Below are positions 1 through 64,000 of a DNA stretch of 64,000 nucleotides, piece by piece. Made by a program: the position numbers and the translations under genes. The notes under the pieces were generated by a model. The model did not search any database. It was given only the letters and a program-made list of their open reading frames with translations, and was not told the DNA's origin. The DNA comes from an uncultured Dehalococcoidia bacterium (lineage in GTDB: Bacteria > Chloroflexota > Dehalococcoidia > Lucifugimonadales > GCA-2712585), in NCBI GenBank assembly GCA_958295715.1, contig OY282371.1, forward strand, positions 584,133 through 648,132, written 5' to 3'. Positions within the stretch are counted from its first letter, which is position 1, and every line of letters begins with the position of its first letter.

Positions 1-146
1 GCGCCGCCATGCTCCCCTACTCGGAGTTGGAGTACAGCGGGTTCCGCGACACGGTGGAGGGCCTGGAGCGGCGCTTCTCCTTCAGGGACAGCAACGGCAG
101 ATATCCCGTGGGGGAGGGCGCGCCCTCCGAAGCCAGGGCCTCATAG
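1..146 (+). CDS. C-terminal end of an unidentified protein (partial; begins upstream of window)
   Basis: Frame 3 is open from base 3 to TAG 144-146 (..SELEYSGFRDTVEGLERRFSFRDSNGRYPVGEG..). No family recognised. Co-oriented with rdgB 22 nt downstream. Confidence 0.3.
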   Translation, partial: AAMLPYSELEYSGFRDTVEGLERRFSFRDSNGRYPVGEGAPSEARAS

Positions 147-167
147 CCCGCCCCTCATAACCGCATA

Positions 168-2353
<2,186 letters not shown>

Positions 2354-2354
<1 letters not shown>

Positions 2355-2851
2355 TGACAACTCGCCGCGACCCGGAGGGCCTAACCCACCTGGACAGCCG
2401 AGGACGCGCTCGGATGGTGGACGTCGGCCATAAGCCCGCGACCCACCGGGAGGCTGTGGCCCGTGGCTCACTGGCCATGCGCCCGGAAACCTTGGCCCTC
2501 ATCACCGGCGGCGAAATCCAAAAGGGTGACGTGTTCGCCACCGCGCGACTGGCGGGGATCCTGGCCGCGAAACAGACGCCCCAGCTCATTCCCCTATGTC
2601 ATCCCCTGCCCCTCAACCGCATAACCGTCGATCTGCGACCCGACCCGGCGGGAAGCGCCCTGGAGATTACCGCATCCGTCGCCACCGACGCCAAGACCGG
2701 CGTTGAGATGGAGGCCCTGACCGCCGTGGCCGTGGCCGCCCTCACTGTGTACGACATGTGCAAGTCGGTGGACAGGGAGATGCGGGTCGAGTCCATACGG
2801 CTGGTGAGCAAGCGTGGCGGGCAAAGCGGGGACCTGACCCTGGAAAACTGA
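2354..2851 (+). CDS. moaC: cyclic pyranopterin monophosphate synthase
   Basis: 165 aa with motifs [27 protein letters not shown] and [22 protein letters not shown]. Confidence 0.95.
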
Positions 2852-2924
2852 TTGACACCGTTGGGAAGCCTTGGCTATATTACCCCAAGGAGAGTTCAGG
2901 CGGCTGGCCGGAGCCTCCCCGGGT

Positions 2925-3000
2925 GGCAACGTAGCTCAGGGGTTAGAGCGGGCGCTTCATAAGCGCTAGGTCATAGGTTCAAATCCTATCGTTGCCACCA
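2925..3000 (+). tRNA. tRNA with CAT anticodon (elongator tRNA-Met type; could be tRNA-Ile2 if lysidinylated)
   Basis: 76-nt cloverleaf folded by hand. Acceptor GGCAACG/CGTTGCC, D arm GCTC..GAGC, anticodon stem GGCGC/GCGCT with loop TTCATAA, T arm ATAGG-TTCAAAT-CCTAT, and encoded CCA. The G1-C72 pair argues against an initiator. Confidence 0.9.
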
Positions 3001-3046
3001 CCACTCCGCACCTCAGCGCGGCCGGGCGTTTCGTTTCCTCCCGCTT

Positions 3047-3365
3047 GTCATTCCCACTCCCTCCCCTCCGTCATTCCCGCGCAGGCGGGAAGGGCGCGTG
3101 CGCCCACTTAGTTTTGAAGAGGGTTGGTTCTGCGTTGGGGGCTTCCGAATTCCCGCCCTCCTTCCCGTCATTCCCGCCCCCTCCCCTCCGTCATTCCCGC
3201 AAAGGCGGGAATCCATCCCCTCTTACATCCCAAAACCAACGCCTCAAGGCCCGGCGGCATCCGTAGGAACGTATAAGGGACGCCTGCCGTCTGCCCCACG
3301 AGAGGAAGGAAGATGGATTCCCGCCTTTGCGGGAATGAAGAATAGAGGGATGGGAATGACGGGAA
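3047..3365. repeat. mosaic intergenic repeat block (hairpin ATTCCCGC-N4-GCGGGAAT family)
   Basis: Hairpins at 3073-3092, 3193-3212 and 3317-3336. Half-sites GTCATTCCC at 3047 and 3167, each 23 bp before the next. RS-A module with palindrome GGGCGCGTGCGCCC at 3092-3105 followed by ACTTAGTTTTG. Confidence 0.9.
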
Positions 3366-3472
3366 AAGGGCAGGCAGGGCCAACCCGACATCCCGCCAAC
3401 GACTACAGAGACGCCGAAAACCCTATGAGCAACTCATAGATATCTTCTAACGACTTTTGCTAAAATTGAAGC

Positions 3473-3889
3473 ATGTTCAAGGTAACCATCCCCTTATCAG
3501 TTCTTGGCCTCGTCAGCCTCGCCTTTGGCATCCTTCTACTGGTCACCGGCGCCCTTCTGCTGGGCGTTGTCCTCACCCCCGTGGCGTCCGTCCTGCTTCT
3601 GGCCGCGGCGTTCCTCGTCTTCAGGAGTAGGCGGAAGTCCGCCCCTGCGAAACAGGCGGCGCCCGCCGACGTTCCCCTCAGGTCCCGCACCGACCTCAGC
3701 GGCGCGGATAAGGCCGAGGTCTGGTTGGCCATTCAGACCATGCAGCGACACCACGGCCACTCCGACCTTAAGGGCCTCATCAAAAGCAAGCTGTTGGGCC
3801 ACTCCCTGGACCGCGACGACTGCCAGGTTTGCGGCCTGCCCAGGTTCCAACGAAGCTATCGTTGGCTGGAAGAGGTGATGAACAGGTAG
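3473..3889 (+). CDS. hypothetical membrane protein
   Basis: 138-aa ORF. The N-terminal ~50 aa are strongly hydrophobic (two predicted TM segments, IPLSVLGLVSLAFGILLLVTGALLLGVVLTPVASVLLLAAAFLVF), followed by a basic stretch. No family recognised. Competing overlapping ORFs look like shadow frames. Confidence 0.5.
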   Translation: MFKVTIPLSVLGLVSLAFGILLLVTGALLLGVVLTPVASVLLLAAAFLVFRSRRKSAPAKQAAPADVPLRSRTDLSGADKAEVWLAIQTMQRHHGHSDLKGLIKSKLLGHSLDRDDCQVCGLPRFQRSYRWLEEVMNR

Positions 3890-3917
3890 CCCTTCCCGCC
3901 ATCGTCGAGAGCCAGCC

Positions 3918-4334
3918 ATGCCCTTCCAACAACTCATCGCCGACCTGGCCCGCATAAACAGGATGCTTTTTGTTGTTGGAAGCGGCCCCTGCGTCAGCGA
4001 GATGTACTCCGACGGCAAAACCGCCCCGGAGTTTCAAGGCCAGTGGGCGATGGTGGAGTCCGAAAGCTGGCATCTGCACCTCGACGTGGCCCAGGTCGAG
4101 TCGGCCCAGTTCGTGGAGGCGGAGGACCACGGCGCGCCGCTGCTGTACTACGTCCGTTTCTCCAACCACGACGGGGAAACCCTGCTCCGGGCCTACTTCC
4201 CCAACCCCTACCTGGACGACAACGACAGGCCGGCGGGGTTCCAGCCCAAGAAGCTGGCGGCCTTTGAGGAGCTCCGGGACCGGCACGTGGGCCAGCCGGG
4301 GATAGTATTCGTCAAGAGGCCCAAGACGGCGTAG
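3918..4334 (+). CDS. hypothetical protein
   Basis: 138-aa ORF with GC-rich third codon positions, 28 nt after the preceding gene. No motif identified with certainty. Only a vague, unverified resemblance to ChuX/HutX-like small beta proteins (..WHLHLD..YYVRFSNHDGETLLRAYFPNP..). Confidence 0.55.
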   Translation: MPFQQLIADLARINRMLFVVGSGPCVSEMYSDGKTAPEFQGQWAMVESESWHLHLDVAQVESAQFVEAEDHGAPLLYYVRFSNHDGETLLRAYFPNPYLDDNDRPAGFQPKKLAAFEELRDRHVGQPGIVFVKRPKTA

Positions 4335-4410
4335 GCTCGCCGCCCGCGCCCCCCCTAAGCCGCGCGCCATCCGTGGAGCGTCCCTTGTGGGCGCCTCTCG
4401 CCCCCTCCCC

Positions 4411-5400
4411 CCGCAGGTGTTATCCGTAATGGTTGGATGGTCTGTTCATCTGATGGGGGGAGATGGATTCCTGCCCTACTTTCCGTCATTCCCGCGAAGG
4501 CGGGAAGGGCGCGTGCGCCCACTTAGTTTTGAAGAACGCTGGTTCTGCGTTGACGGCCTTTCTGGATTCCCGCCCTCCTTTGCGTCATTCCCGCGCAGGC
4601 GGGAAGGGCGTGTGCGCCCACTTAGTTTTGAAGAGCGCTGGTTCTGCGTTGACGGCCTTTCTGGATTCCCGCCCTCCTTTGCGTCATTCCCGCAAAGGCG
4701 GGAAGGGCGCGTGCGCCCACTTAGTTTTGAAGAGCGATGGTTCTGGGTTGTGGCGCCCCATCCGTCATTCCCGCGCAGGCGGGAAGGGCGCGTGCGCCCA
4801 CTTAGTTTTGAAGAGCGATGGTTCTGGGTTGTGGCGCCCCATCCGTCATTCCCGCGCAGGCGGGAAGGGCGCGTGCGCCCACTTAGTTTTGAAGAGCGAT
4901 GGTTCTGGGTTGACGGCGCCCCCCATCCGTCATTCCCGCGAAGGCGGGAATCCATCCCATCCCCCGCTGCGCCGGGGGGAGCCGCGCCCCAACACGCGCT
5001 CCCTCCCTCAGGCCCCCATCGCCGCAGGTGTTATCCGTAATGGGTGGATGGTCTGTTCATCTGATGGGATGAGGGAAGATGGATTCCCGCCTTCGCGGGA
5101 ATGACGAGAGGGGGAGGCGTGGGAATGCCGGTGGGAGTGAGCGTGGGAATGACGGATGGGGGAGGCGCGGAATGGCGGTGGGAGTGAGCGCGGAATGCCG
5201 GTGGGGGGGGCGTGGGAATGCCGGTGGGAGTGAGCACCGGAATGCCGGGAAGGGAGAGTAGGGAATGACGGCGGCTGGCGGGCTGGAATCGGGAAGCGCC
5301 CAATGGAGAACCAACGCTCCGCAAAACTAAATGGGCGCACGCGCCCTTCCCGCCTTCGCGGGAATGCCGGTAGGGAGGCGCGCGGAATGCCGGTAGGGGC
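4411..5400. repeat. large composite repeat region (tandem RS-A array plus inverted half-site array)
   Basis: 47-bp direct repeats at 4411-4457 and 5022-5068 flank the array. Hairpins at 5083-5102 and 5346-5365. A reverse-oriented RS-A copy lies at about 5285-5345. Confidence 0.92.
4485..4955 (+). repeat. six-unit tandem array of the RS-A element
   Basis: GTCATTCCCGC starts at 4485, 4584, 4683, 4764, 4845 and 4929, giving spacings of 99, 99, 81, 81 and 84. Each unit is hairpin + GGGCG(C/T)GTGCGCCC + ACTTAGTTTTGAAGA(A/G)CG(C/A)TGGTTCTG. Confidence 0.95.
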
Positions 5401-5406
5401 CGGTGG

Positions 5407-5619
5407 CTACCGGGGCTTGGGCACGTGAGAGGCCCCGCTTGCGATCGGCTCGTTGAAGTAGATGTCGCCGTTGCGAATCTTCAGGTTGAACCCGCAGCTT
5501 GGGTTAGTGCAGACCCAAGCCTTGTAGTGAACGGATGCCCCCTGGCTGCCGTAGTCCGACAGCGGGACCAACTGACCTACGTTGCACTTTAGACATTGTG
5601 GCAGCAGCGCATCTTCCAC
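5407..5619 (-). CDS. small zinc-ribbon protein (hypothetical)
   Basis: 70 aa. GTG start preceded by GGGAGGTGGAG about 7 nt upstream. Two Cys pairs, CLKC ... CTNPSC. GC is lower than in the flanking repeats. Divergent from htpX. Confidence 0.55.
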   Translation of the reverse strand: MEDALLPQCLKCNVGQLVPLSDYGSQGASVHYKAWVCTNPSCGFNLKIRNGDIYFNEPIASGASHVPKPR

Positions 5620-5766
5620 AACTCCACCTCCCGATCCAAATCAGGTTCAGTATAACGCCGGCCTCTCTGGGCCGCCAAGGGCGCGCAATGCGTGTATTGG
5701 CGTGTTTCCGTCTATGGAGGGAACAGGCCCCGCATCCCCGACCTTCTCCAACGCCGCCCGTTCCCG

Positions 5767-5775
5767 TGGTATAAT
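5767..5775 (+). promoter_or_regulatory. extended -10 promoter element (TGGTATAAT) upstream of htpX
   Basis: TGgTATAAT lies 53 nt before the htpX ATG. The same motif recurs at the other putative promoters in this window. Confidence 0.45.
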
Positions 5776-5827
5776 TACCTCACAAACCGAAGCCAAGGGC
5801 GCGTTCCGGAGTGAGGCCAGCACAGCT

Positions 5828-6721
5828 ATGAACACCTTCAAAACCGGGTTTCTGATGATGATTATGGGGGGACTTCTCCTCATCGTCGGGCAGATACTCG
5901 GAGGGTTTCAGGGCCTCATCTTCGCCCTCATCTTCGCCGTGGGGATGAACTTCTTCGCCTACTGGTTCAGCGACAAGCTGGCCCTCCGCATGGCCGGGGC
6001 CCACGAGGTAACGCCGGAGCAGGCCCCGCAACTCCACTCCATCGTCGACGAACAGGTCGCCCGGGCGAGCATCCCCAAGCCCAAGGTCTACATTATAGAG
6101 AACGACTCTCCCAACGCCTTCGCCACCGGGCGCAGCCCGAAGAAGGCCACCATAGCGGCCACGACGGGCATAATCAGCCTGCTTGACCGCCACGAACTGG
6201 GCGGCGTCATTGCCCACGAGTTGGCCCACGTCGGCAACAGGGACACCCTCATCATGACCATGGTGGCGACCATTGCCTCAGCCATCGCAATGGTGGCCTG
6301 GATAGCCAAGTTCTCCCTCATATTCGGGGGGTTCGGCGGGAGGGACCGGGGCGGCGGAGGCGGCTACGGGATGCTTATCGGCATCGGCGGCCTCATCCTT
6401 CTAGCCGTCGTCATGCCCCTGCTGGCCACCCTGGTCCGGCTCGCCATCTCGCGCACCAGGGAGTACCAGGCCGACGCCACCGGGGCCAAGACCTCCGGCG
6501 ATCCGTACTCCCTGGCCAACGGCCTGGAGAAGCTGGACGCCTGGTCGAAGCGCATTCCCATGGAGGCCAACCAGGCCGTTTCCCACATGTACATCGTCGA
6601 ACCCTTTCACGGCCAGACCATGAACTTCCTCAACGGCGAGGGGATGATGCGCCTCTTCTCGACCCACCCGCCCATCGCCGAAAGGGTGAAGCGACTCAGG
6701 AGCATGAGCGTAGGTTGGTAA
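5828..6721 (+). CDS. htpX: zinc metalloprotease HtpX (peptidase M48)
   Basis: The ORF is open from 5582, but the homologous N-terminus MNTFKTGFLMM starts at ATG 5828. HELAHVGNRD (HExxH) motif, four hydrophobic segments, and C-terminal STHPPIAERV. Confidence 0.92.
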   Translation: MNTFKTGFLMMIMGGLLLIVGQILGGFQGLIFALIFAVGMNFFAYWFSDKLALRMAGAHEVTPEQAPQLHSIVDEQVARASIPKPKVYIIENDSPNAFATGRSPKKATIAATTGIISLLDRHELGGVIAHELAHVGNRDTLIMTMVATIASAIAMVAWIAKFSLIFGGFGGRDRGGGGGYGMLIGIGGLILLAVVMPLLATLVRLAISRTREYQADATGAKTSGDPYSLANGLEKLDAWSKRIPMEANQAVSHMYIVEPFHGQTMNFLNGEGMMRLFSTHPPIAERVKRLRSMSVGW

Positions 6722-7662
6722 GCCCGAAAACCGCTCTCGTAACGGGTGGAGCAGGGTTCATCGGCTCCCACCTCGTCGACCGGCTCATCGAGTCGAGCTA
6801 CCGGGTTGTTGTGATGGACAACCTCAAGACGGGTCGGCTGCGGCGTTTGCCGCCGGAGGTCAACTTCCACCACGCCGACGTTAGCAGCGCGGCGGTAGAC
6901 GAGATATTCATTAGGGAAAAGCCCAACGTGGTTTTTCACCTGGCGGCCCAGATAAGCGTGCGGGACTCGATAAGAAACCCCGTACCGGACGCCGAGGCCA
7001 ACATCCTTGGGACCCTGCGGCTCATGCACGCCGCCCGGCGCCACGGGGTGGAAAAGCTGGTCTTCTCCTCCACCGGCGGCGCGCTATACGGCAACCCCGA
7101 CACCCTGCCGTGCAGGGAAGATCACCCCATACGCCCCCTATCCCCCTACGGCCTCGGCAAGTCCGTTGGCGAGATGTACCTTGAGCTGTACCGCCAGACC
7201 TACCGCCTTAACTACGCCGCCCTGCGGTACGGAAACGTGTACGGCCCCCGCCAAGACCCCCAGGGAGAGGCCGGGGTCATCGCCATCTTTTGCATGGCCA
7301 TCCTCGAGAACAAACAGCCGAGGATCTTTGGCGGCGGCGAGCAGCAGAGGGACTTTGTTTACGTGAAGGACGTGGTTGACGCGAACATCCTGGCCCTCAA
7401 CGATGAGGTTGTCGGCCCCTACAACATAGGCTCCGGCGTCGGGACGTCCATCAACCAGATCTACGCGATGCTGGGCAAGGTTCTCAGATATCGCAAGAAG
7501 GCGGTCCACTCTCCCGCCCGGCTCGGCGACGTCCACCGCATCATCCTCGACTCCACAAAGGCCGGCCGCGACATGGGATGGCAGCCCAAGACCGGCCTAG
7601 CCGAGGGGCTGGAACTTACGGCGGCCTACTTCAGGGGAGCCTTGAGAAGGACCCCCGCTTAG
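6715..7662 (+). CDS. NAD-dependent epimerase/dehydratase (UDP-glucose 4-epimerase-like extended SDR)
   Basis: 315 aa with VTGGAGFIGSHLV Rossmann motif and catalytic SPYGLGK (YxxxK). The TTG start overlaps the htpX end. Confidence 0.85.
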   Translation: MVSPKTALVTGGAGFIGSHLVDRLIESSYRVVVMDNLKTGRLRRLPPEVNFHHADVSSAAVDEIFIREKPNVVFHLAAQISVRDSIRNPVPDAEANILGTLRLMHAARRHGVEKLVFSSTGGALYGNPDTLPCREDHPIRPLSPYGLGKSVGEMYLELYRQTYRLNYAALRYGNVYGPRQDPQGEAGVIAIFCMAILENKQPRIFGGGEQQRDFVYVKDVVDANILALNDEVVGPYNIGSGVGTSINQIYAMLGKVLRYRKKAVHSPARLGDVHRIILDSTKAGRDMGWQPKTGLAEGLELTAAYFRGALRRTPA

Positions 7663-7689
7663 TCACAAAAACACGCAGAGGACTGACAT

Positions 7690-8613
7690 ATGGAAGAGTT
7701 TGACGTTATCATTCTCGGCGGCGGCGCCGCGGCCCTCAGCGCGGGGCTATACTCCACCCGCGCCATGCAGAAGACCCTCATATTGGAACGACTGGGTTAT
7801 GGCGGCCAAATCCTCGTCACCGACATGATTGAGAACTACCCCGGCTTCCCCGAAGGCATCCGGGGCCCGGAGCTTTCTACCCTCATGGAGCAGCAGACCC
7901 GCCGGTTCGGCGCCGACATGCGATACGAGGAGGTCCTATCGGTGGAGAAGCTGGACCAGCCCCTCAAGCTGGTCCACACCTCCGAGGCCTCCTACGCTGG
8001 CAAGACCGTTATCATCGCCACCGGAGGTTCCCACAAGAAGCTGGGCGTGCCGGGGGAAGACCAGCTCTCCGGCAAGGGCGTGTCCTACTGCGCGGTATGC
8101 GACGGCAACTTCTTTAGGGGCCAGGACGTTGTTGTCGTTGGCGGCGGCGACGCGGCCCTTGACGAGGGCGGCTACCTCACGGGGCTTGTGAACAAGGTCA
8201 CCGTCATCCACCGCCGCGACCAGCTGCGCGCCAGCAGAATCCTCCAAGAGCGCTCCTTCAACAACCCTAAGATGGAGTTTCTGTGGAGCCACGTGGTGGA
8301 GGAGTTCCAGGGCGGCGTCGAGTTGGAGACGGCCCTGGTCCGGAACCTGAAGACCGCCGAGGTGTACAAGCTCCCCACGGCGGGGGCCTTCATCTACATC
8401 GGCTTCGAATCCAACAGCGGCTTTCTCAAGGGGCACGTGCCGATGGACGAGCTCGGCCACATAGAGACCAACATATCCATGGAGACGGCTATCCCCGGCG
8501 TCTACGCCTGCGGCGACATAAGGGTGAACTCGGACCGGCAGCTGGGCAACGCCGTGGGCGACGGCATCACCGCGGCCCTCTCCGCCTACAGGCACATAAC
8601 CGAAGGCTCCTAA
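7690..8613 (+). CDS. trxB: thioredoxin-disulfide reductase
   Basis: 307 aa with ILGGGAAALSAGLY (FAD), redox-active CAVCDG, and VVGGGDAALDEG (NADPH). Confidence 0.93.
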   Translation: MEEFDVIILGGGAAALSAGLYSTRAMQKTLILERLGYGGQILVTDMIENYPGFPEGIRGPELSTLMEQQTRRFGADMRYEEVLSVEKLDQPLKLVHTSEASYAGKTVIIATGGSHKKLGVPGEDQLSGKGVSYCAVCDGNFFRGQDVVVVGGGDAALDEGGYLTGLVNKVTVIHRRDQLRASRILQERSFNNPKMEFLWSHVVEEFQGGVELETALVRNLKTAEVYKLPTAGAFIYIGFESNSGFLKGHVPMDELGHIETNISMETAIPGVYACGDIRVNSDRQLGNAVGDGITAALSAYRHITEGS

Positions 8614-8680
8614 GCGCGGCTGGCGCCGGCGGGGTCTGGGCGGCATCCTCGCTCACCACCAAACGAGGGATGGCGGCCTC

Positions 8681-8960
8681 CCGTCATTCCCGCGCAGGCG
8701 GGAATCCATCTTTATCCATCTTCCCTCCTCCAATCACATGAACGGACGCTCACCCCACTGCGGGCAGCGGGACGGAGGGACATCCCTTGTGGCCGTCCAC
8801 ACGTGCGACGCTGAGGTTTAAACCTCGGTCTTGGGACAAGGCTTCCTGGATTCCCGCCTGCGCGGGAATGACGAAAAGAGGCGGGAAGACGGTTATGCGC
8901 GGGTATAGTCGGCGGCCACGCCGACCAAGGGGATGGACTCCCGCCTGAGCGGGAAGGGCG
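8681..8960. repeat. mosaic intergenic repeat block
   Basis: Hairpins at 8686-8705 (ATTCCCGCGCAGGCGGGAAT) and 8850-8869 (ATTCCCGCCTGCGCGGGAAT), with a degenerate copy at 8936-8955. They flank a ~145-bp unique RS segment. Confidence 0.85.
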
Positions 8961-8963
8961 GAT

Positions 8964-9001
8964 AAGAAGAGACAGAAAGGGACAGCTGATAGCCGTCCCT
9001 T
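8964..9001 (-). terminator. putative intrinsic terminator of the HesB-like gene
   Basis: On the minus strand, AAGGGAC-11 nt-GTCCCTT (8977-8983 / 8995-9001) is followed by TCTGTCTCTTCTT. Confidence 0.5.
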
Positions 9002-9027
9002 TCCTCAACTCTGTTGTTTAGCTTGGC

Positions 9028-9405
9028 CTAGTGGCTGCCGCAGCCCCCGCTGCCGCATCCACAGCCACCCCCGCCGGCTCCACAGCCGCACCCGCCGCTG
9101 CCGCATCCCCCGGCGGCCGGATAGTCGGGGTTGGTGATGAGGAAACCCACCCGGGTGAAGTCCTCCACGAAATCTATGGTCGCCTTCTCCAAGAAGGGGG
9201 CGCTGTCCGAGTCCACCAAGAACTTGATGCCGCTCCTGTCCAGCGTGGTGTCATCCGGCTGGTCGTCGTTCTCCAGGGTCAGCATGTACTGGACGCCGCC
9301 ATGCTCGTTGGGCAGGGCTATCACCCGCAAGGGCGTGTCCTCCTTCCCCTCCTCCACCAGAACCTCCTTGATCTTCTCCATCGCTATGTCGGTGACCTGC
9401 ATCAT
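9028..9405 (-). CDS. HesB/IscA-like iron-sulfur cluster assembly accessory protein with Cys/Gly-rich C-terminal tail
   Basis: The ORF is open to 9471, but ATGATG at 9405-9400 follows GGAGAA. IscA-like core ..AMEKIKEVL..LRVIAL..GIKFLVDSDSAPFLEKATIDFVEDFTRVGFLITNP.. The tail GGCGSGGCGCGAGGGGCGCGSGGCGSH has 7 Cys. Confidence 0.7.
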   Translation of the reverse strand: MMQVTDIAMEKIKEVLVEEGKEDTPLRVIALPNEHGGVQYMLTLENDDQPDDTTLDRSGIKFLVDSDSAPFLEKATIDFVEDFTRVGFLITNPDYPAAGGCGSGGCGCGAGGGGCGCGSGGCGSH

Positions 9406-9599
9406 TTTGATTCTCCTGACGTCGTATATGCGTGTTCCGCAGGGTTTCACGGTAGCAGGTATAAGGCCCAATTGTCAACGATTGAAGAGGTTGCGCCCGG
9501 TGAACGGCCATTTAATCGAGCCGTGTTTCCCTCCTTCCGACCCGTGGGCGCCAATTTCCCGGACTGCGACGCCAAAGCGCCCTAGACGGTAGCGGGGCG

Positions 9600-9608
9600 T
9601 GGTATAAT
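9600..9608 (+). promoter_or_regulatory. extended -10 element (TGGTATAAT), duplicated copy
   Basis: Exact TGgTATAAT. It is paralogous to the 9907-9915 copy. Confidence 0.4.
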
Positions 9609-9825
9609 TCGTGCCGTATAGCCATGCTCAAGCCCAACGGTCAACCAGCTTGAAGGCCCCAGCCCTCACGGCTTCCTACAACGCCGCCGCCCTCGACTCC
9701 ATCATGGCCCAGGACTACGGCGGCCCCATGGAGGTCATAGTGGCCGACGGCTCGAACTCCCCGGCCACCTCCAAGCTCGTCCGGCGGCATTACCCCTACG
9801 TGCGGCTGGTTCCCAACCCAAATCA

Positions 9826-9846
9826 CCCCCCCCCCCCCCCCCCCCC
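9826..9846. repeat. homopolymeric C21 tract
   Basis: 21 consecutive C, counted directly, at the junction between the two duplicate copies. Confidence 0.97.
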
Positions 9847-9906
9847 GACCTGCGCCGCTAATTTCCTGGACTGCGACGCCAAAGGGCCCTAGACGGTAGC
9901 GGGGCG

Positions 9907-9915
9907 TGGTATAAT
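9907..9915 (+). promoter_or_regulatory. extended -10 promoter element (TGGTATAAT) of the glycosyltransferase gene
   Basis: TGgTATAAT lies 119 nt upstream of ATG 10034. Confidence 0.5.
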
Positions 9916-10033
9916 TCATGCCGTATCGTCATGCTCAAGCCCAACGGTCAATCAGCTTGAAGGCCCCAACCCTCACGGCTTCCTACAGCGCCGCTAACCA
10001 CGCGGCCGGCAGAGGGGTTTCCGTCCTGTATAG

Positions 10034-11047
10034 ATGGAATTCGTAAACCCCTCCACGGACGCTTCCCCAAAGACATCGGAACTGCCCTCTGTGTCGGTTA
10101 TCATGCCCGCCCGGAACTCGGAGACCTCCATCGCCGCCGCCCTCGACTCCATTATGGCCCAGGACTACGGCGGCCCCATGGAGGTCATAGTGGCCGACGG
10201 CTCCAACTCCCCGGCCACCTCCAAGCTCGTCCGGCGACATTACCCCTACGTGCGGTTGGTTCCCAACCCGTACCGCACCGCGTCCAACGGGCTGAACGCG
10301 GCGGTCAAGGCTTCCACCGGTCAAATCATCGTGCGCTGCGACGCCCACGCGGTCCTGCCGCCGGACTACGTCCGCCTGGCCGTGCAGACCATGACCAGGA
10401 CCGGGGCCGCCGTGGTGGGCGGGCGCCAGATACCCATCTGCTCTACCCCCTTTGAGCGCGCGGTGGGAATGGCCATCTCCACCCCTATGGGGGCAGGCGA
10501 CGCCCGCTACCGGCTGAGCCGCTCCGAAGGCCCCGTCGACACCGTATACCTGGGAGTGTTCCGGCGCGGCGCCTTTGAGGCCGTTGGGGGATTTGACCCC
10601 TGCCTGGTGAAGAGCCAGGACTCGGACTTGAACTGGCGGCTGCGCAAGGGCGGCGACACCATATGGCTTAACCCGGCCATCTCCGTCTTCTACCGGCCCC
10701 GCGGCGCCATCTCGGCCTTGGCCCACCAGTACTTCGAATATGGCCGTTGGAAGCCCGTGGTCCTGAGGCGAAACCCCTCCAACCTCAAGGCGCGCCATCT
10801 CGCCCCGCCCCTTCTAGTGTTGGGACTAGTGGCCTCGGTCATCCTTGGCGTGTTCCTAACGCCGGCCGCCGCCGCGCTGCTGCCACTCCTCTACGCCGCC
10901 GCGGCCCTCCTCGGGGCCTTGGCCATCGGCCTGCGCCGGCGCGACCCCGCCGCCCTTCTGCTGCCCCTCGTGCTGGTGACCATGCATCTGAGTTGGGGCG
11001 TCGGGTTCCTCATCCCCGCCCGGCCGGCCATTCCACCCCCCACCTAG
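10034..11047 (+). CDS. family 2 glycosyltransferase with C-terminal membrane segments
   Basis: 337 aa. GT-A N-terminus SVIMPARNSETSIAAALDSIMAQDY..EVIVADGSNS. The last ~80 aa are hydrophobic (LAPPLLVLGLVASVILGVFL..). Confidence 0.85.
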   Translation: MEFVNPSTDASPKTSELPSVSVIMPARNSETSIAAALDSIMAQDYGGPMEVIVADGSNSPATSKLVRRHYPYVRLVPNPYRTASNGLNAAVKASTGQIIVRCDAHAVLPPDYVRLAVQTMTRTGAAVVGGRQIPICSTPFERAVGMAISTPMGAGDARYRLSRSEGPVDTVYLGVFRRGAFEAVGGFDPCLVKSQDSDLNWRLRKGGDTIWLNPAISVFYRPRGAISALAHQYFEYGRWKPVVLRRNPSNLKARHLAPPLLVLGLVASVILGVFLTPAAAALLPLLYAAAALLGALAIGLRRRDPAALLLPLVLVTMHLSWGVGFLIPARPAIPPPT

Positions 11048-11104
11048 CGCTGCTTAGGTTCTCACCGGCCCGGCGGCTCCCGGCCGCCTGCCGCCCTTTC
11101 GCTT

Positions 11105-11355
11105 GGCATTCCCGCACTCACTCCCACCTGCATTCCCACGCCCCCCCTCGTCATTCCCGCGAAGGCGGGAATCCATCTTTCCCGATTCCCTGCTAACGCC
11201 ATCGTTTTCCTTTGAGAGACCGTCGGGTTGAGGCGGCAGGCTGGCCGAAGGCGTGAGAGCGACACATTGGCCGTTAGGGGTTGGGGCCTTACTGGATTCC
11301 CGTTTTCACGGGAATGACGGAAAGGAGGCGGGAATGACGGAAAGGCGGGAAAGGG
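11105..11355. repeat. mosaic intergenic repeat block (contains RS-B unit, reverse orientation)
   Basis: Hairpins at 11153-11172 and 11296-11315 (variant ATTCCCGTTTTCACGGGAAT). The segment between them is the reverse complement of 27555-27665. Confidence 0.88.
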
Positions 11356-11436
11356 GCGGGCGCTGGCGGGTAGGATGATGCGGGGCGGGTGGATGTGTAG
11401 TAATATGGGGGGCACCAACAGATAAAGGAGAACTGA

Positions 11437-11880
11437 ATGGCTGCGATTCGTCGTGCGGAGGTTACGTGGAACGGGGACCTGCTCGCCGGGAAGGGGGCGG
11501 TTACCGCCAGCGCCAGCAAGGCGTTCACCGGGATGCCCGTTACGTGGGCGGCTCGGACTAAGACGCCGGAGGGGCTCACCAGCCCCGAGGAGTTGGTGGC
11601 CGCGGCTCACGCCAGTTGCTACGCCATGGCCTTTTCCGCCGGCCTAGGCCAGGGTGGAACGCCGCCCGAAAAGCTGGAGGTGAGCGCCGAGGTCACCTTT
11701 GACAACGTGGACGGCGGTTGGCGGGTGGTGTCCAGCGCGCTGGAGGTCCGCGGGTGGGTGCCCAACATCAACATCGCGGCCTTCTCAAAGGCGGCGGAGG
11801 CGGCCAAGGACGGCTGTCCCATTTCTCAGGCATTGAAGGGGAACGTGGAACTGAGCGTCAAGGCCATCCTTATAGGATAG
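11437..11880 (+). CDS. osmC: OsmC family peroxiredoxin
   Basis: 147 aa with EELVAAAHASCYAMAF and KDGCPISQAL, the two conserved Cys contexts of OsmC. Confidence 0.9.
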   Translation: MAAIRRAEVTWNGDLLAGKGAVTASASKAFTGMPVTWAARTKTPEGLTSPEELVAAAHASCYAMAFSAGLGQGGTPPEKLEVSAEVTFDNVDGGWRVVSSALEVRGWVPNINIAAFSKAAEAAKDGCPISQALKGNVELSVKAILIG

Positions 11881-12257
11881 GCCGGCGCCGGGGCCCCGGC
11901 GTCTTCACCCGACCGGATTCCTTGGCTCCGTTATTCCCGTGCCCCGCTATGGAGGGCAGGGGGATGGCATCTCCCTCAAGGGAGGGGGGTAGCGCGATTA
12001 GGTGGGCCTTACGACCTTCTGGCCTCCCGCTTTCGGGGCATTGCGATTATGCGAAGGTCTACGAGAGGCGAGGGTGAAAAGAGGGGAGCGGCCATCGCCC
12101 TTGGCCCTTCCCGCCGGGAGGGTGGCGCTAAGGTAATAAGATTTGGTCTGAGGGACGCGCTAAGAGTTCCGGCAGAGGGGCAAGCGCAGGACCGTCCCAA
12201 CGTGTCCATAGGCGCGGGCCTGCGTAACGCGCGGCGCGCCAACGGCAAGGAGGCGAG

Positions 12258-14171
12258 GTGGTGACAATGGAAGCTATCAACCCTCTGGTGAGCAGGCGGC
12301 TCCGGGAAGGGGCCGAGGATCCCGAGGGGTTTTGGGAGCGGGCCGCCGAGGCGCTGCCCTGGTTTCGCCGGTGGGACCAGACCTTCCAGCCTGAGTCCCC
12401 GTCCTTCCGGTGGTACGCCGGCGGCATAACCAACCTGGGGCACAACTGCGTCGACGTCCACGCCCTTGGCGGCCGTGGCGGGCAGGCGGCCCTTATCTAC
12501 GTCAACGAGCGCGGGGAGCGGGCGGTTCTCACCTACGCCCAGCTATATCACCGGGTAAGGCAGGCGTCGGCGGCCCTGCGGGGCTTGGGCGTCGGCAAGG
12601 GAGACCGCGTCACCATCTACATGCCGCCCTGCCCCGAGTCCGTGGTCCTCATGCTCGCCGCCGTGCGCATTGGCGCCATCCACTCGGTGGTGTTCGCCGG
12701 GTTCGGGGCGGGGGCCTTGGGGGAACGTATAGCCGCCAGCGGCTCAAAGTTGACCTTCACTTGCGACGTGACCTACCGCAAGGGGGGAGAGATACCCTTG
12801 AAGGGAATAGTCGACGCGTCCCTGGAGGCGGCGGGCGTCCCCGGAGGGCGGGTCGTCGTGCTGGCCAGGAGCGGACGGGAGACGCCCATGACTCCCGGCC
12901 GGGACCTCACCTGGGACGAGTTCCTAGCCCGGTCGGAGGGCCAGCCTGACGGCCATGAGCCGGTCGAGTCCAACGAACCCGCCTTCATTCTTGCCACCTC
13001 CGGCACCACGGCCAAGCCCAAGCTGGTTGTGCACGCCCACGGCGGCTACCAGGTGGGGGTTCACGCCATGGGGGCCTGGTGCTTCGGCATGAAGCCCGAG
13101 GACGTTTGGTGGGCGACCTCCGACATCGGTTGGATTGTTGGGCACAGCTATATGGTGTACGGCCCCCTGCTGTACGGGTGCGCCACCGTTGTCTATGAGG
13201 GCGCGATGGACTATCCCACCCCCGACGCCCTCTGGCGCGTCGCCGAGGAGTTGGGTGTTACGGGAATTTTCACGTCGCCCACGGCGGTGCGGCTGCTGAC
13301 TCGATACGGCGAGGCGGCCAAGCCATCCTCCAAGCTGCCGTTGCTGGAGCGGGTGTTCTGCGCCGGCGAGACCCTGAATCCGCCGGCCTGGGAGTGGTTC
13401 CAAAAGGAGGCTTTAGGCGACAGGGCGCCGGTGATAGACCACTACTGGCAGACGGAGACCGGCGGGCCGGTGATTGGCAACCCCTACGGCATAGCGATGC
13501 TGCCCATTAAGCCCGGCTCGGCGGGGATACCCCTGCCCGGCGTGGAGGTTGGGGTGATGACCCCGGATGGCGTGGAGTGTGGCCCCGGCGAGAGGGGGAT
13601 ACTGGTCATCAAGCGTCCCTTCCCCAGCCTGACGCCCGCATTGTGGGGGGAGCCGGAGCGGTACGGCGATGACTACTGGAAGCGCATTCCCGGCAAAGAG
13701 GTCTACTTCGCCGGCGACTCGGCCTACGTGGACGAGGACGGTTACGTGTGGTTTGCGGGCAGGGCCGACGAGGTTATCAAGATTGCGGCCCATCGCATTG
13801 GCGCCGTTGAGGTGGAGTCGGCCCTGCTGACCCATTCCGGCGTGGCGGAGGCCGGGGTGACGGGTCGGCCCGACGAGGTGAGGGGGGAGGTCATCTCTGC
13901 CTTTGTGGTCCTAAAGAACGAACGAAGCCCGTCGGAGGCCCTGCGGCGGGAGATTCTCCAGACCTTGCGGGAACGCCTTGGCCCCATTGCCGTGGTGGGT
14001 GAACTGAACTTTGTGGAGGCGCTGCCCAAGACTCGCAGCGGCAAGATTATGCGCCGGGTGTTGAAGGCGGTTGTTCTGGACCAGGACCCCGGCGACGTGA
14101 CCACCATTGAGGAGGAGGGGTCCGTGGAGGAGGCGCGGCAGGCCTGGCGGCAGCTGCGGGGCGAGGGGTAG
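12258..14171 (+). CDS. AMP-forming acyl-CoA synthetase (acetate/propionate--CoA ligase family)
   Basis: 637 aa with ILATSGTTAKPKLVVH, WWATSDIGWIVGHSYMVYGPLLYG and LPKTRSGKIMRRVL. AAGGAGG precedes GTG 12258 and ATG 12267. Confidence 0.87.
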   Translation: MVTMEAINPLVSRRLREGAEDPEGFWERAAEALPWFRRWDQTFQPESPSFRWYAGGITNLGHNCVDVHALGGRGGQAALIYVNERGERAVLTYAQLYHRVRQASAALRGLGVGKGDRVTIYMPPCPESVVLMLAAVRIGAIHSVVFAGFGAGALGERIAASGSKLTFTCDVTYRKGGEIPLKGIVDASLEAAGVPGGRVVVLARSGRETPMTPGRDLTWDEFLARSEGQPDGHEPVESNEPAFILATSGTTAKPKLVVHAHGGYQVGVHAMGAWCFGMKPEDVWWATSDIGWIVGHSYMVYGPLLYGCATVVYEGAMDYPTPDALWRVAEELGVTGIFTSPTAVRLLTRYGEAAKPSSKLPLLERVFCAGETLNPPAWEWFQKEALGDRAPVIDHYWQTETGGPVIGNPYGIAMLPIKPGSAGIPLPGVEVGVMTPDGVECGPGERGILVIKRPFPSLTPALWGEPERYGDDYWKRIPGKEVYFAGDSAYVDEDGYVWFAGRADEVIKIAAHRIGAVEVESALLTHSGVAEAGVTGRPDEVRGEVISAFVVLKNERSPSEALRREILQTLRERLGPIAVVGELNFVEALPKTRSGKIMRRVLKAVVLDQDPGDVTTIEEEGSVEEARQAWRQLRGEG

Positions 14172-14178
14172 GGCGGGG

Positions 14179-14763
14179 CTAAGCCCGCGTCAGCTCGCCG
14201 CGCAGGTCCCTCGCCTGTTCCTGGATAGTCCGCCTTGGCGCGGCCATCTCCTGGGGCCGTTGGCCCGTGAGCCGGGGGTTGGGAACCAGCTTCACGCAGA
14301 CCATTACGGGGCCTGTCTGATTCAAGACCTCCTCGGCGCGGCTGGCGAACTCCTCCAAGTCTTCGAACTCGTAGGTGGCCGGATAGCCCGCGTCCTTGGC
14401 CAGACCGGTGAAGGAGATGACGTCTTTGCCGGGGATGGGCTGCCCGCCGGTGGTGGCGTACATGCCGTTTTCCAAAACAAAGTGGTAGAGGTTGCGGGGC
14501 TGGCTTGCGCCTATGGTGGCCAGGGTTCCCAGGTTCATCAGCAGGCTGCCGTCGCCGTCTAGGACGATGACCTTGGCCTCGGGCTGAGCCAGGCACACGC
14601 CAAGGGCGAAGGATGACCCCTTGCCCATAACGGTGGGGGAAAGGTCTCGCTTGGGGTTGGCGCTGACCTTGGGCCAGGCGACGCCGGCCCGCTCTACGGG
14701 AACGACCACGGCGTCGCCGCGGTGTCGCTGGATTACCTGCATCATCTGGGTCTGTTCAATCAT
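14179..14763 (-). CDS. thiamine-diphosphate-binding protein, sulfopyruvate/phosphonopyruvate decarboxylase beta-subunit-like
   Basis: 194 aa. TPP-binding motif VIVLDGDGSLLMNLGTLATIG..N. Length and layout resemble ComE. No alpha-subunit gene lies adjacent. Confidence 0.65.
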   Translation of the reverse strand: MIEQTQMMQVIQRHRGDAVVVPVERAGVAWPKVSANPKRDLSPTVMGKGSSFALGVCLAQPEAKVIVLDGDGSLLMNLGTLATIGASQPRNLYHFVLENGMYATTGGQPIPGKDVISFTGLAKDAGYPATYEFEDLEEFASRAEEVLNQTGPVMVCVKLVPNPRLTGQRPQEMAAPRRTIQEQARDLRGELTRA

Positions 14764-14875
14764 GGAGGACTCCTTGTGAGGCCCGGTTCGGGTGGGCCGG
14801 CGGGCTGGGTTGAGGCGAGTCTATAAGCGAGACGGGTTGCAGTCAAGGGCCGCCGGGCGCCGCTTCTCCGGTTCC

Positions 14876-15455
14876 GTCATTCCCGCGAAGGCGGGAATCC
14901 ATCCCCTCCCGTCCCTCGCCAGTGTTGCGCCGGCACAACCCGCACCACAGCGCCACACCCCCCTCGCCACCCGTCCGCCCGGCAAGGGGGTCCAGGCTCG
15001 CTAAAGTCAGGGCCTGTCATAGCGATGTAGCCTTCCTGGATTCCCGTGCAGGCGGGACTCCATCCCCTCCCGTCCCTCGCCAGTGTTGCGCCGGCACAAC
15101 CCGCACCACAGCGCCACCCCCCCCCCCCCCCCCCGCCACCCGTCCGCCCGGCAAGGGTCCAGTCTCGCTAAAGTCAGGGCCTGTCATAGCGATATAGCCT
15201 TCCTGGATTCCCGCCTACGCGGGAATGACGGAAAGGGGGGCGGGAATGACGGATGGGAAAGGCGGGAATGGCTGAAAGGGGGCGGGAATCCAGAAATCAC
15301 CAACGCTCTTCAAAACTTAAGTGGGCGCGCGCGCCCTTCCCGCCTGCGCGGGAATGGCTGAAAGGGGGGCGGGAATCCAGAAATCCCCAACGCTCCCCAA
15401 AACAAAAATGGGCGCACGCGCCCTTCCCGCCTACGCGGGAATGACGGATGGGGGG
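14876..15455. repeat. mosaic intergenic repeat block (two RS-C units, two reverse RS-A units)
   Basis: Hairpins at about 14879-14898, 15039-15058, 15206-15225, 15335-15354 and 15422-15441. RS-C is duplicated with a 161-bp period. RS-A palindromes GGGCGCGCGCGCCC and GGGCGCACGCGCCC are in minus orientation. Confidence 0.9.
15117..15134. repeat. homopolymeric C18 tract
   Basis: 18 consecutive C in the second RS-C copy, where the first copy (14957-14966) reads ACCCCCCTC. Confidence 0.97.
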
Positions 15456-15460
15456 GCGCT

Positions 15461-15489
15461 TTGACAGTCCCTAGCGGTTATGGTAGTAT
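15461..15489 (+). promoter_or_regulatory. sigma-70-type promoter of the DEAD-box helicase gene
   Basis: TTGACA (15461-15466), a 17-nt spacer, then TGgTAGTAT (-10 at 15484-15489). Confidence 0.6.
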
Positions 15490-15538
15490 GTTGCTAGTGT
15501 AGAAGACGGTGCTAGAGAAACAACGCAGGAACCACGTC

Positions 15539-15575
15539 GGGGCGCTCACCAGGGTGTGTTGCGCCCTTTCTTTAT
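15539..15575 (+). terminator. terminator-like hairpin inside the helicase leader (possible attenuator)
   Basis: GGGGCGC-15 nt-GCGCCC followed by TTTCTTTAT, about 50-85 nt downstream of the predicted transcription start site (TSS). Confidence 0.4.
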
Positions 15576-15797
15576 ACCGGGCTTGTCCACCAGTCCACTT
15601 TACCGGAGGCCCATCTCATTCTTCGCCCAGTAATTCGCAAGCTCACCGGGATACTGCCTAAAAGCAGCCCCAGCCCCACACCCTCGGCCACGGGGCCGGA
15701 GATTCGTAACCTAGCGCCCACGGAAACGGCAGAAAAGCCCCCTTCCCAGTCCACCCCTTCGCAATCTAACGCCGCCCGGACACAGGAGAAGCCGTCG

Positions 15798-17231
15798 ATG
15801 AACGGCGCCGGCTCTGCGGAGCGGCGTCCCTCCCGCAGGCGGCGTCGCCGTCGTCGTGGAAGGACGGGCGGCCCCGTTGCAGCCCCGTCCTCCAACGGCA
15901 GAGAGCGGCAGCCCAACGAAGCCCAAGAATCTCGTGGAAGGACGGGCGGCCCCGTTGCGGCCCCGTCCTCCAACGGCAGCGAGCGGCAGCCGGACGAGTC
16001 CAAAGAACCTCGCGGAAGGACGGGCGGGCCCGTTGCGGCCCCGTCCTCCAACGGCAGGGAGTGGCAGCCCGACGCCGCCCAAGAACCCCAGGCCCAAGAA
16101 CCCCAGGAAAGTTGGTTCGGCGGCATAAAGGTGTCAGGGCTGACGGCGAGGGCCTTGGAGTCCATGGGCTACCAGGAACCCACGTCCATACAGGGGGAGG
16201 TCATCCCCTTGGTCCAGTCTGGCCGCGACGTGGTGGGCCAGGCGCAAACGGGCACGGGCAAAACGGCGGCCTTCGGCATCCCCTTGGTTGAGATGCTGGA
16301 CCCGTCCTCCAGGGAGATTCAGGCCCTGGTACTCACGCCCACCCGCGAGTTGGCCATGCAGGTGCGAGAGGACCTGTTCCGCATAGGCCAGTACCGGGGC
16401 GTCAGGACCGTCGCCATCTACGGCGGCCAGGCCATGAGCCGCCAGTTGACGGCCCTTGAGCAGACCGCCCACATTGTGGTTGGAACGCCGGGCCGCCTGA
16501 TGGACCACATGGAGCGCGGCACGGTGCGGCTGGACCGGCTGAAAATCGCGGTTCTGGACGAGGCCGACCAGATGCTGGACATCGGCTTCGCGCCGGATAT
16601 CGAGTACATCCTCAGGCGCACGCCCCGCTCCCGCCAGACGCTGTTGTTTTCGGCCACCATGCCGGTCCCGATAAAGCGGCTGGCCAGCCGGTATCTGAAG
16701 TCGCCGGCCTGGGTGCGGGTGGGGGGAGACGCGGAGCCGGTGGACGAGGTGCAGCAGGTCTATTACGAGGTGTCGGAGCGGGAACGCCCGAGTCTGCTGG
16801 ATGAGTTGCTGCGCGACAAGAGCCGCATAACCCAGGCCCTGGTTTTCCGCAGGACTAGGATGGGAGTTGACCGGTTGGAGTCGTTCTTGAGACGCCGGGG
16901 CCACGATGCCCAGGCCATTCACGGCGACATGAGCCAGGCGCAGCGAAGCGCCGTGATGCGGCGCTTCCGGGCCAAGGAGCTTAGAACGCTGGTGGCCACC
17001 AACGTGGCGGCCCGGGGGCTGGACATTCCCGCCATATCTCACGTAATCAACTTCGACATGCCGGACAACCTGGAGGAGTACGTGCATCGCATCGGGCGCA
17101 CGGCCCGCATGGGGAAGACGGGTACGGCCATAATCTTCGTGTCGGAGTGGGACTTCCCCACGCTGGACCTCATCCAGGCCCACGTGGGCGACCACTTGAG
17201 GCCGGCGGACCCGCTGTCCCTACGCAGATAG
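15798..17231 (+). CDS. DEAD-box ATP-dependent RNA helicase with repetitive N-terminal extension
   Basis: 477 aa. GGAGAA RBS 7 nt before the ATG. Q-motif ..GYQEPTSIQ, AQTGTGKTAAF, VLDEADQML, SAT and HRIGRTAR. Confidence 0.92.
   Translation: MNGAGSAERRPSRRRRRRRRGRTGGPVAAPSSNGRERQPNEAQESRGRTGGPVAAPSSNGSERQPDESKEPRGRTGGPVAAPSSNGREWQPDAAQEPQAQEPQESWFGGIKVSGLTARALESMGYQEPTSIQGEVIPLVQSGRDVVGQAQTGTGKTAAFGIPLVEMLDPSSREIQALVLTPTRELAMQVREDLFRIGQYRGVRTVAIYGGQAMSRQLTALEQTAHIVVGTPGRLMDHMERGTVRLDRLKIAVLDEADQMLDIGFAPDIEYILRRTPRSRQTLLFSATMPVPIKRLASRYLKSPAWVRVGGDAEPVDEVQQVYYEVSERERPSLLDELLRDKSRITQALVFRRTRMGVDRLESFLRRRGHDAQAIHGDMSQAQRSAVMRRFRAKELRTLVATNVAARGLDIPAISHVINFDMPDNLEEYVHRIGRTARMGKTGTAIIFVSEWDFPTLDLIQAHVGDHLRPADPLSLRR
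15855..16088 (+). repeat. 3 x 78-bp in-frame tandem repeat within the helicase CDS
   Basis: Units at 15855-15932, 15933-16010 and 16011-16088 encode GRTGGPVAAPSSNG(R/S)E(R/W)QP... Each contains the inverted repeat GGACGGG..CCCGTCC. Confidence 0.95.
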
Positions 17232-17451
17232 GCCCGGCGGCGGGCGGGCGGCCCAAGTTGAAGCCTGCAAGTCCCATGTGCTAGACTCCCCTACGGCCGT
17301 TCACCCTTCCCGCTATGGCGCCTTTGAACAGTCGTCATTCCCGCGAGAACCCGTGGAGTTTAGCTTTGTGGGACCGTATGCCCTCCTCTAAGTCGCCTGC
17401 CGCGTGGAACTTTGCGAAGGCTCGCCGCGGGGTTGACGGCGTGATATCTCC

Positions 17452-18336
17452 ATGAACGCCATAAGGGTCGTAGGCGTCCTCTACAAGCCCCAGACCCCCA
17501 AGGCCCTGGCCTTAGCCCAGGCGATATCCGAAGCCGTGGGCCCCGGCCGGGAGTCTTGGATGGGGCCTGTCGATGGCGACGACTCCCACGCCAACGACCG
17601 CCTGCGGGAGACCGATCTGATTGTGACGGTGGGCGGCGATGGGACCATCCTGCGGGCGGCGCAGGCGGCCGTGGCCCACGACGTGCCCCTGCTGGGCGTC
17701 AACATGGGGCGCCTGGGCTTTATGACGGAGCTGCGCGCCGCCGAGGCCCTGGAGAGGCTGCCCCGCTTCTTGGAGGGGCGCGGTTGGGTGGAGGAACGCT
17801 CCATGCTGAAGGTCCAGGCCTTCAGCGCTGATGACGCCGCTCAGCCGGCCGGTTCCCCTTGGCGCAACGCCTTGAACGACGCCGTTCTGGGCAGGGGCGC
17901 GGCGCCGAGGCTCATCAGCGTTCGCGCCCTTATAGATGGCGCCCTCCTCACCTCCTACCGCGCCGACGCGGTCATAGTCAGCGCCGCGGCGGGCAGCACC
18001 GGCTACAACCTGTCGGCGGGCGGCCCCATCCTGGACCCCGGCGCTAGGGAGATGGTCCTCAAGCCGGTGGCCCCCCACGTGGGCTTGGCCACCGCCGTAG
18101 TCCTGCCCTCCTCAGCCAGCGTCGAGCTGGTGGTGGAGTCCCACGACGGGGCCGTTCTCAGCGTCGACGGCTTCCTGAACCAGCAGGTCCCCAAGGGTGA
18201 CGGGGTTAGAATCCGGAGCGGCTGCAAGAAGGCCCGGTTCCTGAGAGAGGGCGACCGGCGAGACTTCTACGCCAACCTGACCCGGAGGCTGGGCTTTGAA
18301 GGCGGCATGGGCGCGGGCCGCGCCATCTTTTATTAG
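17452..18336 (+). CDS. nadK: NAD kinase
   Basis: 294 aa with DLIVTVGGDGTILRAA and GVNMGRLGFMTE. Confidence 0.92.
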   Translation: MNAIRVVGVLYKPQTPKALALAQAISEAVGPGRESWMGPVDGDDSHANDRLRETDLIVTVGGDGTILRAAQAAVAHDVPLLGVNMGRLGFMTELRAAEALERLPRFLEGRGWVEERSMLKVQAFSADDAAQPAGSPWRNALNDAVLGRGAAPRLISVRALIDGALLTSYRADAVIVSAAAGSTGYNLSAGGPILDPGAREMVLKPVAPHVGLATAVVLPSSASVELVVESHDGAVLSVDGFLNQQVPKGDGVRIRSGCKKARFLREGDRRDFYANLTRRLGFEGGMGAGRAIFY

Positions 18337-18370
18337 TGATGCGTAGCGCCGCGCAGGTAGGGATGGGCAA

Positions 18371-18919
18371 GTGACCGCCTCTAGGGAAGAGCCAACGGTT
18401 GAGAGCCGCCGCGTCTTCGAAGGCCGCCTCTTCCACGTGCGGGTGGACACTGTCCGCCTGTCCGGTGGCCGCCTCACGACCAGGGAGATAGTCGACGGCG
18501 GCCATAGCGTTTGCATCGTCCCCCTCGACGGCAGGGGCGGCGTGATTCTGGTTCGCCAGTATCGCAAGTCCGTCGAGCGGTTCCTGCTGGAGATCCCCGC
18601 AGGGGCCATCGACCCCGGCGAGGAGCCGGAGGCCGCCGCCGGGCGGGAACTGAGGGAGGAGACCGGCCGCCGGGCCGGCAGGCTGGAACCCCTTGGCTTC
18701 TTCTGGATGACCCCTGGGTTTTGCGCCGAGGGGATGCACTCCTTCCTGGCCACGGAGTTGGAGCCAGGCCCCGACAGCCCCGACGATGACGAGAGCATAG
18801 AGGTTGTGACGGCTCCTCTGAAGAACATCCCCTCCATGATAGCCGCGGGGGAGATTCAGGACGCCAAGAGTATCGCGTCGCTGATGCTGTGCCTGGCCAA
18901 GGGCGCCGGCCCTGTTTGA
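18371..18919 (+). CDS. NUDIX hydrolase (ADP-ribose pyrophosphatase-like)
   Basis: 182 aa. Nudix box GAIDPGEEPEAAAGRELREETG. The N-terminal FEGRLFHVRVDTVRL is typical of ADPRase. Confidence 0.85.
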   Translation: MTASREEPTVESRRVFEGRLFHVRVDTVRLSGGRLTTREIVDGGHSVCIVPLDGRGGVILVRQYRKSVERFLLEIPAGAIDPGEEPEAAAGRELREETGRRAGRLEPLGFFWMTPGFCAEGMHSFLATELEPGPDSPDDDESIEVVTAPLKNIPSMIAAGEIQDAKSIASLMLCLAKGAGPV

Positions 18920-18932
18920 GGCGATAGGCGCA

Positions 18933-18961
18933 TTGTCACCAATTCCCGCATCTGGTAGTAT
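18933..18961 (+). promoter_or_regulatory. sigma-70-type promoter of the sdh operon
   Basis: TTGTCA (18933-18938), a 17-nt spacer, then TGgTAGTAT (-10 at 18956-18961), 37 nt before TTG 18998. Confidence 0.6.
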
Positions 18962-18997
18962 AACTCGTCACTAACGCATACATGGGAAGGTCGTTAT

Positions 18998-20674
18998 TTG
19001 CTTGAACACGATGTATTGGTAGTCGGCGGGGGGCTGGCTGGAATGCGGGCCGCCATAGCCGCCCACCAGAGCGGGGCCACCGTAGCGATTATTAGCAAGG
19101 TCCACCCGGTGCGGAGCCACTCCAACGCCGCGCAGGGCGGCATCAACGCGGCCCTCACCGACCGCGGCGACACCTGGGAGGACCACGCCTTCGACACCAT
19201 CAAGGGCAGCGACTACCTGGGCGACCAGGACGCCATCGAGTACATGTGCTCCGAGGCGGGCAGCGAACTCATCTCCCTGGAGCACATGGGCGTCATTTTC
19301 AACAGGGATGACGAAGGGCGTTTGGGAACCAGGGCCTTCGGCGGCCAGCAGCGGGCGCGGACCTTCTTTGTGGCCGACTTTACGGGACAGGCCATCCTCC
19401 ACGTCCTCTACGAGCAGCTGATGAAGTCGGACATACGGGTGTATGAGGAGTGGTTTGTCCTTTCCCTCATCATTGAGGATGGCGCGTGCTGCGGCGTGAC
19501 CGCCTTGGAGATTTCCACCGGCAGGGTGTACGTCATACGGGCCAAGACGGTGATTTTGTGCACCGGCGGCCTCGGGCGGCTCTTCGAACCCAGCACCAAC
19601 GCCCTAATCGTGACCGGCGACGGCATCGCCTTGGCCTACCAGTCGGGCGCGCCTCTCATGGACATGGAGATGGTCCAGTACCACCCCACCACGCTGAAGG
19701 GCAGTGGCGTTCTCATCACCGAGGGCGCCCGTGGCGAGGGGGCGCATCTCCTCAACAGCGACGGCGAGCGGTTCATGGAGCGGTACGCCCCCAACATGAT
19801 GGAGCTTGCCTCCCGCGACGTGGTTTCCCGCTCTGAGCAGACGGAGATAGCCGCGGGACGGGGCATCGACGGCTGTGTCCTCCTGGACTGCCGGCACTTG
19901 GGCGAACCGCTAATCCGTGAGCGGCTCTCCCAGATCTACGAGATTGGGTTGGACTTTGCCGGCGTTGACATAACCAGGGAGCCTATACCCATTCGCCCCG
20001 GTATGCACTACCTCATGGGCGGCATAAAGACTGATATGGATGGAAGCACGAACGTTCCCGGCCTGTACGCCGCCGGCGAGTGCGCCAACGTGAGCGTCCA
20101 CGGCGGGAACCGGTTGGGGGCCAACTCCCTGCTGGACACCGTGGTCTTCGGCCACAGGTCCGGGAATCACGCCGCCGAGGTGGCCAGGAACATTCCATAT
20201 AAGGATATTAACGTGGCGGCCTACGCCGCTCAGGAGGAGAACCGCTTCAAGGACCTGTTCTCCCGCGATGACGGGGAGCGTTGGTCCCAGATACGGTTGG
20301 ACCTGGGCACGGAGATGGACAGGCGCTTCGGCGTTTACAGGGACGAGGCGGGCATGAAGGCCCTGCTGAAGGACCTGGAAGGCTTCAAGGAGCGGTACGA
20401 GCGGGTGTCCGTGCAGGACAAGGGCCGGGTCTTCAACACCGACCTGGTTTTCACCCTGGAGTTGGGCTTCATGCTGGACTGCGCCGAGGCCATCGTCCTG
20501 AGCGGACTGGACCGGAAGGAGAGCCGGGGCGCCCACTCGCGCACCGACTATCCCCGCCGCGATGATGAGAACTGGCTGAAACACGTTCTGGTCACCCGCG
20601 CGGAGGACGGCCCCCGGCTGTCCCACCTGCCCGTGACCATCACTAAGTGGCAGCCCGAGGAGAGAAAGTACTGA
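18998..20674 (+). CDS. sdhA: succinate dehydrogenase/fumarate reductase flavoprotein subunit
   Basis: 558 aa with VVGGGLAGMRAA, RSHSNAAQGGINAAL (covalent-FAD His context) and HYLMGGI. TTG start after GGGAAGG. Confidence 0.93.
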   Translation: MLEHDVLVVGGGLAGMRAAIAAHQSGATVAIISKVHPVRSHSNAAQGGINAALTDRGDTWEDHAFDTIKGSDYLGDQDAIEYMCSEAGSELISLEHMGVIFNRDDEGRLGTRAFGGQQRARTFFVADFTGQAILHVLYEQLMKSDIRVYEEWFVLSLIIEDGACCGVTALEISTGRVYVIRAKTVILCTGGLGRLFEPSTNALIVTGDGIALAYQSGAPLMDMEMVQYHPTTLKGSGVLITEGARGEGAHLLNSDGERFMERYAPNMMELASRDVVSRSEQTEIAAGRGIDGCVLLDCRHLGEPLIRERLSQIYEIGLDFAGVDITREPIPIRPGMHYLMGGIKTDMDGSTNVPGLYAAGECANVSVHGGNRLGANSLLDTVVFGHRSGNHAAEVARNIPYKDINVAAYAAQEENRFKDLFSRDDGERWSQIRLDLGTEMDRRFGVYRDEAGMKALLKDLEGFKERYERVSVQDKGRVFNTDLVFTLELGFMLDCAEAIVLSGLDRKESRGAHSRTDYPRRDDENWLKHVLVTRAEDGPRLSHLPVTITKWQPEERKY

Positions 20675-21636
20675 TGCAAGTGGTCGTCTCAGTGCGGCGC
20701 TATAACCCGGAAGACAGGGGAACCCCCTCCTACTGGCAGGAGTACGGCCTTGAGGTGGAGGAGAACGCCAGCGTGCTGGACTCCCTCATCAAGATACGGG
20801 AGGAGGTGGACGGCAGCTTGGCCCTCCGTTGCTCATGTCGCAGCGCCATATGCGGCTCCTGCGCCATGCGAATCAACGGCCACGCCAAGCTGGCCTGCAA
20901 CACCAAGCTGTCGGACGTCGCCGGCGAGGACGGCAAGGTGACGGTGGAACCCGCCGGCGTTATGCCTGTGGTCAAGGACCTGGTGGTGGACCAGACCATG
21001 TTTTGGGACAAGGTGCGGCAGGTGTCGCCCTGGCTCCAGCCGGAAGGCCCGGAGCCGGAGGCCGAATACCTGGCCCCCAACTCCGACATGACCCACTTGG
21101 CCGGCGTCATGGCCTGCATTATGTGCGGGGCCTGCGTGTCGGACTGCACCGTCCTTGAGATGGACGAGAATTTCATTGGCCCGGCGGCCCTGGCCAAGGC
21201 CTACCGTTTCGCCGCCGACCCCCGAGACGCCGAGGACCGCTCCCGGCTGGCGACCCTTAGCGAGTACAGCGGCATTTGGGACTGCACCCGCTGCTTCGAG
21301 TGCGTCGAGGTCTGCCCCAAGGGTGTGGCCCCCATGGACCGCATCATGTCCTTGAGGGACAGGGCCATGGAGCGCGGCTACGATAAGACTTACGGCGCCC
21401 GCCACACCGACGCCTTCGAGGAGTCGGTGACCCACAGCGGCCGGCTGGACGAGTTGCGCCTTCCCATCAAGACCTTTGGCTTTTTCAACCTTCCCGCCCT
21501 CATGAACATGGCCCCCGTGGGGCTGCGGGCCCTCTTGCGGGGCAAGATGCCGCCCATCTTCCACCGCTCCGTGCCCGGGGTCAAAAAGGTGCGCCAGTTG
21601 GTGAAGAGCGTTAAGGCTCAGCAGCGAGGGGAGTAG
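20674..21636 (+). CDS. sdhB: succinate dehydrogenase/fumarate reductase iron-sulfur subunit (long form)
   Basis: ATG 20674 overlaps the sdhA TGA (TGATG). Cys clusters CRSAICGSCAMRINGHAKLAC, CIMCGACVSDC and CTRCFECVEVCP. It has a ~80-aa C-terminal extension. Confidence 0.9.
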   Translation: MQVVVSVRRYNPEDRGTPSYWQEYGLEVEENASVLDSLIKIREEVDGSLALRCSCRSAICGSCAMRINGHAKLACNTKLSDVAGEDGKVTVEPAGVMPVVKDLVVDQTMFWDKVRQVSPWLQPEGPEPEAEYLAPNSDMTHLAGVMACIMCGACVSDCTVLEMDENFIGPAALAKAYRFAADPRDAEDRSRLATLSEYSGIWDCTRCFECVEVCPKGVAPMDRIMSLRDRAMERGYDKTYGARHTDAFEESVTHSGRLDELRLPIKTFGFFNLPALMNMAPVGLRALLRGKMPPIFHRSVPGVKKVRQLVKSVKAQQRGE

Positions 21637-21672
21637 GGGCGGCGTCGGCTATTCTAGTTTAGGAGGCAAGGG

Positions 21673-22563
21673 GTGAAGTACGCCTTCTTCCCAGGTTGTG
21701 TATCCCGCGGGGGCTGCCCGGAGTTGTACCCGGCCACCCTGAAGGTCTGCCATAGGCTTGGCTTTGAGCTTGATGAGCTTCAGGAGCGGGGCGCCACCTG
21801 CACCGGGGCCGGGGTCCTTCAGGAAAAGAACCAGTTTCTGGGCGACGTCTTCAACGCTCGCACTTTCGCCATGGCCGAGCAGTTGGGCCTGCCGCTTATG
21901 AACATATGCAGCACCTGCCAAGGGGTGATGAGCCAGGCTAACAAGCGGCTGAAGGACGACCCGGACTACCTGGCCAAGGTCAACGGTCACCTGGCACAGG
22001 AGGGGTTGGAATATCGCGGGACTGCCCAGCCCAGGCATCTGCTGTGGACCCTGATAGAGGACGTGGGCATGGAGAAGCTGAAGACCTACGTTATCCAGCC
22101 CTTGACGAATTTGAGAGTGGCCCCCTTCTACGGCTGCTACATCGTCCGCCCCACCGACGCCTTGGAGTTCAAGCTCTACCCTGAGAGGGAGGACTCCTTG
22201 GAGCGGGTCATGGCGGCCCTCGGCGCTCAGGTGGTGGACTTCCCCGGCAAGACCCGGTGCTGCGGCTTTCCCATCCTCACCATCAACGAGAAGAACTCCG
22301 TTAGCATGGTGGCCCGCCACACCACTGACGCCAAGGACCTGGGCGCCGACGCTATGGTGACCCCCTGCCCCCTGTGCCACCTGAACCTGGACGGCTACCA
22401 GCCCAAGGCCATGCAGCAGTCCCAGCGGGATATCAACATGCCGATTATCCACCTGCCCCAGCTGCTTGGACTGGCCATGGGCTTCAGCCCCAAGGAGATG
22501 GGCCTTTCCCGCCACATCGTCTCAGCCAAGCGGGTGCTCAGCAAGATACGGGTCCCGGCCTAG
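21673..22563 (+). CDS. CCG-domain (heterodisulfide reductase B-like) subunit, SdhE/type-E succinate dehydrogenase-like
   Basis: 296 aa. AGGAGG RBS before the GTG. Two Cys-rich CCG-type motifs (FFPGCVSRGGCPE.. and ..KTRCCGFPIL..VTPCPLCHLNL). Confidence 0.75.
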   Translation: MKYAFFPGCVSRGGCPELYPATLKVCHRLGFELDELQERGATCTGAGVLQEKNQFLGDVFNARTFAMAEQLGLPLMNICSTCQGVMSQANKRLKDDPDYLAKVNGHLAQEGLEYRGTAQPRHLLWTLIEDVGMEKLKTYVIQPLTNLRVAPFYGCYIVRPTDALEFKLYPEREDSLERVMAALGAQVVDFPGKTRCCGFPILTINEKNSVSMVARHTTDAKDLGADAMVTPCPLCHLNLDGYQPKAMQQSQRDINMPIIHLPQLLGLAMGFSPKEMGLSRHIVSAKRVLSKIRVPA

Positions 22564-22596
22564 AGAGCCGATTATACGCCTGAGTTTGGGGACGGC

Positions 22597-23652
22597 TTAC
22601 TGTAGAGGAAAGGGCGGCTGGAGCCACTTCCCCGTGTCGTTCACCTCCAATGCCGTGACCCACTTGACCCACTCGTAGCCCCGCCTTCCCGGCGCCACCA
22701 GCCGGAGGGGGAAGCCGTGAGGGTGGGATAGGGTCTCGTCGCCGACCCGCGCGGCCAACAGCAGTTCGTCAACCTCGCTCATGGAGAACCGCCGGTTGTA
22801 GCCCGTCACCGACTTCACCGTGACGCTGGCGGCCCCGGGCAGCGGCCCCGCCTGGTCGAGAACCCTCCGCAGCGGCGTTCCCCGCCATACCTGGGTGGAA
22901 CTCCAACCGCCGGTGCAGTCCAGGGTGGCGGTGACCTCATCCTGGCAGTCGCTAACCCGGTCGTAGGGTACGTCAAGCTCCTTGCTCACCTGTCCCGTCA
23001 CCCGGAGCCTCCACGTGTCAGGGTCTACCGGCGCGGGGTTGTCGTTAATCCAGGAGGTGGCGGGAAAGGCGTTGCCGGAGAAGCTGGCGGCCTCGTATGA
23101 GCCGGTGAACCGCCTTTCGGACCCGCGCAGCCGGAGGGCGCCGGCGGTCGCTTCCGCCAACTGCCAGAGGAACAGGCCGGCCAGGGCCAACCCCCCGGCG
23201 CGGAGGAAGGAACGCCGCTCTGCCCAGAACTTTGGCCGCAGGCTCCACCGGTGGGCCTGGCTGTGCCAGATGAGCAGGGGCGCAAGGAGGGCTGAGACGT
23301 ATACGTGCCAGGTCAGCCCGCTGAAGCCTTGAAACTTGAAGGGGCCGACGTGACTCCACGTTAAGCCCAGTCCCATCGATATAAGCAGCAGGGCCATGAG
23401 GATGATTGACCAGGTGGGAACGGCGGCGCGGCCCTTCCCGGCCCGGCCCCTTGCCTTGGCGGCGCGGCGCAGCCCTCTCAGCACGTTGCGTCCCTTCCAT
23501 AAGAAGACGGCCAGAATGGCGAAGCCGCCGGCCCGGTGGACGTGCAGGTAGATGGCCCGGTCTGAAGACCCCGACATCATGCCCATTATCCCCGTCGCCA
23601 GCTCTACGGCCAGCAGAACCAGGAGAATAACGTTGGCCCAGGGGTAGGGCAT
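22597..23652 (-). CDS. membrane-anchored molybdopterin-binding oxidoreductase (sulfite oxidase/YedY-MsrP family domain)
   Basis: 351 aa. The N-terminal ~170 aa hold 4-5 hydrophobic helices. The C-terminal part ..TATLDCTGGWSSTQVWRGTPL..HGFPLRLVAPGRRGYEWVKWV.. is typical of the Mo-co binding domain. Confidence 0.7.
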   Translation of the reverse strand: MPYPWANVILLVLLAVELATGIMGMMSGSSDRAIYLHVHRAGGFAILAVFLWKGRNVLRGLRRAAKARGRAGKGRAAVPTWSIILMALLLISMGLGLTWSHVGPFKFQGFSGLTWHVYVSALLAPLLIWHSQAHRWSLRPKFWAERRSFLRAGGLALAGLFLWQLAEATAGALRLRGSERRFTGSYEAASFSGNAFPATSWINDNPAPVDPDTWRLRVTGQVSKELDVPYDRVSDCQDEVTATLDCTGGWSSTQVWRGTPLRRVLDQAGPLPGAASVTVKSVTGYNRRFSMSEVDELLLAARVGDETLSHPHGFPLRLVAPGRRGYEWVKWVTALEVNDTGKWLQPPFPLQ

Positions 23653-23719
23653 GGGGATAGGCCTCGCTTATGGGGTGGTGGGCGCCTAGGACTGTTACGC
23701 CGGAGAGGAGGCCCCGTTT

Positions 23720-25012
23720 TTACCCTTGGAGCTTGCTCACCACCGACGCGAAGGCGTTAATGGTCTGCTCCACGTCGGCGGGGGTGTGGGCCAGGGAGGG
23801 GTAGAACTTCTGCGGCCCTTGAAAGACGCCCTCGTCTTGGAGCAGGTTGCGGAACCGGCCCTTCATGGCCTCGTCCGCGGGAAGGGTGGAGCGGTAGTCC
23901 GACAGGGGTTCGCCGGTGAAGATGATGTCGAAGACCGGGTCCTCTCCCGACGTTTGGGCCGGTATCTCCGCCTGGGCGCAAAGGTCTTCCAGGGCCTCCC
24001 GCAGCTTCCGGCCCGTGTCCCGGAGCCGGCGATAAGCGCCTTCTTTCCGGAGCTCGGCCAGGGTGGCCAGCCCGGCGGCGCAGGCCACCGGGTTCCCGTT
24101 GAGGGTTCCTATCTGACTGACGTGGGACCCCGGCTCCGCGATGGCCGGGTCGTAGAGGGCCATAATCTCCTCCCGCCCGCACACGGCCGCCAGGGGGAAG
24201 CCGCCGCCCATAATTTTGCCCACCGCGGCCAGGTCCGGCGTCACCCCGTAGTACTCCTGGGCGCCGCCGTAGGCCAGCCGGAACCCGGTTACCACCTCGT
24301 CGAAGATGAGGGGCACCTGGTAGTGAGCCGTGACCTCCCGCAAGGTCTCCAGGAATCCGGGCTTGGGGGCGAGGAGCCGCTGCATGGGTTCCACAATCAC
24401 CGCGGCCAACTCGTCGTGCCGTTTCTCGATGATATCCACGGTCTTGGCGGCGTCGTTGAAGGGGGCTATCAGCATGGAGTCTTCAATGGCCTTGGGTATG
24501 CCGCCGGCGCTGGCCTCCGCCTGGGGAAAGTCCCTCAGCGCACGGGGCGGATTGCTCATAAGGGAGTAGTCGCTGGAGCCGTGGAATCCGCCCTCGAATT
24601 TCAGCGCCTTGTCCCGGCCGCGAAATGCCCGGGCTATACGCAGGGCTTGGAAGCAGGCGTCGGTGCCGCTGGTGGTGAACCGGGCCTGGTCGGCGCAGGG
24701 AATAGCCTTCACCAACTCCTCGGCCAGGAGCACGGCCTGCTCATTGGTGGCGAAGAAGGAACTGCCCATCTCCACCGCATCCTTGACGGCCTGGGTCACG
24801 GCGGGGTGAGCGTGGCCCAGGACCAGTGGGCCAGAACCCATCAGATAGTCGATGTACTCGTTGCCGCTCACGTCCCATATCCGGGAACCCCGGCCGCGTT
24901 TGACTATGAAGCGGTGGTCGGCGTCGAGGGCCACGTTGCCCAGGGTGCCGCCCGGCAGATACCGGGAGGCCTTGTTTAGGATGCGGGTCTCTTCACCGCT
25001 GCGATGGGGCAT
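23720..25012 (-). CDS. class-III aminotransferase (glutamate-1-semialdehyde 2,1-aminomutase family)
   Basis: 430 aa with ..RIWDVSGNEYIDYLMGSGPLVLGHAHPAV.., TTSGTDACFQALRIARA and FDEVVTGFR. Confidence 0.8.
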   Translation of the reverse strand: MPHRSGEETRILNKASRYLPGGTLGNVALDADHRFIVKRGRGSRIWDVSGNEYIDYLMGSGPLVLGHAHPAVTQAVKDAVEMGSSFFATNEQAVLLAEELVKAIPCADQARFTTSGTDACFQALRIARAFRGRDKALKFEGGFHGSSDYSLMSNPPRALRDFPQAEASAGGIPKAIEDSMLIAPFNDAAKTVDIIEKRHDELAAVIVEPMQRLLAPKPGFLETLREVTAHYQVPLIFDEVVTGFRLAYGGAQEYYGVTPDLAAVGKIMGGGFPLAAVCGREEIMALYDPAIAEPGSHVSQIGTLNGNPVACAAGLATLAELRKEGAYRRLRDTGRKLREALEDLCAQAEIPAQTSGEDPVFDIIFTGEPLSDYRSTLPADEAMKGRFRNLLQDEGVFQGPQKFYPSLAHTPADVEQTINAFASVVSKLQG

Positions 25013-25044
25013 GGCGTCCTCCGTTGGTGGGTGGCGCTGGGCCT

Positions 25045-25998
25045 TCAGCCGGCCTTGGCGTCGCCGTCCTGGTTCTTGCGCATGACGTCCACCAACTCGC
25101 GGACGCTGGCGGCCGACCTGTCGAGCATGGCCTGCTCCTCCGGGGTGAGGGTGATTTCGATGACCTCCTCCACGCCGCCGCCGCCCAGCTTCACCGGCAC
25201 GCCCATGCAGAGGCCGTCAATGCCGTACTGCCCCTCCAGGTAGACGCAGCAGGGGAGGATCCGCTTCTTGTCCAAAAGGATGGCCTCGGTCATCTGGGCG
25301 ATGGCCGCCGAGGGCGCGTAGTAGGCGCTGCCGGCCTTGAGGAGGGCCACAATCTCCCCGCCGCCCTGGCGCGCTCTCGTCACCAGCCGGTCCACGGCCT
25401 CTTGGGGCATTAGCTCCGTGATGGGTATTCCCCCCGCGGTGGTGTAGCGCACCAGGGGCACCATGTCGTCCCCGTGCCCGCCCAAGACGTAGGCCTGAAC
25501 GTCCTCCACAGACACATCCAACTCCTGGGCGATGAAGGTCCTGAAGCGGGCGGTGTCTAGTACGCCAGCCATGCCGAAGACCCGGTTCTTGGGGAACCCG
25601 CTGACCTCGTAGGCGTGGTGGCACATGGCGTCCAGCGGGTTGCTCACCACCATGATGAGGCAGTCCGGCGAGTATTTCACCACCTCCGCGGTCACGCTGC
25701 CGATAATTTTCATGTTGGTCAAGAGGAGGTCGTCGCGGCTCATGCCGGGCCTGCGGGCGATTCCCGCGGTTATAATCACCAGGTCGGAGTTGGCCGTTTC
25801 CTCGTAGCCGTTGGAGCCGGTGATAAGGGCGTCGGAGCCTATGACGGGGCCGGATTCCAGCATGTCGAGGGCCTTCCCCTGGGGCAGGTCCTGCACAATG
25901 TCCACCAGGACCACGTCGGCGTAGCCCAGTTCGTGAATGCGCTGGGCCGCCGTGGCTCCCACGTTGCCCGCGCCAACTACCGTGACCTTCTTTCTCAT
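25045..25998 (-). CDS. mdh: malate dehydrogenase (LDH-like)
   Basis: 317 aa with [29 protein letters not shown] and [12 protein letters not shown]. Confidence 0.93.
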
Positions 25999-26053
25999 TC
26001 CCGGCTCTTCTCCTTTGGTGTTTTGGTTTGGCCTTTGGTTTGGATGGAACTTC

Positions 26054-27265
26054 CTAGCTGTTGACGTAGCCCTCCCAGCGCGAGTCCAGGTCGGCGGACT
26101 CCACCGTTTCCATGAGATAGTCGCCGAACTCCTTGCCGGAGGACCCGGTGTCGCGGCCGGTGATGGACAGCTTCCTTTCGTACTGGGTGCAGATGTCCAG
26201 GGCCTTGTTGAGGCGGGCCGACAACTGGGAGTAGCCTACGTGGTCCAACATCATGCTGCCGGCGCGGATTAGGGAGCTGGGGTCGGCGTACTGGGCGCGG
26301 CCCTCCTTGACCATGCGGGGCGCGCTCCCGTGGATGGCCTCGAACATGGCGGACGTCTTGCCGATGTTGGCGCTGCCGGCGGTGCCGACGCCGCCCTGTA
26401 TCTGGGCGGCCTCGTCGGTGATGATGTCGCCGTAGAGGTTGGGGAGGGCGAATACCTGGAACTCGTTGCGGCGGGCCTCGTCGAGGAGCTTGGCGGTCAT
26501 AATGTCGATATACCAGGCGTCCCAACTAATGCCGGGGTAGCTCTCGGCGACGCTTCGGGCGATGTCCAAGAACTTGCCGTCGGTGGTCTTGATAATGTTG
26601 GCCTTGGTCACGATGGTCACGCGGCTCTTGCCGTTGCGCTGGGCGTGGGCGAAGGCCGCCTCGATAATCCGGCGCGAGCCCTGGCTGGTGATTACGCGGA
26701 AGTCGATGGCCAGGTCCTCGGTGACGTTTATGCCCTGGCTGCCCACGGCGTACAGGTCCTCGGTGTTCTCGCGGAAGAAGGTCCAGTCGATGCCCTCTTG
26801 GGGTATCCGCACGGGGCGGACGTTGGCGAAGAGGTCCAAGGCCTTGCGCATGGAGACGTTGGCGCTCTCTATGTTGGGCCAGCCGTCCCCCTTCTCCGGG
26901 GTGTGGGTGGGACCCTTGAGGGTGACGTGGCAGTCCCTGATTTCGGCCAGCACGTCGTCGGGGATGGACTGCATGTGGCTGGCCCGGTTCTCTATGGTCA
27001 GCCCTTCAATGTCTCGGAAGACGACCTTGCCTGTCGACACGGCGTCCCGGAGCAGATACTCCAAGACTCGCCGGGCCTCGGCGGATATAAACGGGCCGAT
27101 GCCGTCGCCGCCCAGTATGCCTATCTTGATGGGCTTCACTTGGCTGTAGTCCGTCCACTCCAGGTCCTGCTTCAGCCGCTCCACCCTGTCCAGCTGCTGC
27201 TCCAGTATGGCGGCGAAGTGGGTCTTGGCCGCGTCAATGGCCGTGGGGGTCTTGGGGTCTGTCAA
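26054..27265 (-). CDS. icd: isocitrate dehydrogenase (isocitrate/isopropylmalate dehydrogenase family)
   Basis: TTG 27265 follows AGGAGGAG; the longer ORF to 27571 only reads through repeat DNA. Motifs [38 protein letters not shown] and [12 protein letters not shown]. Adjacent to mdh. Confidence 0.8.
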
Positions 27266-27371
27266 TGCTCCTCCTATGTGCCGCGCGGCTCTGTGATTGG
27301 AAAACGGCCGTTGCCGCGAAGTTGTGGGGCCATTATATGGGGCGCCTTGGCTTGAACGCAAATGAGCGCGC

Positions 27372-27705
27372 CCTCCCCTCCCGTCATTCCCGCGAAGGCG
27401 GGAAGGGCACGCGTGCCCATTTTTGTTTTGGGGAGCGGTGGTTCTGCGCTGGCGGCTTCTGGATTCTCGCCCCCTCTTTCCGTCACTCCTGCCCCTCTCA
27501 CATTTGTCATTCCCGCCTGCCCTCCCTCCCGTCATTCCCGTGAAAACGGGAATCCAGGAAGCCTTCATCACAAAACGGCCTATGAGCCGCGCTCACGACT
27601 TCCGGCCCGGCCTGCCGCCTCAACCCGACGGTCTGTCAAAGGAAAACGATGGCGTTAGCAGGGAATAGGGAAAGATGGATTCCCGCCTGCGCGGGAATGA
27701 CGGAA
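27372..27705. repeat. mosaic intergenic repeat block (RS-A + RS-B units)
   Basis: Hairpins at about 27386-27405, 27535-27554 (variant ATTCCCGTGAAAACGGGAAT) and 27678-27697. RS-A palindrome variant GGGCACGCGTGCCC at 27405-27418 followed by ATTTTTGTTTTGGGG. Confidence 0.9.
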
Positions 27706-27778
27706 AGGGGAGGCCAGCAGCCCTCTTTTGGCGGTCAGCCCTTGAGGGTGGCGTTCAGCCTCGGGACGGCGGGCGGGG

Positions 27779-28429
27779 CTAGAGGGTGCGGAGCACGGCC
27801 ACCACCTTGCCCCGGGTTTCCACGTTGGCGGCGTCGGTGTAGATGGGCTTCATCCGGCTGTTGGCGGGTTGCAGCCGGACCTTAGACCCCTCCCGGTAGA
27901 CGCGTTTCAGGGTGGCCTCCTGCTCCAGCTTCAGCCAGGCCACGGTCATGTCTCCGTTGGACACGTCGTGGCTCGGGTCCACCAGCACCAGGTCGCCATC
28001 GTCTATGAAGGCGTCTATCATGGAGGTCCCCTTCACGCGGAGGGCGTAGAGGTCCTTCTTGGAGTCGGTCAGGTTGCGCGGCAACTCTATGGTGTCGATA
28101 GGCTCCTGGGTCCAGCCGTCGTTGGAGGGGCCGGGCAGGGGTTCGCCGGCGGCGATGTAGCCCAACACCGGCACTTGGGGCAGGAACCCGCCGGCCTTGC
28201 CGTTCTTGTCCAAAAGCTCAATGCCGCGGGCCACGTCGGGGCGGCGGCGAATGAGGCCGTCGCGTTGCAGCAGCCGCAGGTTGTAGTCCACCACCGAGGT
28301 GGAGCTTATGCCGCAGGCGTACTGAATATCCCTCACCGTGGGCGGCAGGCCGTTTTCGGCCATGAACTCGCGGATGAACTCCAGCATCCCCTTTTGTCTG
28401 TCGGATAAGCGGTTCTTTCTAGTTCTCAT
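27779..28429 (-). CDS. lexA: LexA repressor
   Basis: ATG 28429 (the ORF is open to 28495). N-terminal wHTH LSDRQKGMLEFIREFMAENGLPPTVRDIQ, cleavage/peptidase region VLGYIAAGEP, LRVKGTSMIDA and ATLKRV. Confidence 0.9.
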   Translation of the reverse strand: MRTRKNRLSDRQKGMLEFIREFMAENGLPPTVRDIQYACGISSTSVVDYNLRLLQRDGLIRRRPDVARGIELLDKNGKAGGFLPQVPVLGYIAAGEPLPGPSNDGWTQEPIDTIELPRNLTDSKKDLYALRVKGTSMIDAFIDDGDLVLVDPSHDVSNGDMTVAWLKLEQEATLKRVYREGSKVRLQPANSRMKPIYTDAANVETRGKVVAVLRTL

Positions 28430-28466
28430 GTCCTGTTCACCACCATAGCGCCTATGTTCTTGGCGC

Positions 28467-28495
28467 AGGTTATCACTGCTGGGATTCCTTGTCAA
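28467..28495 (-). promoter_or_regulatory. putative lexA promoter
   Basis: On the minus strand, TTGACA (28495-28490), a 17-nt spacer, then TAACCT (28472-28467). Confidence 0.45.
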
Positions 28496-28542
28496 GCTAT
28501 GCCGGAGGGGGTTGGAAACGCCCCCTTGTTGGCGACGCGGCC

Positions 28543-28803
28543 CTACCGTATGGATAATAGGGTGTTGAGCCGCTTCATCAGTCGGGACTTGCGACGGGAG
28601 GCGTTGTTCCGGTGGATGACGCCGCGCTTGGCGGCCTTGTCTAGGTATCGGATGGCCTGCCTCACGGCGGACTCGCTTTTGGGAACGTCCTCCCTGCCTA
28701 TGGCCTTGACGGCCGTGGACACGTAGGTCCTTGAGGCCGACCTAACGCTCTGGTTTCGGGCCTGCTTCCTCAGGGAAGAGCGCATGGACTTTTCCGACGG
28801 CAC
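28543..28803 (-). CDS. rpsT: 30S ribosomal protein S20
   Basis: 86 aa. GTG start 5 nt after AGGAGG. Basic helical sequence ..SSLRKQARNQSVRSASRTYV..IHRNNASRRKSRL. Confidence 0.9.
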   Translation of the reverse strand: MPSEKSMRSSLRKQARNQSVRSASRTYVSTAVKAIGREDVPKSESAVRQAIRYLDKAAKRGVIHRNNASRRKSRLMKRLNTLLSIR

Positions 28804-28874
28804 TGGCGCCTCCTAACGGCTGCTCCTGTCTTTAACCAGTGGATTATACCCGTTTCGCCCGCGCAATGAAAGGG

Positions 28875-31073
28875 CTATCTGCGGGCAGAGGCGTAGGTGT
28901 CTCCCATAATCCTGCCGGCGCTCACCACCCCCCGCACGCCGTCGAGCTTGGCGAAGATGCGCCCCAACTGGTCTAGGCCGGTGGTGTGGAGGGTTAGGGA
29001 GATGATGACGGCCCCGGTGGGGTTCTCTTTGGTTGTCACCTCGGCGATGTTCACCTTCTCCTCCGACACCCGCGCGGTGATGTCCCGCAGGAGGCCCACC
29101 CGGTCGCGGGCCTGGATTTCTAGGCGCACCGGGTACAGCTTCTTTTCCTTGCCCCACTCCACCTCTATCAGCCTCTCCCGCTCGTCTTCGCTGCGGACGC
29201 TGTGGCAGCTGGTCTTGTGGACGGTGACGCCCCTCGAGCGGGTTACGAAGCCGATTATCCGGTCGCCGGGCAACGGGTTGCAGCACTGGCCTATACGGGT
29301 CAGCAGGTCGCCCACGCCCAGGACCTTTATCCCTGAGCCGGGGCTTGATAGGGGGATGGAGCGGGACTTGTGCTCCTGCTCCTTCTGCTCGTCGGCGGTC
29401 AGGCGGTTGATGACCTGGTTGATGGTGGTCCCGCCGGAGGCCAGGGATATGAGGAATTCCTCAACATTGTCCATCCTGAAGGCCGATGCGATGGCCTGCT
29501 CGTCTATCTTCAGGTTGAGGCGCCGGGCCTCTTTCTTGAGGAGCTCCCTGCCCATCTGAATGTTGGCGCTGCGACGCTGGCGCCGGAACCAGTGCCGCAC
29601 GCTGCCCCGGGCGCTGGCCGTGCGGATGTAGCCCAGGTTGGGGTTCAGCCAGTCAAGGCTGGGGCCGCGGGCCACCTTGGTGGTCAGGACCTCCACCGTG
29701 TCGCCGTTTTGAAGCTGGTAGTCCAGGGGCATGAGGCGACCGTTCACCTTGCCGCCGATGCACCGGTGGCCCAACTCCGTGTGGATGCGGTAGGCGAAGT
29801 CTATGGGCGTGGCCCCCGCGGGCAGTTCTATGATGTCGCCCTGGGGGGTGTACACGAATACCTGGTCTTGGAAGATGTCGGTCTTGACGGATTCGAGGAA
29901 CTCCTCCGTCGCGGTGACGTCCCGCTGCCACTCCAGCAGTTGCCGCATCCAGGTCATCTTGTGCTCGAACTGGGGGTCGCTTACCCGGCCTTCCTTATAG
30001 CGCCAGTGGGCGGCGACGCCGTACTCGGCCAGCTGGTGCATGTCGTAGGTCCGTATCTGCACCTCCAAGGGGGTGGCCCCCTTGCACATAACGGTGGTGT
30101 GCAGCCCTTGGTAGAGGTTCTCTTTGGGATTGGCCACGTAGTCGTCGAACTGGCCCGGTATGGGACGCCACAGGTTGTGGGCCACGCCCAAGGCGTTGTA
30201 GCAGTCGGCCTTGGTCTTCACCAGGACGCGGAGGGCGTAGAGGTCGTAGATGTCGCTCATCTCCTTGCCCTGCTCGGCGTACTTCCTGCTTTTCTGGTAG
30301 ATGCTGTAGATGTGCTTGGGCCTGCCCACCACCTGGGCGTTCAGCTTGATGCTCTTTAGCTCGGCGGCCAGGATCTTGGACTGTTCCTCTATGTACTCCT
30401 CCCGCGCCTCCCGCCGGATGGACAGCATGTCGGATATGCGGTGGTAGCTTTCGGGTTCCAGGCACTGGAAGGCCCTGTCTTCCAGCCGCCACTTTATCCC
30501 CCAAATGCCGAGGCGGTGGGCCAGGGGCGCGTAGATGTCCATGGTCTCTTGGGCCAAGGCCTTTTGCCGCGCCGGAGGCAGGGCCTCCAGGGTGTCCATG
30601 TTGTGGAGCCGGTCGGCCAGCTTGATGAGCACCACCCGGACGTCTTCCGCCATGGCCACGAGCATTTTGCGGAGGGTCTCCGCCTTCAGACGGTCTTCGG
30701 TGGGAAGGCCCCGGGAGTCGCTGTGGTCTCCCCCCTCCATGCGGGTTAGCTTGGTGACGCCGTCCACCAGCTTCGACACGTCGGCGCCGAATTCGCGGGT
30801 TATCTGCTCGCAGGTGACTTCGCAGTCCTCAACCACGTCGTGGAGGAGGGCGGCGGATAGGGTGGTGGCGTCTAGGTGCAGGTCGGCCAGGAATAGGGCA
30901 ATGTTCAGCGGGTGCTCAATGTAGGGGCCGCCGGAGTTGCGGAACTGGCCGCTGTGGCACCGGGCGGCGTACTTGTAGGCCGCCTCCACCTGCCTGTTCT
31001 TATCCTTAGGCAGGTACTCCTTCGTGCGGCTTAGCAGGTCTTTTAGGTCGGGCGTTGTTGCTAGGTTGAGCAT
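28875..31073 (-). CDS. rel: bifunctional (p)ppGpp synthetase/hydrolase (RelA/SpoT family)
   Basis: 732 aa. HD domain (HSGQFRNSGGPYIEHPL, LLHDVVEDC), synthetase domain (YRSIHT-like region ..GLHTTV..EVQIRT), and TGS and ACT-like C-terminus. Confidence 0.93.
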   Translation of the reverse strand: MLNLATTPDLKDLLSRTKEYLPKDKNRQVEAAYKYAARCHSGQFRNSGGPYIEHPLNIALFLADLHLDATTLSAALLHDVVEDCEVTCEQITREFGADVSKLVDGVTKLTRMEGGDHSDSRGLPTEDRLKAETLRKMLVAMAEDVRVVLIKLADRLHNMDTLEALPPARQKALAQETMDIYAPLAHRLGIWGIKWRLEDRAFQCLEPESYHRISDMLSIRREAREEYIEEQSKILAAELKSIKLNAQVVGRPKHIYSIYQKSRKYAEQGKEMSDIYDLYALRVLVKTKADCYNALGVAHNLWRPIPGQFDDYVANPKENLYQGLHTTVMCKGATPLEVQIRTYDMHQLAEYGVAAHWRYKEGRVSDPQFEHKMTWMRQLLEWQRDVTATEEFLESVKTDIFQDQVFVYTPQGDIIELPAGATPIDFAYRIHTELGHRCIGGKVNGRLMPLDYQLQNGDTVEVLTTKVARGPSLDWLNPNLGYIRTASARGSVRHWFRRQRRSANIQMGRELLKKEARRLNLKIDEQAIASAFRMDNVEEFLISLASGGTTINQVINRLTADEQKEQEHKSRSIPLSSPGSGIKVLGVGDLLTRIGQCCNPLPGDRIIGFVTRSRGVTVHKTSCHSVRSEDERERLIEVEWGKEKKLYPVRLEIQARDRVGLLRDITARVSEEKVNIAEVTTKENPTGAVIISLTLHTTGLDQLGRIFAKLDGVRGVVSAGRIMGDTYASARR

Positions 31074-31187
31074 CAGATATCTATAATAGCCAATAGCCTG
31101 ACTGTTGTCATTAGTCGAGACGGGGCCTTGGAGGGTTCATGGCCTCGATTCCCCCATCCACACGGTTGAGGAGAGAGGCGTGAAACG

Positions 31188-32447
31188 GTGTTGAGGGCGC
31201 CCCGTGGCGCTAGGGACATTCGTCCCGATGAGCAGAAGTACTGGCGGCACGTCGAGGGGAAGGCGGCGGACCTGGCCCGGCGCCACGGGTTCCGCCGGCT
31301 GGACACTCCGGTTTTTGAGGACTCGAGCCTGTTCGCCCGGTCGGTGGGCGCAGGCACCGACATCCTTGACAAGGAGACCTACTCCTTTCTCGACCGGGGC
31401 GGCGATTCCCTCACCCTGCGGCCCGAGGGGACGGCCCCGGTGTGCCGCGCCTATATGGAGGGCGGCATGGGCAGCCTCCCCCAGCCGGTGCGCCTCTACT
31501 ACTTCTGCCCCGTGTTCCGGTACGACCGCCCCCAGGCCGGGCGCTACCGCCAGCACCACCAGTTCGGGGTGGAGGTGCTGGGCGACGGCAGCCCTCTTGT
31601 GGACGCTGAGGTCGTCCGCATGGCGTGGGCCCTGATGGCCGATTTGGGGCTGAAGGACGTGTCCCTCCTGGTGAACAGCATCGGCGACTCCCAGTGCAGG
31701 CCGGGCTACGTTAGGGAGCTGCGGGCCTACTATTCGGAACGCGCGGGCCGCCTCTGCGCCGACTGCAAGCAGCGCCTGGACAACAACCCGCTGCGCCTCT
31801 TGGACTGCAAGAAGGAGTCCTGCCGGCCCATGCAGGAAGACGCCCCGGCGTCTTCGGAGCATCTCTGCGCCGACTGCCGGGAGCATTGGGACTACCTGCG
31901 GCGCTACCTGGACGTTATGGAGATTCCCTACGCGGTCAATCATCGTCTGGTGAGAGGCCTTGACTACTATACCCACACGGTATTTGAAATCCTGCCGCCG
32001 GAGGAGGGCGCTCAGACCACCCTGTTGGGGGGAGGCCGCTACGATGGCCTGATGGAGCAGTTGGGGGGGCGTCCGACGCCGGGGGTGGGCTTCGCGACGG
32101 GGATGGAGCGGCTCATCCTCAACGTCCAGCGTCAGGGCGTGGCCGTTGCAGAGGAGGAGGCCCCCCGCTACTTTATCGCGGCCTTGGGTGACGAGGGCGT
32201 GGAGTTGGCCTTGGAGATAGCCGACGGGGTCAGGGCCACGGGCGCCGGGGTGACGATGGGTTCCCGCGGCCGGAGTCTGCGCGGCCAGATGCGTAACGCC
32301 GGCTCCCTTGGCATTCCCCAGGTGATAATCATAGGCAGGGACGAGGCGGCCGCCGGCTCCGTTACCCTGCGGGACATGACCACGGGCCGCCAGAGTACGG
32401 TCCCCAAGGGGGAGTTTCTTGGAGGGTTGCAGCCGCCCTCCGGCTGA
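31188..32447 (+). CDS. hisS: histidine--tRNA ligase
   Basis: 419 aa with PRGARDIRP, class-II motif 2 FCPVFRYDRPQAGRYRQHHQFGVE, and GGGRYDGL. Confidence 0.93.
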   Translation: MLRAPRGARDIRPDEQKYWRHVEGKAADLARRHGFRRLDTPVFEDSSLFARSVGAGTDILDKETYSFLDRGGDSLTLRPEGTAPVCRAYMEGGMGSLPQPVRLYYFCPVFRYDRPQAGRYRQHHQFGVEVLGDGSPLVDAEVVRMAWALMADLGLKDVSLLVNSIGDSQCRPGYVRELRAYYSERAGRLCADCKQRLDNNPLRLLDCKKESCRPMQEDAPASSEHLCADCREHWDYLRRYLDVMEIPYAVNHRLVRGLDYYTHTVFEILPPEEGAQTTLLGGGRYDGLMEQLGGRPTPGVGFATGMERLILNVQRQGVAVAEEEAPRYFIAALGDEGVELALEIADGVRATGAGVTMGSRGRSLRGQMRNAGSLGIPQVIIIGRDEAAAGSVTLRDMTTGRQSTVPKGEFLGGLQPPSG

Positions 32448-32462
32448 CGGCGGCCGTTTTTC
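32432..32462 (+). terminator. possible intrinsic terminator overlapping the hisS stop
   Basis: GCCGCC-11 nt-GGCGGC followed by CGTTTTTCG. Confidence 0.4.
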
Positions 32463-32619
32463 GACGCGGGCGGCCCTCGTCTGCCTTGTGGCTCAGCCCC
32501 TATGGGGTTATGATGGTGGCGTATCGCCTGCCCAATTCCGGACTGGCGCGGCGCCGCCCCCAGGATAGACGCCAGCCCAGGGTTGCCAAGCCCAACTTTC
32601 AGCGCTGAGGGAACGCCCC

Positions 32620-34119
32620 TTGAGTCTTCTCTCCAACTACCGGGAGGTGCTGGACACCCCGGCAAGGCGTCAAACGCTGCTGGCCCTCAGCTCCACGTTC
32701 CTGCTGGTGCAGGTCGCCAGCTTCCCGGTGGCCCTGTCGCTGCCCAGCATAGCCAACGACTTCCTCATCGACGTTGAGACGGCGGCGTGGATACTGGTGG
32801 CCGAACTGCTGACCCTCGGCGCCACGGTGTTTCTGGCGGCCAAGCTGGGCGACCGGTATGGGCACAACCGCGTCTTCTTCCTTGGAATCGTGATAACGAC
32901 CCTGGGCGCGGTGGCCGCGGGATTCTCCATGACCTTCACCCAGCTGCTCATCTTCCGCGGGATTCAGGGCATTGGGGCGGCCCTCGTCACGGGCAACGCC
33001 AACGTGATACTGGCGGCCACCTTTGCCCCGGCCGAGCGCGGCAGGGCCTTCGCGGTGCCCATCACCGCCGCCCGCGCCGGGACCTTCATCGGCCTGATAA
33101 CCTTCGCCATCTTCCTACAGTTCATCGGCTGGCGGGCGATATTCTTCTCCTTCATCCCCCTTGGCATCATCGCCATCTGGTCGGGGCTGCCTATGCTCCG
33201 TCAAAAGGAGGAGCGGACTGCCGACGCGGACCTGCCGGTGGACTTCGGCGGCGCCTTCCTATTTATAGGAGCCATAGCCGCCCTCATCCTCTCCGGGCTG
33301 CATCTCCATTCGGGCGAGGAGTCCTTCACCAGCAGCGACGCCATATCCTACCACCTGCCCATGCACGCGATGTTCATCATCCTGCTGGTGGCCTTCATTC
33401 TGGTTGAGCGCAGGATGAAGCACCCCTTCGTGGACCTCAAGCAGTTCAAGAACCGGCACTTCTCGTTGGCCCTCTTCTCCAACACCACCTTCCACCTCTC
33501 CATGCTGGCCATAATGACCCTGGTGCCGATTCTGGTGGAGGAGGGGTTTGGCTACGGGCCCATCTACGTCATCTACGTCCTGCTGCCCCATCAGAGCATG
33601 GGGCTCGTTATCCCCGTGGTGGCCGGGTGGTACTACGACAAGTATCAATCCAGGCTTTTGAGGCCCATATCAATGTCGTTGATAGCCTTGGGCATCTTTT
33701 TGTTGGGAATGTTCTCGATGCAGGTGCCCTTCTGGTTGATACCCCTGCTGCTCTTTCCCGCCTCAATAGGAACATCCATATTCAACACCATAAACAACGC
33801 CGTCATTATGAACTCCGTCGCGCCGACCCACCGGGGATTCGCCTCCGGGATGATTGAGACGACGCGGCAGGTGGGGCATACGCTGGGGGCCACGGCGGCG
33901 GCCTCGGCCCTCGGCTTGGCCCTGCCGGCGGGCATTGCCCTGCTGAGCGAGGGGGAGGCGCAGGACTACTACTTCCGGGGTCTTCAGGCCGCGGCCCTCG
34001 TGGTGGTGTGGATAATCCTTGCCGGGGCCGTGGTCGCCTTCAACCACCAGACCTACAAGACGCCGGGCCGGGAGAAGGCCCCGGCTCCACAGGCCTCCGG
34101 CTCCGGCGACGCCGCGTGA
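32620..34119 (+). CDS. MFS transporter (DHA2/EmrB-like, ~14 TM)
   Basis: 499 aa, hydrophobic throughout. MFS signature-like LGDRYGHNRVF. TTG start. Confidence 0.85.
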   Translation: MSLLSNYREVLDTPARRQTLLALSSTFLLVQVASFPVALSLPSIANDFLIDVETAAWILVAELLTLGATVFLAAKLGDRYGHNRVFFLGIVITTLGAVAAGFSMTFTQLLIFRGIQGIGAALVTGNANVILAATFAPAERGRAFAVPITAARAGTFIGLITFAIFLQFIGWRAIFFSFIPLGIIAIWSGLPMLRQKEERTADADLPVDFGGAFLFIGAIAALILSGLHLHSGEESFTSSDAISYHLPMHAMFIILLVAFILVERRMKHPFVDLKQFKNRHFSLALFSNTTFHLSMLAIMTLVPILVEEGFGYGPIYVIYVLLPHQSMGLVIPVVAGWYYDKYQSRLLRPISMSLIALGIFLLGMFSMQVPFWLIPLLLFPASIGTSIFNTINNAVIMNSVAPTHRGFASGMIETTRQVGHTLGATAAASALGLALPAGIALLSEGEAQDYYFRGLQAAALVVVWIILAGAVVAFNHQTYKTPGREKAPAPQASGSGDAA

Positions 34120-34198
34120 GGCGCCGCGCTTCCAAAATTGTTACCTCAGTACGTTTCCTATAGAATATCTTCAGCTTTGGGCCGAGACAGGAGGCGAT

Positions 34199-35158
34199 AT
34201 GAAAGCGGGACAGTTGACGGGGCCGCGCCGCATGGAGTTGGTGGACGTTCCCGACCCCACCCTGGAGGACGGCCAGGCCCTGGTGCGTTTGGAGAAGGTG
34301 TCTATCTGCGGCAGCGACATCAGACCCTTCGCCGCCGTCCTTGATGAGGAGAAGTACCCGCTGCGCCCCGGCCGTCCCACCCACGAGTGCGCGGGGGTGG
34401 TGGTGGAGAGCCGGTGCGATGAGTTCAACCCCGGTCAGAGGGTGATAGCATTTCCCTACGCCCAGGGCGGGTTCCGTGAGTACCTGGCAGTTCCCCCCTC
34501 AGGCCTGGTGGCCCTCCCCGACGACGGCTCTCTCGACACCTGGATAATGTGCCAGCCCATGGGAACGGTCCTGTACTCAGTGAGTCGCATCGGCAACGTG
34601 ATTGATAAGAACGTGGTGGTGCTGGGTCAGGGGGCCATCGGCCTCAGCTTCACCACCTTTCTCAGCGGGATGAGTTGCCGGTCGCTGATAGCCGTTGACC
34701 TGGAGGAGTACCGCCTGGACATTGCCCGCAGGCTGGGGGCCACTCACACCATCAACGCTTCCAAGGAAGACGCCTTGGCCGCCGTCCGCGACCTGACCGG
34801 CGGCGAGGGGCCGGAGGTTGTGGTGGAGGCGGCGGGGGAGCACGAGACGGTGCGCCAGTCGGTGACGATGGCCGGGAAGTACGGCACGGTGATATGGTTT
34901 GGCATGACCCACAACGAGTTTTTCGCCATCGACTTCCAGCAGGTGAGGGACAAGGACCTGACTATGATAGGCACCTCCAGCGCGCGGTCGGGAACCATGC
35001 CGCGCTACGTCACCCAGACGGTGCGCATGGTGGCTGAAGGGCGGCTGGACCCCTCCGGACTGGTGACCCACCGCATGAAGGCCGATGAGCTTCAACGGGC
35101 CTTCACCATGTACGAGGAGCGTTCGGACAGGGTTGTGAAGGTGGTTATGGACCTGTAG
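34199..35158 (+). CDS. zinc-dependent alcohol dehydrogenase family oxidoreductase (threonine/sorbitol dehydrogenase-like)
   Basis: ATG 34199 follows AGGAGG; the longer ORF from 34019 overlaps the MFS gene. Motifs VSICGSDIRPF, HECAGVV and VVLGQGAIG. Confidence 0.8.
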   Translation: MKAGQLTGPRRMELVDVPDPTLEDGQALVRLEKVSICGSDIRPFAAVLDEEKYPLRPGRPTHECAGVVVESRCDEFNPGQRVIAFPYAQGGFREYLAVPPSGLVALPDDGSLDTWIMCQPMGTVLYSVSRIGNVIDKNVVVLGQGAIGLSFTTFLSGMSCRSLIAVDLEEYRLDIARRLGATHTINASKEDALAAVRDLTGGEGPEVVVEAAGEHETVRQSVTMAGKYGTVIWFGMTHNEFFAIDFQQVRDKDLTMIGTSSARSGTMPRYVTQTVRMVAEGRLDPSGLVTHRMKADELQRAFTMYEERSDRVVKVVMDL

Positions 35159-35203
35159 GCCGCGCCGGGGCCTCGCCAAGGAGGGACGGCGCGGGGAGTT
35201 GGC

Positions 35204-36808
35204 CTAGGCTCCGTCGGCGTAGGGCATGGCGGCCTCCATCATCATGCCCTGCTCGCCCAGGGAGCGGTGGACCCGCTGGGCCGGCTGGTACGCCGACGGG
35301 CGGGGCGGCATTTCAAACCCACGGCCTTCCAACAGATCTGCGATTGAGCGAATCTGTATCTTGGGGTAGTCGCGGTTCCACAGGACCGAATGAAACAGGC
35401 CGCCGCCGCTCGCCTCTCTCCGCATCTCCCGCGTTGGCTCCTCCAAGGTTATGAACAGCCCCAAGGCCGCCTTCTCCCGCTCCACCACGCCCCGCAGGTC
35501 GCGGACGTGGGGGGAGGAGACCCTTCCGCCCTTGACCTGGACCACCACCTTCTGAGGGCTGCGCCGCGGCCCGTCAATGAAGTAGAGCAGCCCGTCAATG
35601 CCCCGGTCGGCGCCGCGTTTCCGCCTCTCCCGAGGTTGTGCTTCCAGCAGGGAGATAGCCCAGAACTGGAACTGGTAGGGGTCCATCTCCCACAGGGCGC
35701 GGGCGCTGCCCACGTCCAGCGGCTCGCCGACCACCTGGTAATGGAGGCGCGGCTCCAGGCTGAAAGCGGTCTTCAGGCGGTTCTTAATCAGGGCCACCGC
35801 CAGGTGTGTGACGTCAATGCCGATCCACCGGCGGCCCAGCTTCTCGGCGGCGGCCACGGCGGAGCCGCAGCCACAGAAGGGGTCCAGCACCACGTCGCCC
35901 TCCTTGGATGACGCCTGAATGATGCGCTCCAGCAGGGCTTGGGGCTTCTGGGTGGGGTAGCCCAGCCGCTCTTTGGCCTGTGAGTTGATGGGCGGCAGGT
36001 CAGTCCATACGTCTTGAAGACGCATACCCGGCATTTCGTCAAGATAACGCACGTACTCCGCAATACCGTTGCGCGTGTAGTGTATTCGCCCCTCCCTCTG
36101 CCATCGTTCCATCGTACGGCGGGGCGCGCGCCATACACGCGTAACGCCGTTCCATTCGTACTCATACCCGCCGCCGCTCAGTCCCGTTGCCGTCAGGTTG
36201 TCGGTTCGATAGAGACGGCCTTTTTCGGTCTTGTGACGGTAATGGGACTTGATGTAGTCCTGGTCGTAGGGTTGATACTGTATATTCCAGGAGAATTTTG
36301 ACCTGTCTTGGGCGTAGAGCAGGATGATGTCATGGGTGCGTCCGAGGGCCTTCGAGTCGCTGTGAGCCGACGTGCGTTTCCAGACAATCTCATTCTTGAA
36401 GTTCTTGACTCCAAACACCGAGTCCATGAGCAGCTTCAGGTAGTGGCTGGCCGTCGGGTCGCAGTGCAGGTAGATGGAGCCGGTGGGCTTGAGGACCCGG
36501 CGCAGCTCCACCAGCCGGGGGGCCATCATCACCAAGTAGGCCATCATGGCGTTCCGGCCGACGAACTGCCTGAAGGCCGCGACCATCTCCTTGACCTCCA
36601 CGGGGGTACGCGGACTGGCGATGATGTCCAGTTCGTAGGCGCGTTCCGTCTCCTGAGTCCACTCCCAGGTGTCGGTGAAGGCCTTTATCTGCGCCGGCGA
36701 CTCCTCGCCCGACCTCTCCCTGAACAGCACGTTGTAGTTGGCGTTGGAGTTGAAGGGCGGGTCCAGGTAAATCAGGTCCACCGACTCGTCGGCCACATGC
36801 TCCCGCAT
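35204..36808 (-). CDS. site-specific DNA methyltransferase (N4/N6, beta class) fused to a C-terminal Mrr/PD-(D/E)xK-like nuclease domain
   Basis: 534 aa from the first canonical ATG. Motif IV DPPF (aa 16-19) precedes motif [25 protein letters not shown]. The C-terminus reads ..[38 protein letters not shown]. Conserved residues ..[10 protein letters not shown] lie upstream of the ATG (see findings). Confidence 0.85.
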
Positions 36809-36871
36809 GACCGCCAGGTTGTCGCCGTAGTAGAGGGCGTTGGCGTGGGGACTGGGTTGAGTTTGTGTGGA

Positions 36872-36935
36872 AATTGGCCGGTTCCTTTACATCCGCGCGG
36901 GGGCGGTCATGCCCATGAGGCCGAGGGTCCGGGCC
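36872..36935. repeat. 64-bp direct repeat, left copy (pseudo 3' end of argS)
   Basis: Identical to 39136-39199 except for 2 positions. Encodes ..LGLMGMTAPARM-TAA in the argS frame. Confidence 0.95.
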
Positions 36936-39043
36936 TATGTCACCGTGCGGAAGGCTTGGTTGATCATGTGCATAGCGGACGTAATGTCTTGTTGGTTAAA
37001 GGCGTCTATGAATACCCCGCAATCACGATATCTTACATTGGGCAAAAACTTATAGTCTTCGACATTCCGCGCTATCTCTTCAGGGTCATCCGCTTCGTCA
37101 AAGTGAATTGGCAGTAGAATTCTGACATAAGAGGCCATAGGCAACAATTCCGCGAAGAACTCAGGTGGGGAGTAGTAGCAAACGGATCTACCTTCAATGA
37201 CCTCTATAACCTCCTTGTCGAATTGCTTAGTAGACTCTCTTACAGTATCTAGTAGTTGTCGGACATCGGCGCTCATCTGAAGATCATTCGAGTCTCGCTC
37301 CTTGGCTCGTTCCGTCAGTTCCCGGATATCGGTTTCTCGAACAAGTCTTTCGTCAGCCTCGTGAAATGGCCAAATTTCAAGGGCGCGATTCGCCAGAGTA
37401 GACCCCCTCTCTTTCATTTCATCCACAGTCCAGTCATGTTGAGTTCTGACGGATTCATTAAGACGCACCGCGCTCTGATTAAACCCGCCGGGAATTTCTT
37501 TCTTCTCATGGAATGGCTTGTTCGAGTAGTTGGAGTTGTAAGCCGTAAGCGTTAGGTTGCCTAACCGGTGTAGCCAGGTCTTGTGAACATCTTCCCAATC
37601 CGCTCCTAACATCTGCTGCCACTCTGTGACCTTGGCGATATCCTGCGGCATAATGTGCTCAATTGACAGTTCTTTTGTAGGACTTGGTTCCTTTTGTTCA
37701 GCGTTCTCCAAGCGTTCAAGTATGTGGGAACAGATGCGAAGTCTGTACAAATCGTTCTGCTGGATGGCTAGGCTGAACTCATCATTTGATGGAAATCTGT
37801 AGTTGTGACTCCGCCGAGCCAGGATAACTTGTAGTGACTTCAAGGGAGATTTACTCTCAATGGAATGAGACATGCTGGCAAAAACAGACCAGTAATCACG
37901 CGTTTGGAGACCTAAAACCGCGCGTCGCAGAAGATAGCTTTTGATGAGCTTCAAGGATTGAATAAAATCTTGTTCCGTAAGCGACTCCCGTTCTTCATGA
38001 CATTCGTAGAGAGTCATAATTAGTATTGCATGAGTGTTTCCAAATCCCCCCGCCCGCACGTCTGTCATCGGGGCTACAAGAGATTCATTCTGAATTGTTG
38101 AGGGCTTCAGGAATGATGTGTAGTAGCGAGCGAATCTCACCAAATTCTTCAAGAGTTCATCCGTTGGTTCTGCGCCCGCCGATTGCCGAAACTTTTTGAA
38201 CTCATCATAAATCCGGTCTGCGCGAGTCTGAGTTGTGGACTTTTGTTTGAGGGCCATATAGTCACGCAGAAATGAGTCGGGTGTACTGTCAGTATTACGA
38301 AACATACCCTCCAGCTTATACCAGTAGTCGTTGTATAGCTGAGTCTGACATTTTTCCGGCAATCCCATTAGAAGATAGTTGCGTATCAGGTCACTTTGAG
38401 TGAGTCGAACTCCTGTGGAGTTTAAGCTCTCGAAAACAAGCTGGGGATTGTCTTCAGATCTTTTGAGTGTAACGTCAACAAAGTTCAAACGCGCGATGCC
38501 TCGATAGACTTTATCGAGGTCAGCTTGAGGGGAGTTCAGCAGTTCTCTGAAGCGCTGGTAGGCGTTCATAATCATTTCTGATGGCTTTTCCACTTCGGCG
38601 CTCGGGTTTTTGTGGTAAACCAACGCTCGCAGGGTTGCGTCGTCGCGTCGTCTCAAGGCCAGTTTGCGGTTTCGATTTCCGGTCTCTTCATTGTTTCTTA
38701 GGAAGTACGTATCAATGCGACTGGCAGTGGGGCTGTCTTCAGTGTTTCCAGACCAGGACTTTTCACGGATGTGGTCGCGTAGGGCTATAAGGAGAAGGGT
38801 CAGGGTTGTTAGCCTTTGTTGGCCGTCAATCACCTGCCAACTACTGAAAGCCGCGCCGGTATCTCCTTCCACATACACGAATGAACCCATGAAGTGTCCG
38901 CTGTTGTCGCTGGCGCGCAAGATGTCGTCCCAGAGCTGACGGCATTCCTCTTCTGTCCAGCTGTAGTCTCGCTGAAAAACGGGGATCGTGAACTGTTTAG
39001 CTCCAGTGATTATCTGTGTGAATGCACGGTTTATCGCTTGCAC
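36935..39043 (-). CDS. DUF262/DUF1524 nuclease (GmrSD/BrxU/SspE-like type IV restriction enzyme family) with extra C-terminal domain
   Basis: 702 aa. GTG start 7 nt after AGGAG. DUF262 motifs IPVFQRDYSW and VIDGQQRLTTL. DUF1524/His-Me finger motifs SIEHIMPQ..HRLGNLTLTAYNSNYSNKPF. AT-rich codon usage unlike the neighbours. Confidence 0.85.
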   Translation of the reverse strand: MQAINRAFTQIITGAKQFTIPVFQRDYSWTEEECRQLWDDILRASDNSGHFMGSFVYVEGDTGAAFSSWQVIDGQQRLTTLTLLLIALRDHIREKSWSGNTEDSPTASRIDTYFLRNNEETGNRNRKLALRRRDDATLRALVYHKNPSAEVEKPSEMIMNAYQRFRELLNSPQADLDKVYRGIARLNFVDVTLKRSEDNPQLVFESLNSTGVRLTQSDLIRNYLLMGLPEKCQTQLYNDYWYKLEGMFRNTDSTPDSFLRDYMALKQKSTTQTRADRIYDEFKKFRQSAGAEPTDELLKNLVRFARYYTSFLKPSTIQNESLVAPMTDVRAGGFGNTHAILIMTLYECHEERESLTEQDFIQSLKLIKSYLLRRAVLGLQTRDYWSVFASMSHSIESKSPLKSLQVILARRSHNYRFPSNDEFSLAIQQNDLYRLRICSHILERLENAEQKEPSPTKELSIEHIMPQDIAKVTEWQQMLGADWEDVHKTWLHRLGNLTLTAYNSNYSNKPFHEKKEIPGGFNQSAVRLNESVRTQHDWTVDEMKERGSTLANRALEIWPFHEADERLVRETDIRELTERAKERDSNDLQMSADVRQLLDTVRESTKQFDKEVIEVIEGRSVCYYSPPEFFAELLPMASYVRILLPIHFDEADDPEEIARNVEDYKFLPNVRYRDCGVFIDAFNQQDITSAMHMINQAFRTVT

Positions 39044-39081
39044 TAAGCGGCTCCTGAAGATTGAGGGGTAGCTAAGCCGGA

Positions 39082-39110
39082 ATTATAGGGCATCCCGTAT
39101 TCTGCGACAA
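39082..39110 (-). promoter_or_regulatory. cassette-internal sigma-70-type promoter
   Basis: On the minus strand, TTGTCG (39110-39105), a 17-nt spacer, then TATAAT (39087-39082), 38 nt before the GTG. Confidence 0.55.
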
Positions 39111-39135
39111 TAACGGCGCAGTTGGGAGGCGATTG

Positions 39136-39199
39136 AATTGGCCTGTTCCTTTACATTCGCGCGGGGGCGGTCATGCCCATGAGGCCGAGGGTCCGGGCC
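39136..39199. repeat. 64-bp direct repeat, right copy (authentic argS 3' end)
   Basis: See the left copy at 36872-36935. This copy is contiguous with the full argS ORF. Confidence 0.95.
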
Positions 39200-40827
39200 A
39201 GGACGAGTTGGGCCGCCTCCAACAGTTTGAGGCGCGCCAGGGTCTGGCCCCGGTCGGCGGGGTCGCTGGAGAGGACGCGGCAGTTTTCGTAGAACCAGTG
39301 GAAGGCCGTGGCCAACTCCAAGGCGTAGTGGGGCAGGTGGTGGGGCTCCTGAGTGGCGGCTATCTTCTCCAGCAGTTCAGGCAGCTGCAACATCTTGCGG
39401 ATGAGGTTCAGTTCGTGGGCGTCTACGAGGAGGGACACGTCCGCCTTGGCCCAGTCGATATCCTGCTCCTTGGCCTTTGCCAGCACGCCGGCTATGCGGG
39501 CGTGGGCGTACTGGATGTAGTAGACGGGGTTTTCCGACGACTCCTTGGCGGCCAGCTTCAGGTCGAAGTCCATCTGGGTCCCGGGCGCCCTGGCCAGGAA
39601 GAAGTAGCGGCAGGCGTCGGGCCCCACCTCGTCCACCAGTTCGCGCAGGGTCACGAAGTCGCCGCTCCGCTTGGATGCCTTCACCACCTCCCGACCCCTC
39701 TTCAGGGTGACCATTTGGGCGATGATTACGTCTAGGCGTTCCGGGTCCACGCCCATGGCTCCCACGGCGGCCTTCAGGCGGGACACGTGGCCCTGGTGGT
39801 CGGCGCCCCATATGTTAATGACCTTGTCGAAGCCGCGTTTCACGAACTTGTTGTGGTGATAGGCCATGTCGGAGGCGAAGTAGGTGGGCGCGCCGCTTGA
39901 CCGCACTACCACGTTGTCGCGGTCGTCGCCCAGGGCCGCCGAGGTGAACCAGAGGGCGCCTTCCCGGTGGGCCAGATGGCCTCCTTCGCCCAGAAGGTCC
40001 AGGGTCTCCCGGTATTCGCCGCTCTCGTAGAGGAGGCTCTCTTGGAACCAGACGTGGAAGTCCACGCCCAAGCGGAGGAGGTCTTCCCGGATGAGATTCA
40101 CCATCCGCTCCCGGGCCGTGTCGCCGAGGAGTTTCAGGGCCTCTTCCCGTTCCAGGGAGGCGTACCGCTCCCCCTCTTGGTCGAGGACTTGCCGGGCAAG
40201 CTCGATAACGTAGTCCCCCTGATACCCGCCCGCCGGCAGTTGGGCATCTCTGCCCAGGGCCTCCATGTAGCGGGCGTAAACGGAGGCGTAGAACAGGTCC
40301 ATCTGGGTTCCCGCGTCGTTGAGGTAGTACTCCCGCGTCACCGAGTGGCCGGCGGCCTCCAGGATGGACGCTAGGACGCTGCCGAGGACCGCGCCGCGGG
40401 TATGTCCAACGTGGATTGGCCCCGTGGGGTTGACGCTGACGAACTCCACCATAATCTTTTGAGGGTTCTTGGCCTTGATGGCCCCGTAGCTCTCGCCGGC
40501 CTGTATGATTTCCAAGACCTGTCCTTGGAGCCATTCCTGCCGGAGGTTGAAGTTCACGAATCCGGGCGGGGCCGCCCAGACCCGTTCCACCACCTCATCA
40601 ACGGGCATGAGTTCCGTCAGGGTCCTGGCTATCTCCATGGGGGCCACGCGGGTAGAGCGGGCCAGGCGCAGGGGCAGGCTGGTGGCGAAGTCCCCGTTTT
40701 CGGGCTTGGTGGGCCGTTCCACCTCCACCGCCGGCATGGTCTCAAGGGGCATCCTCTGCTGGGCCCGGGCGTCCTCCAGGGCCTTTTCCAGTTTGGCTAT
40801 GATTAGGTCTCTTGCTAGGTTGGGCAT
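39151..40827 (-). CDS. argS: arginine--tRNA ligase
   Basis: 558 aa. Class-I HIGH motif PTGPIHVGHTRGAVLG. DALR anticodon-binding C-terminus ..YYIQYAHARIAGVL. Confidence 0.95.
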   Translation of the reverse strand: MPNLARDLIIAKLEKALEDARAQQRMPLETMPAVEVERPTKPENGDFATSLPLRLARSTRVAPMEIARTLTELMPVDEVVERVWAAPPGFVNFNLRQEWLQGQVLEIIQAGESYGAIKAKNPQKIMVEFVSVNPTGPIHVGHTRGAVLGSVLASILEAAGHSVTREYYLNDAGTQMDLFYASVYARYMEALGRDAQLPAGGYQGDYVIELARQVLDQEGERYASLEREEALKLLGDTARERMVNLIREDLLRLGVDFHVWFQESLLYESGEYRETLDLLGEGGHLAHREGALWFTSAALGDDRDNVVVRSSGAPTYFASDMAYHHNKFVKRGFDKVINIWGADHQGHVSRLKAAVGAMGVDPERLDVIIAQMVTLKRGREVVKASKRSGDFVTLRELVDEVGPDACRYFFLARAPGTQMDFDLKLAAKESSENPVYYIQYAHARIAGVLAKAKEQDIDWAKADVSLLVDAHELNLIRKMLQLPELLEKIAATQEPHHLPHYALELATAFHWFYENCRVLSSDPADRGQTLARLKLLEAAQLVLARTLGLMGMTAPARM

Positions 40828-40914
40828 TGGGGTTCGCGGCCTCGGTGGGGTAGGGGCTATGCTACCATAACTAGAGATTTTGAAGCTATGCGACAGGTCT
40901 CGCCGGCCAAGGTT

Positions 40915-43386
40915 TTAGCTCATCTCGGCGGTGGCCTTGCCATGAAAGCGGCTTAGCTGCCGGACAAGGGGTTGAAGGTCGGGGGACGATAGGTCCGGGC
41001 GCTTCTTTAGCAGACGAGCGGCCTCGTCCCTGGCCTGGGTCAGCAGGTCTCTATCGGAGAGGCGGGCCACCCGGAGGTCTGGCAAGCCGCTCTGCCGGGT
41101 GCCGAAGAGGTCGCCGGGACCTCGCAGTTCCAGGTCCACCTCGGCAAGTTGGAAGCCGTCGTGAATCCGCTCAATGGCGGTGAGGCGCTCGCGGGCGGTC
41201 TCGGAGGGGTCGTCGGCCAGGAGCAGGCAGTAGCTCTTGTGCTCTCCCCGCCCCACCCTTCCCCGGAATTGGTGGAGCTGGGCGAGGCCGAACCGGTCGG
41301 CGGACTCCACCATCATCACCGATGCGTTGGGCACGTCTATTCCCACCTCGACCACGGGGGTGGAGATGAGCACGTCTAGGTCGCCGTTGTGGAACTGCCC
41401 CATGACCCGCTCCTTTTCCCGCGCCGGCATCCTGCCGTGGAGCATACCGAGACGAAGGTCGGGGAACACGTCCTGGCTCAGGCGTTGGAGTTCCTGGGTG
41501 GCGGCCTTCACCTCTAGGGCCTCGGACTCTTCGATGAGGGGGAATATGATGAAGGCCTGCCTTCCGCTTCGCGCCTGTTTCCGCACGAATTCGTAAGCGG
41601 CGTCGCGGCGGTGGGGTTCCACCCACTTGGTGGTTATTTTCTGGCGGCCCGGCGGCATCTCGTCTATGGTGGAGATGTCAAGGTCGCCGTAGAGGGTGAG
41701 GGCCAGGGTGCGGGGGATGGGCGTGGCCGACATTACCAGCACGTGGGGGGTGACCGCGCCCTTGCCCCGGAGGGCGGCCCGCTGCATGACGCCGAACCGG
41801 TGCTGCTCGTCCACCACCGACAGGGCCAGGTTTGGAATCTCCATCTCATCCTGAATGAGGGTCTGGGTGCCGATGACGATGTCCAGGGTCCCGCCAGCGG
41901 CCTGCTGGTGGAGTTCCCGCCTCACGCTCTTCCTCAGGCTTCCCGTGATTAGCCCCACGGAGATGGGTTGGGGGTGGGGGTCTATGTATACGCTTAGCAG
42001 GTTCTTTTCCCGCGTCGGGTTGGCCAGGCCGCTCATCAGCTTGCAGACGGTGTTGAAGTGCTGCTCGGCCAACACCTCCGTTGGCGCCATTATGGACCCC
42101 TGATGGCCTTGAGCCGCCACGGCCAGGAGGGCGGCGAGGGCCACCACCGTCTTGCCGCTTCCCACCTCGCCTTGAAGGAGGCGTCGCATGGGCGGGGAGC
42201 CGCGGGTCATGTCTTGCAGGGCCTCGGCTAGGCGCTTGGTCTGGGCCCCCGTTAGCGAGAATGGAAGGCCATCCAGGAAGCTGTTGACGACCCTGTTGTC
42301 AGGCTTGATGGCCACCCCCTGGGCGTCCTCCTGCCAGTTCTTCCGGCGCAGCAGGGCCGCCATCTGGAGCAGGAAGAGTTCGTCGAAGGCCAGGCGCCGC
42401 CGGCCCTGCTCCCACGAGTCCTCATCTTTGGGGAAGTGCATCTGAAGCAGGGCCTCAGAGATGCCTAGCAGCCCCACCCGTTCCAGTACGTCACCGGGCA
42501 TGAACTCTTCCAGGGAGGGCCCCCACCGCTCCAGGGTTCGCCACATGAGGCCGCGCATGGTCCGGGGGTACAGGTCCTTGGTGAGGGGGTACACGGGGGC
42601 CAGGCGCCCGGTGTGTATGAGGGGGGTTCTCGAATTGACGACCTCATACTCCGGCGACTCCATGACCGGGGTCCTGTTGAAGAAGTCCACCTTGCCGCTC
42701 AGGGCCACCCGCGCGCCGGTCTTGAACTGCCGCGCCAGGTAGGCCTGCCCGAACCATAGGACGCGCAGGTTTCCCGTCTCGTCGCCCACAATGACCTCGG
42801 CGGCCTGGGCGTTCCCGCCCTTGCCCATGCGCTTCTCGCGGGCCTCCCACACGGCGACGATAGCCGTTCCCGTTTGGCCCCGGTTCAGGTCGGCCAGCTT
42901 GCAGAAGCGCGAATAGTCGTTGTGGCGGCGGGGGAAGTGGTATAGGAGGTCGCGGATGGTGGACACGCCCAGCCGCTCCAGCTTCTTGGCGGTCTTGGCG
43001 TCAACGCCCTGTAGCTTGGTGACGGGCTGTTCCAGTGACCCGGTCTCAGCCGCCTTTGCCCGTCTGACGGGCTTGGCCTTTGGCGGCGGGGCCGGTCTCT
43101 TTGCGGGCGGCGTCGGGGGGGATTCGCCGCTCAGCAGGGCCAGGCATCGCTCCGCCCACCGGCCCCGCTCCTCGGCGGACATCCCTGAGTAGGACTGTTT
43201 GAGGATTTTGGCGGCCTCCGCTCCACCGCCCAAAGCGTCGGAAATCTGCGCCCGCCACCGCTTGGTGAAGCCGTCTATCCCTCCAAAGACGGAGGAGTTG
43301 TCGAAGGCCTTCTTCTGCTCACGCTTCAGGATGTGGCGGAAGGCGTCGGGTGAAAAGGTCTCTTGGCGCGTGGATGTCATAGGCAC
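40915..43386 (-). CDS. recG: ATP-dependent DNA helicase RecG (with ~120-aa N-terminal extension)
   Basis: 823 aa with LKGV-like wedge region ..LQGVDAKTAKKLERLGVSTIRDLLYHFPRRH, GEVGSGKT, VVDEQHRFG and QLHQFRGRVGRG. Confidence 0.93.
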   Translation of the reverse strand: MPMTSTRQETFSPDAFRHILKREQKKAFDNSSVFGGIDGFTKRWRAQISDALGGGAEAAKILKQSYSGMSAEERGRWAERCLALLSGESPPTPPAKRPAPPPKAKPVRRAKAAETGSLEQPVTKLQGVDAKTAKKLERLGVSTIRDLLYHFPRRHNDYSRFCKLADLNRGQTGTAIVAVWEAREKRMGKGGNAQAAEVIVGDETGNLRVLWFGQAYLARQFKTGARVALSGKVDFFNRTPVMESPEYEVVNSRTPLIHTGRLAPVYPLTKDLYPRTMRGLMWRTLERWGPSLEEFMPGDVLERVGLLGISEALLQMHFPKDEDSWEQGRRRLAFDELFLLQMAALLRRKNWQEDAQGVAIKPDNRVVNSFLDGLPFSLTGAQTKRLAEALQDMTRGSPPMRRLLQGEVGSGKTVVALAALLAVAAQGHQGSIMAPTEVLAEQHFNTVCKLMSGLANPTREKNLLSVYIDPHPQPISVGLITGSLRKSVRRELHQQAAGGTLDIVIGTQTLIQDEMEIPNLALSVVDEQHRFGVMQRAALRGKGAVTPHVLVMSATPIPRTLALTLYGDLDISTIDEMPPGRQKITTKWVEPHRRDAAYEFVRKQARSGRQAFIIFPLIEESEALEVKAATQELQRLSQDVFPDLRLGMLHGRMPAREKERVMGQFHNGDLDVLISTPVVEVGIDVPNASVMMVESADRFGLAQLHQFRGRVGRGEHKSYCLLLADDPSETARERLTAIERIHDGFQLAEVDLELRGPGDLFGTRQSGLPDLRVARLSDRDLLTQARDEAARLLKKRPDLSSPDLQPLVRQLSRFHGKATAEMS

Positions 43387-43411
43387 AGTTTACCACAGCG
43401 CCCATCCGGGA

Positions 43412-44266
43412 CTAGGAGGCCGAGCGCGTGACCAGTCCCACCACCCCCGGGCCGGTATGGACGCCCACGCCGGCCCCCACCCTGGCGGTGATGACGCTGT
43501 CCGGAGGCAGTGATGCCCCAAGGCTCCTTCGCAGAGGCTCCAGGTCCTGGGGCGTGGTGTTGTAGATGACGCAGGCCTCGGAGATGGGGCCGGACTCTTC
43601 GGCGATGCGTGAAAGTCTTTGCAAGGCCTTGCGACGGGTCCGCACCCGTTCCAGGGGGCTTATCTCTCCGTTTGCGATGGTGAGGATGGGTTTGAGGGAT
43701 AGCAGGGAGCCGACAAAGGCCTGCGCCTTTCCTATGCGTCCCCCCTTTTGCAGGTATTCCAAGGTGTCCACCATGAAATATATGCGCATCCGGGCGGCGG
43801 CCTCCCGTATCTCTTGGAGGGCTTCGTCCATGCCGGCCCCCGACGCGATGGCCCTTGCCCCGGCGAGGGCCGTCATCCCGGCGCCCATCGACGCTGAGGC
43901 CGAGTCCACCACCTCCACGGCGGCGGGATTTTTCAGGGCGGCTTTCGCCTGGGTCGCGGAGTTGTAGGTGCCGCTAAGCTTCGATGAGATGTGCACGGAG
44001 ATGACCCGGTCTCCCTTTTGGATGATGTCCTGGTACACCTCAAGGAAGTCCTGGGCCGAGGGCTGGGAGGTGGTGGGGAGGGTAGGGCTTTCCACCAGCC
44101 GCTTGTAAAAGGCGTCGGTGTCTATTTCCACGCCGTCGCGCAGGGTCTCAACGCCCCCGCCCGCGCGGCTAAAGTTGACATAAGCGGGCACAATGGTAAT
44201 GTTCCACCCATCCACCAATCCGGCGGGCAGGTCTGCTGTGCTGTCGGCAACTAGGCGTATGGCCAC
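43412..44266 (-). CDS. degV: DegV family fatty-acid-binding protein
   Basis: 284 aa with IRLVADSTADLP, ..TTSQPS.., and ISSKLSGTYNSA. Confidence 0.88.
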   Translation of the reverse strand: MAIRLVADSTADLPAGLVDGWNITIVPAYVNFSRAGGGVETLRDGVEIDTDAFYKRLVESPTLPTTSQPSAQDFLEVYQDIIQKGDRVISVHISSKLSGTYNSATQAKAALKNPAAVEVVDSASASMGAGMTALAGARAIASGAGMDEALQEIREAAARMRIYFMVDTLEYLQKGGRIGKAQAFVGSLLSLKPILTIANGEISPLERVRTRRKALQRLSRIAEESGPISEACVIYNTTPQDLEPLRRSLGASLPPDSVITARVGAGVGVHTGPGVVGLVTRSAS

Positions 44267-44275
44267 GGTTCCCCC

Positions 44276-45832
44276 CTACTCTATGGATGCTATGTAGTGG
44301 TAGAAGGGCTGGCCCCCGTGGACCGCCTCTACCTCTAGGGTTGGAAGGGCGGACTTCAGCCGTTCCAACGCCTCTAACGCTTGGGACTCCTGGGCGTCGC
44401 CCCCCCAATAGATGGTCACGAGCCCGTGGTCCGGCGGCTCCGACTTCAGAAGGCCCTCGTGGGCGACGTCGGCGACGGAGGCCCCCACGCTTATCAGCCT
44501 GCCTTCCAGGAGGGCTATCACCTGGCCCCGCTTCACCGCGACACCTTCCATCACCGTGTCCCTGGAGGCCGTTGTCACCTCCAGGGTCCTGACCTCTTTG
44601 GCGGCTGACTCCATGGCCCGCGCGGCCTCATCCGGCGGCAGTTCGGGGCTGTGGGCCAGCAGGGCCGCCACCCCCTGGGGCAGGGTGGAGGTGGGAATGA
44701 AGCGCAGCTTGCGGTCGGCGATGGCGCAGGCCTGCCGCGCCGTGAGGATGACGTTGGAGTTGTTGGGAAGGATGACCACGTCCTCCGCGCCGGCCCTCTC
44801 AGCCGCCTCCAATAGCTCCTGCGCGCTGGGGTTCATGGTGCGATGGCAGGGAACCACGGCATGGCAGCCCAGGTCGTTGAACAGGTTGATGAAGCCATCG
44901 CCCCAGGCCACGGACACCACGGCCAGCCCCGCCGCGGGCCGCCGGCTGTGAAGGGCGACAAAGCCCTCGTGCCCCTGGTTGATGTCGTCCACCTTGACGC
45001 CGCCGGTCTTCCCAAGGCTCGCGCCGTAGGCCAGCACCCCGTCGGGGTCAAAGGTGTGGATGTGAACCTTGACCAGGGACGGGTCGCCCACCACTATCAT
45101 GGAGTCGCCCATGGCTGAAAGGCGGCTCCGTGCCTGGGCGAGGTCGATGCCCGACCCCTCAACGATGAACTCGGTGCAGAAGCCGTACTGCTCCGATTGG
45201 GCGGCCTCCAGGAATTCCCTGGTGACGGCGGGAAGGGGCGCCCCGGCCGTTGTGGCCGGGCCTGCTGATATCTCTATGTCAAGGAGGTCCGGGTCGCCGC
45301 CCTGGAAGGAGCATAGAAAGCCCTCCATGATGACCAGAACCCCCTGGCCCCCGGAGTCGACGACGCCGGCGTCCTTGAGGACGGGCAGGAGGGACGGGGT
45401 GTTCTCCAAGGCGACGCGGCCTCCCCTCAGACCTTCCGTCCACAGGGCTATAACGTCGGTCTCCTCGCGGGTGGATAGGCCCTTGGCCGATTCGGAGAAC
45501 TCGCGCATGACCGTTAGCATGGTGCCTTCCACGGGCTGGGACACCGCCGAGTAGCTGGCCTCGGCGCCGGAGGCCAAGGCCTCGGCGAGGGACGCCGGCC
45601 CGCCGGCATCCGTATCGTTCAGGGCTTGGGCGAAACCCGCCAGGAACTGGGAGAAGATGACGCCGCTGTTGCCCCGGGCTCCGAAGAGGGCGCCGCGGGC
45701 CGCTTCCTGAGCCACCTTGGAGAGGGAATCGGTGTCCACGGACTGGAGCCGCTCATCCACCGACTGCATGGTTAGGAGCATGTTGGTGCCCGTGTCGCCG
45801 TCGGGAACGGGGAACACGTTGAGGGCGTTCAC
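44276..45832 (-). CDS. yloV: DAK2 domain-containing protein (YloV family)
   Basis: Coordinates run from the first canonical start (GTG 45832). Motif [16 protein letters not shown]. Family-like residues INGSDLKDAISAGARCLQRCSEA continue in frame upstream to at least 45910. Confidence 0.88.
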   Translation of the reverse strand: [518 protein letters not shown]

Positions 45833-46026
45833 GGCCTCGCTGCAACGCTGAAGGCATCGCGCGCCGGCGCTGATGGCGTCCTTCAGGTCGGAACCGTTAA
45901 TCTCCTCCAGCCTTTTGACGCGAGCCTGCGTGGTTCCCCTCCTTGTACAGGAAGCTGCAAATGTGCTATCGTGGCGGCTGTGATTGTAATTTCCCTCAGT
46001 ATAGAAGTCAATTTAGGGGTTCGCCC

Positions 46027-46218
46027 GTGAAGTGTGAAATTTGTGACAAGATTGGCGTTGCGGGGAACAACGTAAGCCACTCGAAGCGGCACACCAAGAC
46101 CCGGTTCATGCCCAACGTGCAGAAGCTGACCCTGCCCATTAAGGGGGTGAGGCGGCGGGTTAAGATATGCACCCGTTGCCTTAGGACCATGCACAAGACG
46201 CAGAAGGTCAGGGCCTAG
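46027..46218 (+). CDS. rpmB: 50S ribosomal protein L28
   Basis: GTG 46027 gives a 63-aa protein, VKCEICDKIGVAGNNVSHSKRHTKTRFMPNVQ.. The longer ORF from 45943 is unlikely. Divergent from yloV, as in Firmicutes. Confidence 0.9.
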   Translation: MKCEICDKIGVAGNNVSHSKRHTKTRFMPNVQKLTLPIKGVRRRVKICTRCLRTMHKTQKVRA

Positions 46219-46916
46219 GCCGCCAGGCTGCCCCTCAGCTTGGCCATGGCCTCGGCCACGGTTTCCCGGCTGTTGAACACGGCTGACCCGGCCACCAGCG
46301 TATCGGCCCCGGCGCGGACGGCCGCCGGCGCGGTGAGGGCGTTTATGCCGCCGTCCACCTCTATCTCAGTGGCCAAGCCCCGTTCCGCCGTCAACGCTCT
46401 CAGTCTCCTCGCCTTGTCCAGGACCTCGGGGATGTGGGCCTGGCCGCCGAACCCCGGGTTCACCGTCAGAATCAACACGATGTCTAGGAAGGGCAGGGCC
46501 TCTTCGATGGCGGAGATGGGCGTGGTGGGGTTCAGGGCCACCCCGGCGCGGCAGCCACCCTCCCGTATCTGACTCAGGACGCTGTGCAGGTGGGCGCACG
46601 CCTCGGCGTGGACGGTTATGTGGTCGACGCCGGCGTCTATGAAATCCTGAATGCGGCGCTCAGGCTCCACTATCATCAGGTGGGCGTCAAGGGGCAGGTG
46701 GGTGTAGGACTTGAGGCCGCTAATGACCACGGGGCCAAAGGTCAGGTTGGGCACGAACCGCCCGTCCATGACGTCGAGGTGGATATAGTCGGCTCCGGCC
46801 TCCGTCGCCTCGGCGACCTGCTCCCCCAGGCGGGAGAAGTCGGCTGACAGGATGGACGGGGCCAGCTTAACATTTGATATGGGGGACCCGGGGGATGCGG
46901 GGTGGTCAGGTGTCAA
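46215..46916 (-). CDS. rpe: ribulose-phosphate 3-epimerase
   Basis: TTG 46916 lies 6 nt after GGAGGAG and overlaps the argH end. Motif KLAPSILSADFSRLGEQV with the ..HLDVMDG.. context. Confidence 0.9.
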   Translation of the reverse strand: MTPDHPASPGSPISNVKLAPSILSADFSRLGEQVAEATEAGADYIHLDVMDGRFVPNLTFGPVVISGLKSYTHLPLDAHLMIVEPERRIQDFIDAGVDHITVHAEACAHLHSVLSQIREGGCRAGVALNPTTPISAIEEALPFLDIVLILTVNPGFGGQAHIPEVLDKARRLRALTAERGLATEIEVDGGINALTAPAAVRAGADTLVAGSAVFNSRETVAEAMAKLRGSLAA

Positions 46917-48255
46917 AGCTCTCCTCCAATCGCGCTTTTGCGGCGGCGATGGCTTCTTGGACCCGCCGGGGCGCGGCCCCTCCGGGAACGTCGCGGCCCT
47001 CCACCGACCCCTTGAGGGATATCTCCAGCGCGTCGCTGTCAAATAGGTCTGAAAACCGGCGGTACTCCTCCAAGGTGAGTTGGTGGACCTCCTTGCCGAG
47101 GCTGCGGGCGTGCTCCGAGGCGCGGCGCACGACTCCGTGGGCCTCTCGGAAGGGCATTCCCCGGCCCACCAGGTAGTCGGCCAGGTCCGTGGCCAACATG
47201 TTGCCGCGCTGGGCCGCGTCCTCCATGCGTGAGGCGTTAACCGTCATGGCGCCTATCATGTCGGAGAAGATCTCTAGGGTGGATAGGAGGGTTTCCTCCG
47301 TGTCGAAGAAACCCTCCTTGTCCTCCTGAAGGTCTCGGTTGTAGGTCAGCGGCAGGCCCTTTAGAGTGGTGAGGATGGCCATGAGGTGGCCGTAGACGCG
47401 CCCGGTCTTGCCCCGGCCCAGTTCGGCGAAGTCGGGGTTGCGCTTTTGGGGCATGATGCTGCTGCCGGTGGTGTGCCGCGGGGCCAGGGATATGAAGCCG
47501 AACTCCTGGGAGGACCAGAGGACAAGCTCCTCGGCCAGGCGGGACAGGTGCATCATGCAGATGGCGGCGGCGGAGTGGTACTCGGCCAGGAAGTCGCGGT
47601 CGGACACGGCGTCCATGCTGTTGGCGCTGAGCCGGCTGAAGCCGAGTTCCGACGCCACGAACCGGCGGTCCAAGGGGTATGGCGCCCCCGCCAACGCGCC
47701 GCTGCCCAGGGGCAAAAGGTCGGCGGCGTCGCGGCAATGGGCGAAGCGCGCCCGGTCTCGATGCAGCATCTCAAAGTAGGCCATCAGGTGATGGGCGAAG
47801 AGGACGGGTTGGGCCCGTTGCAGGTGGGTGTAGCCCGGCATAATGACGCCGGAATGCTCCCCGGCGCGGGCCAACAGGGCCTTTTGGAGGCCGGCGATGG
47901 CCTCGTCAACCCGTTGGCGCGACCTCATGGCGTACAGCCTCAGGTCGGTGGCCACCTGGTCGTTGCGGGAGCGGGCGGTGTGGAGCTTTCCCGCCGTGGG
48001 GCCAATCCGCTCCCTCAGCCGCGTCTCAATGTTCATGTGGATGTCTTCAAGCTCCGGCCGCCAGGGAAACTCCCCGGCCTCTATCTCGGCGCGTATGGCC
48101 AGCAGGCCGTCGCATATGGCCGCGGCCTCTTCCTCCGTGATGATTTCCTGCTTGGCCAGCATACGGGCGTGGGCCACGGAGCCGGCGATGTCCTCGCGGT
48201 ACAGGCGGCGGTCGTACTGTATAGAGACGGCGTATTGGGATGCGTCCGGGTTCAT
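46906..48255 (-). CDS. argH: argininosuccinate lyase
   Basis: 449 aa with GSVAHARMLAKQ, lyase signature TGSSIMPQKRNPD, and PLTYNRDLQEDKE. Confidence 0.9.
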   Translation of the reverse strand: MNPDASQYAVSIQYDRRLYREDIAGSVAHARMLAKQEIITEEEAAAICDGLLAIRAEIEAGEFPWRPELEDIHMNIETRLRERIGPTAGKLHTARSRNDQVATDLRLYAMRSRQRVDEAIAGLQKALLARAGEHSGVIMPGYTHLQRAQPVLFAHHLMAYFEMLHRDRARFAHCRDAADLLPLGSGALAGAPYPLDRRFVASELGFSRLSANSMDAVSDRDFLAEYHSAAAICMMHLSRLAEELVLWSSQEFGFISLAPRHTTGSSIMPQKRNPDFAELGRGKTGRVYGHLMAILTTLKGLPLTYNRDLQEDKEGFFDTEETLLSTLEIFSDMIGAMTVNASRMEDAAQRGNMLATDLADYLVGRGMPFREAHGVVRRASEHARSLGKEVHQLTLEEYRRFSDLFDSDALEISLKGSVEGRDVPGGAAPRRVQEAIAAAKARLEESFDT

Positions 48256-48339
48256 TGGGCAGACCGCGAAGAACGGTTGATGGCTGGAGCGGCGCTAGTT
48301 TCCAATGTGGTCTCGTGTAGCTGAGGCGGCCAGCCTGCC

Positions 48340-49530
48340 CTACTCGCCCTGCTCCCGGGCTTGGGTGCGCACCGGCAGTCCGTAGATGGCGATGAACCCC
48401 TCGGAGGCTCGGTGGTCGAAGGCGTCTCCCCGGTCGTAGGTGGCCAGTTGGTGGCTGTACAGCCCCTTGGCGGCCTTGCGCCCCACCACTACGCAGTTGC
48501 CTTTGTGGAGGCGCAACCGGACGGAGCCGGTGACGTGGCGTTGGGCGCTTTCCACGTAGGCCGTCAGGTCGCGGCGATGGGCGGTGAACCACAGCCCGTT
48601 GTACACCACGTCGGAGTACTCCCCGGCCACGTGCCGCTTCATCCGCGCCTGCTCTTTGCTCAGGGTCATGGATTCGAGGGCCTTGTGGGCCGCGTGGAGG
48701 ACCACACCCGCTGGCGACTCGTACACCTCCCTGGACTTTATACCCACCAGCCTGTTCTCTATGTGGTCGATTCGCCCGACGCCGTTGCGACCCGCCAGGG
48801 CGTTGAGATGCTGCACCAGGTCCACGGGCCGCATCTCCTCGCCGTTAAGGGAGAAGGGGAGGCCGCCCTCGAAGGCTATTTCCAGATATGTAGGTTCCTC
48901 GGGCGTCTTGGAGATGGGGTTGGTCCAGGCGAAGGCGTCCTCCGGCGGCTCCAACCAGGGGTCCTCCAACTCCCCCGCCTCAATGCTGCGACCCCACAGG
49001 TTCTCGTCGGTTGAGAAGCGGCTCTTGCGCTCCTCAACGGGGATGCCGTGGCTCCGGGCGTATTCCATCTCCTCCTCGCGGTTCCATCCCCACTCCCGCA
49101 CCGGGGCGATGACCTTGAGCCGTGGGTCGAGGGCGCCGACGCTAACATCCATGCGGACCTGGTCGTTGCCCTTGCCGGTGCAGCCGTGGGCGATGGCCCC
49201 GGCCCCCACCCGCCGCGCCGCCTCAACCATGTACTTGGCGATGAGGGGCCGCCCCAAGGCGGTGGCCAAGGGGTACTGCTCCTCGTAAATGGCCCCCGCT
49301 TGCAGGGCCGGGAAGACGTACTCGTTAACGAAGTCCTCCCTGCCGTCAACGGTGAGGGCGTCGGCGGCGCCGGTCTGCAAGGCCCGGCTGCGAATATCCT
49401 CCAGGTCCACCATTCCCAGGTCCACGGTGAGGGTGACGACCCGGGCGTCGTGCTTCTCCTGGAGCCACTTCACGCATACGGAGGTGTCCAAGCCGCCGCT
49501 GTAGGCCAAAAGTATGGTGTCTTGAGGCAT
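48340..49530 (-). CDS. argG: argininosuccinate synthase
   Basis: 396 aa with AYSGGLDTS, IAHGCTGKGNDQVR and SxDxNLW (FSTDENLWGRS). Confidence 0.95.
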   Translation of the reverse strand: MPQDTILLAYSGGLDTSVCVKWLQEKHDARVVTLTVDLGMVDLEDIRSRALQTGAADALTVDGREDFVNEYVFPALQAGAIYEEQYPLATALGRPLIAKYMVEAARRVGAGAIAHGCTGKGNDQVRMDVSVGALDPRLKVIAPVREWGWNREEEMEYARSHGIPVEERKSRFSTDENLWGRSIEAGELEDPWLEPPEDAFAWTNPISKTPEEPTYLEIAFEGGLPFSLNGEEMRPVDLVQHLNALAGRNGVGRIDHIENRLVGIKSREVYESPAGVVLHAAHKALESMTLSKEQARMKRHVAGEYSDVVYNGLWFTAHRRDLTAYVESAQRHVTGSVRLRLHKGNCVVVGRKAAKGLYSHQLATYDRGDAFDHRASEGFIAIYGLPVRTQAREQGE

Positions 49531-49578
49531 GGGTCTTCCTTATTAGAGTTTCGCTATTTGAGTTTGGCTGAAGTTGGG

Positions 49579-50763
49579 CTAGAGTTTGGACAGGGCCTGT
49601 TCCAGCCTTCCAACGCCCTCGTCCACCTCCTCCGCGGAGATGGTCAGGGGGGGCATTAGGCGCAGGGTATTGGGCTTGACCATGTTGAACAGGACCCCGG
49701 CCTCGTTGGACAGGGACAGGGCCTTGGCGGCCACGTCGTCGTCGAACTCCAAGGCAATGAGCAGCCCCCTGCCGCGCACCTCGCTGATGAAGGAGAACCG
49801 CGACTTCAACTCCTCAAGGCGTTGGGTCAGTCTAAGCCCCATGGCCTTGGCCTGGCCGGGAAGGTCGTTGTCGATGATGTGCTTGGTGGAGGCGTAGGCC
49901 GCGGCGGTGGTGAGGGCGTTGCCTCCGAAGGTGGAGCCGTGGTCTCCCGGCTCCAAGGCCATGCAATGCTCCTTGGATAGAAAGGCGCCGATGGGCACGC
50001 CGCCGCCCAGCCCCTTGGCCAGGGTCATCACGTCGGGCTCCACGCCGTACTCCTGGTATCCGAAGAGGCTGCCCAGCCTGCCAAGCCCCGTTTGCACCTC
50101 GTCGAGAATCAGAAGGAGGCCCTGCTTGTCGCACCAGTCCCGGACCCGGCGCAGGTAGTCGTCCGCCGGGATATTGACGCCGCCCTCGCCCTGGATGGGT
50201 TCCAGCATCACGGCGGCGGTCTCGTCGTTGGTGGCCGCGATGATGGCCTCCACGCTGTCGTATTCCACGTGAACGAACCCCGGGGTGAGGGGTTGGAAGG
50301 CCTCCTGGTAGTGGGGCTGGCCCGTGGCTGCTATCGTGCTCATGGTGCGGCCGTGAAAGGAGTTGTAGGCGGTTATGACCTGGTAGGCGCCGTCCCGGTT
50401 CTTCTTCCCGTATTTGCGGGCCAGCTTCAAGGCCCCCTCAACGGCCTCGGCGCCGCTGTTGCCGAAGAACACCCGGTCGAGGCAGCTGTTGTCTATGAGG
50501 GCCTGGGCCAGCTTCAACTGGGGCACGGTGTAGAACTGGTTGGAGGTCTGAATGAGCAGGGCGGCCTGCTCCTGTATGGCCTGCACCATGACGGGGTGGC
50601 AGTGGCCCAAGTTGGTCACCGCCCAGCCCGCCGTGAAGTCCAGGTACTCCTTGCCCTCCACGTCCCAAACGCGGGTCCCCTGTCCCCGCACCAGGACCAC
50701 TGGCTGACGCCTCACCGTTTGGGCGTAATAACGTTCTTCCAAGGCTATCCAATCGGTAGTCAC
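49579..50763 (-). CDS. argD: acetylornithine aminotransferase
   Basis: 394 aa. Class-III aminotransferase motifs GNSGAEAVEGALKLARK and LILDEVQTGLGRLG. Lies within the arg cluster. Confidence 0.9.
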   Translation of the reverse strand: MTTDWIALEERYYAQTVRRQPVVLVRGQGTRVWDVEGKEYLDFTAGWAVTNLGHCHPVMVQAIQEQAALLIQTSNQFYTVPQLKLAQALIDNSCLDRVFFGNSGAEAVEGALKLARKYGKKNRDGAYQVITAYNSFHGRTMSTIAATGQPHYQEAFQPLTPGFVHVEYDSVEAIIAATNDETAAVMLEPIQGEGGVNIPADDYLRRVRDWCDKQGLLLILDEVQTGLGRLGSLFGYQEYGVEPDVMTLAKGLGGGVPIGAFLSKEHCMALEPGDHGSTFGGNALTTAAAYASTKHIIDNDLPGQAKAMGLRLTQRLEELKSRFSFISEVRGRGLLIALEFDDDVAAKALSLSNEAGVLFNMVKPNTLRLMPPLTISAEEVDEGVGRLEQALSKL

Positions 50764-50864
50764 CTAAAGCGGCCTCCTGTGGTTTAGTAGTGGCTTAACG
50801 TATAAGTTCAGCGTTGACTATAGTGGCTTGGATGGCCTTTGTCCATCGGCCGCGGTTGGCCTCT

Positions 50865-51668
50865 TCACACGGCCTGGACCCGCGTTCCCGCGGCCTGACC
50901 GGAGACGCACTGGCGCAGGGCGCCGGGCCTTCTGCCGTCCACGATGTCGGCCACCGGGACCCGGGGCAGGGCCTTCAGACAGGCCTCCAGCTTGGGAATC
51001 ATCCCCCCCTTTACGATGTTGGCGCGGATAAACATTTTGGCCTGGCGCGGGTTCATCATGGGAACGCGGCGGCCGGACGAGTCTAGCACCCCGTCCACGT
51101 CGGTTAGGAATATGAGCCTAGACGCGCCCAGGCCCAGGGCCACGTCTCCCGTGACTGTGTCGCCGTTGATGTTGAGCATCTGGCCGTCGCCGTCGTGGAG
51201 GCCCACCGGGGCCACCAGTGGAATGTAGCCGCCCCTCATGGCCTGCTCCAACGGGTCGGGGTTGACCTGGGTGACCTCGCCCACGAAGCCCAACTCCGGG
51301 CTGGCGACGCGGCACCGCAGCAGCCCCCCGTCGACGCCGCTCATACCCAAGGCCCTGCCCCCCAAGGCCGTGAGGGCGGCCACCAGCTGCTTGTTGACAA
51401 GTCCCGTCAGCACGGCGGTGACAATCTCCAGGCTGGGGCCGTCGGTGACGCGGAGGCCCCGGACGAACCGCGGGGCGGCGCCGTGGCGTTTCATCCACTC
51501 CGAAATGACCTTCCCGCCCCCGTGAACCACCGCTATCCGGTGGCCCTCGCGCTGGAGGCCGACCAGGTCCTCCAAAGTGGTGTCGTGGCTGCCCAGGGTG
51601 CTGCCGCCAATCTTTACGACAATGGGCGCCGGCTCCTTGCCCTCCTCTGCTGGTGAAGGTCTGTTCAT
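50865..51668 (-). CDS. argB: acetylglutamate kinase
   Basis: 267 aa with VVKIGGS, VVHGGG and NINGDTV. Confidence 0.93.
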   Translation of the reverse strand: MNRPSPAEEGKEPAPIVVKIGGSTLGSHDTTLEDLVGLQREGHRIAVVHGGGKVISEWMKRHGAAPRFVRGLRVTDGPSLEIVTAVLTGLVNKQLVAALTALGGRALGMSGVDGGLLRCRVASPELGFVGEVTQVNPDPLEQAMRGGYIPLVAPVGLHDGDGQMLNINGDTVTGDVALGLGASRLIFLTDVDGVLDSSGRRVPMMNPRQAKMFIRANIVKGGMIPKLEACLKALPRVPVADIVDGRRPGALRQCVSGQAAGTRVQAV

Positions 51669-51677
51669 GGCGAAGGG

Positions 51678-52895
51678 CTAGGTGGTGTAGGCGCTGTTGA
51701 AGGTGACGTACTCCTCGCTGAGGTTGCAGCCCCAGGCCGTGGCCCGGCTGTTCCCCACGTTGAGGTTCACGCGAAAGGACACCTCTTCGCCCGACATGAT
51801 GGCGATGATTGAGTCCTTGTGGAAGGGAATGGGCACGCCCTCCTCCACGATGCAGACGTCGTTGATGTAGAGGGCCAGCTTGTTTTCCACCACCTCGGCC
51901 TCGCTGCGGCCCAGGGCCACGACAATCCTTCCCCAGTTGGGGTCGCTGCCGTGGACGGCGGTCTTCACCAGAGTGGAGCCGGCGATGGTGCGGGCGGCGC
52001 TGCGGGCCTGTTGGAGGGACTTGGCCCCTTCCACCGTAATCTCCATTAGCTTGGTGACGCCCTCACCCTCGCGGGCGATGGCCTTGGCCAGATACTCGCA
52101 GACCTGGTTAAGGGCGGCGCTGAAGAGGCGCGCGCCCTCGGAGCCCGGCGTGATGGGGCCGGCGTTGGCCGCGCCGTTGGCCAGGACCAGAACGGTGTCG
52201 TTGGTGCTGGTGTCGCCGTCTATGGTCATCATGTTGAAGGAGTCGTCGGCGGCCTCTTTCAGCATCGCGTTCAGAAAGTCGGGGGCCACCTCCGCGTCGG
52301 TGGCTATGAAGCACAGCATGGTGGCCATGTTGGGGTGAATCATGCCGGCGCCCTTGGCGATGCCGCCCAGGGTCACCGTCTCGCCGTTGAGGTCGAAGGC
52401 CACGGCTATCTCCTTGGGCCTGGGGTCGGTGGTGAGAATGGCCCTGGCCATCAGTCGTCCCCCGTCCTCCGTGGTCCGGATGCGGTCGATGCCGGTCTCG
52501 ATGAGGGACATGGGAAGCTCCACGCCCACCAGCCCGGTGCTGCAAACCAGAACGTCCTCCGGCTGAAGGCCCAGGTGACTGGCGGTCTTCTCGGCCATGC
52601 GCCGGGCGTCCTTGTACCCCGGCTCCCCGACGCAGGCGTTGGCGATGCCGCTGTCCACCACCACGGCGTGGGCCTTGCCGTCGGCGATGTGTTCCTGAGT
52701 GACGACCACCGACGGCGACTTGAACCGGTTGGTTGTGAACACCCCGGCGGCGGTGGTGGCCCCCCGGGACAACAGTATCGCCAGGTCCAGCTTGTCCTCC
52801 GCGTAGGTCTTGAGCCCCGCGAAGGTGGCGCCGGCCTCAAAGCCCTTGGCCGAGGTGACGGTGCCCCCGTTGATGACCCGTATGCCGCCTGCCAT
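51678..52895 (-). CDS. argJ: bifunctional ornithine acetyltransferase/N-acetylglutamate synthase
   Basis: ATG 52895 lies 8 nt after GGAGGAGG and gives the canonical N-terminus MAGGIRVINGGTVTSAKGFEAGA. Autoprocessing site HPNMATMLCFIATDA. The same frame stays open upstream to ATG 53048, a 51-aa zinc-ribbon extension (see findings). Confidence 0.92.
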   Translation of the reverse strand: MAGGIRVINGGTVTSAKGFEAGATFAGLKTYAEDKLDLAILLSRGATTAAGVFTTNRFKSPSVVVTQEHIADGKAHAVVVDSGIANACVGEPGYKDARRMAEKTASHLGLQPEDVLVCSTGLVGVELPMSLIETGIDRIRTTEDGGRLMARAILTTDPRPKEIAVAFDLNGETVTLGGIAKGAGMIHPNMATMLCFIATDAEVAPDFLNAMLKEAADDSFNMMTIDGDTSTNDTVLVLANGAANAGPITPGSEGARLFSAALNQVCEYLAKAIAREGEGVTKLMEITVEGAKSLQQARSAARTIAGSTLVKTAVHGSDPNWGRIVVALGRSEAEVVENKLALYINDVCIVEEGVPIPFHKDSIIAIMSGEEVSFRVNLNVGNSRATAWGCNLSEEYVTFNSAYTT

Positions 52896-53055
52896 AGTGG
52901 TGACCTCCTCCGTTGACGTTGATTGGGATGCGCCCTCAGCCCGGCCAAGGGGCCAAGCCCGTTGACACTTGCCGCACTTCTTGGGGTTCTCCACCCGCGG
53001 GATGAACCGGTAGCCGCAGTGGACGCATTGGCGTTTCTGTTGTGCCATGGGCTAA

Positions 53056-53084
53056 ATACTACAACAAGATGTTGTGGTAGTCAA
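53056..53084 (-). promoter_or_regulatory. sigma-70-type promoter abutting ATG 53048 (leaderless-type arrangement)
   Basis: On the minus strand, TTGACT (53084-53079), a 17-nt spacer, then TAGTAT (53061-53056). Only 7 nt separate the -10 from ATG 53048. Confidence 0.55.
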
Positions 53085-53115
53085 GGGGGGCGTCGCCCGC
53101 CACCCCTGCTGTCCC

Positions 53116-53456
53116 CCGTCACCTCTCGCCGCCCATCCGTCATTCCCGTCCTCTCATCCCTTCCGTCATTCCCGCGAAGGCGGGAATCCATCTTTCCCTC
53201 TTTTATCCCAAAGGCAATCGCAATATGGCGCAAGCGCCAGTAAGAGCTAGTCTTGTTACGGCCAGACCGGCTTAAGGTCTCCATCCCTCGTTGAGGAGAG
53301 AGATTGGAGTGTTCTGGGTATTGGGCCGTGGCGGCGCTGTAAGGTGGGGGATGGATTCCCGCCTGCGCGGGAAGGGCGCGTGCGCCCATTTTTGTTTTTG
53401 GGGAGCGTTGGTTCTGCGTTGGGGGCTTCCTGGATTCCCGCCTGCGCGGGAACGAT
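53116..53456. repeat. mosaic intergenic repeat block
   Basis: Half-sites at about 53118 and 53139. Hairpins at about 53166-53185, 53346-53365 and 53432-53451. RS-A palindrome GGGCGCGTGCGCCC at 53374-53387 followed by ATTTTTGTTTTTGGGG. Confidence 0.9.
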
Positions 53457-53564
53457 GGTGGCGGGTGGGGGAAGGCCCTTCCCGGTTTGCTTAGGGCTGG
53501 GGCGGCGTATACACTGGCGGGCCTAACGCCCTTCGATTGAGGTTGAAATGCCGGGGAGGTGTAT

Positions 53565-54209
53565 ATGCTGGCCTTTTTAGGCGGCACGGGGCCGGAGGGC
53601 CGGGGCCTGGCCCTCCGGTTCGCATTGGCCGGCCGCGACGTGATCATCGGCTCCAGGGACCCGGAGCGGGCCGCTCAGGCCGCCCTGGAGCTCCGGGCCG
53701 CGGCTCCTGGCGCCGTGATACGCGGCGAGGAGAACCGCGCGGCGGCGCGCCTCGCCGGCACGGCCTTTATCACCGTGCCCTACGAGGCCCAGAGGCCCCT
53801 GCTCCTGAGTCTCGCCGGCGAGTTGGCCGGCAAGCCGGTGATCAACGTCGTCGCTCCCCTGGTCTTTGAGAAGGGACGCGTTAGGGCGGCTCACGTGGAG
53901 GAGGGGTCGGCGGCGAGGCAGTCCCAACTCCTCCTGCCGCGCTCACGGGTGGCCGCCGCCTTCCAGAACCTCAGCGCCTCCAAGCTCCTTGACGTCCAGC
54001 GCCCCATGAAGGGCGACGTGGTGGTCTGCTCCGACCACCGGGAGGCCAAGGATGAGACGCTGGCCCTGGTGGACCTCATCAAGGACCTGCGGGGCATTGA
54101 CGGCGGCGGCCTGGATAACGCCCGGTGCGTGGAGCAGTTCACCGCCCTGCTCATTACCGTCAACCGCATTTACAAGGCCGAGACCTCCTTTAGGCTGGTG
54201 GGGCTGTAG
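53565..54209 (+). CDS. F420-dependent NADP oxidoreductase (Fno/NpdG-like)
   Basis: ATG 53565 lies 5 nt after GGGGAGG; GTG 53559 is also possible. The sequence LAFLGGTGPEGRGLALRFALAGRDVIIGSR..ITVPYE..DGGGLDNARCVEQFTALLI closely parallels archaeal Fno as I recall it. Confidence 0.8.
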   Translation: MLAFLGGTGPEGRGLALRFALAGRDVIIGSRDPERAAQAALELRAAAPGAVIRGEENRAAARLAGTAFITVPYEAQRPLLLSLAGELAGKPVINVVAPLVFEKGRVRAAHVEEGSAARQSQLLLPRSRVAAAFQNLSASKLLDVQRPMKGDVVVCSDHREAKDETLALVDLIKDLRGIDGGGLDNARCVEQFTALLITVNRIYKAETSFRLVGL

Positions 54210-54211
54210 AG

Positions 54212-54805
54212 TTGGGTTGTTCTGCCGGCGGCGGACGTCCCGCGCCCCCGGCGGGTGGCCCCGAGCATCGCCCCAAGCATCGCATAGTCGTTACCGGGGT
54301 GACGGGTTCGGGAAAGAGCGTCCTGGCCCGGCGTCTGGCCGCCGCGCGCCGTATTCCCCACGTTGAGTTGGACGCCCTGTTTTGGGAGCCGGACTGGACA
54401 CCCGCGCCTCTCGAGGAGTTCCGGCGCCGGGTCTCCGAGGCCACCGCCCGCGGTCCCTGGGTGGTCGACGGGAACTACAGCTCGGTTCAGGACATCACCT
54501 GGGCAAGGGCCGGGATTCTCGTTTGGCTTGACTACACCCTGCCCGTCATCCTGTGGCGGCTCTGGTGGCGCACCCTGCGGCGCGGCGTCACCCGGCAGAC
54601 ACTTTGGAAGGGCAACCGGGAGCGTTTGAGGACTCAGTTCTTCAGCCGGGACTCCCTCTTTCTCTGGGCGTTGAAGAGCCGCAAACGCCACAAGGCCCGT
54701 TACCCGGTGGAGCTGCGCCGGCCTCAGAATTCCCACCTTCAGGTCGTTCATCTGAGGTATCCATCCGAGGCGCGGAGGTGGCTGGGCGGTCTTGACGCTA
54801 TCTGA
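54212..54805 (+). CDS. P-loop NTPase, adenylate kinase/FlaR-like small kinase family
   Basis: 197 aa. Walker A VTGVTGSGKS. The short kinase-like layout (..WVVDGNY..) gives weak specificity. The start is uncertain (TTG 54212). Confidence 0.55.
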   Translation: MGCSAGGGRPAPPAGGPEHRPKHRIVVTGVTGSGKSVLARRLAAARRIPHVELDALFWEPDWTPAPLEEFRRRVSEATARGPWVVDGNYSSVQDITWARAGILVWLDYTLPVILWRLWWRTLRRGVTRQTLWKGNRERLRTQFFSRDSLFLWALKSRKRHKARYPVELRRPQNSHLQVVHLRYPSEARRWLGGLDAI

Positions 54806-54821
54806 GTGGGGCGCATATACT
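54792..54821 (+). promoter_or_regulatory. putative promoter of the riboswitch-led operon
   Basis: TTGACG (54792-54797), an 18-nt spacer, then TATACT (54816-54821). It overlaps the end of the preceding CDS. Confidence 0.5.
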
Positions 54822-54839
54822 CGGAGGCCTAGCGACTGA

Positions 54840-54942
54840 AAGTCCGTAGGGGAGCCGGGTGAGCCTGGCTGAGAGGGCGACCCCCGAATGTCGCCGACCC
54901 TTACGACCTGATCTGGGTAATGCCAGCGGAGGGAGCGCGGCG
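54840..54942 (+). promoter_or_regulatory. TPP (THI-box) riboswitch
   Basis: GGGGAGC..GCCUGGCUGAGA..ACCCUUACGACCUGAUCUGGGUAAUGCCAGCGGAGGGA matches the conserved TPP aptamer core (CUGAGA, ACCUGAUCUGGnUAAUgCCAGCG). An extra hairpin GGCGAC..GUCGCC occupies the variable P3 position. Confidence 0.88.
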
Positions 54943-54968
54943 CGCGTTAGGTTCGCGTATCCGACAGG

Positions 54969-54996
54969 CCGCTCCATCGCCCGGAGCGGTCTTTCG
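54969..54996 (+). terminator. candidate riboswitch expression-platform terminator
   Basis: CCGCTCC-7 nt-GGAGCGG followed by TCTTTCG. The U-tract is weak. Confidence 0.4.
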
Positions 54997-55067
54997 CCGT
55001 GGGACGCCCGCCGCGGCTCCGGGGTTGGGCGTCATCTCAGGCCAAGTCTATGTAACGGAGGTCGGGT

Positions 55068-55850
55068 TTGCAGGAAGGACAGGACGGTTCCGCCCAATCC
55101 CTCATTAGCTTCTTGACTTCAGCCGGCGTCGGGTCGAGGCGGCAGTGTTTCCACCTGCTCGTCATGGGAGAGGTGACGGTCAATGACAGGGTGGAGACCA
55201 GTACCGCGTTCCCCGTCGACCCCGGCCGGGACCTGGTCGTCGTGGAGGGCCGGGTGGTGGCGGCCGCCGGCGCAAGGGTGTACCTGAAGATGCACAAGCC
55301 CTTTGGCGTCCTGTCGACGACCCGTGACGCGCGGGGCAGGACCACTGTTTTGGACTTGGCGCCACGGTCTTTCAAGGCCAGCCGCCTCTTTCCCGTGGGA
55401 CGCCTCGACGCGGACACCACGGGGTTGTTGCTGCTCACCAACGACGGCGCCCTCGCCAACCGCCTGACCCACCCCCGCTACCGGGTGGAGAAGGAGTACC
55501 ACGTGGACTTGGACGCCGCCTTGACCCCGGCCCAGGAGAAGGCCTTCAGGGAAGGGGTGTCTATAAACGGCGAACGCACCGCCCCGGCCCGGCTGCGCCG
55601 CCTCGCCACTCAGGACGGGGCAAGGTACAGCGTTACCCTGCGACAGGGCAGAAAGCGTCAAATTAGGCTCATGTGCCTGGCCGTTGGACGGTCGGTGCGC
55701 GCCCTGAAGCGGGTCAGGATTCATAATCTGCGCCTGGGTTCCCTTCCCGTTGGGGCGTCGAAGGCCCTTTCCGGTGAAGAGACGCAGGGGTTGAAGACCC
55801 TTTTCCATGCCGAGCCGGGGCGCGGCGGCGGGCAAGGAGGCGCATCGTGA
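55068..55850 (+). CDS. rRNA pseudouridine synthase (RsuA/RluB family, S4 domain + catalytic domain)
   Basis: 260 aa. TTG start 7 nt after GGAGG. S4-like N-terminus. Catalytic GRLDADTTGLLLLTNDG, YRVEKEYHV and GRKRQIR. Confidence 0.85.
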   Translation: MQEGQDGSAQSLISFLTSAGVGSRRQCFHLLVMGEVTVNDRVETSTAFPVDPGRDLVVVEGRVVAAAGARVYLKMHKPFGVLSTTRDARGRTTVLDLAPRSFKASRLFPVGRLDADTTGLLLLTNDGALANRLTHPRYRVEKEYHVDLDAALTPAQEKAFREGVSINGERTAPARLRRLATQDGARYSVTLRQGRKRQIRLMCLAVGRSVRALKRVRIHNLRLGSLPVGASKALSGEETQGLKTLFHAEPGRGGGQGGAS

Positions 55851-56503
55851 GCTTTACGGAGGAGCTTCGCAATGGCGCGTTCCCGCTCTGGGAAAGGGTC
55901 GTGACCCATCCCTTTGTCCAGGAGTTGGGGGACGATTCCCTGCCGTGGGAGAAGTTTCAGGTCTACTTCCAGCAGGACTATCTGTTCCTCAAGTCGTGGA
56001 TTAGCCTTCCCTGCCTGGCCATCGCCAAGGCGCCGGACTTCGACGCCTCGAGGAAGCTGTCGGCCTTTATGAACTCGGTTCTCGGCGGTGAGGAGGGCCT
56101 GTTTCAGGACGCTTTCCGAGAGATGGGGCTGTCGAAGGGGCAGGTGTCGGACCTGAGGCCCCTGCCCACGGCCTACGCCTTTTTTAGCTGGCTGAGGAAT
56201 GTCGCCTATGAGGGTGGTTTCCAAGAGATAATCACCGCCCTTCTGTGCGTGGAGTGGGCCTATCTGGAGTGGGCGCAGCGGCTGGCGGCGGCGGGGAAGC
56301 GGCCGGCCAACCGCTTTTACCGGGAGTGGATAGATATCCACGCGGGGCAGGAGCTTGAGGACTTGGTCGTTTGGATGCGCCAGGTCTTGGATGACGGGCC
56401 TGTTTTGGACCGTCCCAGGCTTGAGCGGATTTTCATGGAGTGCCTGCGCTACGAGTTCCTGTTCTGGGAGATGGCTTATCGCGGCGAGGAGTGGCCGGGG
56501 TGA
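55847..56503 (+). CDS. tenA: TenA family aminopyrimidine aminohydrolase (thiaminase II)
   Basis: 218 aa with ..HPFVQELGDDSLPWEKFQVYFQQDYLFL.., typical of TenA. The start overlaps the upstream stop (GTGA). Confidence 0.85.
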   Translation: MSFTEELRNGAFPLWERVVTHPFVQELGDDSLPWEKFQVYFQQDYLFLKSWISLPCLAIAKAPDFDASRKLSAFMNSVLGGEEGLFQDAFREMGLSKGQVSDLRPLPTAYAFFSWLRNVAYEGGFQEIITALLCVEWAYLEWAQRLAAAGKRPANRFYREWIDIHAGQELEDLVVWMRQVLDDGPVLDRPRLERIFMECLRYEFLFWEMAYRGEEWPG

Positions 56504-57291
56504 CCGCGGTTTACAAGGCCCTGACCATCGCAGGCTCCGACTCCGGCGGGGGCGCCGGCGTTCAGGCCGACCTTAAGACCTTCGCCGCCCATGGGGTGTA
56601 CGGCGCATCCGTCATCACCGCCGTCACCGCTCAGAACACCCAGGCCGTCACTGCCGTCCACGAGATTCCCCCGGAGATTGTCGCCGCCCAGATTGACGCC
56701 GTTCTAACGGATATAGGCGCCGACGCGGTTAAGACGGGTATGCTCAGCTCCTCCCCCGTCATCAAGGCCGTGGCGGAGGGACTGGGGCGTCACGGCGCCG
56801 CCCGTCTGGTGGTGGACCCTGTGATGGTGGCCAAAAGCGGCGACCGGCTCTTGAGGGAGGACGCCGTTGGTTCCCTACGGAACCTGCTGCTGCCCTTGGC
56901 GTCGGTGGTCACCCCCAACGCGCCGGAGGCGGAGGCCCTGGCTGAGATGACCATTGAGACGGCTGAGGATGCCCGCGCCGCGGCCCGGCGCATCCGGGAG
57001 CAGGGGGCCGCCGCCGTGGTGGTGAAGGGGGGACACCTCCCCGGCGCCGCCGTGGACTGGCTGTACGACGGCGTCAGCTTCCGGCGGTTCGAGGCCGAGC
57101 GGGTGGACACCGGCAACACCCACGGGACCGGCTGCACTTTCGCATCGGCCATCGCGGCGAATCTGGCCAAGGGCTTGGAGTTGGCGGCGGCGGTGGAGCG
57201 GGCCAAGGAGTTTGTCACCCAGGCCCTACGGCATTCCTATCCGGTGGGCCGCGGCCACGGGCCGCTTAACCACTTCTTCAAGGGGCCGTAA
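56500..57291 (+). CDS. thiD: hydroxymethylpyrimidine/phosphomethylpyrimidine kinase
   Basis: GTG 56500 overlaps the tenA TGA. Motifs ALTIAGSDSGGGAGVQADLKT, VVDPVMVAKSG and GTGCTFASAIAA. Confidence 0.93.
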   Translation: MTAVYKALTIAGSDSGGGAGVQADLKTFAAHGVYGASVITAVTAQNTQAVTAVHEIPPEIVAAQIDAVLTDIGADAVKTGMLSSSPVIKAVAEGLGRHGAARLVVDPVMVAKSGDRLLREDAVGSLRNLLLPLASVVTPNAPEAEALAEMTIETAEDARAAARRIREQGAAAVVVKGGHLPGAAVDWLYDGVSFRRFEAERVDTGNTHGTGCTFASAIAANLAKGLELAAAVERAKEFVTQALRHSYPVGRGHGPLNHFFKGP

Positions 57292-57299
57292 CCGCCCGG

Positions 57300-58292
57300 T
57301 TATAGGCTGGAACCCCGGTACACCTGGGGATTGGCGCATTGTGGCAGCCTTTGCCTCTTGATTCCGGCCATCAGATTCCGGGCCGCCAGGACCGCCATGC
57401 CGGAGCGGGTCGCCACGGTGGAGCTTCCCAGGTGGGGCGTAACCACCAGGTTGTCCAGGCTCAGCAGCGGGTCGTTGGGGGAGATGGGTTCCGGGGTGGT
57501 CACGTCCAGGGCCGCCCCGCCGATTCCCCCATCCTTCAAGGCGTCGTACAGGGCTTGCGAGTCCACCACGGGGCCGCGGGCGGCGTTGACCAGTATGGCG
57601 GTGGGCTTCATCATCGCCAACTCCTCCCTGCCGATGAGGCCCTGGGTCTCCGGGGTCAGGGGCATGTGGAGGCTTACGTAGTCCGACTCCCTCAGCAGGG
57701 TATGGAGGTCAACGCGCCGGGCGTCGTAGAGGGCCTCGGCCTCCGGCTTCGGGCTGCGGCTGTGATATACGACCTGCATGTCGAACCCGCGGCCCCGTTT
57801 GGCCATCTCCATTCCTATCTTGCCCATGCCGACGATTCCCAGGGTCGCGTGATGGACCTCGGCGCCGAGCCAGTAGAGGGGGTGGAAGGCAATCTTCCAG
57901 CCGCCCCTTCGCACCCACCGCTCCGTCTCCCCCACCCGCCGGGCCGCCGACAGCATGAGGGCGAAGGCCTGGTCGGCGGTGGCCTCCGACACCACCCCCG
58001 GCGTGTAGCCGACGGGGACGCGGCGCCGGGTGGCCTCCTCCACGTCCACGTTATCCAGCCCAACGGCCATCTGGCTGATTACCTTCAGGCCGGGGGCCGC
58101 CGTTAGGAGTTGGGCGTCCACCCTGTCCATGATATTGGTCAGAAGGCCATCCACCGCCGCGGCCTTCGCCCTCAGCAGGGCCGGTTCCGGGGGTTCCGCT
58201 TGAGGCCAGACCTCCATGTCCGCTTCTGAGGCTATCAGGTCCAGGGCGGCTTGGGGAATGGCGCGGGTTACGAAGACCCTTGGCCTGGGCAT
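57300..58292 (-). CDS. D-isomer-specific 2-hydroxyacid dehydrogenase (glyoxylate/hydroxypyruvate reductase-like)
   Basis: ATG 58292 gives MPRPRVFVTRAIP, parallel to the paralog's N-terminus. NAD motif GIVGMGKIGMEMAKR. Catalytic ..NAARGPVVD..TPHLGS. Confidence 0.82.
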   Translation of the reverse strand: MPRPRVFVTRAIPQAALDLIASEADMEVWPQAEPPEPALLRAKAAAVDGLLTNIMDRVDAQLLTAAPGLKVISQMAVGLDNVDVEEATRRRVPVGYTPGVVSEATADQAFALMLSAARRVGETERWVRRGGWKIAFHPLYWLGAEVHHATLGIVGMGKIGMEMAKRGRGFDMQVVYHSRSPKPEAEALYDARRVDLHTLLRESDYVSLHMPLTPETQGLIGREELAMMKPTAILVNAARGPVVDSQALYDALKDGGIGGAALDVTTPEPISPNDPLLSLDNLVVTPHLGSSTVATRSGMAVLAARNLMAGIKRQRLPQCANPQVYRGSSL

Positions 58293-58353
58293 CAGGGGAC
58301 CCGCGGCTCCGGGCGGCTGCCGGAGGCATTCCAAGAGGTCGTCTTCATGGTCG

Positions 58354-59337
58354 CTACGCCTCGTAGACCTCCGGGTTGACGCAGTTGGCCATCCGCTCGC
58401 CCCTCAGCCCGGCGATGAGGTTCTCAGCCGCCATGATGGACATGAGCCGGCGGGTGGCGACGCTGGCGCTGGCGACGTGGGGCGCCACGATGCAGTTGTC
58501 CAGGGTGAGGAGGGGGTGGTCGGCGGGAAGGGGCTCGGGCTCGGTGACGTCGAGGGCCGCCGCGCCGATTTCCCCATCCTTCAAGGCGTCGTACAGGGCG
58601 TCGTGGTCTATGACGGGGCCTCTGGCGGCGTTGACCAGCACGGCGGTGGGCTTCATCATCTCCAACTCGGCCCTGCCGATGAGGTGGCGGGTGTCAGGGG
58701 TCAGGTTCACGTGAAGGCTGATGAAGTCCGACTCCCTGAGCACGTCGCTGAAGGGGGCGTAGCGGATGGATAGCCGCTCCTCGTCCTCTGCCGGGCGTCT
58801 TACCACGTCGTGGTAGACCACCGGCATGTCAAACCCCTGGGCGCGCTTGGCCATCTCCAAGCCGATGCGCCCCATGCCGAGGATTCCGAGGGTGGCGCCG
58901 TGAACGTCCTGGCCCAGGTAGTGAAGGGGATGCCACGTCTTCCACCTGCCGGCCTTCACGGCCTCCGCGGTCTCCACCAGCCGCCGGGCCGCGGCCATGA
59001 GGAGGAGGAAGGCCATGTCTGCGGTGGTCTTGGTGAGGGCGTTGGGGGTGTATCCCACCGGGAGGCCCCGGCGGGTGGCCTCGGCCACGTCGATATTCTC
59101 GTATCCCACGGCTATCTGGCTAATGGCCCGGAGGTTGGGGGCGGCGTCCATAAGCTCCCCGTCCACCGCGTCGGTGAGGAGGGACAGGATACCGTCCACG
59201 CCGGCGGTCTTCCGGAGCAGCGCGTCCCGGGGCGGTGGGAGCTCGTCGGGCCACACCTCAACGTCGGCCTCCTTGGACAGCATGTCCAGGGCCTCTTGAA
59301 AGATTTGGCGCGTTACAAAAACCTTGGGCTTGGTCAT
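58354..59337 (-). CDS. D-isomer-specific 2-hydroxyacid dehydrogenase (paralog)
   Basis: 327 aa with MTKPKVFVTRQI, GILGMGRIGLEMAKR, and NAARGPVIDH..APHVAS. Confidence 0.82.
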   Translation of the reverse strand: MTKPKVFVTRQIFQEALDMLSKEADVEVWPDELPPPRDALLRKTAGVDGILSLLTDAVDGELMDAAPNLRAISQIAVGYENIDVAEATRRGLPVGYTPNALTKTTADMAFLLLMAAARRLVETAEAVKAGRWKTWHPLHYLGQDVHGATLGILGMGRIGLEMAKRAQGFDMPVVYHDVVRRPAEDEERLSIRYAPFSDVLRESDFISLHVNLTPDTRHLIGRAELEMMKPTAVLVNAARGPVIDHDALYDALKDGEIGAAALDVTEPEPLPADHPLLTLDNCIVAPHVASASVATRRLMSIMAAENLIAGLRGERMANCVNPEVYEA

Positions 59338-59414
59338 GGCGTCTCCTGCCCTATAGAGTGGGGCAATTATAGTCTAATGCGCGTTGGGTTCCAAATCGCC
59401 TCTTGGGGCCTTCG

Positions 59415-59443
59415 TTGTGCGCTATGGCAATCCTGCCTATAAT
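59415..59443 (+). promoter_or_regulatory. putative ilvD promoter
   Basis: TTGTGC (59415-59420), a 17-nt spacer, then TATAAT (59438-59443). TAGGAG RBS before ATG 59474. Confidence 0.55.
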
Positions 59444-59473
59444 GGCTTCAACACATAGCGTTAGGAGACTTGA

Positions 59474-61159
59474 ATGACCGCCGACACTCAGCTACGGATG
59501 AGGCCCCACAGCAGCGTTATCATGGACGGCCCCGACCGCGCCCCGGCGCGGGCCATGCTCCGGGCCACCGGCCTGGGCGATAGGGAGCTGCACCAGCCCT
59601 TTGTGGGCGTGTCGAACCTGGCCAGCGACGTTACGCCCTGCAACGTTCACCTCTACGGCCTTGTGCGGGCCGTCAAAGAGGGGGTGCGGTTGGCCCAAGG
59701 CACGCCCTTTGAGTTTGGAACGCTCACGGTCAGCGACGCCGTTTCCATGGGAACCCAGGGGATGAAGGCCTCCCTCGTGAGCCGCGAGGTTATCGCCGAC
59801 TCCATCGAGTTGGTGTCCTTCGCCGAGGGGTTCGACGGCCTAGTCACCGTGGCGGGCTGCGATAAGAATATGCCGGGAACGGTGATGGCCGCCGCCCGGC
59901 TCAACATCCCCGCTATCTTCGTCTACGGCGGGACCATTTTGCCGGGACGGTACAGGGGCAGGGACGTGAACATTCAGGACGTCTTTGAGGCCGTGGGCGC
60001 CCACTCCAAGGGCAGCATATCCGATGAGGAGTTGAAGGAGGTGGAGCGGGCCGCCTGCCCCGGCGCCGGCTCCTGCGCGGGCCTCTTTACGGCCAACACC
60101 ATGTCGTCGGCCATCGAAGCGTTGGGCCTCAGCCTGCCGGGCGACGCGTCGATACCGGCCGTGGAGGAGGACAAGCTGGCGGCGGCGCGGCGGGCCGGCC
60201 AAGCCGTTCTGAGTCTCATGGAGAAGGGCATAAGGCCGAGGGACATCCTGACCCGCGAGGCCTTTGAAAACGCCATAACCGTTGTGACGGCCATGGGCGG
60301 CTCCACCAACGCCGTCCTCCACCTGCTGGCCATCGCGCGGGAGGCCGGGGTGCCCCTTTCCATTGACGACTTTGACGTCATCAGCGACAGGACGCCCTAT
60401 ATCGCGGACATGAAGCCGAGCGGGCGGCACGTAATGGCCGATCTGCACCGGGTGGGCGGTGTTCCCCTGGTGATGAAGCGGCTCCTCGACGCGGGCCTTC
60501 TCCACGGCGGCGTTATGACCGTGACGGGAGAGACCGTTGAGCAAAACCTGGCATCGGTGGACGCCTCACTGGACCAGCCGGTGGTTTCCACCATTGAGGC
60601 TCCACTTGGGGCCACCGGCGGCCTCGCCATCCTCAAGGGCAACCTGGCCCCGGAGGGCTGCGTCGTTAAGATAGCCGGCAAGGAGCATCTCTATCAGAGG
60701 GGGCCGGCCAGGGTGTTCGACCGGGAGGAGGACGCCTTCACCGCCATACAAGCTCAGGAGATACGGGCGGGGGACGTGGTGGTGATACGCTACGAAGGGC
60801 CGAAGGGCGGCCCCGGTATGCGGGAGATGCTTACGGTGACGGGGGCCTTGGTGGGGCAGGGGTTGGGGGAGAGCGTGGCCCTTATGACCGACGGCAGGTT
60901 TTCCGGGGCCACCCACGGGCTCATGGTGGGCCACGTTGCCCCGGAAGCGGCGGTGGGCGGCCCCCTAGCCCTCCTGCGGGACGGCGATACGGTGGTGGTG
61001 GACGTTCCGGGCCGCAGGCTTCAGGTGGAACTGCCCGAAGAAGAGATGCGGCGTCGGGCCGGGGAGTGGTCGCCGCGTCCCACCGATTACCCAACTGGCG
61101 CCCTGGCCAAGTACGCCAAGCTGGTGTCCTCCGCCTCCCAGGGCGCGGTGACCGGCTAG
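59474..61159 (+). CDS. ilvD: dihydroxy-acid dehydratase
   Basis: 561 aa with [24 protein letters not shown] and [14 protein letters not shown]. Confidence 0.95.
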
Positions 61160-61230
61160 GCGGCCCAAGAACCGGTGGGATGGGATGGCTTGCGCCCCGC
61201 CACGCATCCGGCATTACCGGGTCCTTCCTC

Positions 61231-61282
61231 CGTCATACCCGCTTTTCTTCTCTCGTCATTCCCGCGCAGGCGGGAATCCATC
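61231..61282. repeat. single repeat element (half-site + hairpin)
   Basis: CGTCATACCC half-site 23 bp before GTCATTCCCGCGCAGGCGGGAATCCA. Confidence 0.85.
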
Positions 61283-61362
61283 CGGGAACGGCGGCGGGTT
61301 CAGGAGGGGGGCTGGCGGGTTCACGGGTCTAGTCTGTGGCGGTAGATAGGTCATAAGGAGCG

Positions 61363-62613
61363 ATGATGGAAATTCTGGTTGGCACTCTGATTGTGGTTCT
61401 ATTTATAGTGATAGTCGCGTTGGCGGCGGCGCTGGTCCTGCGTTCCCGCGGCGAGCAGGCCAAGCCTTCCGGCGACGCGCTGAGGGCGGAGTTCCAAGCC
61501 CTGTCTCAGGCCGCCCTGAGAGAGGCCAACGAGCAGTTTCTCGCCCTTGCGGAGCAGCGTTTCGCCCGGCTTACGGAGGCGGGATCCCACGACCTCCAGG
61601 GCAAGAAGACCCTTATCGACCAGCAGCTTGAGAATATGAAAAAGGAGTTGGGCAAGGTTACAGACCTGGTCCAGAGGGTTGAGAGGGACAGGGAGGCCAA
61701 GTTCGGGCAGCTAACCACCGAAATCAAGAACATCGGCCAGCAGGCCAACGCCCTCACCGCCTCCACGACCACCCTTAGAGAGGCCCTGGCCAGTTCCCGT
61801 TCCAGGGGCCAGTGGGGGGAGCGGATGGCCGAGGACATTCTCAGGATGATGGGGTTTGTCGAAGGGGTCAACTACGAAAGGCAGAAGAGCGTTGACGGCG
61901 GCCGTTCCCGTCCCGACTTCACCTTCCTGCTGCCCAAGAGGTTGAAGATAAACATGGACGTGAAGTTCCCCCTGGAAAACTACCTCAACTATCTTGACGC
62001 CGGTTCCGACTCCGACAGGTCAAGCTATCAGAAGGCCTTCTTGGGAGACGTTAAAGCGAGGGTTAACGAGGTTAGCGGCCGGGACTACATCGACCCGGGG
62101 CAGGGCACCGTGGACTACGTTCTCCTCTTCATTCCCAACGAAAGCGTCTACGCCTTCATACATGAGAATGACCGCAACGCCATGGATTCGGCCCTTGAGA
62201 AGAAGGTCATATGGTGCTCTCCCCTAACCCTCTACTGCGTGCTGGCCGTGGTGCGCAAGGCCGTGGAGAACTTCGCCATGGACCAGCGTTCCGACGAGAT
62301 AATTTCGCTGGTGGGGACCTTTGAAGACCAGTGGAGGAAGTTCTCAGACAGCATGGATACGCTGGGGAAGCGGTTGTCTTCCACCCAAACCGCCTTTGAC
62401 ACGCTTACCGGGGTCAGGAGCCGGGGGCTTGAGCGTTCCATAAACAGGATAGAGCAACTGCGTCAGAATCGGGGTCTCTCGGCGGCTGACCTCGGCGACG
62501 ACCTGGGCGATCTGTTCAAGCTGCCGCCGGGCCATGAGGAGGCCGGCGCGGTGGATGGCGACGGAGCCTTCCTAGACGGGGATGAGCCGAGGAGGACTGC
62601 CAACGCGCCTTGA
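61363..62613 (+). CDS. rmuC: DNA recombination protein RmuC
   Basis: 416 aa. N-terminal TM helix, long coiled-coil, and a C-terminal nuclease-like region ..RPDFTFLLP..INMDVKFPL..YVLLFIPNESVY. The last ~23 aa are encoded by the first unit of the 83-bp array. Confidence 0.88.
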   Translation: MMEILVGTLIVVLFIVIVALAAALVLRSRGEQAKPSGDALRAEFQALSQAALREANEQFLALAEQRFARLTEAGSHDLQGKKTLIDQQLENMKKELGKVTDLVQRVERDREAKFGQLTTEIKNIGQQANALTASTTTLREALASSRSRGQWGERMAEDILRMMGFVEGVNYERQKSVDGGRSRPDFTFLLPKRLKINMDVKFPLENYLNYLDAGSDSDRSSYQKAFLGDVKARVNEVSGRDYIDPGQGTVDYVLLFIPNESVYAFIHENDRNAMDSALEKKVIWCSPLTLYCVLAVVRKAVENFAMDQRSDEIISLVGTFEDQWRKFSDSMDTLGKRLSSTQTAFDTLTGVRSRGLERSINRIEQLRQNRGLSAADLGDDLGDLFKLPPGHEEAGAVDGDGAFLDGDEPRRTANAP

Positions 62614-62883
62614 CGGGCCGATTCCCCGGCGCGGTGGATAGCGACGGAGCCTTCCTAGACGGGGATGAGCCGAGGAGGACTGCCAACGCGCCTTGACGGG
62701 CCGATTCCCCGGCGCGGTGGATAGCGACGGAGCCTTCCTAGACGGGGATGAGCGGCAGAAGACTGCCGGCGCGCCTTGACGGGCCGGTTCCCCGGCGCGG
62801 TGGATGGCGATGGAGCCTTCCTAGACGGGGATGAGCCGAGGAGGACTGCCAACGCGCCTTGACGGGCTGGTTCCCCGGCGCGG
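62544..62883. repeat. 83-bp tandem repeat, ~4.1 copies
   Basis: GTGGAT(G/A)GCGA landmarks at 62551, 62634, 62717 and 62800, a period of 83. The array fills the whole convergent gap between rmuC and the SDR gene. Confidence 0.95.
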
Positions 62884-62892
62884 CGTTTGGGG

Positions 62893-63687
62893 CTAGATGA
62901 TGCCTGCCAAGGCGCCGCCGTCCAGGCTCACGCTCTGCCCCGTGATGTAGCCGGCCCGCTCAGACGCGAGAAAGGCTATCAGGTCGCCCATCTCCTCGGG
63001 CCGTCCCAGCCGCCGCATGGGTATCCGGTGGGCGGCCTCCTTCATAAGCTGCTCGGCGTCGCCGCCCTGCTCCCTGGCCATGGCCCCGTAGAGGCTCGTC
63101 ATCCTGTCCGTCATCACCTGTCCCGGCAAAACGTTGTTGACGGTTATGTTGAAGCGCGCCAACTCGTTGGACAGCATTTTGGCGTATCCCACCACCGCCA
63201 GGCGGCTGGAGGTGGATAGGACCAGGTTCAGCACCGGCTCCTTCACGGCGTTGGAGAGGAGGTTGATTATCCTGCCCCAGCGCTGCTGTTTCATGTAGGG
63301 AATAACCTCCCGGCTCATCCTCATCGCGCTCATGAAGTTCTGCTCCATGGCGTCGTACCATCGCTGGTCTGCCAGGTCGGATGGCCTTCCGGGAGGAGGC
63401 CCGCCGATGTTGTTGACCACTATGTCGATGCGCTCGAACCGGTTGAAGGTGTCGCGGGCCACGAGCCGGATGCTCTCCGGCTTGGACAGGTCCGCGGGTA
63501 TTGCGAGGACGTGTTGCTGAGAGGCGACCCGTATTATCTCGATCTCCGCCTTGCGCAGGTCCGCCTCGGTGCGGGCGCAGATGGTCACGAATGCGCCCTC
63601 TCGGACTAGGGCCATGGCCGCGGCCTTTCCCATGCCCTTGCTGGCCCCGCCCACAATGGCCACCCGGTCCTTAAGCCCTAGGTTCAT
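62893..63687 (-). CDS. SDR family oxidoreductase (3-oxoacyl-ACP reductase-like)
   Basis: ATG 63687 gives MNLGLKDRVAIVGGASKGMGKA (TGxxxGxG-type). Catalytic Y..K in VVGYAKMLS. The longer ORF to 63777 enters repeat DNA. Confidence 0.85.
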   Translation of the reverse strand: MNLGLKDRVAIVGGASKGMGKAAAMALVREGAFVTICARTEADLRKAEIEIIRVASQQHVLAIPADLSKPESIRLVARDTFNRFERIDIVVNNIGGPPPGRPSDLADQRWYDAMEQNFMSAMRMSREVIPYMKQQRWGRIINLLSNAVKEPVLNLVLSTSSRLAVVGYAKMLSNELARFNITVNNVLPGQVMTDRMTSLYGAMAREQGGDAEQLMKEAAHRIPMRRLGRPEEMGDLIAFLASERAGYITGQSVSLDGGALAGII

Positions 63688-63770
63688 CTGCCCAGCCTCT
63701 ACAGGGTGAAGTGTGGTCAAATGATAACCAAAGCGGGACGCCAAGGCAAGAGCGGCGCCCGCCCCCCTAT

Positions 63771-64000
63771 TCGTCATTCCCGCTTCTCCCCTCCGTCATT
63801 CCCGCGCAGGCGGGAATCCATCTTCCTTACCGCCGCTGCGATAGGGCAAGAACGCCTTGGCGCGACCTAGCCCCGTTGGGGTCAAACTCGCGTGAGGGGA
63901 CTACGGGTGATGCCGGGGTTTGGGGCGTTGGTTCTGCTGTGCAGGGTTCCTGGATTCCCGCCTTCGCGGGAATGAGGGGCAGAGTGTGCGGAGAATGACG
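63771..64000. repeat. mosaic intergenic repeat block (runs off window end)
   Basis: Half-site at 63773. Hairpins at about 63797-63816 and 63953-63972. The RS tail ..GGGGCGTTGGTTCTGCTGTGCAGGGTTCCTGG resembles the RS-A tail. Confidence 0.88.

Follow-up and report, generated by a model that had tools for sequence, protein, structure and literature searches.

The palindromic hairpins that crowd the intergenic DNA of this Dehalococcoidia bacterium (Chloroflexota; a 96.6%-complete MAG of 2.4 Mb and 64% GC) are probably NTS/SRM repeats, the DNA counterpart to a single-strand-specific GIY-YIG nuclease of the Ssn family, with the hairpin clusters as gene-less derivatives and a secondary use of the hairpin as a landing pad for insertion sequences (IS). 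The pairing of this hairpin with ssnA was published in 2025 (Chenal et al., 2025, Nat Commun 16:2388, PMC11893778), and the genome is a dense further example of a known system. The host is unrelated to Neisseria and belongs to a different phylum.

The window (the whole stretch of 64,000 nt analysed) contains 16 exact matches to ATTCCCGY-N4-RCGGGAAT, with 0.00 expected from shuffled sequences. Allowing up to three mismatches, 31 matches were found (0.64 expected), and 30 of them fall within nine blocks. The sequence-only reading had counted roughly 30 copies by eye in these nine blocks, and the scan recovered 30, spread over all nine. The remaining match at 39155 lies outside the blocks and is attributed to chance. 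No hairpin had been seen inside confident coding sequences, and indeed none of the 30 overlaps a gene called by our own hexamer-based gene caller. It had also been proposed that the hairpins fill most long intergenic regions; by the gene list, every intergenic region above 300 bp in the window has them. The clusters are as follows.

3047-3365: three hairpins, forward at 3073 (RS-A type), forward at 3193 and reverse at 3317; orphan half-sites GTCATTCCC on the outer left side; directly 3' of a tRNA gene (2925-2997).
4411-5400: eight hairpins, forward at 4488, 4587, 4686, 4767, 4848 and 4932, reverse at 5083 and 5346; the largest cluster of the window, with tandem RS-A units after its first five forward hairpins and an array of GGGAATG(A/C)CGG half-sites at 5103-5280 (spacing ~23-27 nt).
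8681-8960: three hairpins, forward at 8686 and reverse at 8850 and 8937, the last of them decayed; flanked by the stop codon of gene 7690-8613 and, on the other side, by a bidirectional terminator (8974-9004) that is conserved.
11105-11355: two hairpins, forward at 11153 and reverse at 11296 (GT-GAAA-AC variant), enclosing RS-B.
14876-15455: five hairpins, forward at 14879, hybrid at 15040, reverse at 15207, 15336 and 15423; the hybrid, reverse-type in its left flank and forward-type in its right, joins the RS-C tandem duplicates; the block also has two RS-A units in reverse orientation.
27372-27705: three hairpins, forward at 27386 (RS-A type), forward at 27534 (GT-GAAA-AC variant) and reverse at 27679; the segment at the centre corresponds to RS-B in reverse complement.
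53116-53456: three hairpins, forward at 53168, reverse at 53355 and 53434; the segment at the centre (167 bp) is from a family of 13-15 members.
61231-61282: one forward hairpin (solo, at 61258) in the gap that separates ilvD (59474-61159) from the next gene.
63771-64000: two hairpins, forward at 63798 and reverse at 63954; the central segment is from a family of 28-32 members, and the cluster extends beyond the window to 64162 (window numbering) with two further reverse copies.

Genome-wide, 685 exact dRS3 patterns and ~990 copies with up to two substitutions were found, all on contig C1. These copies group into 298 intergenic clusters that make up 4% of the genome. The intergenic enrichment suggested from the window holds at this scale, with 922 of 988 copies outside called genes in a genome that is 85% coding. 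Hairpins and recurring segments of 57-190 bp together form mosaic arrays.

Read in the forward direction, the unit consists of a C-rich flank, CCGTC, the palindrome ATTCCCGCGCAGGCGGGAAT and CCA. The likeness to Neisseria dRS3/NIME repeats noted earlier thus extends past the palindrome: flanks included, the hairpin fits the Neisseria NTS consensus of 28 nt. The published consensus finds 451 copies genome-wide with at most one mismatch, and the published SRM search pattern gives 665 matches, compared with 26-35 in simulated genomes. Conservation among the copies is 89-97% for the GTC that precedes the palindrome and 77% for the C that follows; cutting and binding are reported to depend critically on these positions (Chenal et al., 2025). 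The stem variant ATTCCCGT-GAAA-ACGGGAAT, present at 27534 and in reverse complement at 11296, had been read as a compensatory change that argues for selection on the hairpin. The variant is real, but within this genome it is one inherited subfamily marker (~135 copies, stem and loop changed together) and no repeated compensation. Selection on the hairpin is better supported by two other findings: congeners carry a second, independent compensatory stem variant (ATTCCGGC/GCCGGAAT), and hairpins are perfect in 75 of 94 cases (80%) beside adjoining segments that are mutually only ~76-79% identical. The clusters have a strict polarity, with 205 forward-reverse and 24 reverse-forward junctions genome-wide (p = 5e-37).

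All three segment families proposed for the window were confirmed. The RS-A core GGCGCGTGCGCCCACTTAGTTTTGAAGAGCG is found in seven copies with at most three substitutions, RS-B is identical at 94 of 109 aligned bases in reverse complement, and the RS-C tandem duplicates are identical at 134 of 138. Dispersed segment copies share only ~77% identity with one another, and where clusters have long near-identical matches, these trace to IS elements. No sign of recent repeat movement was seen. A primary role in RNA, in which the hairpins and the second hairpin of RS-A are selected as terminators, insulators or mRNA-stabilising 3' structures, is an alternative reading. The RS-A module (GGGCGCGTGCGCCC followed by ACTTAGTTTT) was flagged as terminator-like in ~10 places by a consensus scan of the scanned window part, and the cluster at 8681-8960, given its position between a stop codon and a real terminator, is probably transcribed. 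However, the forward-then-reverse order is independent of how neighbouring genes are oriented, RS-A-type ends face the 3' ends of genes as often as the 5' ends (68 vs 66), the main hairpin lacks a T tract and the repeats match no Rfam family. In addition, Neisseria SsnA is reported not to bind the RNA form of the hairpin (Chenal et al., 2025). We regard a primary RNA role as improbable. The intergenic region of the 8681-8960 cluster is hairpin-free in three relatives (G006, L112, L113).

The nuclease partner proposed above has a candidate gene in this genome. A single-copy ssnA homologue (C1:1514336-1514623), the sole small GIY-YIG gene of the genome, encodes a protein of 95 aa (PF01541, 56.9 bits). 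It is located 866 kb beyond the window. Its Y7, Y18 and E65 match, with an offset of one residue, the catalytic Y6, Y17 and E64 mutated in Neisseria SsnA. By all sequence criteria the cognate enzyme would be this small Ssn nuclease, neither a RAYT nor an IS110 transposase. The earlier statement that no cognate recombinase is present in the window agrees with our search: IS110, RAYT and ssnA genes are all missing there, and the IS110 and ssnA copies map elsewhere in the genome. One forward hairpin lies 18 nt before the ssnA ATG and three reverse hairpins start 112 nt past the stop codon; the hairpins face inward on both sides, and the gene sits at the polarity switch. The flanking hairpins are of the minority GT-GAAA-AC variant, not the majority form. 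Repeated sequence in the ssnA unit is confined to its ends (167-231 copies of the left end, 110-325 of the right), and the clusters share only its terminal ~40 and ~55 nt. Two congeners (G004 and G008) have a compact forward-ssnA-reverse unit of ~400 bp with the ATTCCGGC/GCCGGAAT stem. It is found at a different locus, between the orthologues of two genes that are 34 bp apart in our host.

To follow the association across the phylum, 300 Chloroflexota genomes were scored for NTS copies and ssnA. Of the 20 genomes with 10 or more NTS copies, 18 have the gene, compared with 30 of the remaining 280 (odds ratio 75, p = 3e-14). The association is weak among the 40 closest relatives (p = 0.08). Four relatives (G002, G003, G012 and G023) carry 12-56 hairpins with ssnA absent. 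No strain-level relative was found, and insertion boundaries and target-site duplications could therefore not be delimited. Because the clusters share the forward-reverse polarity and only the ends of the ssnA unit, they are probably gene-less derivatives of an insertion-sequence-like hairpin-ssnA-hairpin unit. Growth into mosaics would proceed by tandem duplication and by recombination between palindromic cores. N. meningitidis SsnA binds the hairpin solely as single-stranded DNA and only on the forward strand, cuts a few nucleotides 5' of it and is described as trimming incoming transforming DNA (Chenal et al., 2025). By analogy with that literature the 95-aa homologue is presumably an active nuclease. 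The spread or upkeep of the repeats by Ssn is inferred, as is any role of the system in its host. A hydrolytic GIY-YIG nuclease cannot rejoin DNA alone, and so any transposition model needs host functions.

The suggestion that the hairpin serves as a recombinase target was borne out by eight IS copies outside the window, four of the IS110 family and four of the IS30 family, each interrupting a hairpin at one fixed position. The IS110-family element encodes a DEDD transposase (PF01548 + PF02371) and in all four copies is inserted between CCGTCATT and CCCGCG; neither of its ends (TGTATGTTG... and ...GGGATACT) is related to the hairpin. In its folded 5' leader (~230 nt), an internal loop has CCGUCAUU on the 5' side, corresponding to the target's left half on one strand, and GCGGGA on the 3' side, corresponding to its right half on the other; the RNA loop matches CCGTCAT-T-CCCGC. 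No convincing donor-binding loop and no Rfam family match were found in this leader. IS621, an IS110-family element, is reportedly guided by a bridge RNA; the present element resembles such elements in its DEDD transposase, its one fixed target and a 5' leader loop matching both target halves. The IS30-family element encodes a 336-aa HTH + DDE (rve) transposase between terminal inverted repeats of ~26 bp (GCTAAACTCAC... and ...GTGAATTCAC, also unrelated to the hairpin), and all four copies are inserted between GGATTC and ATTCCCGCC of a reverse hairpin. Its reading frame exits the element, and the TGA stop is supplied by the hairpin flank GGGAATGA. IS30 and IS1655 of N. meningitidis are IS30-family elements with palindromic hot-spot targets. 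The element found here is like them in transposase domains, inverted repeats and strong target specificity, and differs in the reverse-hairpin site of all four copies and the borrowed stop. Neisseria filamentous prophages integrate into dRS3.

Since both IS families occur only at hairpins, the clusters might be taken for miniature inverted-repeat elements mobilised in trans by one of these transposases. We consider this very unlikely: neither set of ends resembles the repeats, both elements split the hairpin, which makes it a target and no IS terminus, and the IS copies are 97-100% identical to one another as opposed to ~77% for the repeat segments, which makes the repeats older than the present IS copies.

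The arrays also recall REP/BIME repeats of E. coli and Pseudomonas, made and moved by RAYT, a domesticated IS200/IS605 Y1 transposase. Both show inverted pairs of short palindromes with recurring mosaic linkers between them, here nearly all intergenic, and one cognate single-copy gene amid its own repeats, and in both the repeats are targeted by IS110-family elements. A RAYT origin is nevertheless hardly tenable, since Y1_Tnp (PF01797) is absent from this nearly complete genome (the same search matched 6 of 14 control genomes), the putative cognate enzyme is a GIY-YIG hydrolase and no HUH/Y1 transposase, and the repeat both fits the NTS consensus and is associated with ssnA. Assembly duplication, conceivable in a MAG and above all for the tandem RS-A and RS-C units, is very improbable, as the copies differ by substitutions, occupy 298 loci of a near-complete 2.35-Mb contig and recur in the independently assembled congener G009 (569 copies) and in other Chloroflexota assemblies (24-128 copies).

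Among known systems, NIMEs share the 20-bp ATTCCC-N8-GGGAAT repeats around many segment families of ~50-190 bp in intergenic arrays, and they too are an integration target of an IS110/Piv-type recombinase; they were described as Neisseria-specific (Bentley et al., 2007, PMC1797815). Unlike NIMEs, with G+C peaks at dRS3 and troughs at RS, the present arrays have no G+C wave (hairpins 62%, segments 64%). We place the present repeats, as Ssn-associated mosaic repeats, with the NTS/SsnA system described by Chenal et al. (2025). That system has the same 25-28-nt sequence with a directional CGTC 5' flank and a C following the palindrome, copies that run to hundreds and are mostly intergenic, a genome-level association of repeat and gene, and one single-domain GIY-YIG gene (94 aa in Neisseria) with the repeat on both sides and the catalytic residues Tyr, Tyr and Glu in corresponding positions. 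The dense genomes in that account are enriched among plant and animal symbionts, whereas the present host is probably free-living, and Chloroflexota are not mentioned in its main text. Several features go beyond what that text describes: the strict forward-then-reverse polarity with ssnA at the switch, the half-site arrays ~22 nt upstream, the recurring segment families, and the two IS families that target the hairpin.

The palindrome ATTCCCGY-N4-RCGGGAAT (a dRS3/NTS-type repeat, called the hairpin here) has 16 strict matches in the window and none in shuffled sequence. With up to three mismatches allowed, 31 matches are found versus 0.64 expected, and 30 of them lie inside the nine blocks in which the sequence-only reading had counted about 30 copies. 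The lone match outside the blocks, at 39155, is noise. No hairpin in the window overlaps a gene as called by a hexamer-based gene caller made for this analysis, in agreement with the earlier statement that none lies inside a confident CDS. As read from the gene list, all window intergenic regions longer than 300 bp carry hairpins. The recurring inter-hairpin segment families proposed earlier (RS-A, RS-B and RS-C) are all real by alignment: the RS-A core occurs in seven copies with three or fewer substitutions, RS-B at 11173-11295 matches the reverse complement of 27555-27665 at 94 of 109 aligned positions, and RS-C is a tandem duplicate (134/138 identical). The overall interpretation was essentially right, and both the hairpin and the mosaics resembling NIME (the Neisseria mosaic of dRS3 and RS segments) are confirmed. 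A single-stranded hairpin unit is predicted to form a 4-nt loop on an 8-bp stem, with z-scores of -3.1 to -4.3 against shuffles. All nine window clusters keep the order forward-reading (F) then reverse-reading (R) hairpin. A hybrid hairpin at 15040, whose left flank is of the reverse type and right flank of the forward type, links the two RS-C copies; this is the product expected of unequal exchange between palindromic cores. A tRNA gene (2925-2997, + strand, 72.4 bits) lies directly upstream of the first hairpin cluster and a TPP riboswitch is located at 54838-54953 (+ strand, 64.1 bits). Rfam scans of the window, an IS110-family locus and the ssnA locus found only the tRNA and the riboswitch; the repeats and the IS110 leader had no match.

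The host assembly (2.40 Mb, 64% G+C, two contigs) contains the window at C1:584133-648132. On the chromosome, contig C1, the exact dRS3 pattern occurs 685 times, and allowing up to two substitutions raises the total to about 990 copies, a density of one hairpin per 2.4 kb. The hairpins are strongly intergenic: of 988 copies, 922 are clear of called genes in a genome that is 85% coding, and nearly all of the genic exceptions fall at gene ends or within spurious, low-scoring ORFs. They form 298 clusters, 238 of which have 2 to 9 hairpins, spanning 95.8 kb (4.1% of the chromosome). Clustering of the 694 inter-hairpin segments (median 99 bp) by single linkage gave 207 families. The segments are mosaics of shared sub-modules, and single linkage puts 294 of them in one family and leaves 160 singletons. 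The second contig, C2 (55,210 bp), has no hairpin versus approximately 23 expected at chromosomal density; plasmid or phage origin and mis-binning are possible explanations.

Read in the F direction, the repeat consists of a C-rich stretch, CCGTC, ATTCCCGCGCAGGCGGGAAT and CCA, followed by GGAA ('a' end) or TC ('b' end). At the 'c' end, where RS-A starts, the palindrome finishes GGGAAG and is followed by a second small hairpin, GGGCGCGTGCGCCC; about 200 RS-A-type copies terminate in GGGAAG-G in place of the C-following form. The three bases before the palindrome are conserved as G (96%), T (89%) and C (97%), and the C after it at 77%. The strand totals are even (498 F and 495 R), and the order within clusters is highly polarized, with F at the left and R at the right (205 F-R vs 24 R-F junctions, p = 5e-37). 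This polarity is the same whether the neighboring genes are convergent, divergent or tandem. The innermost pairs mostly combine one 'a' and one 'b' end, and 'a'-'a' pairs are depleted (p = 5e-9). There are also 302 orphan half-sites (GTCATTCCC); 240 of them precede a full F hairpin by no more than 60 nt, mostly at a spacing of 21-24 nt or double that. GC skew in the host is weak and F/R counts are even in each 100-kb bin. In the congener G009, 136 hairpins with a CCGG stem fall into about nine same-strand runs vs approximately 67 estimated under random orientation; for example, all copies from 274 kb to 961 kb are on the + strand. Hairpin orientation in G009 seems to follow a large-scale feature, e.g., replication or gene direction. 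Such runs would suit a mechanism or selection acting on single-stranded DNA; the host has no such bias.

About half of the Neisseria dRS3 copies are reported to belong to a longer directional element, NTS, CGTCATTCCCGCGMAVGCGGGAATCYRG (Chenal et al., 2025; PMC11893778). According to the same paper, Neisseria SsnA is a 94-aa single-domain GIY-YIG nuclease that binds NTS solely as single-stranded DNA and cuts it a few nt upstream; NTS-related motifs (SRM) flank ssnA homologs in several phyla; cutting depends critically on the three bases before the palindrome, and binding on the C after it; and mutated catalytic residues are Y6, Y17 and E64 (PMC11893778). An Ssn protein of this system is expected to cut one strand only and to spare double-stranded DNA and RNA. 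The NTS consensus is found in the host genome in 127 exact copies, 451 at up to one mismatch and 653 at up to two. The degenerate SRM pattern has 665 matches versus 26-35 in three first-order Markov simulated genomes, an enrichment of about 20-fold; the dinucleotide shuffles used by Chenal et al. are a similar but not identical control. The best-conserved flank positions in the host (GTC before and C after the palindrome) are those critical in the Neisseria NTS.

The host genome encodes exactly one small GIY-YIG gene:

C1:1514336-1514623, ssnA, small GIY-YIG single-strand nuclease homolog of 95 aa (PF01541, 56.9 bits, cut-off 22.6)

The sole other GIY-YIG match in the genome, in a 653-aa frame, is taken to be UvrC. 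The Ssn family is delimited by CDD cd10448 or by E < 1e-10 against N. meningitidis SsnA (CAX49033.1), and the host protein is a candidate member on its PF01541 match and residue positions. Y7, Y18 and E65 correspond in position, with a uniform one-residue offset, to Neisseria Y6, Y17 and E64, and are invariant across four Dehalococcoidia homologs. NCBIfam has no specific model for the protein, and a PDB sequence search gave no relative and only a spurious WD40 match. The structure predicted from a four-sequence alignment has a mean pLDDT of 54.5, too low for a fold search; its order of two strands, two helices, a strand and a helix is GIY-YIG-compatible but is not evidence. ssnA is located at the exact polarity switch point of its cluster: 18 nt separate an F hairpin from the ATG, and a series of three R hairpins begins 112 nt past the stop codon. 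The bracketing hairpins carry the minority stem GT-GAAA-AC (approximately 135 copies; the majority form is GC-GCAG-GC). Only the ends of the ssnA unit are found elsewhere, the left ~40 nt in 167-231 copies and the right ~55 nt in 110-325 copies; ssnA itself is single-copy, and a tblastn search of the clusters (E up to 10) found no decayed ssnA remnants.

The host is unrelated to Neisseria; by RecG in the window, the closest organisms are Dehalococcoidia MAGs at 57-62% amino acid identity. Across 40 relatives, the exact hairpin is abundant only in the host (666 copies by this pattern) and the congener G009 (569), and a few other genomes have 17-21 copies. A stem variant with a compensatory double change, ATTCCGGC...GCCGGAAT, does not occur in the host but is present in 19-136 copies in most congeners. 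In two of them (G004 and G008), an Ssn homolog 71-74% identical to that of the host is bracketed by this variant in a compact F-ssnA-R unit of about 400 bp, placed between orthologs of two genes that are 34 bp apart in the host. Repeats flank ssnA on both sides also in G009. The host unit lies between tmk and sucD, and the equivalent spacer in the relative G006 is about 240 bp and hairpin-free. These differing loci indicate movement or loss of the unit within the genus. Of 300 evenly sampled Chloroflexota genomes, 27 contain the exact NTS core, representing 12 of 169 genera including the host; the highest count elsewhere was 128 vs 501 in the host. An Ssn homolog is encoded by 18 of 20 genomes with at least 10 NTS copies vs 30 of the 280 others (odds ratio 75, p = 3e-14). 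The association is weaker in the 40 nearest relatives (p = 0.08), where four genomes have 12-56 hairpins without ssnA, as would follow from the gene being more readily lost than the repeats. The repeat is tied to a single ssnA gene by adjacency, shared termini, co-variation of the stem in congeners and genome-level co-occurrence. Congener coding DNA is only about 75% identical, so the intergenic regions are unalignable and give no insertion boundaries or target duplications. A single metagenome scan gave no strain-level relative, with the best match at 88% amino acid identity.

The spacer at 8613-9028 and its orthologs are a repeat hot spot in which the family present varies with the species: four forward units of 150 bp in tandem in G009, GTTCCTGCGAAGGCAGGAAC hairpins in G005, GTCATTCYGAG-type elements in G004 and G002, and a conserved bidirectional terminator alone in G006 and in L112 and L113, two further relatives (L087-L091, L112 and L113 were compared). 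The genes at 11437-11880 and 14179-14763, which flank the acetyl-CoA synthetase gene (12258-14171, + strand), have adjacent orthologs in G006 and G009, where the synthetase ortholog maps elsewhere. The gene thus seems to have been relocated locally, and the neighboring spacers contain hairpin clusters. The ortholog of a 419-aa gene (31188-32447, + strand) adjoins sucD, the site of the host ssnA cluster, in four congeners (L106, L107, L110 and L111). Synteny near the repeat clusters is fluid in this genus.

Conservation of the hairpin was examined in two central-segment families located by segment homology alone, so that the choice of loci was independent of the hairpins. Identity among the segments is 76-79%, but 75 of 94 flanking hairpins are still perfect. 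Drift of about 12% per site over 16 stem positions would leave an estimated 13% perfect, which argues for selection or continual homogenization. This is a stronger argument than the within-genome GT-GAAA-AC variant, which is one inherited subfamily marker. Only 12 of 29,705 inter-cluster matches of 120-200 bp reach at least 95% identity, and the highest-scoring near-identical matches come from IS elements. The dispersed long-module copies are old, and no signal of a recent burst was seen among these matches.

As in NIME, 20-bp dRS3 repeats (ATTCCC-N8-GGGAAT) flank many segment families of about 50-150 bp in intergenic arrays. The G+C wave of NIME, with peaks at dRS3 and troughs at RS, is absent in the host (hairpins 61.9%, segments 64.4%, genome 64.0%). 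NIME was described in 2007 as restricted to Neisseria, whereas the host is a member of Dehalococcoidia; arrays of this type were long held to be peculiar to Neisseria, until the hairpin was reported as widespread (PMC11893778). Judged by sequence, the host repeats are a Ssn/NTS system, unusually dense and with NIME-like mosaics. The likeness lies in the NTS matches, the SRM enrichment, the directional flanks, the ~94-aa GIY-YIG gene with repeats on both sides, and the finding, here across Chloroflexota, that repeat-rich genomes mostly encode ssnA. The difference is that the host is a probably free-living Dehalococcoidia bacterium, far from the symbionts in which dense-repeat genomes have been reported (PMC11893778). 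Relative to the text consulted from that paper, the new elements are the cluster polarity with ssnA at the switch point, the shared termini, the unit presence/absence in congeners, the arrays of half-sites and the convergence of IS110- and IS30-family elements on the hairpin as a target.

In the proposed mechanism, Ssn would cut single-stranded DNA of the forward strand at a site shortly 5' of the hairpin, as in Neisseria (PMC11893778). The F-R polarity would put the predicted cut sites at the two outer edges of a cluster, one per strand, and with such sites at their edges the clusters look like gene-less derivatives of an IS-like hairpin-ssnA-hairpin unit. The arrays may have been enlarged by tandem duplication and exchange between palindromic cores. 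We tentatively consider, as a possibility that is somewhat doubtful, that the ~400-bp unit is an autonomous mobile element whose sole enzyme is the 95-aa GIY-YIG nuclease and that the 298 F-R clusters are its gene-less miniatures. The cut sites would then be where transposon ends are nicked, and host replication or repair would supply the joining. If true, this would answer whether Ssn spreads its own repeats and would establish a class of transposons based on a hydrolytic GIY-YIG nuclease; the role of Ssn beyond Neisseria and its responsibility for the repeats are questions left by the 2025 paper (PMC11893778). The anatomical clues (cluster polarity, ssnA at the switch, shared termini, unit presence/absence and a compensatory stem variant traveling with a diverged ssnA) make mobilization of the repeats by Ssn a bench-testable question.

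By analogy with Neisseria, Ssn may trim incoming single-stranded DNA, which is possible given that ComEC and DprA homologs are present in the host. Since these genes are also widespread in bacteria without known transformability, their presence is weak support for this role. A primary role of the hairpins as terminators or in RNA is not supported: RS-A units look terminator-like, but show no preference for gene 3' over 5' ends, and hairpin polarity disregards gene direction. An assembly artefact is unlikely since the copies differ in sequence and the same family is found in independent assemblies.

Two unrelated IS families converge on the 20-bp hairpin as a landing site. An IS110-family element (four copies, 313 aa, PF01548 and PF02371) is inserted in all four cases in the left arm of an F hairpin at CCGTCATT / TGTATGTTG...GGGATACT / CCCGCG, the target sequence being CCGTCATTCCCGC. 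Its leader of about 230 nt folds with an internal loop that has CCGUCAUU on the 5' side and GCGGGA on the 3' side. The target-binding loop of the IS621 bridge RNA has the same layout, here for the target CCGTCAT-T-CCCGC; no convincing donor loop was recognized in the leader. An IS30-family element (four full copies and one fragment, 336 aa) is found in all copies in an R hairpin at GGATTC / ... / ATTCCCGCC; its reading frame extends past the element, with the TGA of GGGAATGA as its stop. Both elements interrupt hairpins and have ends unrelated to them: the IS elements use hairpins as insertion sites and do not produce them. The notion that the repeats are MITEs moved by the resident IS30 and IS110 elements is contradicted by the unrelated ends and the younger age of the ISs. 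A REP/BIME origin is excluded because the host has no cognate Y1 (HUH) transposase gene (RAYT, PF01797, no match in the host genome; the same search was positive in 6 of 14 control genomes).

The window also carries a GmrSD-type restriction endonuclease gene (36935-39043, - strand, PF03235 and PF07510) in an island of 53-56% G+C next to argS, in the G+C dip at 36-40 kb. Beside it, at 35204-36808, is a gene in which a DNA methylase and an Mrr-like nuclease domain are fused.

Follow-up and report, generated by a model that had tools for sequence, protein, structure and literature searches.

A GmrSD-family gene between 64-bp direct repeats at the argS end of an uncultured Dehalococcoidia genome: a candidate insertion with long target duplication

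Organization of the locus

The window considered here is a stretch of 64,000 nucleotides (64 kb) from a 2.35-Mb contig of an uncultured Dehalococcoidia bacterium. Between the genes for arginyl-tRNA synthetase and a DNA methylase it carries a single gene of the GmrSD family, lying in AT-rich DNA that is bracketed by two copies of a 64-bp segment. The features of this locus are as follows:

35204..36874, minus strand: N6/N4 DNA methylase gene with a C-terminal Mrr-like nuclease domain, the downstream-side target, host-like in GC3
35990..36450, minus strand: hypervariable middle part of the methylase gene, with 38-58% identity to the conspecific contig L090, against 95-100% around it
36872..36935, minus strand: left repeat copy, a redundant argS pseudo-end that also carries the functional translation signals of the methylase gene, Shine-Dalgarno AGGA and start codon ATT at 36874-36872
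36935..39043, minus strand: GmrSD-family type IV restriction endonuclease gene (Pfam), 702 aa, GTG start
36936..39135, minus strand: inserted foreign DNA, 2,200 bp, missing from L090 and without terminal inverted or direct repeats
39043..39138, minus strand: upstream ORF of 31 codons, opened by the duplicated methylase Shine-Dalgarno sequence and ATT in the right repeat
39051..39055, minus strand: Shine-Dalgarno sequence AGGAG, 7 nt upstream of the GmrSD GTG, read from the sequence
39082..39110, minus strand: sigma-70-like promoter TTGTCG-17-TATAAT, 10 of 12 consensus positions, within the insert
39136..39199, minus strand: right repeat copy, the genuine 3' end of argS (46 coding nt and TAA), then a 15-nt spacer ending CCAATT
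39151..40827, minus strand: argS, arginyl-tRNA synthetase, 558 aa, intact (Pfam Arg_tRNA_synt_N, tRNA-synt_1d and DALR_1), the upstream-side target

The insert has a GC content of 48.3%, compared to 64.7% for argS, 62.9% for the methylase gene and 64.3% for the whole window, and in 400-nt windows GC drops to 46-48% at 37000-38600 as against 61-68% in the flanks. GC3 follows the same pattern, being 0.53 in the GmrSD gene, 0.86 in argS and 0.83 in the methylase gene. No integrase or transposase was detected when 35 large ORFs from the 64-kb window were scanned against Pfam, and no tRNA gene lies beside the cassette, the sole one in the window being tRNA-Met at 2925-3000. Sliding-window GC, ORF content and these scans thus agree with the original prediction, made from the sequence alone, of an AT-rich interval that holds exactly one gene and has no integrase, transposase or tRNA in or beside it. 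The same prediction had also offered the eroded stump of a larger island as one option, which is unlikely because the insert consists of 92 nt of promoter and leader, the gene and the repeat, with no spare DNA. In a search for terminal inverted repeats of the insert the best match was 6 nt, which is the null level. With no such repeats, a duplication of 64 bp instead of less than about 15 bp and no transposase, the insert does not conform to a transposon or insertion sequence.

The GmrSD-family gene

The GmrSD family has been defined by the motifs (I/V)(I/V)DGQQRLTT, (I/L/V)(E/D)H(I/L/V)xPQ, L(G/A)NLxLLxxxN and NxxFxxKK (PMC4619093). The DUF262/GmrS domain (ParB/Srx-like) of the window protein carries VIDGQQRLTT (the sequence there being QVIDGQQRLTTLTLLL), and its DUF1524/GmrD His-Me/HNH domain carries SIEHIMPQ, LGNLTLTAYN and NKPFHEKK. 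Both domains were matched in Pfam, as GmrSD_N (7.3e-38, residues 10-225) and GmrSD_C (1.2e-25, residues 417-552), which bears out the earlier identification of the protein as GmrSD-like and its proposed check against DUF262 and DUF1524 profiles. Among PADLOC models the 702-aa protein matches Orf5 (1e-154) and HEC-06 (2e-70), and its best matches among solved structures are an unnamed DUF262 protein (1e-13) and SspE (3e-07). A C-terminal extension of about 140 aa is conserved in the family and has no Pfam match. Judging by family membership, the predicted product would be an anti-phage nuclease directed against modified phage DNA, combining a ParB-like NTPase with an HNH domain; enzymes of the family show NTP-stimulated cleavage of modified DNA, for instance DNA with glucosyl-hmC.

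The gene has its own expression signals: the promoter, the AGGAG ribosome-binding site and a TAG stop codon (36937-36935) whose last base is the first base of the left repeat had all been claimed beforehand, and each was located in the sequence. The TAG of the 31-codon ORF (39045-39043) overlaps the GmrSD GTG (39043-39041), an arrangement that could couple translation of GmrSD to the argS transcript or could be due to chance.

The duplicated segment

A repeat search detected one direct repeat pair of 64 nt, at 36872-36935 and 39136-39199, with 62 of 64 positions identical (97%) and a spacing of 2264, the 42-nt core of which has 2 matches in the 64-kb window against 0.00 expected from 100 shuffles. 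One mismatch is CGG/CGA, synonymous in argS, and the other falls in the 15-nt spacer. These positions and codons are those described before, and the right copy is, as had been stated, the true end of argS, comprising 49 nt including the TAA of a Pfam-supported coding sequence plus 15 nt downstream. The description of the left copy as a redundant pseudo-end is correct as regards argS but overlooked that its outer 15 nt supply the Shine-Dalgarno sequence and the conserved ATT with which the methylase gene downstream begins. The duplication therefore preserves both genes, the upstream copy leaving the essential argS whole and the downstream copy leaving the methylase gene translatable.

The true start of the methylase gene is predicted to be this ATT at 36874 and not the ATG at 36808, which is CTG in L090. 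The N-terminal region in the genus-level relative L001 reads *EWSKPISTQ..NTLYYGDNL, and both this methylase and that of the window have no canonical start codon ahead of the conserved motif; the ISTQ codons show synonymous differences only between the two, and the repeat end coincides exactly with the ATT. An attC-like or other special fold is absent from the 64-mers (both strands of both copies, z +0.57 to +1.58 versus shuffles), and the 64-mer has no inverted-repeat core.

The empty site in a second strain

A protein search for ArgS homologues led, through a 99% match, to the conspecific contig L090, an error-prone assembly with frameshifted genes, which is 97.9% identical to the window over 7.6 kb and 8.3 kb. 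In L090 the 64-mer is present as a single copy and argS abuts the methylase gene, so that the empty site anticipated by the original prediction, with argS directly before the methylase, does exist in a relative. Positions 7513-7576 of L090 align both to window 39199-39136 and to window 36935-36872, with flanks that are 97.9% and 97.75% identical, the argS TAA being followed by AGGAAC(T)GGCCAATTTCCACACAAA(T)TCAACCC, and the alignment of this independent assembly stops exactly at the repeat ends. L090 represents a different strain, not the window strain with its repeat collapsed in assembly, as its methylase centre is just 38-58% identical. In the species-representative genomes ArgS identity reaches 78% at most; these loci served for synteny and not as a source of the empty site.

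As two strains of the species are on record, the polarity of the event, that is, an insertion in the window strain as opposed to a deletion in L090, would follow from parsimony with L001, which has the methylase gene, no GmrSD gene, and conserved core-gene order to about 8 kb on each side. Within the 64-mer, L090 has G at position 25 where both window copies have C; at position 43 L090 and the left copy have G and the right copy A; and at position 56 the bases are T in L090, A in the right copy and C in the left copy. By themselves such three-way comparisons cannot separate a true target duplication from a donor/recipient crossover. Over the roughly 400 nt and 120 nt next to the junction divergence from L090 is 4.7%, versus 2.0% elsewhere (binomial p = 1.6e-4, for a region picked post hoc), which is suggestive of the filled allele having been imported through homologous recombination in the flanks.

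No duplicated argS end was detected within 10 kb in 80 related argS loci. A swap of cargo at one att site was considered for L005 and L006 and rejected, the 2-4 kb past argS in these genomes consisting of metabolic genes of host GC with no argS-end repeats. The argS end (ATGACCGCCCCCGCGCGNATGTAA) gave 0 matches in a metagenome contig collection from which the species is absent.

Relatives of the GmrSD gene at other loci

Among 5.8 billion proteins the next-best GmrSD protein is 66% identical, and therefore no second copy of the cassette was found in that set; exact look-ups of the window GmrSD, the window ArgS and P0001 returned no record. Close relatives of the window GmrSD were not found on viral contigs, and on plasmids identity reached 35% at best. 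Six other genomes carry homologues, each a lone gene with 47-49% GC and each at a different locus, five of them among housekeeping genes in a background of 60-70% GC and the sixth, in L081 (flanks of about 51% GC), inside a defence island. None of the six genomes shares non-coding ends with the window. Low GC would not prove recent arrival of the insert, because orthologous GmrSD genes retain 47-49% GC in genomes of 60-70% GC whose flanks have diverged by 8-18%.

Flanking repeats were considered as a hallmark of the GmrSD family and discarded, being absent from all four loci checked (L081, L083, L088 and L089). In L082, a 103-nt copy of the promoter and 5' end of the neighbouring gene lies beside the orthologous GmrSD gene; it shares 89% identity with the resident copy, a value near the 83-92% divergence seen between related genomes, and may most simply be read as a donor flank imported with the gene. 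Long repeats around single genes were also considered as a habit of the lineage, but most matches are dispersed REP-like intergenic repeats, of which the palindromic repeat of L006 is one example, and these were rejected as parallels. Among the long-repeat matches of the lineage, L082 alone resembles the structure seen in the window.

Origin of the insertion

[quoted passage not shown] The class has been defined by a target duplication of >30 bp, an insert of <20 kb, no mobility genes and a relative with an empty site, and all four types, I to IV, are represented, one case being an HNH type IV gene that stands alone; the first screen demanded both R and M genes, and the second accepted lone type IV and orphan M genes (PMC2853133). 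At the present locus the insert is 2,200 bp long with one type IV restriction gene, the direct repeats measure 64 bp, the single copy of the segment in L090 aligns to both repeats and their flanks, and there is no mobility gene, the repeat core having just two matches in the 64-kb window. It is accordingly somewhat probable, in our judgement, that one foreign gene was inserted in a strain-specific manner into the 15-nt gap between the argS stop and the methylase start, with duplication of 64 bp, as an event of the long-target-duplication class and not through an element-encoded or att-specific recombinase.

The most likely joining mechanism is inferred. A fragment with promoter and gene from a distant donor would have been joined illegitimately to recipient positions 64 nt apart, either by way of a filled-in staggered break or by a replication template switch re-entering 64 nt behind its exit, and the only outcomes to survive would have been those that regenerate the end of the essential gene. 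The insertion could later have become an ordinary presence/absence polymorphism, spread between strains by homologous recombination in the flanks and lost without scar through recombination between the two 64-mers. Besides the polarity and the three-way comparison discussed above, other points weigh against long target duplication: a 64-bp identity block also resembles an attL/attR pair made by an integrase, a recombinase could lie elsewhere in the 2.35-Mb genome, 64 kb of which was inspected, and for a random fragment one would hardly expect so tight a boundary, at which the repeat completes the stop codon.

A further idea, which we regard as quite improbable, is that the nuclease gene inserts itself, a break made or provoked by the incoming GmrSD, or by the resident methylase-Mrr protein whose start codon adjoins the insert, being repaired by staggered fill-in. 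If so, restriction genes would be self-inserting elements that need no recombinase, and the 103-nt duplication of L082 would be a sign that the GmrSD family repeatedly triggers such events. This would be the 'virus-like life cycle', as yet unproven, that Kobayashi's group is said to have proposed.

One rival is a site-specific integrative cassette mobilised in trans, in which the 64-mers would be attL and attR, and the recombinase, of the tyrosine or serine type, would be supplied by another part of the genome or by a helper element. Such a cassette could excise as a 2,264-bp circle, with the hypothetical junction ...GTGACATA + 64-mer + CAATCGCC... (or ...CACGGTGACATA + 64-mer + CAATCGCCTCC...), and then insert again behind argS. 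The topology is as expected for this origin, a housekeeping gene having its 3' end duplicated in direct repeats and the empty site holding one copy; the inspection covered 64 kb of a 2.35-Mb contig, and att-flanked elements deprived of their integration genes form a recognised category, the CIMEs and pseudo-SCC elements (PMC5704250). We nevertheless hold this origin to be unlikely: no integrase or relic of one is found in insert, flanks or window, the insert leaves no room for decayed genes, the 64-mer is devoid of an inverted-repeat core or special structure, the argS-end duplication does not recur in the 80 related genomes, the cassette has neither a second copy nor close kin on viral contigs or plasmids, and GmrSD homologues occupy other loci without flanking repeats or shared ends. 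The Campbell-type footprint of a circular element, as the locus had originally been interpreted, is one reading among several, nothing in the fold, the termini, the 80 argS loci, the homologous GmrSD loci or the copy number pointing to a circle or a site-specific recombinase.

Similarly doubtful is an arrival driven by RecA and homology, in which a circularised cassette with its 64 bp entered by a single Campbell-type crossover, or a donor fragment anchored in argS was joined illegitimately 49 nt before the recipient argS stop codon (homology-facilitated illegitimate recombination), in which second case one repeat copy would be the donor's and the other the recipient's. The raised divergence at the junction suggests flanks that travelled from a more distant strain, the two inter-copy mismatches co-segregate as they would for one crossover outside positions 43-56, and the 103-nt structure at the L082 GmrSD locus is analogous. 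However, 64 bp is little homology for RecA to cross over efficiently, the divergence test used a region picked afterwards and an error-prone assembly with frameshifted genes, and the model accounts for the allele in this strain but not for the first placement of the cassette beside the 64 bp, requiring an earlier insertion at CCAATT| in a donor. It is highly improbable that mis-joining during assembly created the repeat or insertion. The source is a metagenome-assembled genome, judged from its assembly alone, but the copies differ at 2 of 64 positions, the argS, GmrSD and methylase genes are all intact with coherent regulatory signals, and with a separately made assembly, from another strain, the alignment stops precisely at the repeat borders.

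Comparison with known systems

In the long-target-duplication class, repeats often cover start or stop codons so that target genes stay intact, targets are often other restriction-modification genes, and deviant GC as well as allelic variation in the target-recognition domain of a neighbouring methylase have been described (PMC2853133). The present case shares these traits, its repeat spanning a stop and a start codon, its target including a restriction-modification-type gene, its insert being of deviant GC without mobility gene, and the neighbouring methylase being variable. It differs in its host, an uncultured genome of the Dehalococcoidia (Chloroflexota), in its cargo, a GmrSD (DUF262 + DUF1524) and not McrA or a system of types I to III, and in that one repeat serves two genes, the end of an aminoacyl-tRNA synthetase and a non-canonical ATT start. 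It would belong to a known class, what is new being the phylum Chloroflexota and the GmrSD family.

The protein resembles the single-chain type IV enzymes GmrSD, BrxU and Eco94GmrSD in its DUF262-to-DUF1524 order, its DGQQR and HNH motifs, and as a stand-alone gene of foreign composition in a defence context (PMC4619093, PMC4437046, PMC8565348), although it is distant from them in sequence and has the extra C-terminal region of about 140 aa. Like CIMEs and pseudo-SCC elements, the locus has no recombinase inside and is bounded by direct repeats through which a housekeeping gene recovers its 3' end (PMC5704250). Those, however, are decayed multi-gene islands whose att sites match live integrase-bearing relatives at the same target, whereas here there is one gene, there are no decay products, and no related argS element is found in 80 genomes. 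Nor does the window show an island made by an integrase, as it contains no integrase or relic, no related argS elements are known from these genomes, and the neighbours are conserved core genes. Integron gene cassettes are likewise compact single-gene units with a stop codon adjoining the recombination-side repeat; in contrast to them, the window has no attC-like imperfect palindrome and neither intI nor attI, a promoter is part of the cassette, and the repeat at its flanks comes from the host target by duplication.

The locus offers a natural example of a defence gene entering a compact core-gene region without mobile-element machinery and without damage to an essential gene, two strains of 98% identity having the filled and the empty allele. 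To Chloroflexota and GmrSD it extends the 25-year-old mechanistic puzzle of long target duplication around restriction genes, and it illustrates that a duplicated segment can suit two genes at once, one through its stop codon and one through a rare ATT start. The locus also advises caution, in that direct repeats at the 3' end of a gene need not imply an integrase and low GC need not imply recent arrival.

The variable methylase region

The hypervariable centre of the methylase looks, by its position, like a target-recognition domain, and may reflect an allelic swap of specificity separate from the insertion. Joint arrival of the cassette and this region was considered and set aside: about 400 nt of 95-100% identity lie between them, and the two are therefore treated as independent.

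Structure of the insert behind argS

A repeat search of the window identified a 64-nt direct repeat (36872-36935 and 39136-39199, identity 62/64, spacing 2,264 nt), whose 42-nt core occurs exactly twice in the window as against 0.00 occurrences expected by chance. As originally predicted, the repeat encloses an AT-rich interval with a single gene: the 2,200 bp between its copies have 48.3% GC, compared with 64.7% in argS and 64.3% in the window, and a GC3 of 0.53, compared with 0.86 in argS and 0.83 in the methylase gene that follows, and are foreign by composition. The minus-strand order is recG, argS, a 702-aa ORF and the methylase gene, and this run converges on two plus-strand genes, one alcohol-dehydrogenase-like and the other for an MFS transporter.

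Genes of the minus-strand run
43386..40915, minus, recG
40827..39151, minus, argS
39043..36935, minus, 702-aa ORF (GmrSD)
..35204, minus, methylase gene (N6/N4 DNA methylase fused to an Mrr-like nuclease domain)

The right copy is indeed the genuine argS end, comprising 46 coding nt, the TAA and 15 nt past the stop. The left copy, taken in the original prediction for a redundant pseudo-end, is superfluous for argS but supplies ATT 36874-36872, the putative methylase start. The TTGTCG-17-TATAAT promoter (10/12 consensus match), the AGGAG ribosome-binding site and the TAG stop at the repeat junction were all found as described.

The GmrSD cargo and its homologues

Judged by its sequence, the product of the 702-aa ORF is a GmrSD-family enzyme, and the suspected DUF262/DUF1524 architecture was recovered by Pfam (GmrSD_N 7e-38, GmrSD_C 1e-25) and accompanied by PADLOC matches to Orf5 (1e-154) and HEC-06 (2e-70) and by the diagnostic motifs VIDGQQRLTT, IEHIMPQ, LGNLTLTAYN and NKPFHEKK, as defined for this family (PMC4619093). 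Solved structures are only distantly related (a DUF262 protein, 1e-13; SspE, 3e-07), and the protein belongs to a large clade with members of about 696-705 aa, united by some 140 aa of additional C-terminal sequence. Its family predicts an NTP-dependent nuclease cleaving modified phage DNA.

Homologues in six other genomes are solitary genes with 47-49% GC, each at an unrelated locus, five of them in backgrounds of 60-70% GC and one (L081) in a defence island with flanks of about 51% GC. None of the six has non-coding ends in common with the window, and no flanking repeats were found in the four loci checked; at most loci host sequence returns within a few tens of bases past the GmrSD stop, and an own promoter is present in L082 and L088, where it was readable. 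In three related genomes the orthologous gene is still AT-rich despite flank divergence of 8-18%, so that low GC persists over long times in this family and is not a clock. Within the clade (L081-L091 and window 36935-39043) the orthologous GmrSD genes are more diverged (71-83% nucleotide identity) than their flanks (82-92%), a pattern pointing to rapid evolution or to several rounds of allele replacement.

One of these loci, L082 (ENA ERZ25068482 contig_24), has a 103-nt direct repeat of its own (10124-10226 and 11153-11255, 89% identical) that brackets a host-GC hydrolase gene directly adjoining the orthologous GmrSD gene. This repeat consists of the promoter and the initial 15 codons of a CoA-ligase gene lying downstream; in front of the hydrolase gene, its copy leaves a leader of 16 codons that ends in a TGA overlapping the hydrolase ATG. 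The order of these genes is not the same among relatives: L088 has the hydrolase followed by GmrSD and L089 is without the hydrolase gene.

The empty site and the methylase start

The host is a Dehalococcoidia/SAR202-like member of the Chloroflexota whose ArgS is 78% identical to that of the nearest species representatives, and the stretch separating argS from the dehydrogenase gene differs among relatives.

Content downstream of argS
L018, L072: dehydrogenase gene immediately after argS
L005, L006: 2-4 kb of host-GC metabolic genes
L001 (genus-level relative): methylase-Mrr gene
Window: GmrSD gene, then methylase-Mrr gene

A protein search also returned an ArgS (P0121) 99% identical to that of the window, on the conspecific contig L090, which matches the window at 97.9% over 7.6 kb and 97.75% over 8.3 kb. 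This contig carries the predicted empty site: a single 64-mer aligns to both window copies, the alignment is interrupted exactly at the repeat ends, and AGGAACTGGCCAATT-TCCACACAAATTCAACCC and then the methylase gene come straight after the argS TAA. Only these two strains of the species are on record, and since L001 has the methylase gene without GmrSD, parsimony favours an insertion in the window lineage over a loss in L090, scarless loss through recombination between 64-mers being possible.

The methylase centre (window 35990-36450, L090 about 8136-8480), which lies between the motifs DPPF and FCGCGS, shows an identity of only 38-58% in a pair of strains with 98% identity elsewhere, so that L090 represents a truly different strain. 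By position this centre would be the target-recognition domain, and the difference resembles an exchange of alleles with different methylation specificity.

Translation of the methylase-Mrr gene appears to begin at a conserved, non-canonical ATT codon, 36874-36872, the last triplet of the repeat. This reading rests on the frame being open upstream as far as the TAA of the pseudo-argS end, on the context in L001, and on the replacement of ATG 36808 by CTG in L090. The conserved N-terminal motif NALYYGDNL lies in frame upstream of ATG 36808, and in L001 the upstream frame reads *EWSKPISTQPLYIETSNTLYYGDNL, with the same CCAATT context, ISTQ codons that differ only synonymously, a GGAG 8 nt upstream and no canonical start codon there either. 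The 64-mer would therefore combine the argS end with the translation-initiation region of the methylase, and its duplication probably keeps both genes functional.

The ATT lies at 36872-36874 (minus) in the window, 11908-11910 in L001 and 7574-7576 in L090, preceded by AGGA or GGAG; no canonical start precedes the LYYGDNL motif in either genus compared (window and L090; L001), and an ORF caller would shorten the protein to ATG 36808. In L090 the start follows the argS stop by 12 nt and shares its frame. The Shine-Dalgarno and ATT of the right copy, now orphaned, open a 31-codon ORF (39043-39138, minus) whose TAG overlaps the GmrSD GTG; it could couple GmrSD translation to the argS transcript or read-through, and could equally well be a coincidence, with a chance probability estimated at roughly 7%.

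Origin of the insert

Insertion with long target duplication has been described for restriction-modification genes (Nobusato et al. 2000; Furuta, Abe and Kobayashi 2010, PMC2853133) as a duplication of more than 30 bp around an insert of less than 20 kb, with no mobility genes and an empty site in a relative, all of which are found here. The published class covers types I to IV, and one of its cases is a lone HNH type IV gene; its repeats often cover start or stop codons, leaving target genes intact, its frequent targets are other restriction-modification genes, and target-recognition domains nearby show allelic variation (PMC2853133). The window cassette is a further instance of this pattern, alike in its lone HNH type IV gene, start/stop-spanning repeat, restriction-modification target and nearby target-recognition variation. 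On balance it probably reflects a one-off, non-site-specific event that would have duplicated 64 bp of target and been retained by selection, the argS end and methylase start both being regenerated, after which the allele would have been exchanged or lost through ordinary homologous recombination. Regarding mechanism, double-strand breakage has been proposed, as speculation, by the authors of that study (PMC2853133); insertion provoked by the nuclease itself is quite improbable here.

The main alternative is an att-flanked cassette mobilised in trans, comparable to CIME-type elements, which retain attL and attR after recombinase loss (PMC5704250); it is considered unlikely, as the relatives or relics expected of it were not found. 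As claimed, no integrase or transposase occurs among the 35 large ORFs of the window, and its sole tRNA lies 34 kb from the cassette. In addition, the insert contains no terminal inverted or direct repeats, both strands of the 64-mer fold no better than shuffles, none of 80 related loci has a duplicated argS end, and no second cassette copy exists among 5.8 billion proteins (next-best GmrSD protein 66% identical). The neighbours of the cassette are syntenic core genes, and no close GmrSD relatives were found on the viral contigs or plasmids searched. All of these results speak against an element or recombinase dedicated to the cassette. For the Campbell-style integration of a circular element and the eroded stump of a larger island, both put forward originally, nothing speaks beyond topology.

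Import anchored by homology, or a Campbell event mediated by RecA, partly complementary to the one-off insertion, is likewise doubtful as an explanation. Close to the junction, the window and L090 diverge more than elsewhere (24/507 = 4.7% versus 81/3971 = 2.0%; p = 1.6e-4, for a region chosen post hoc), a hint that homologous recombination may have brought in the filled allele together with short flanks. An assembly artefact is very improbable.

Other features of the window and its relatives

Both strains contain a dispersed and tandem intergenic repeat family of about 80-100 nt, built on the palindromic motif CGTCATTCCCGCGAAGGCGGGAA(T)G, which looks REP-like and has a spacing unlike that of a CRISPR array.

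Intergenic repeat family
Window: 3059-3177, 4464-4950, 5098-5275, 15219-15458, 27360-27714, 53138-53426, 63748-63978
L090: 16755-17561

Two further tandem arrays are an 83-nt unit repeated 4.1 times (62543-62883, 93% matches), beginning where the RmuC gene has its 3' end, and a 78-nt unit repeated three times (15854-16087) within a DEAD-box helicase ORF, in its 5' part. The distant relative L055 has short-repeat arrays to either side of argS (about 9360-9670, 11790-12050 and 16220-16780), their period being about 75 nt. A TPP riboswitch (Rfam RF00059, 64 bits) at 54838-54953 on the plus strand of the window lies upstream of ORFs.
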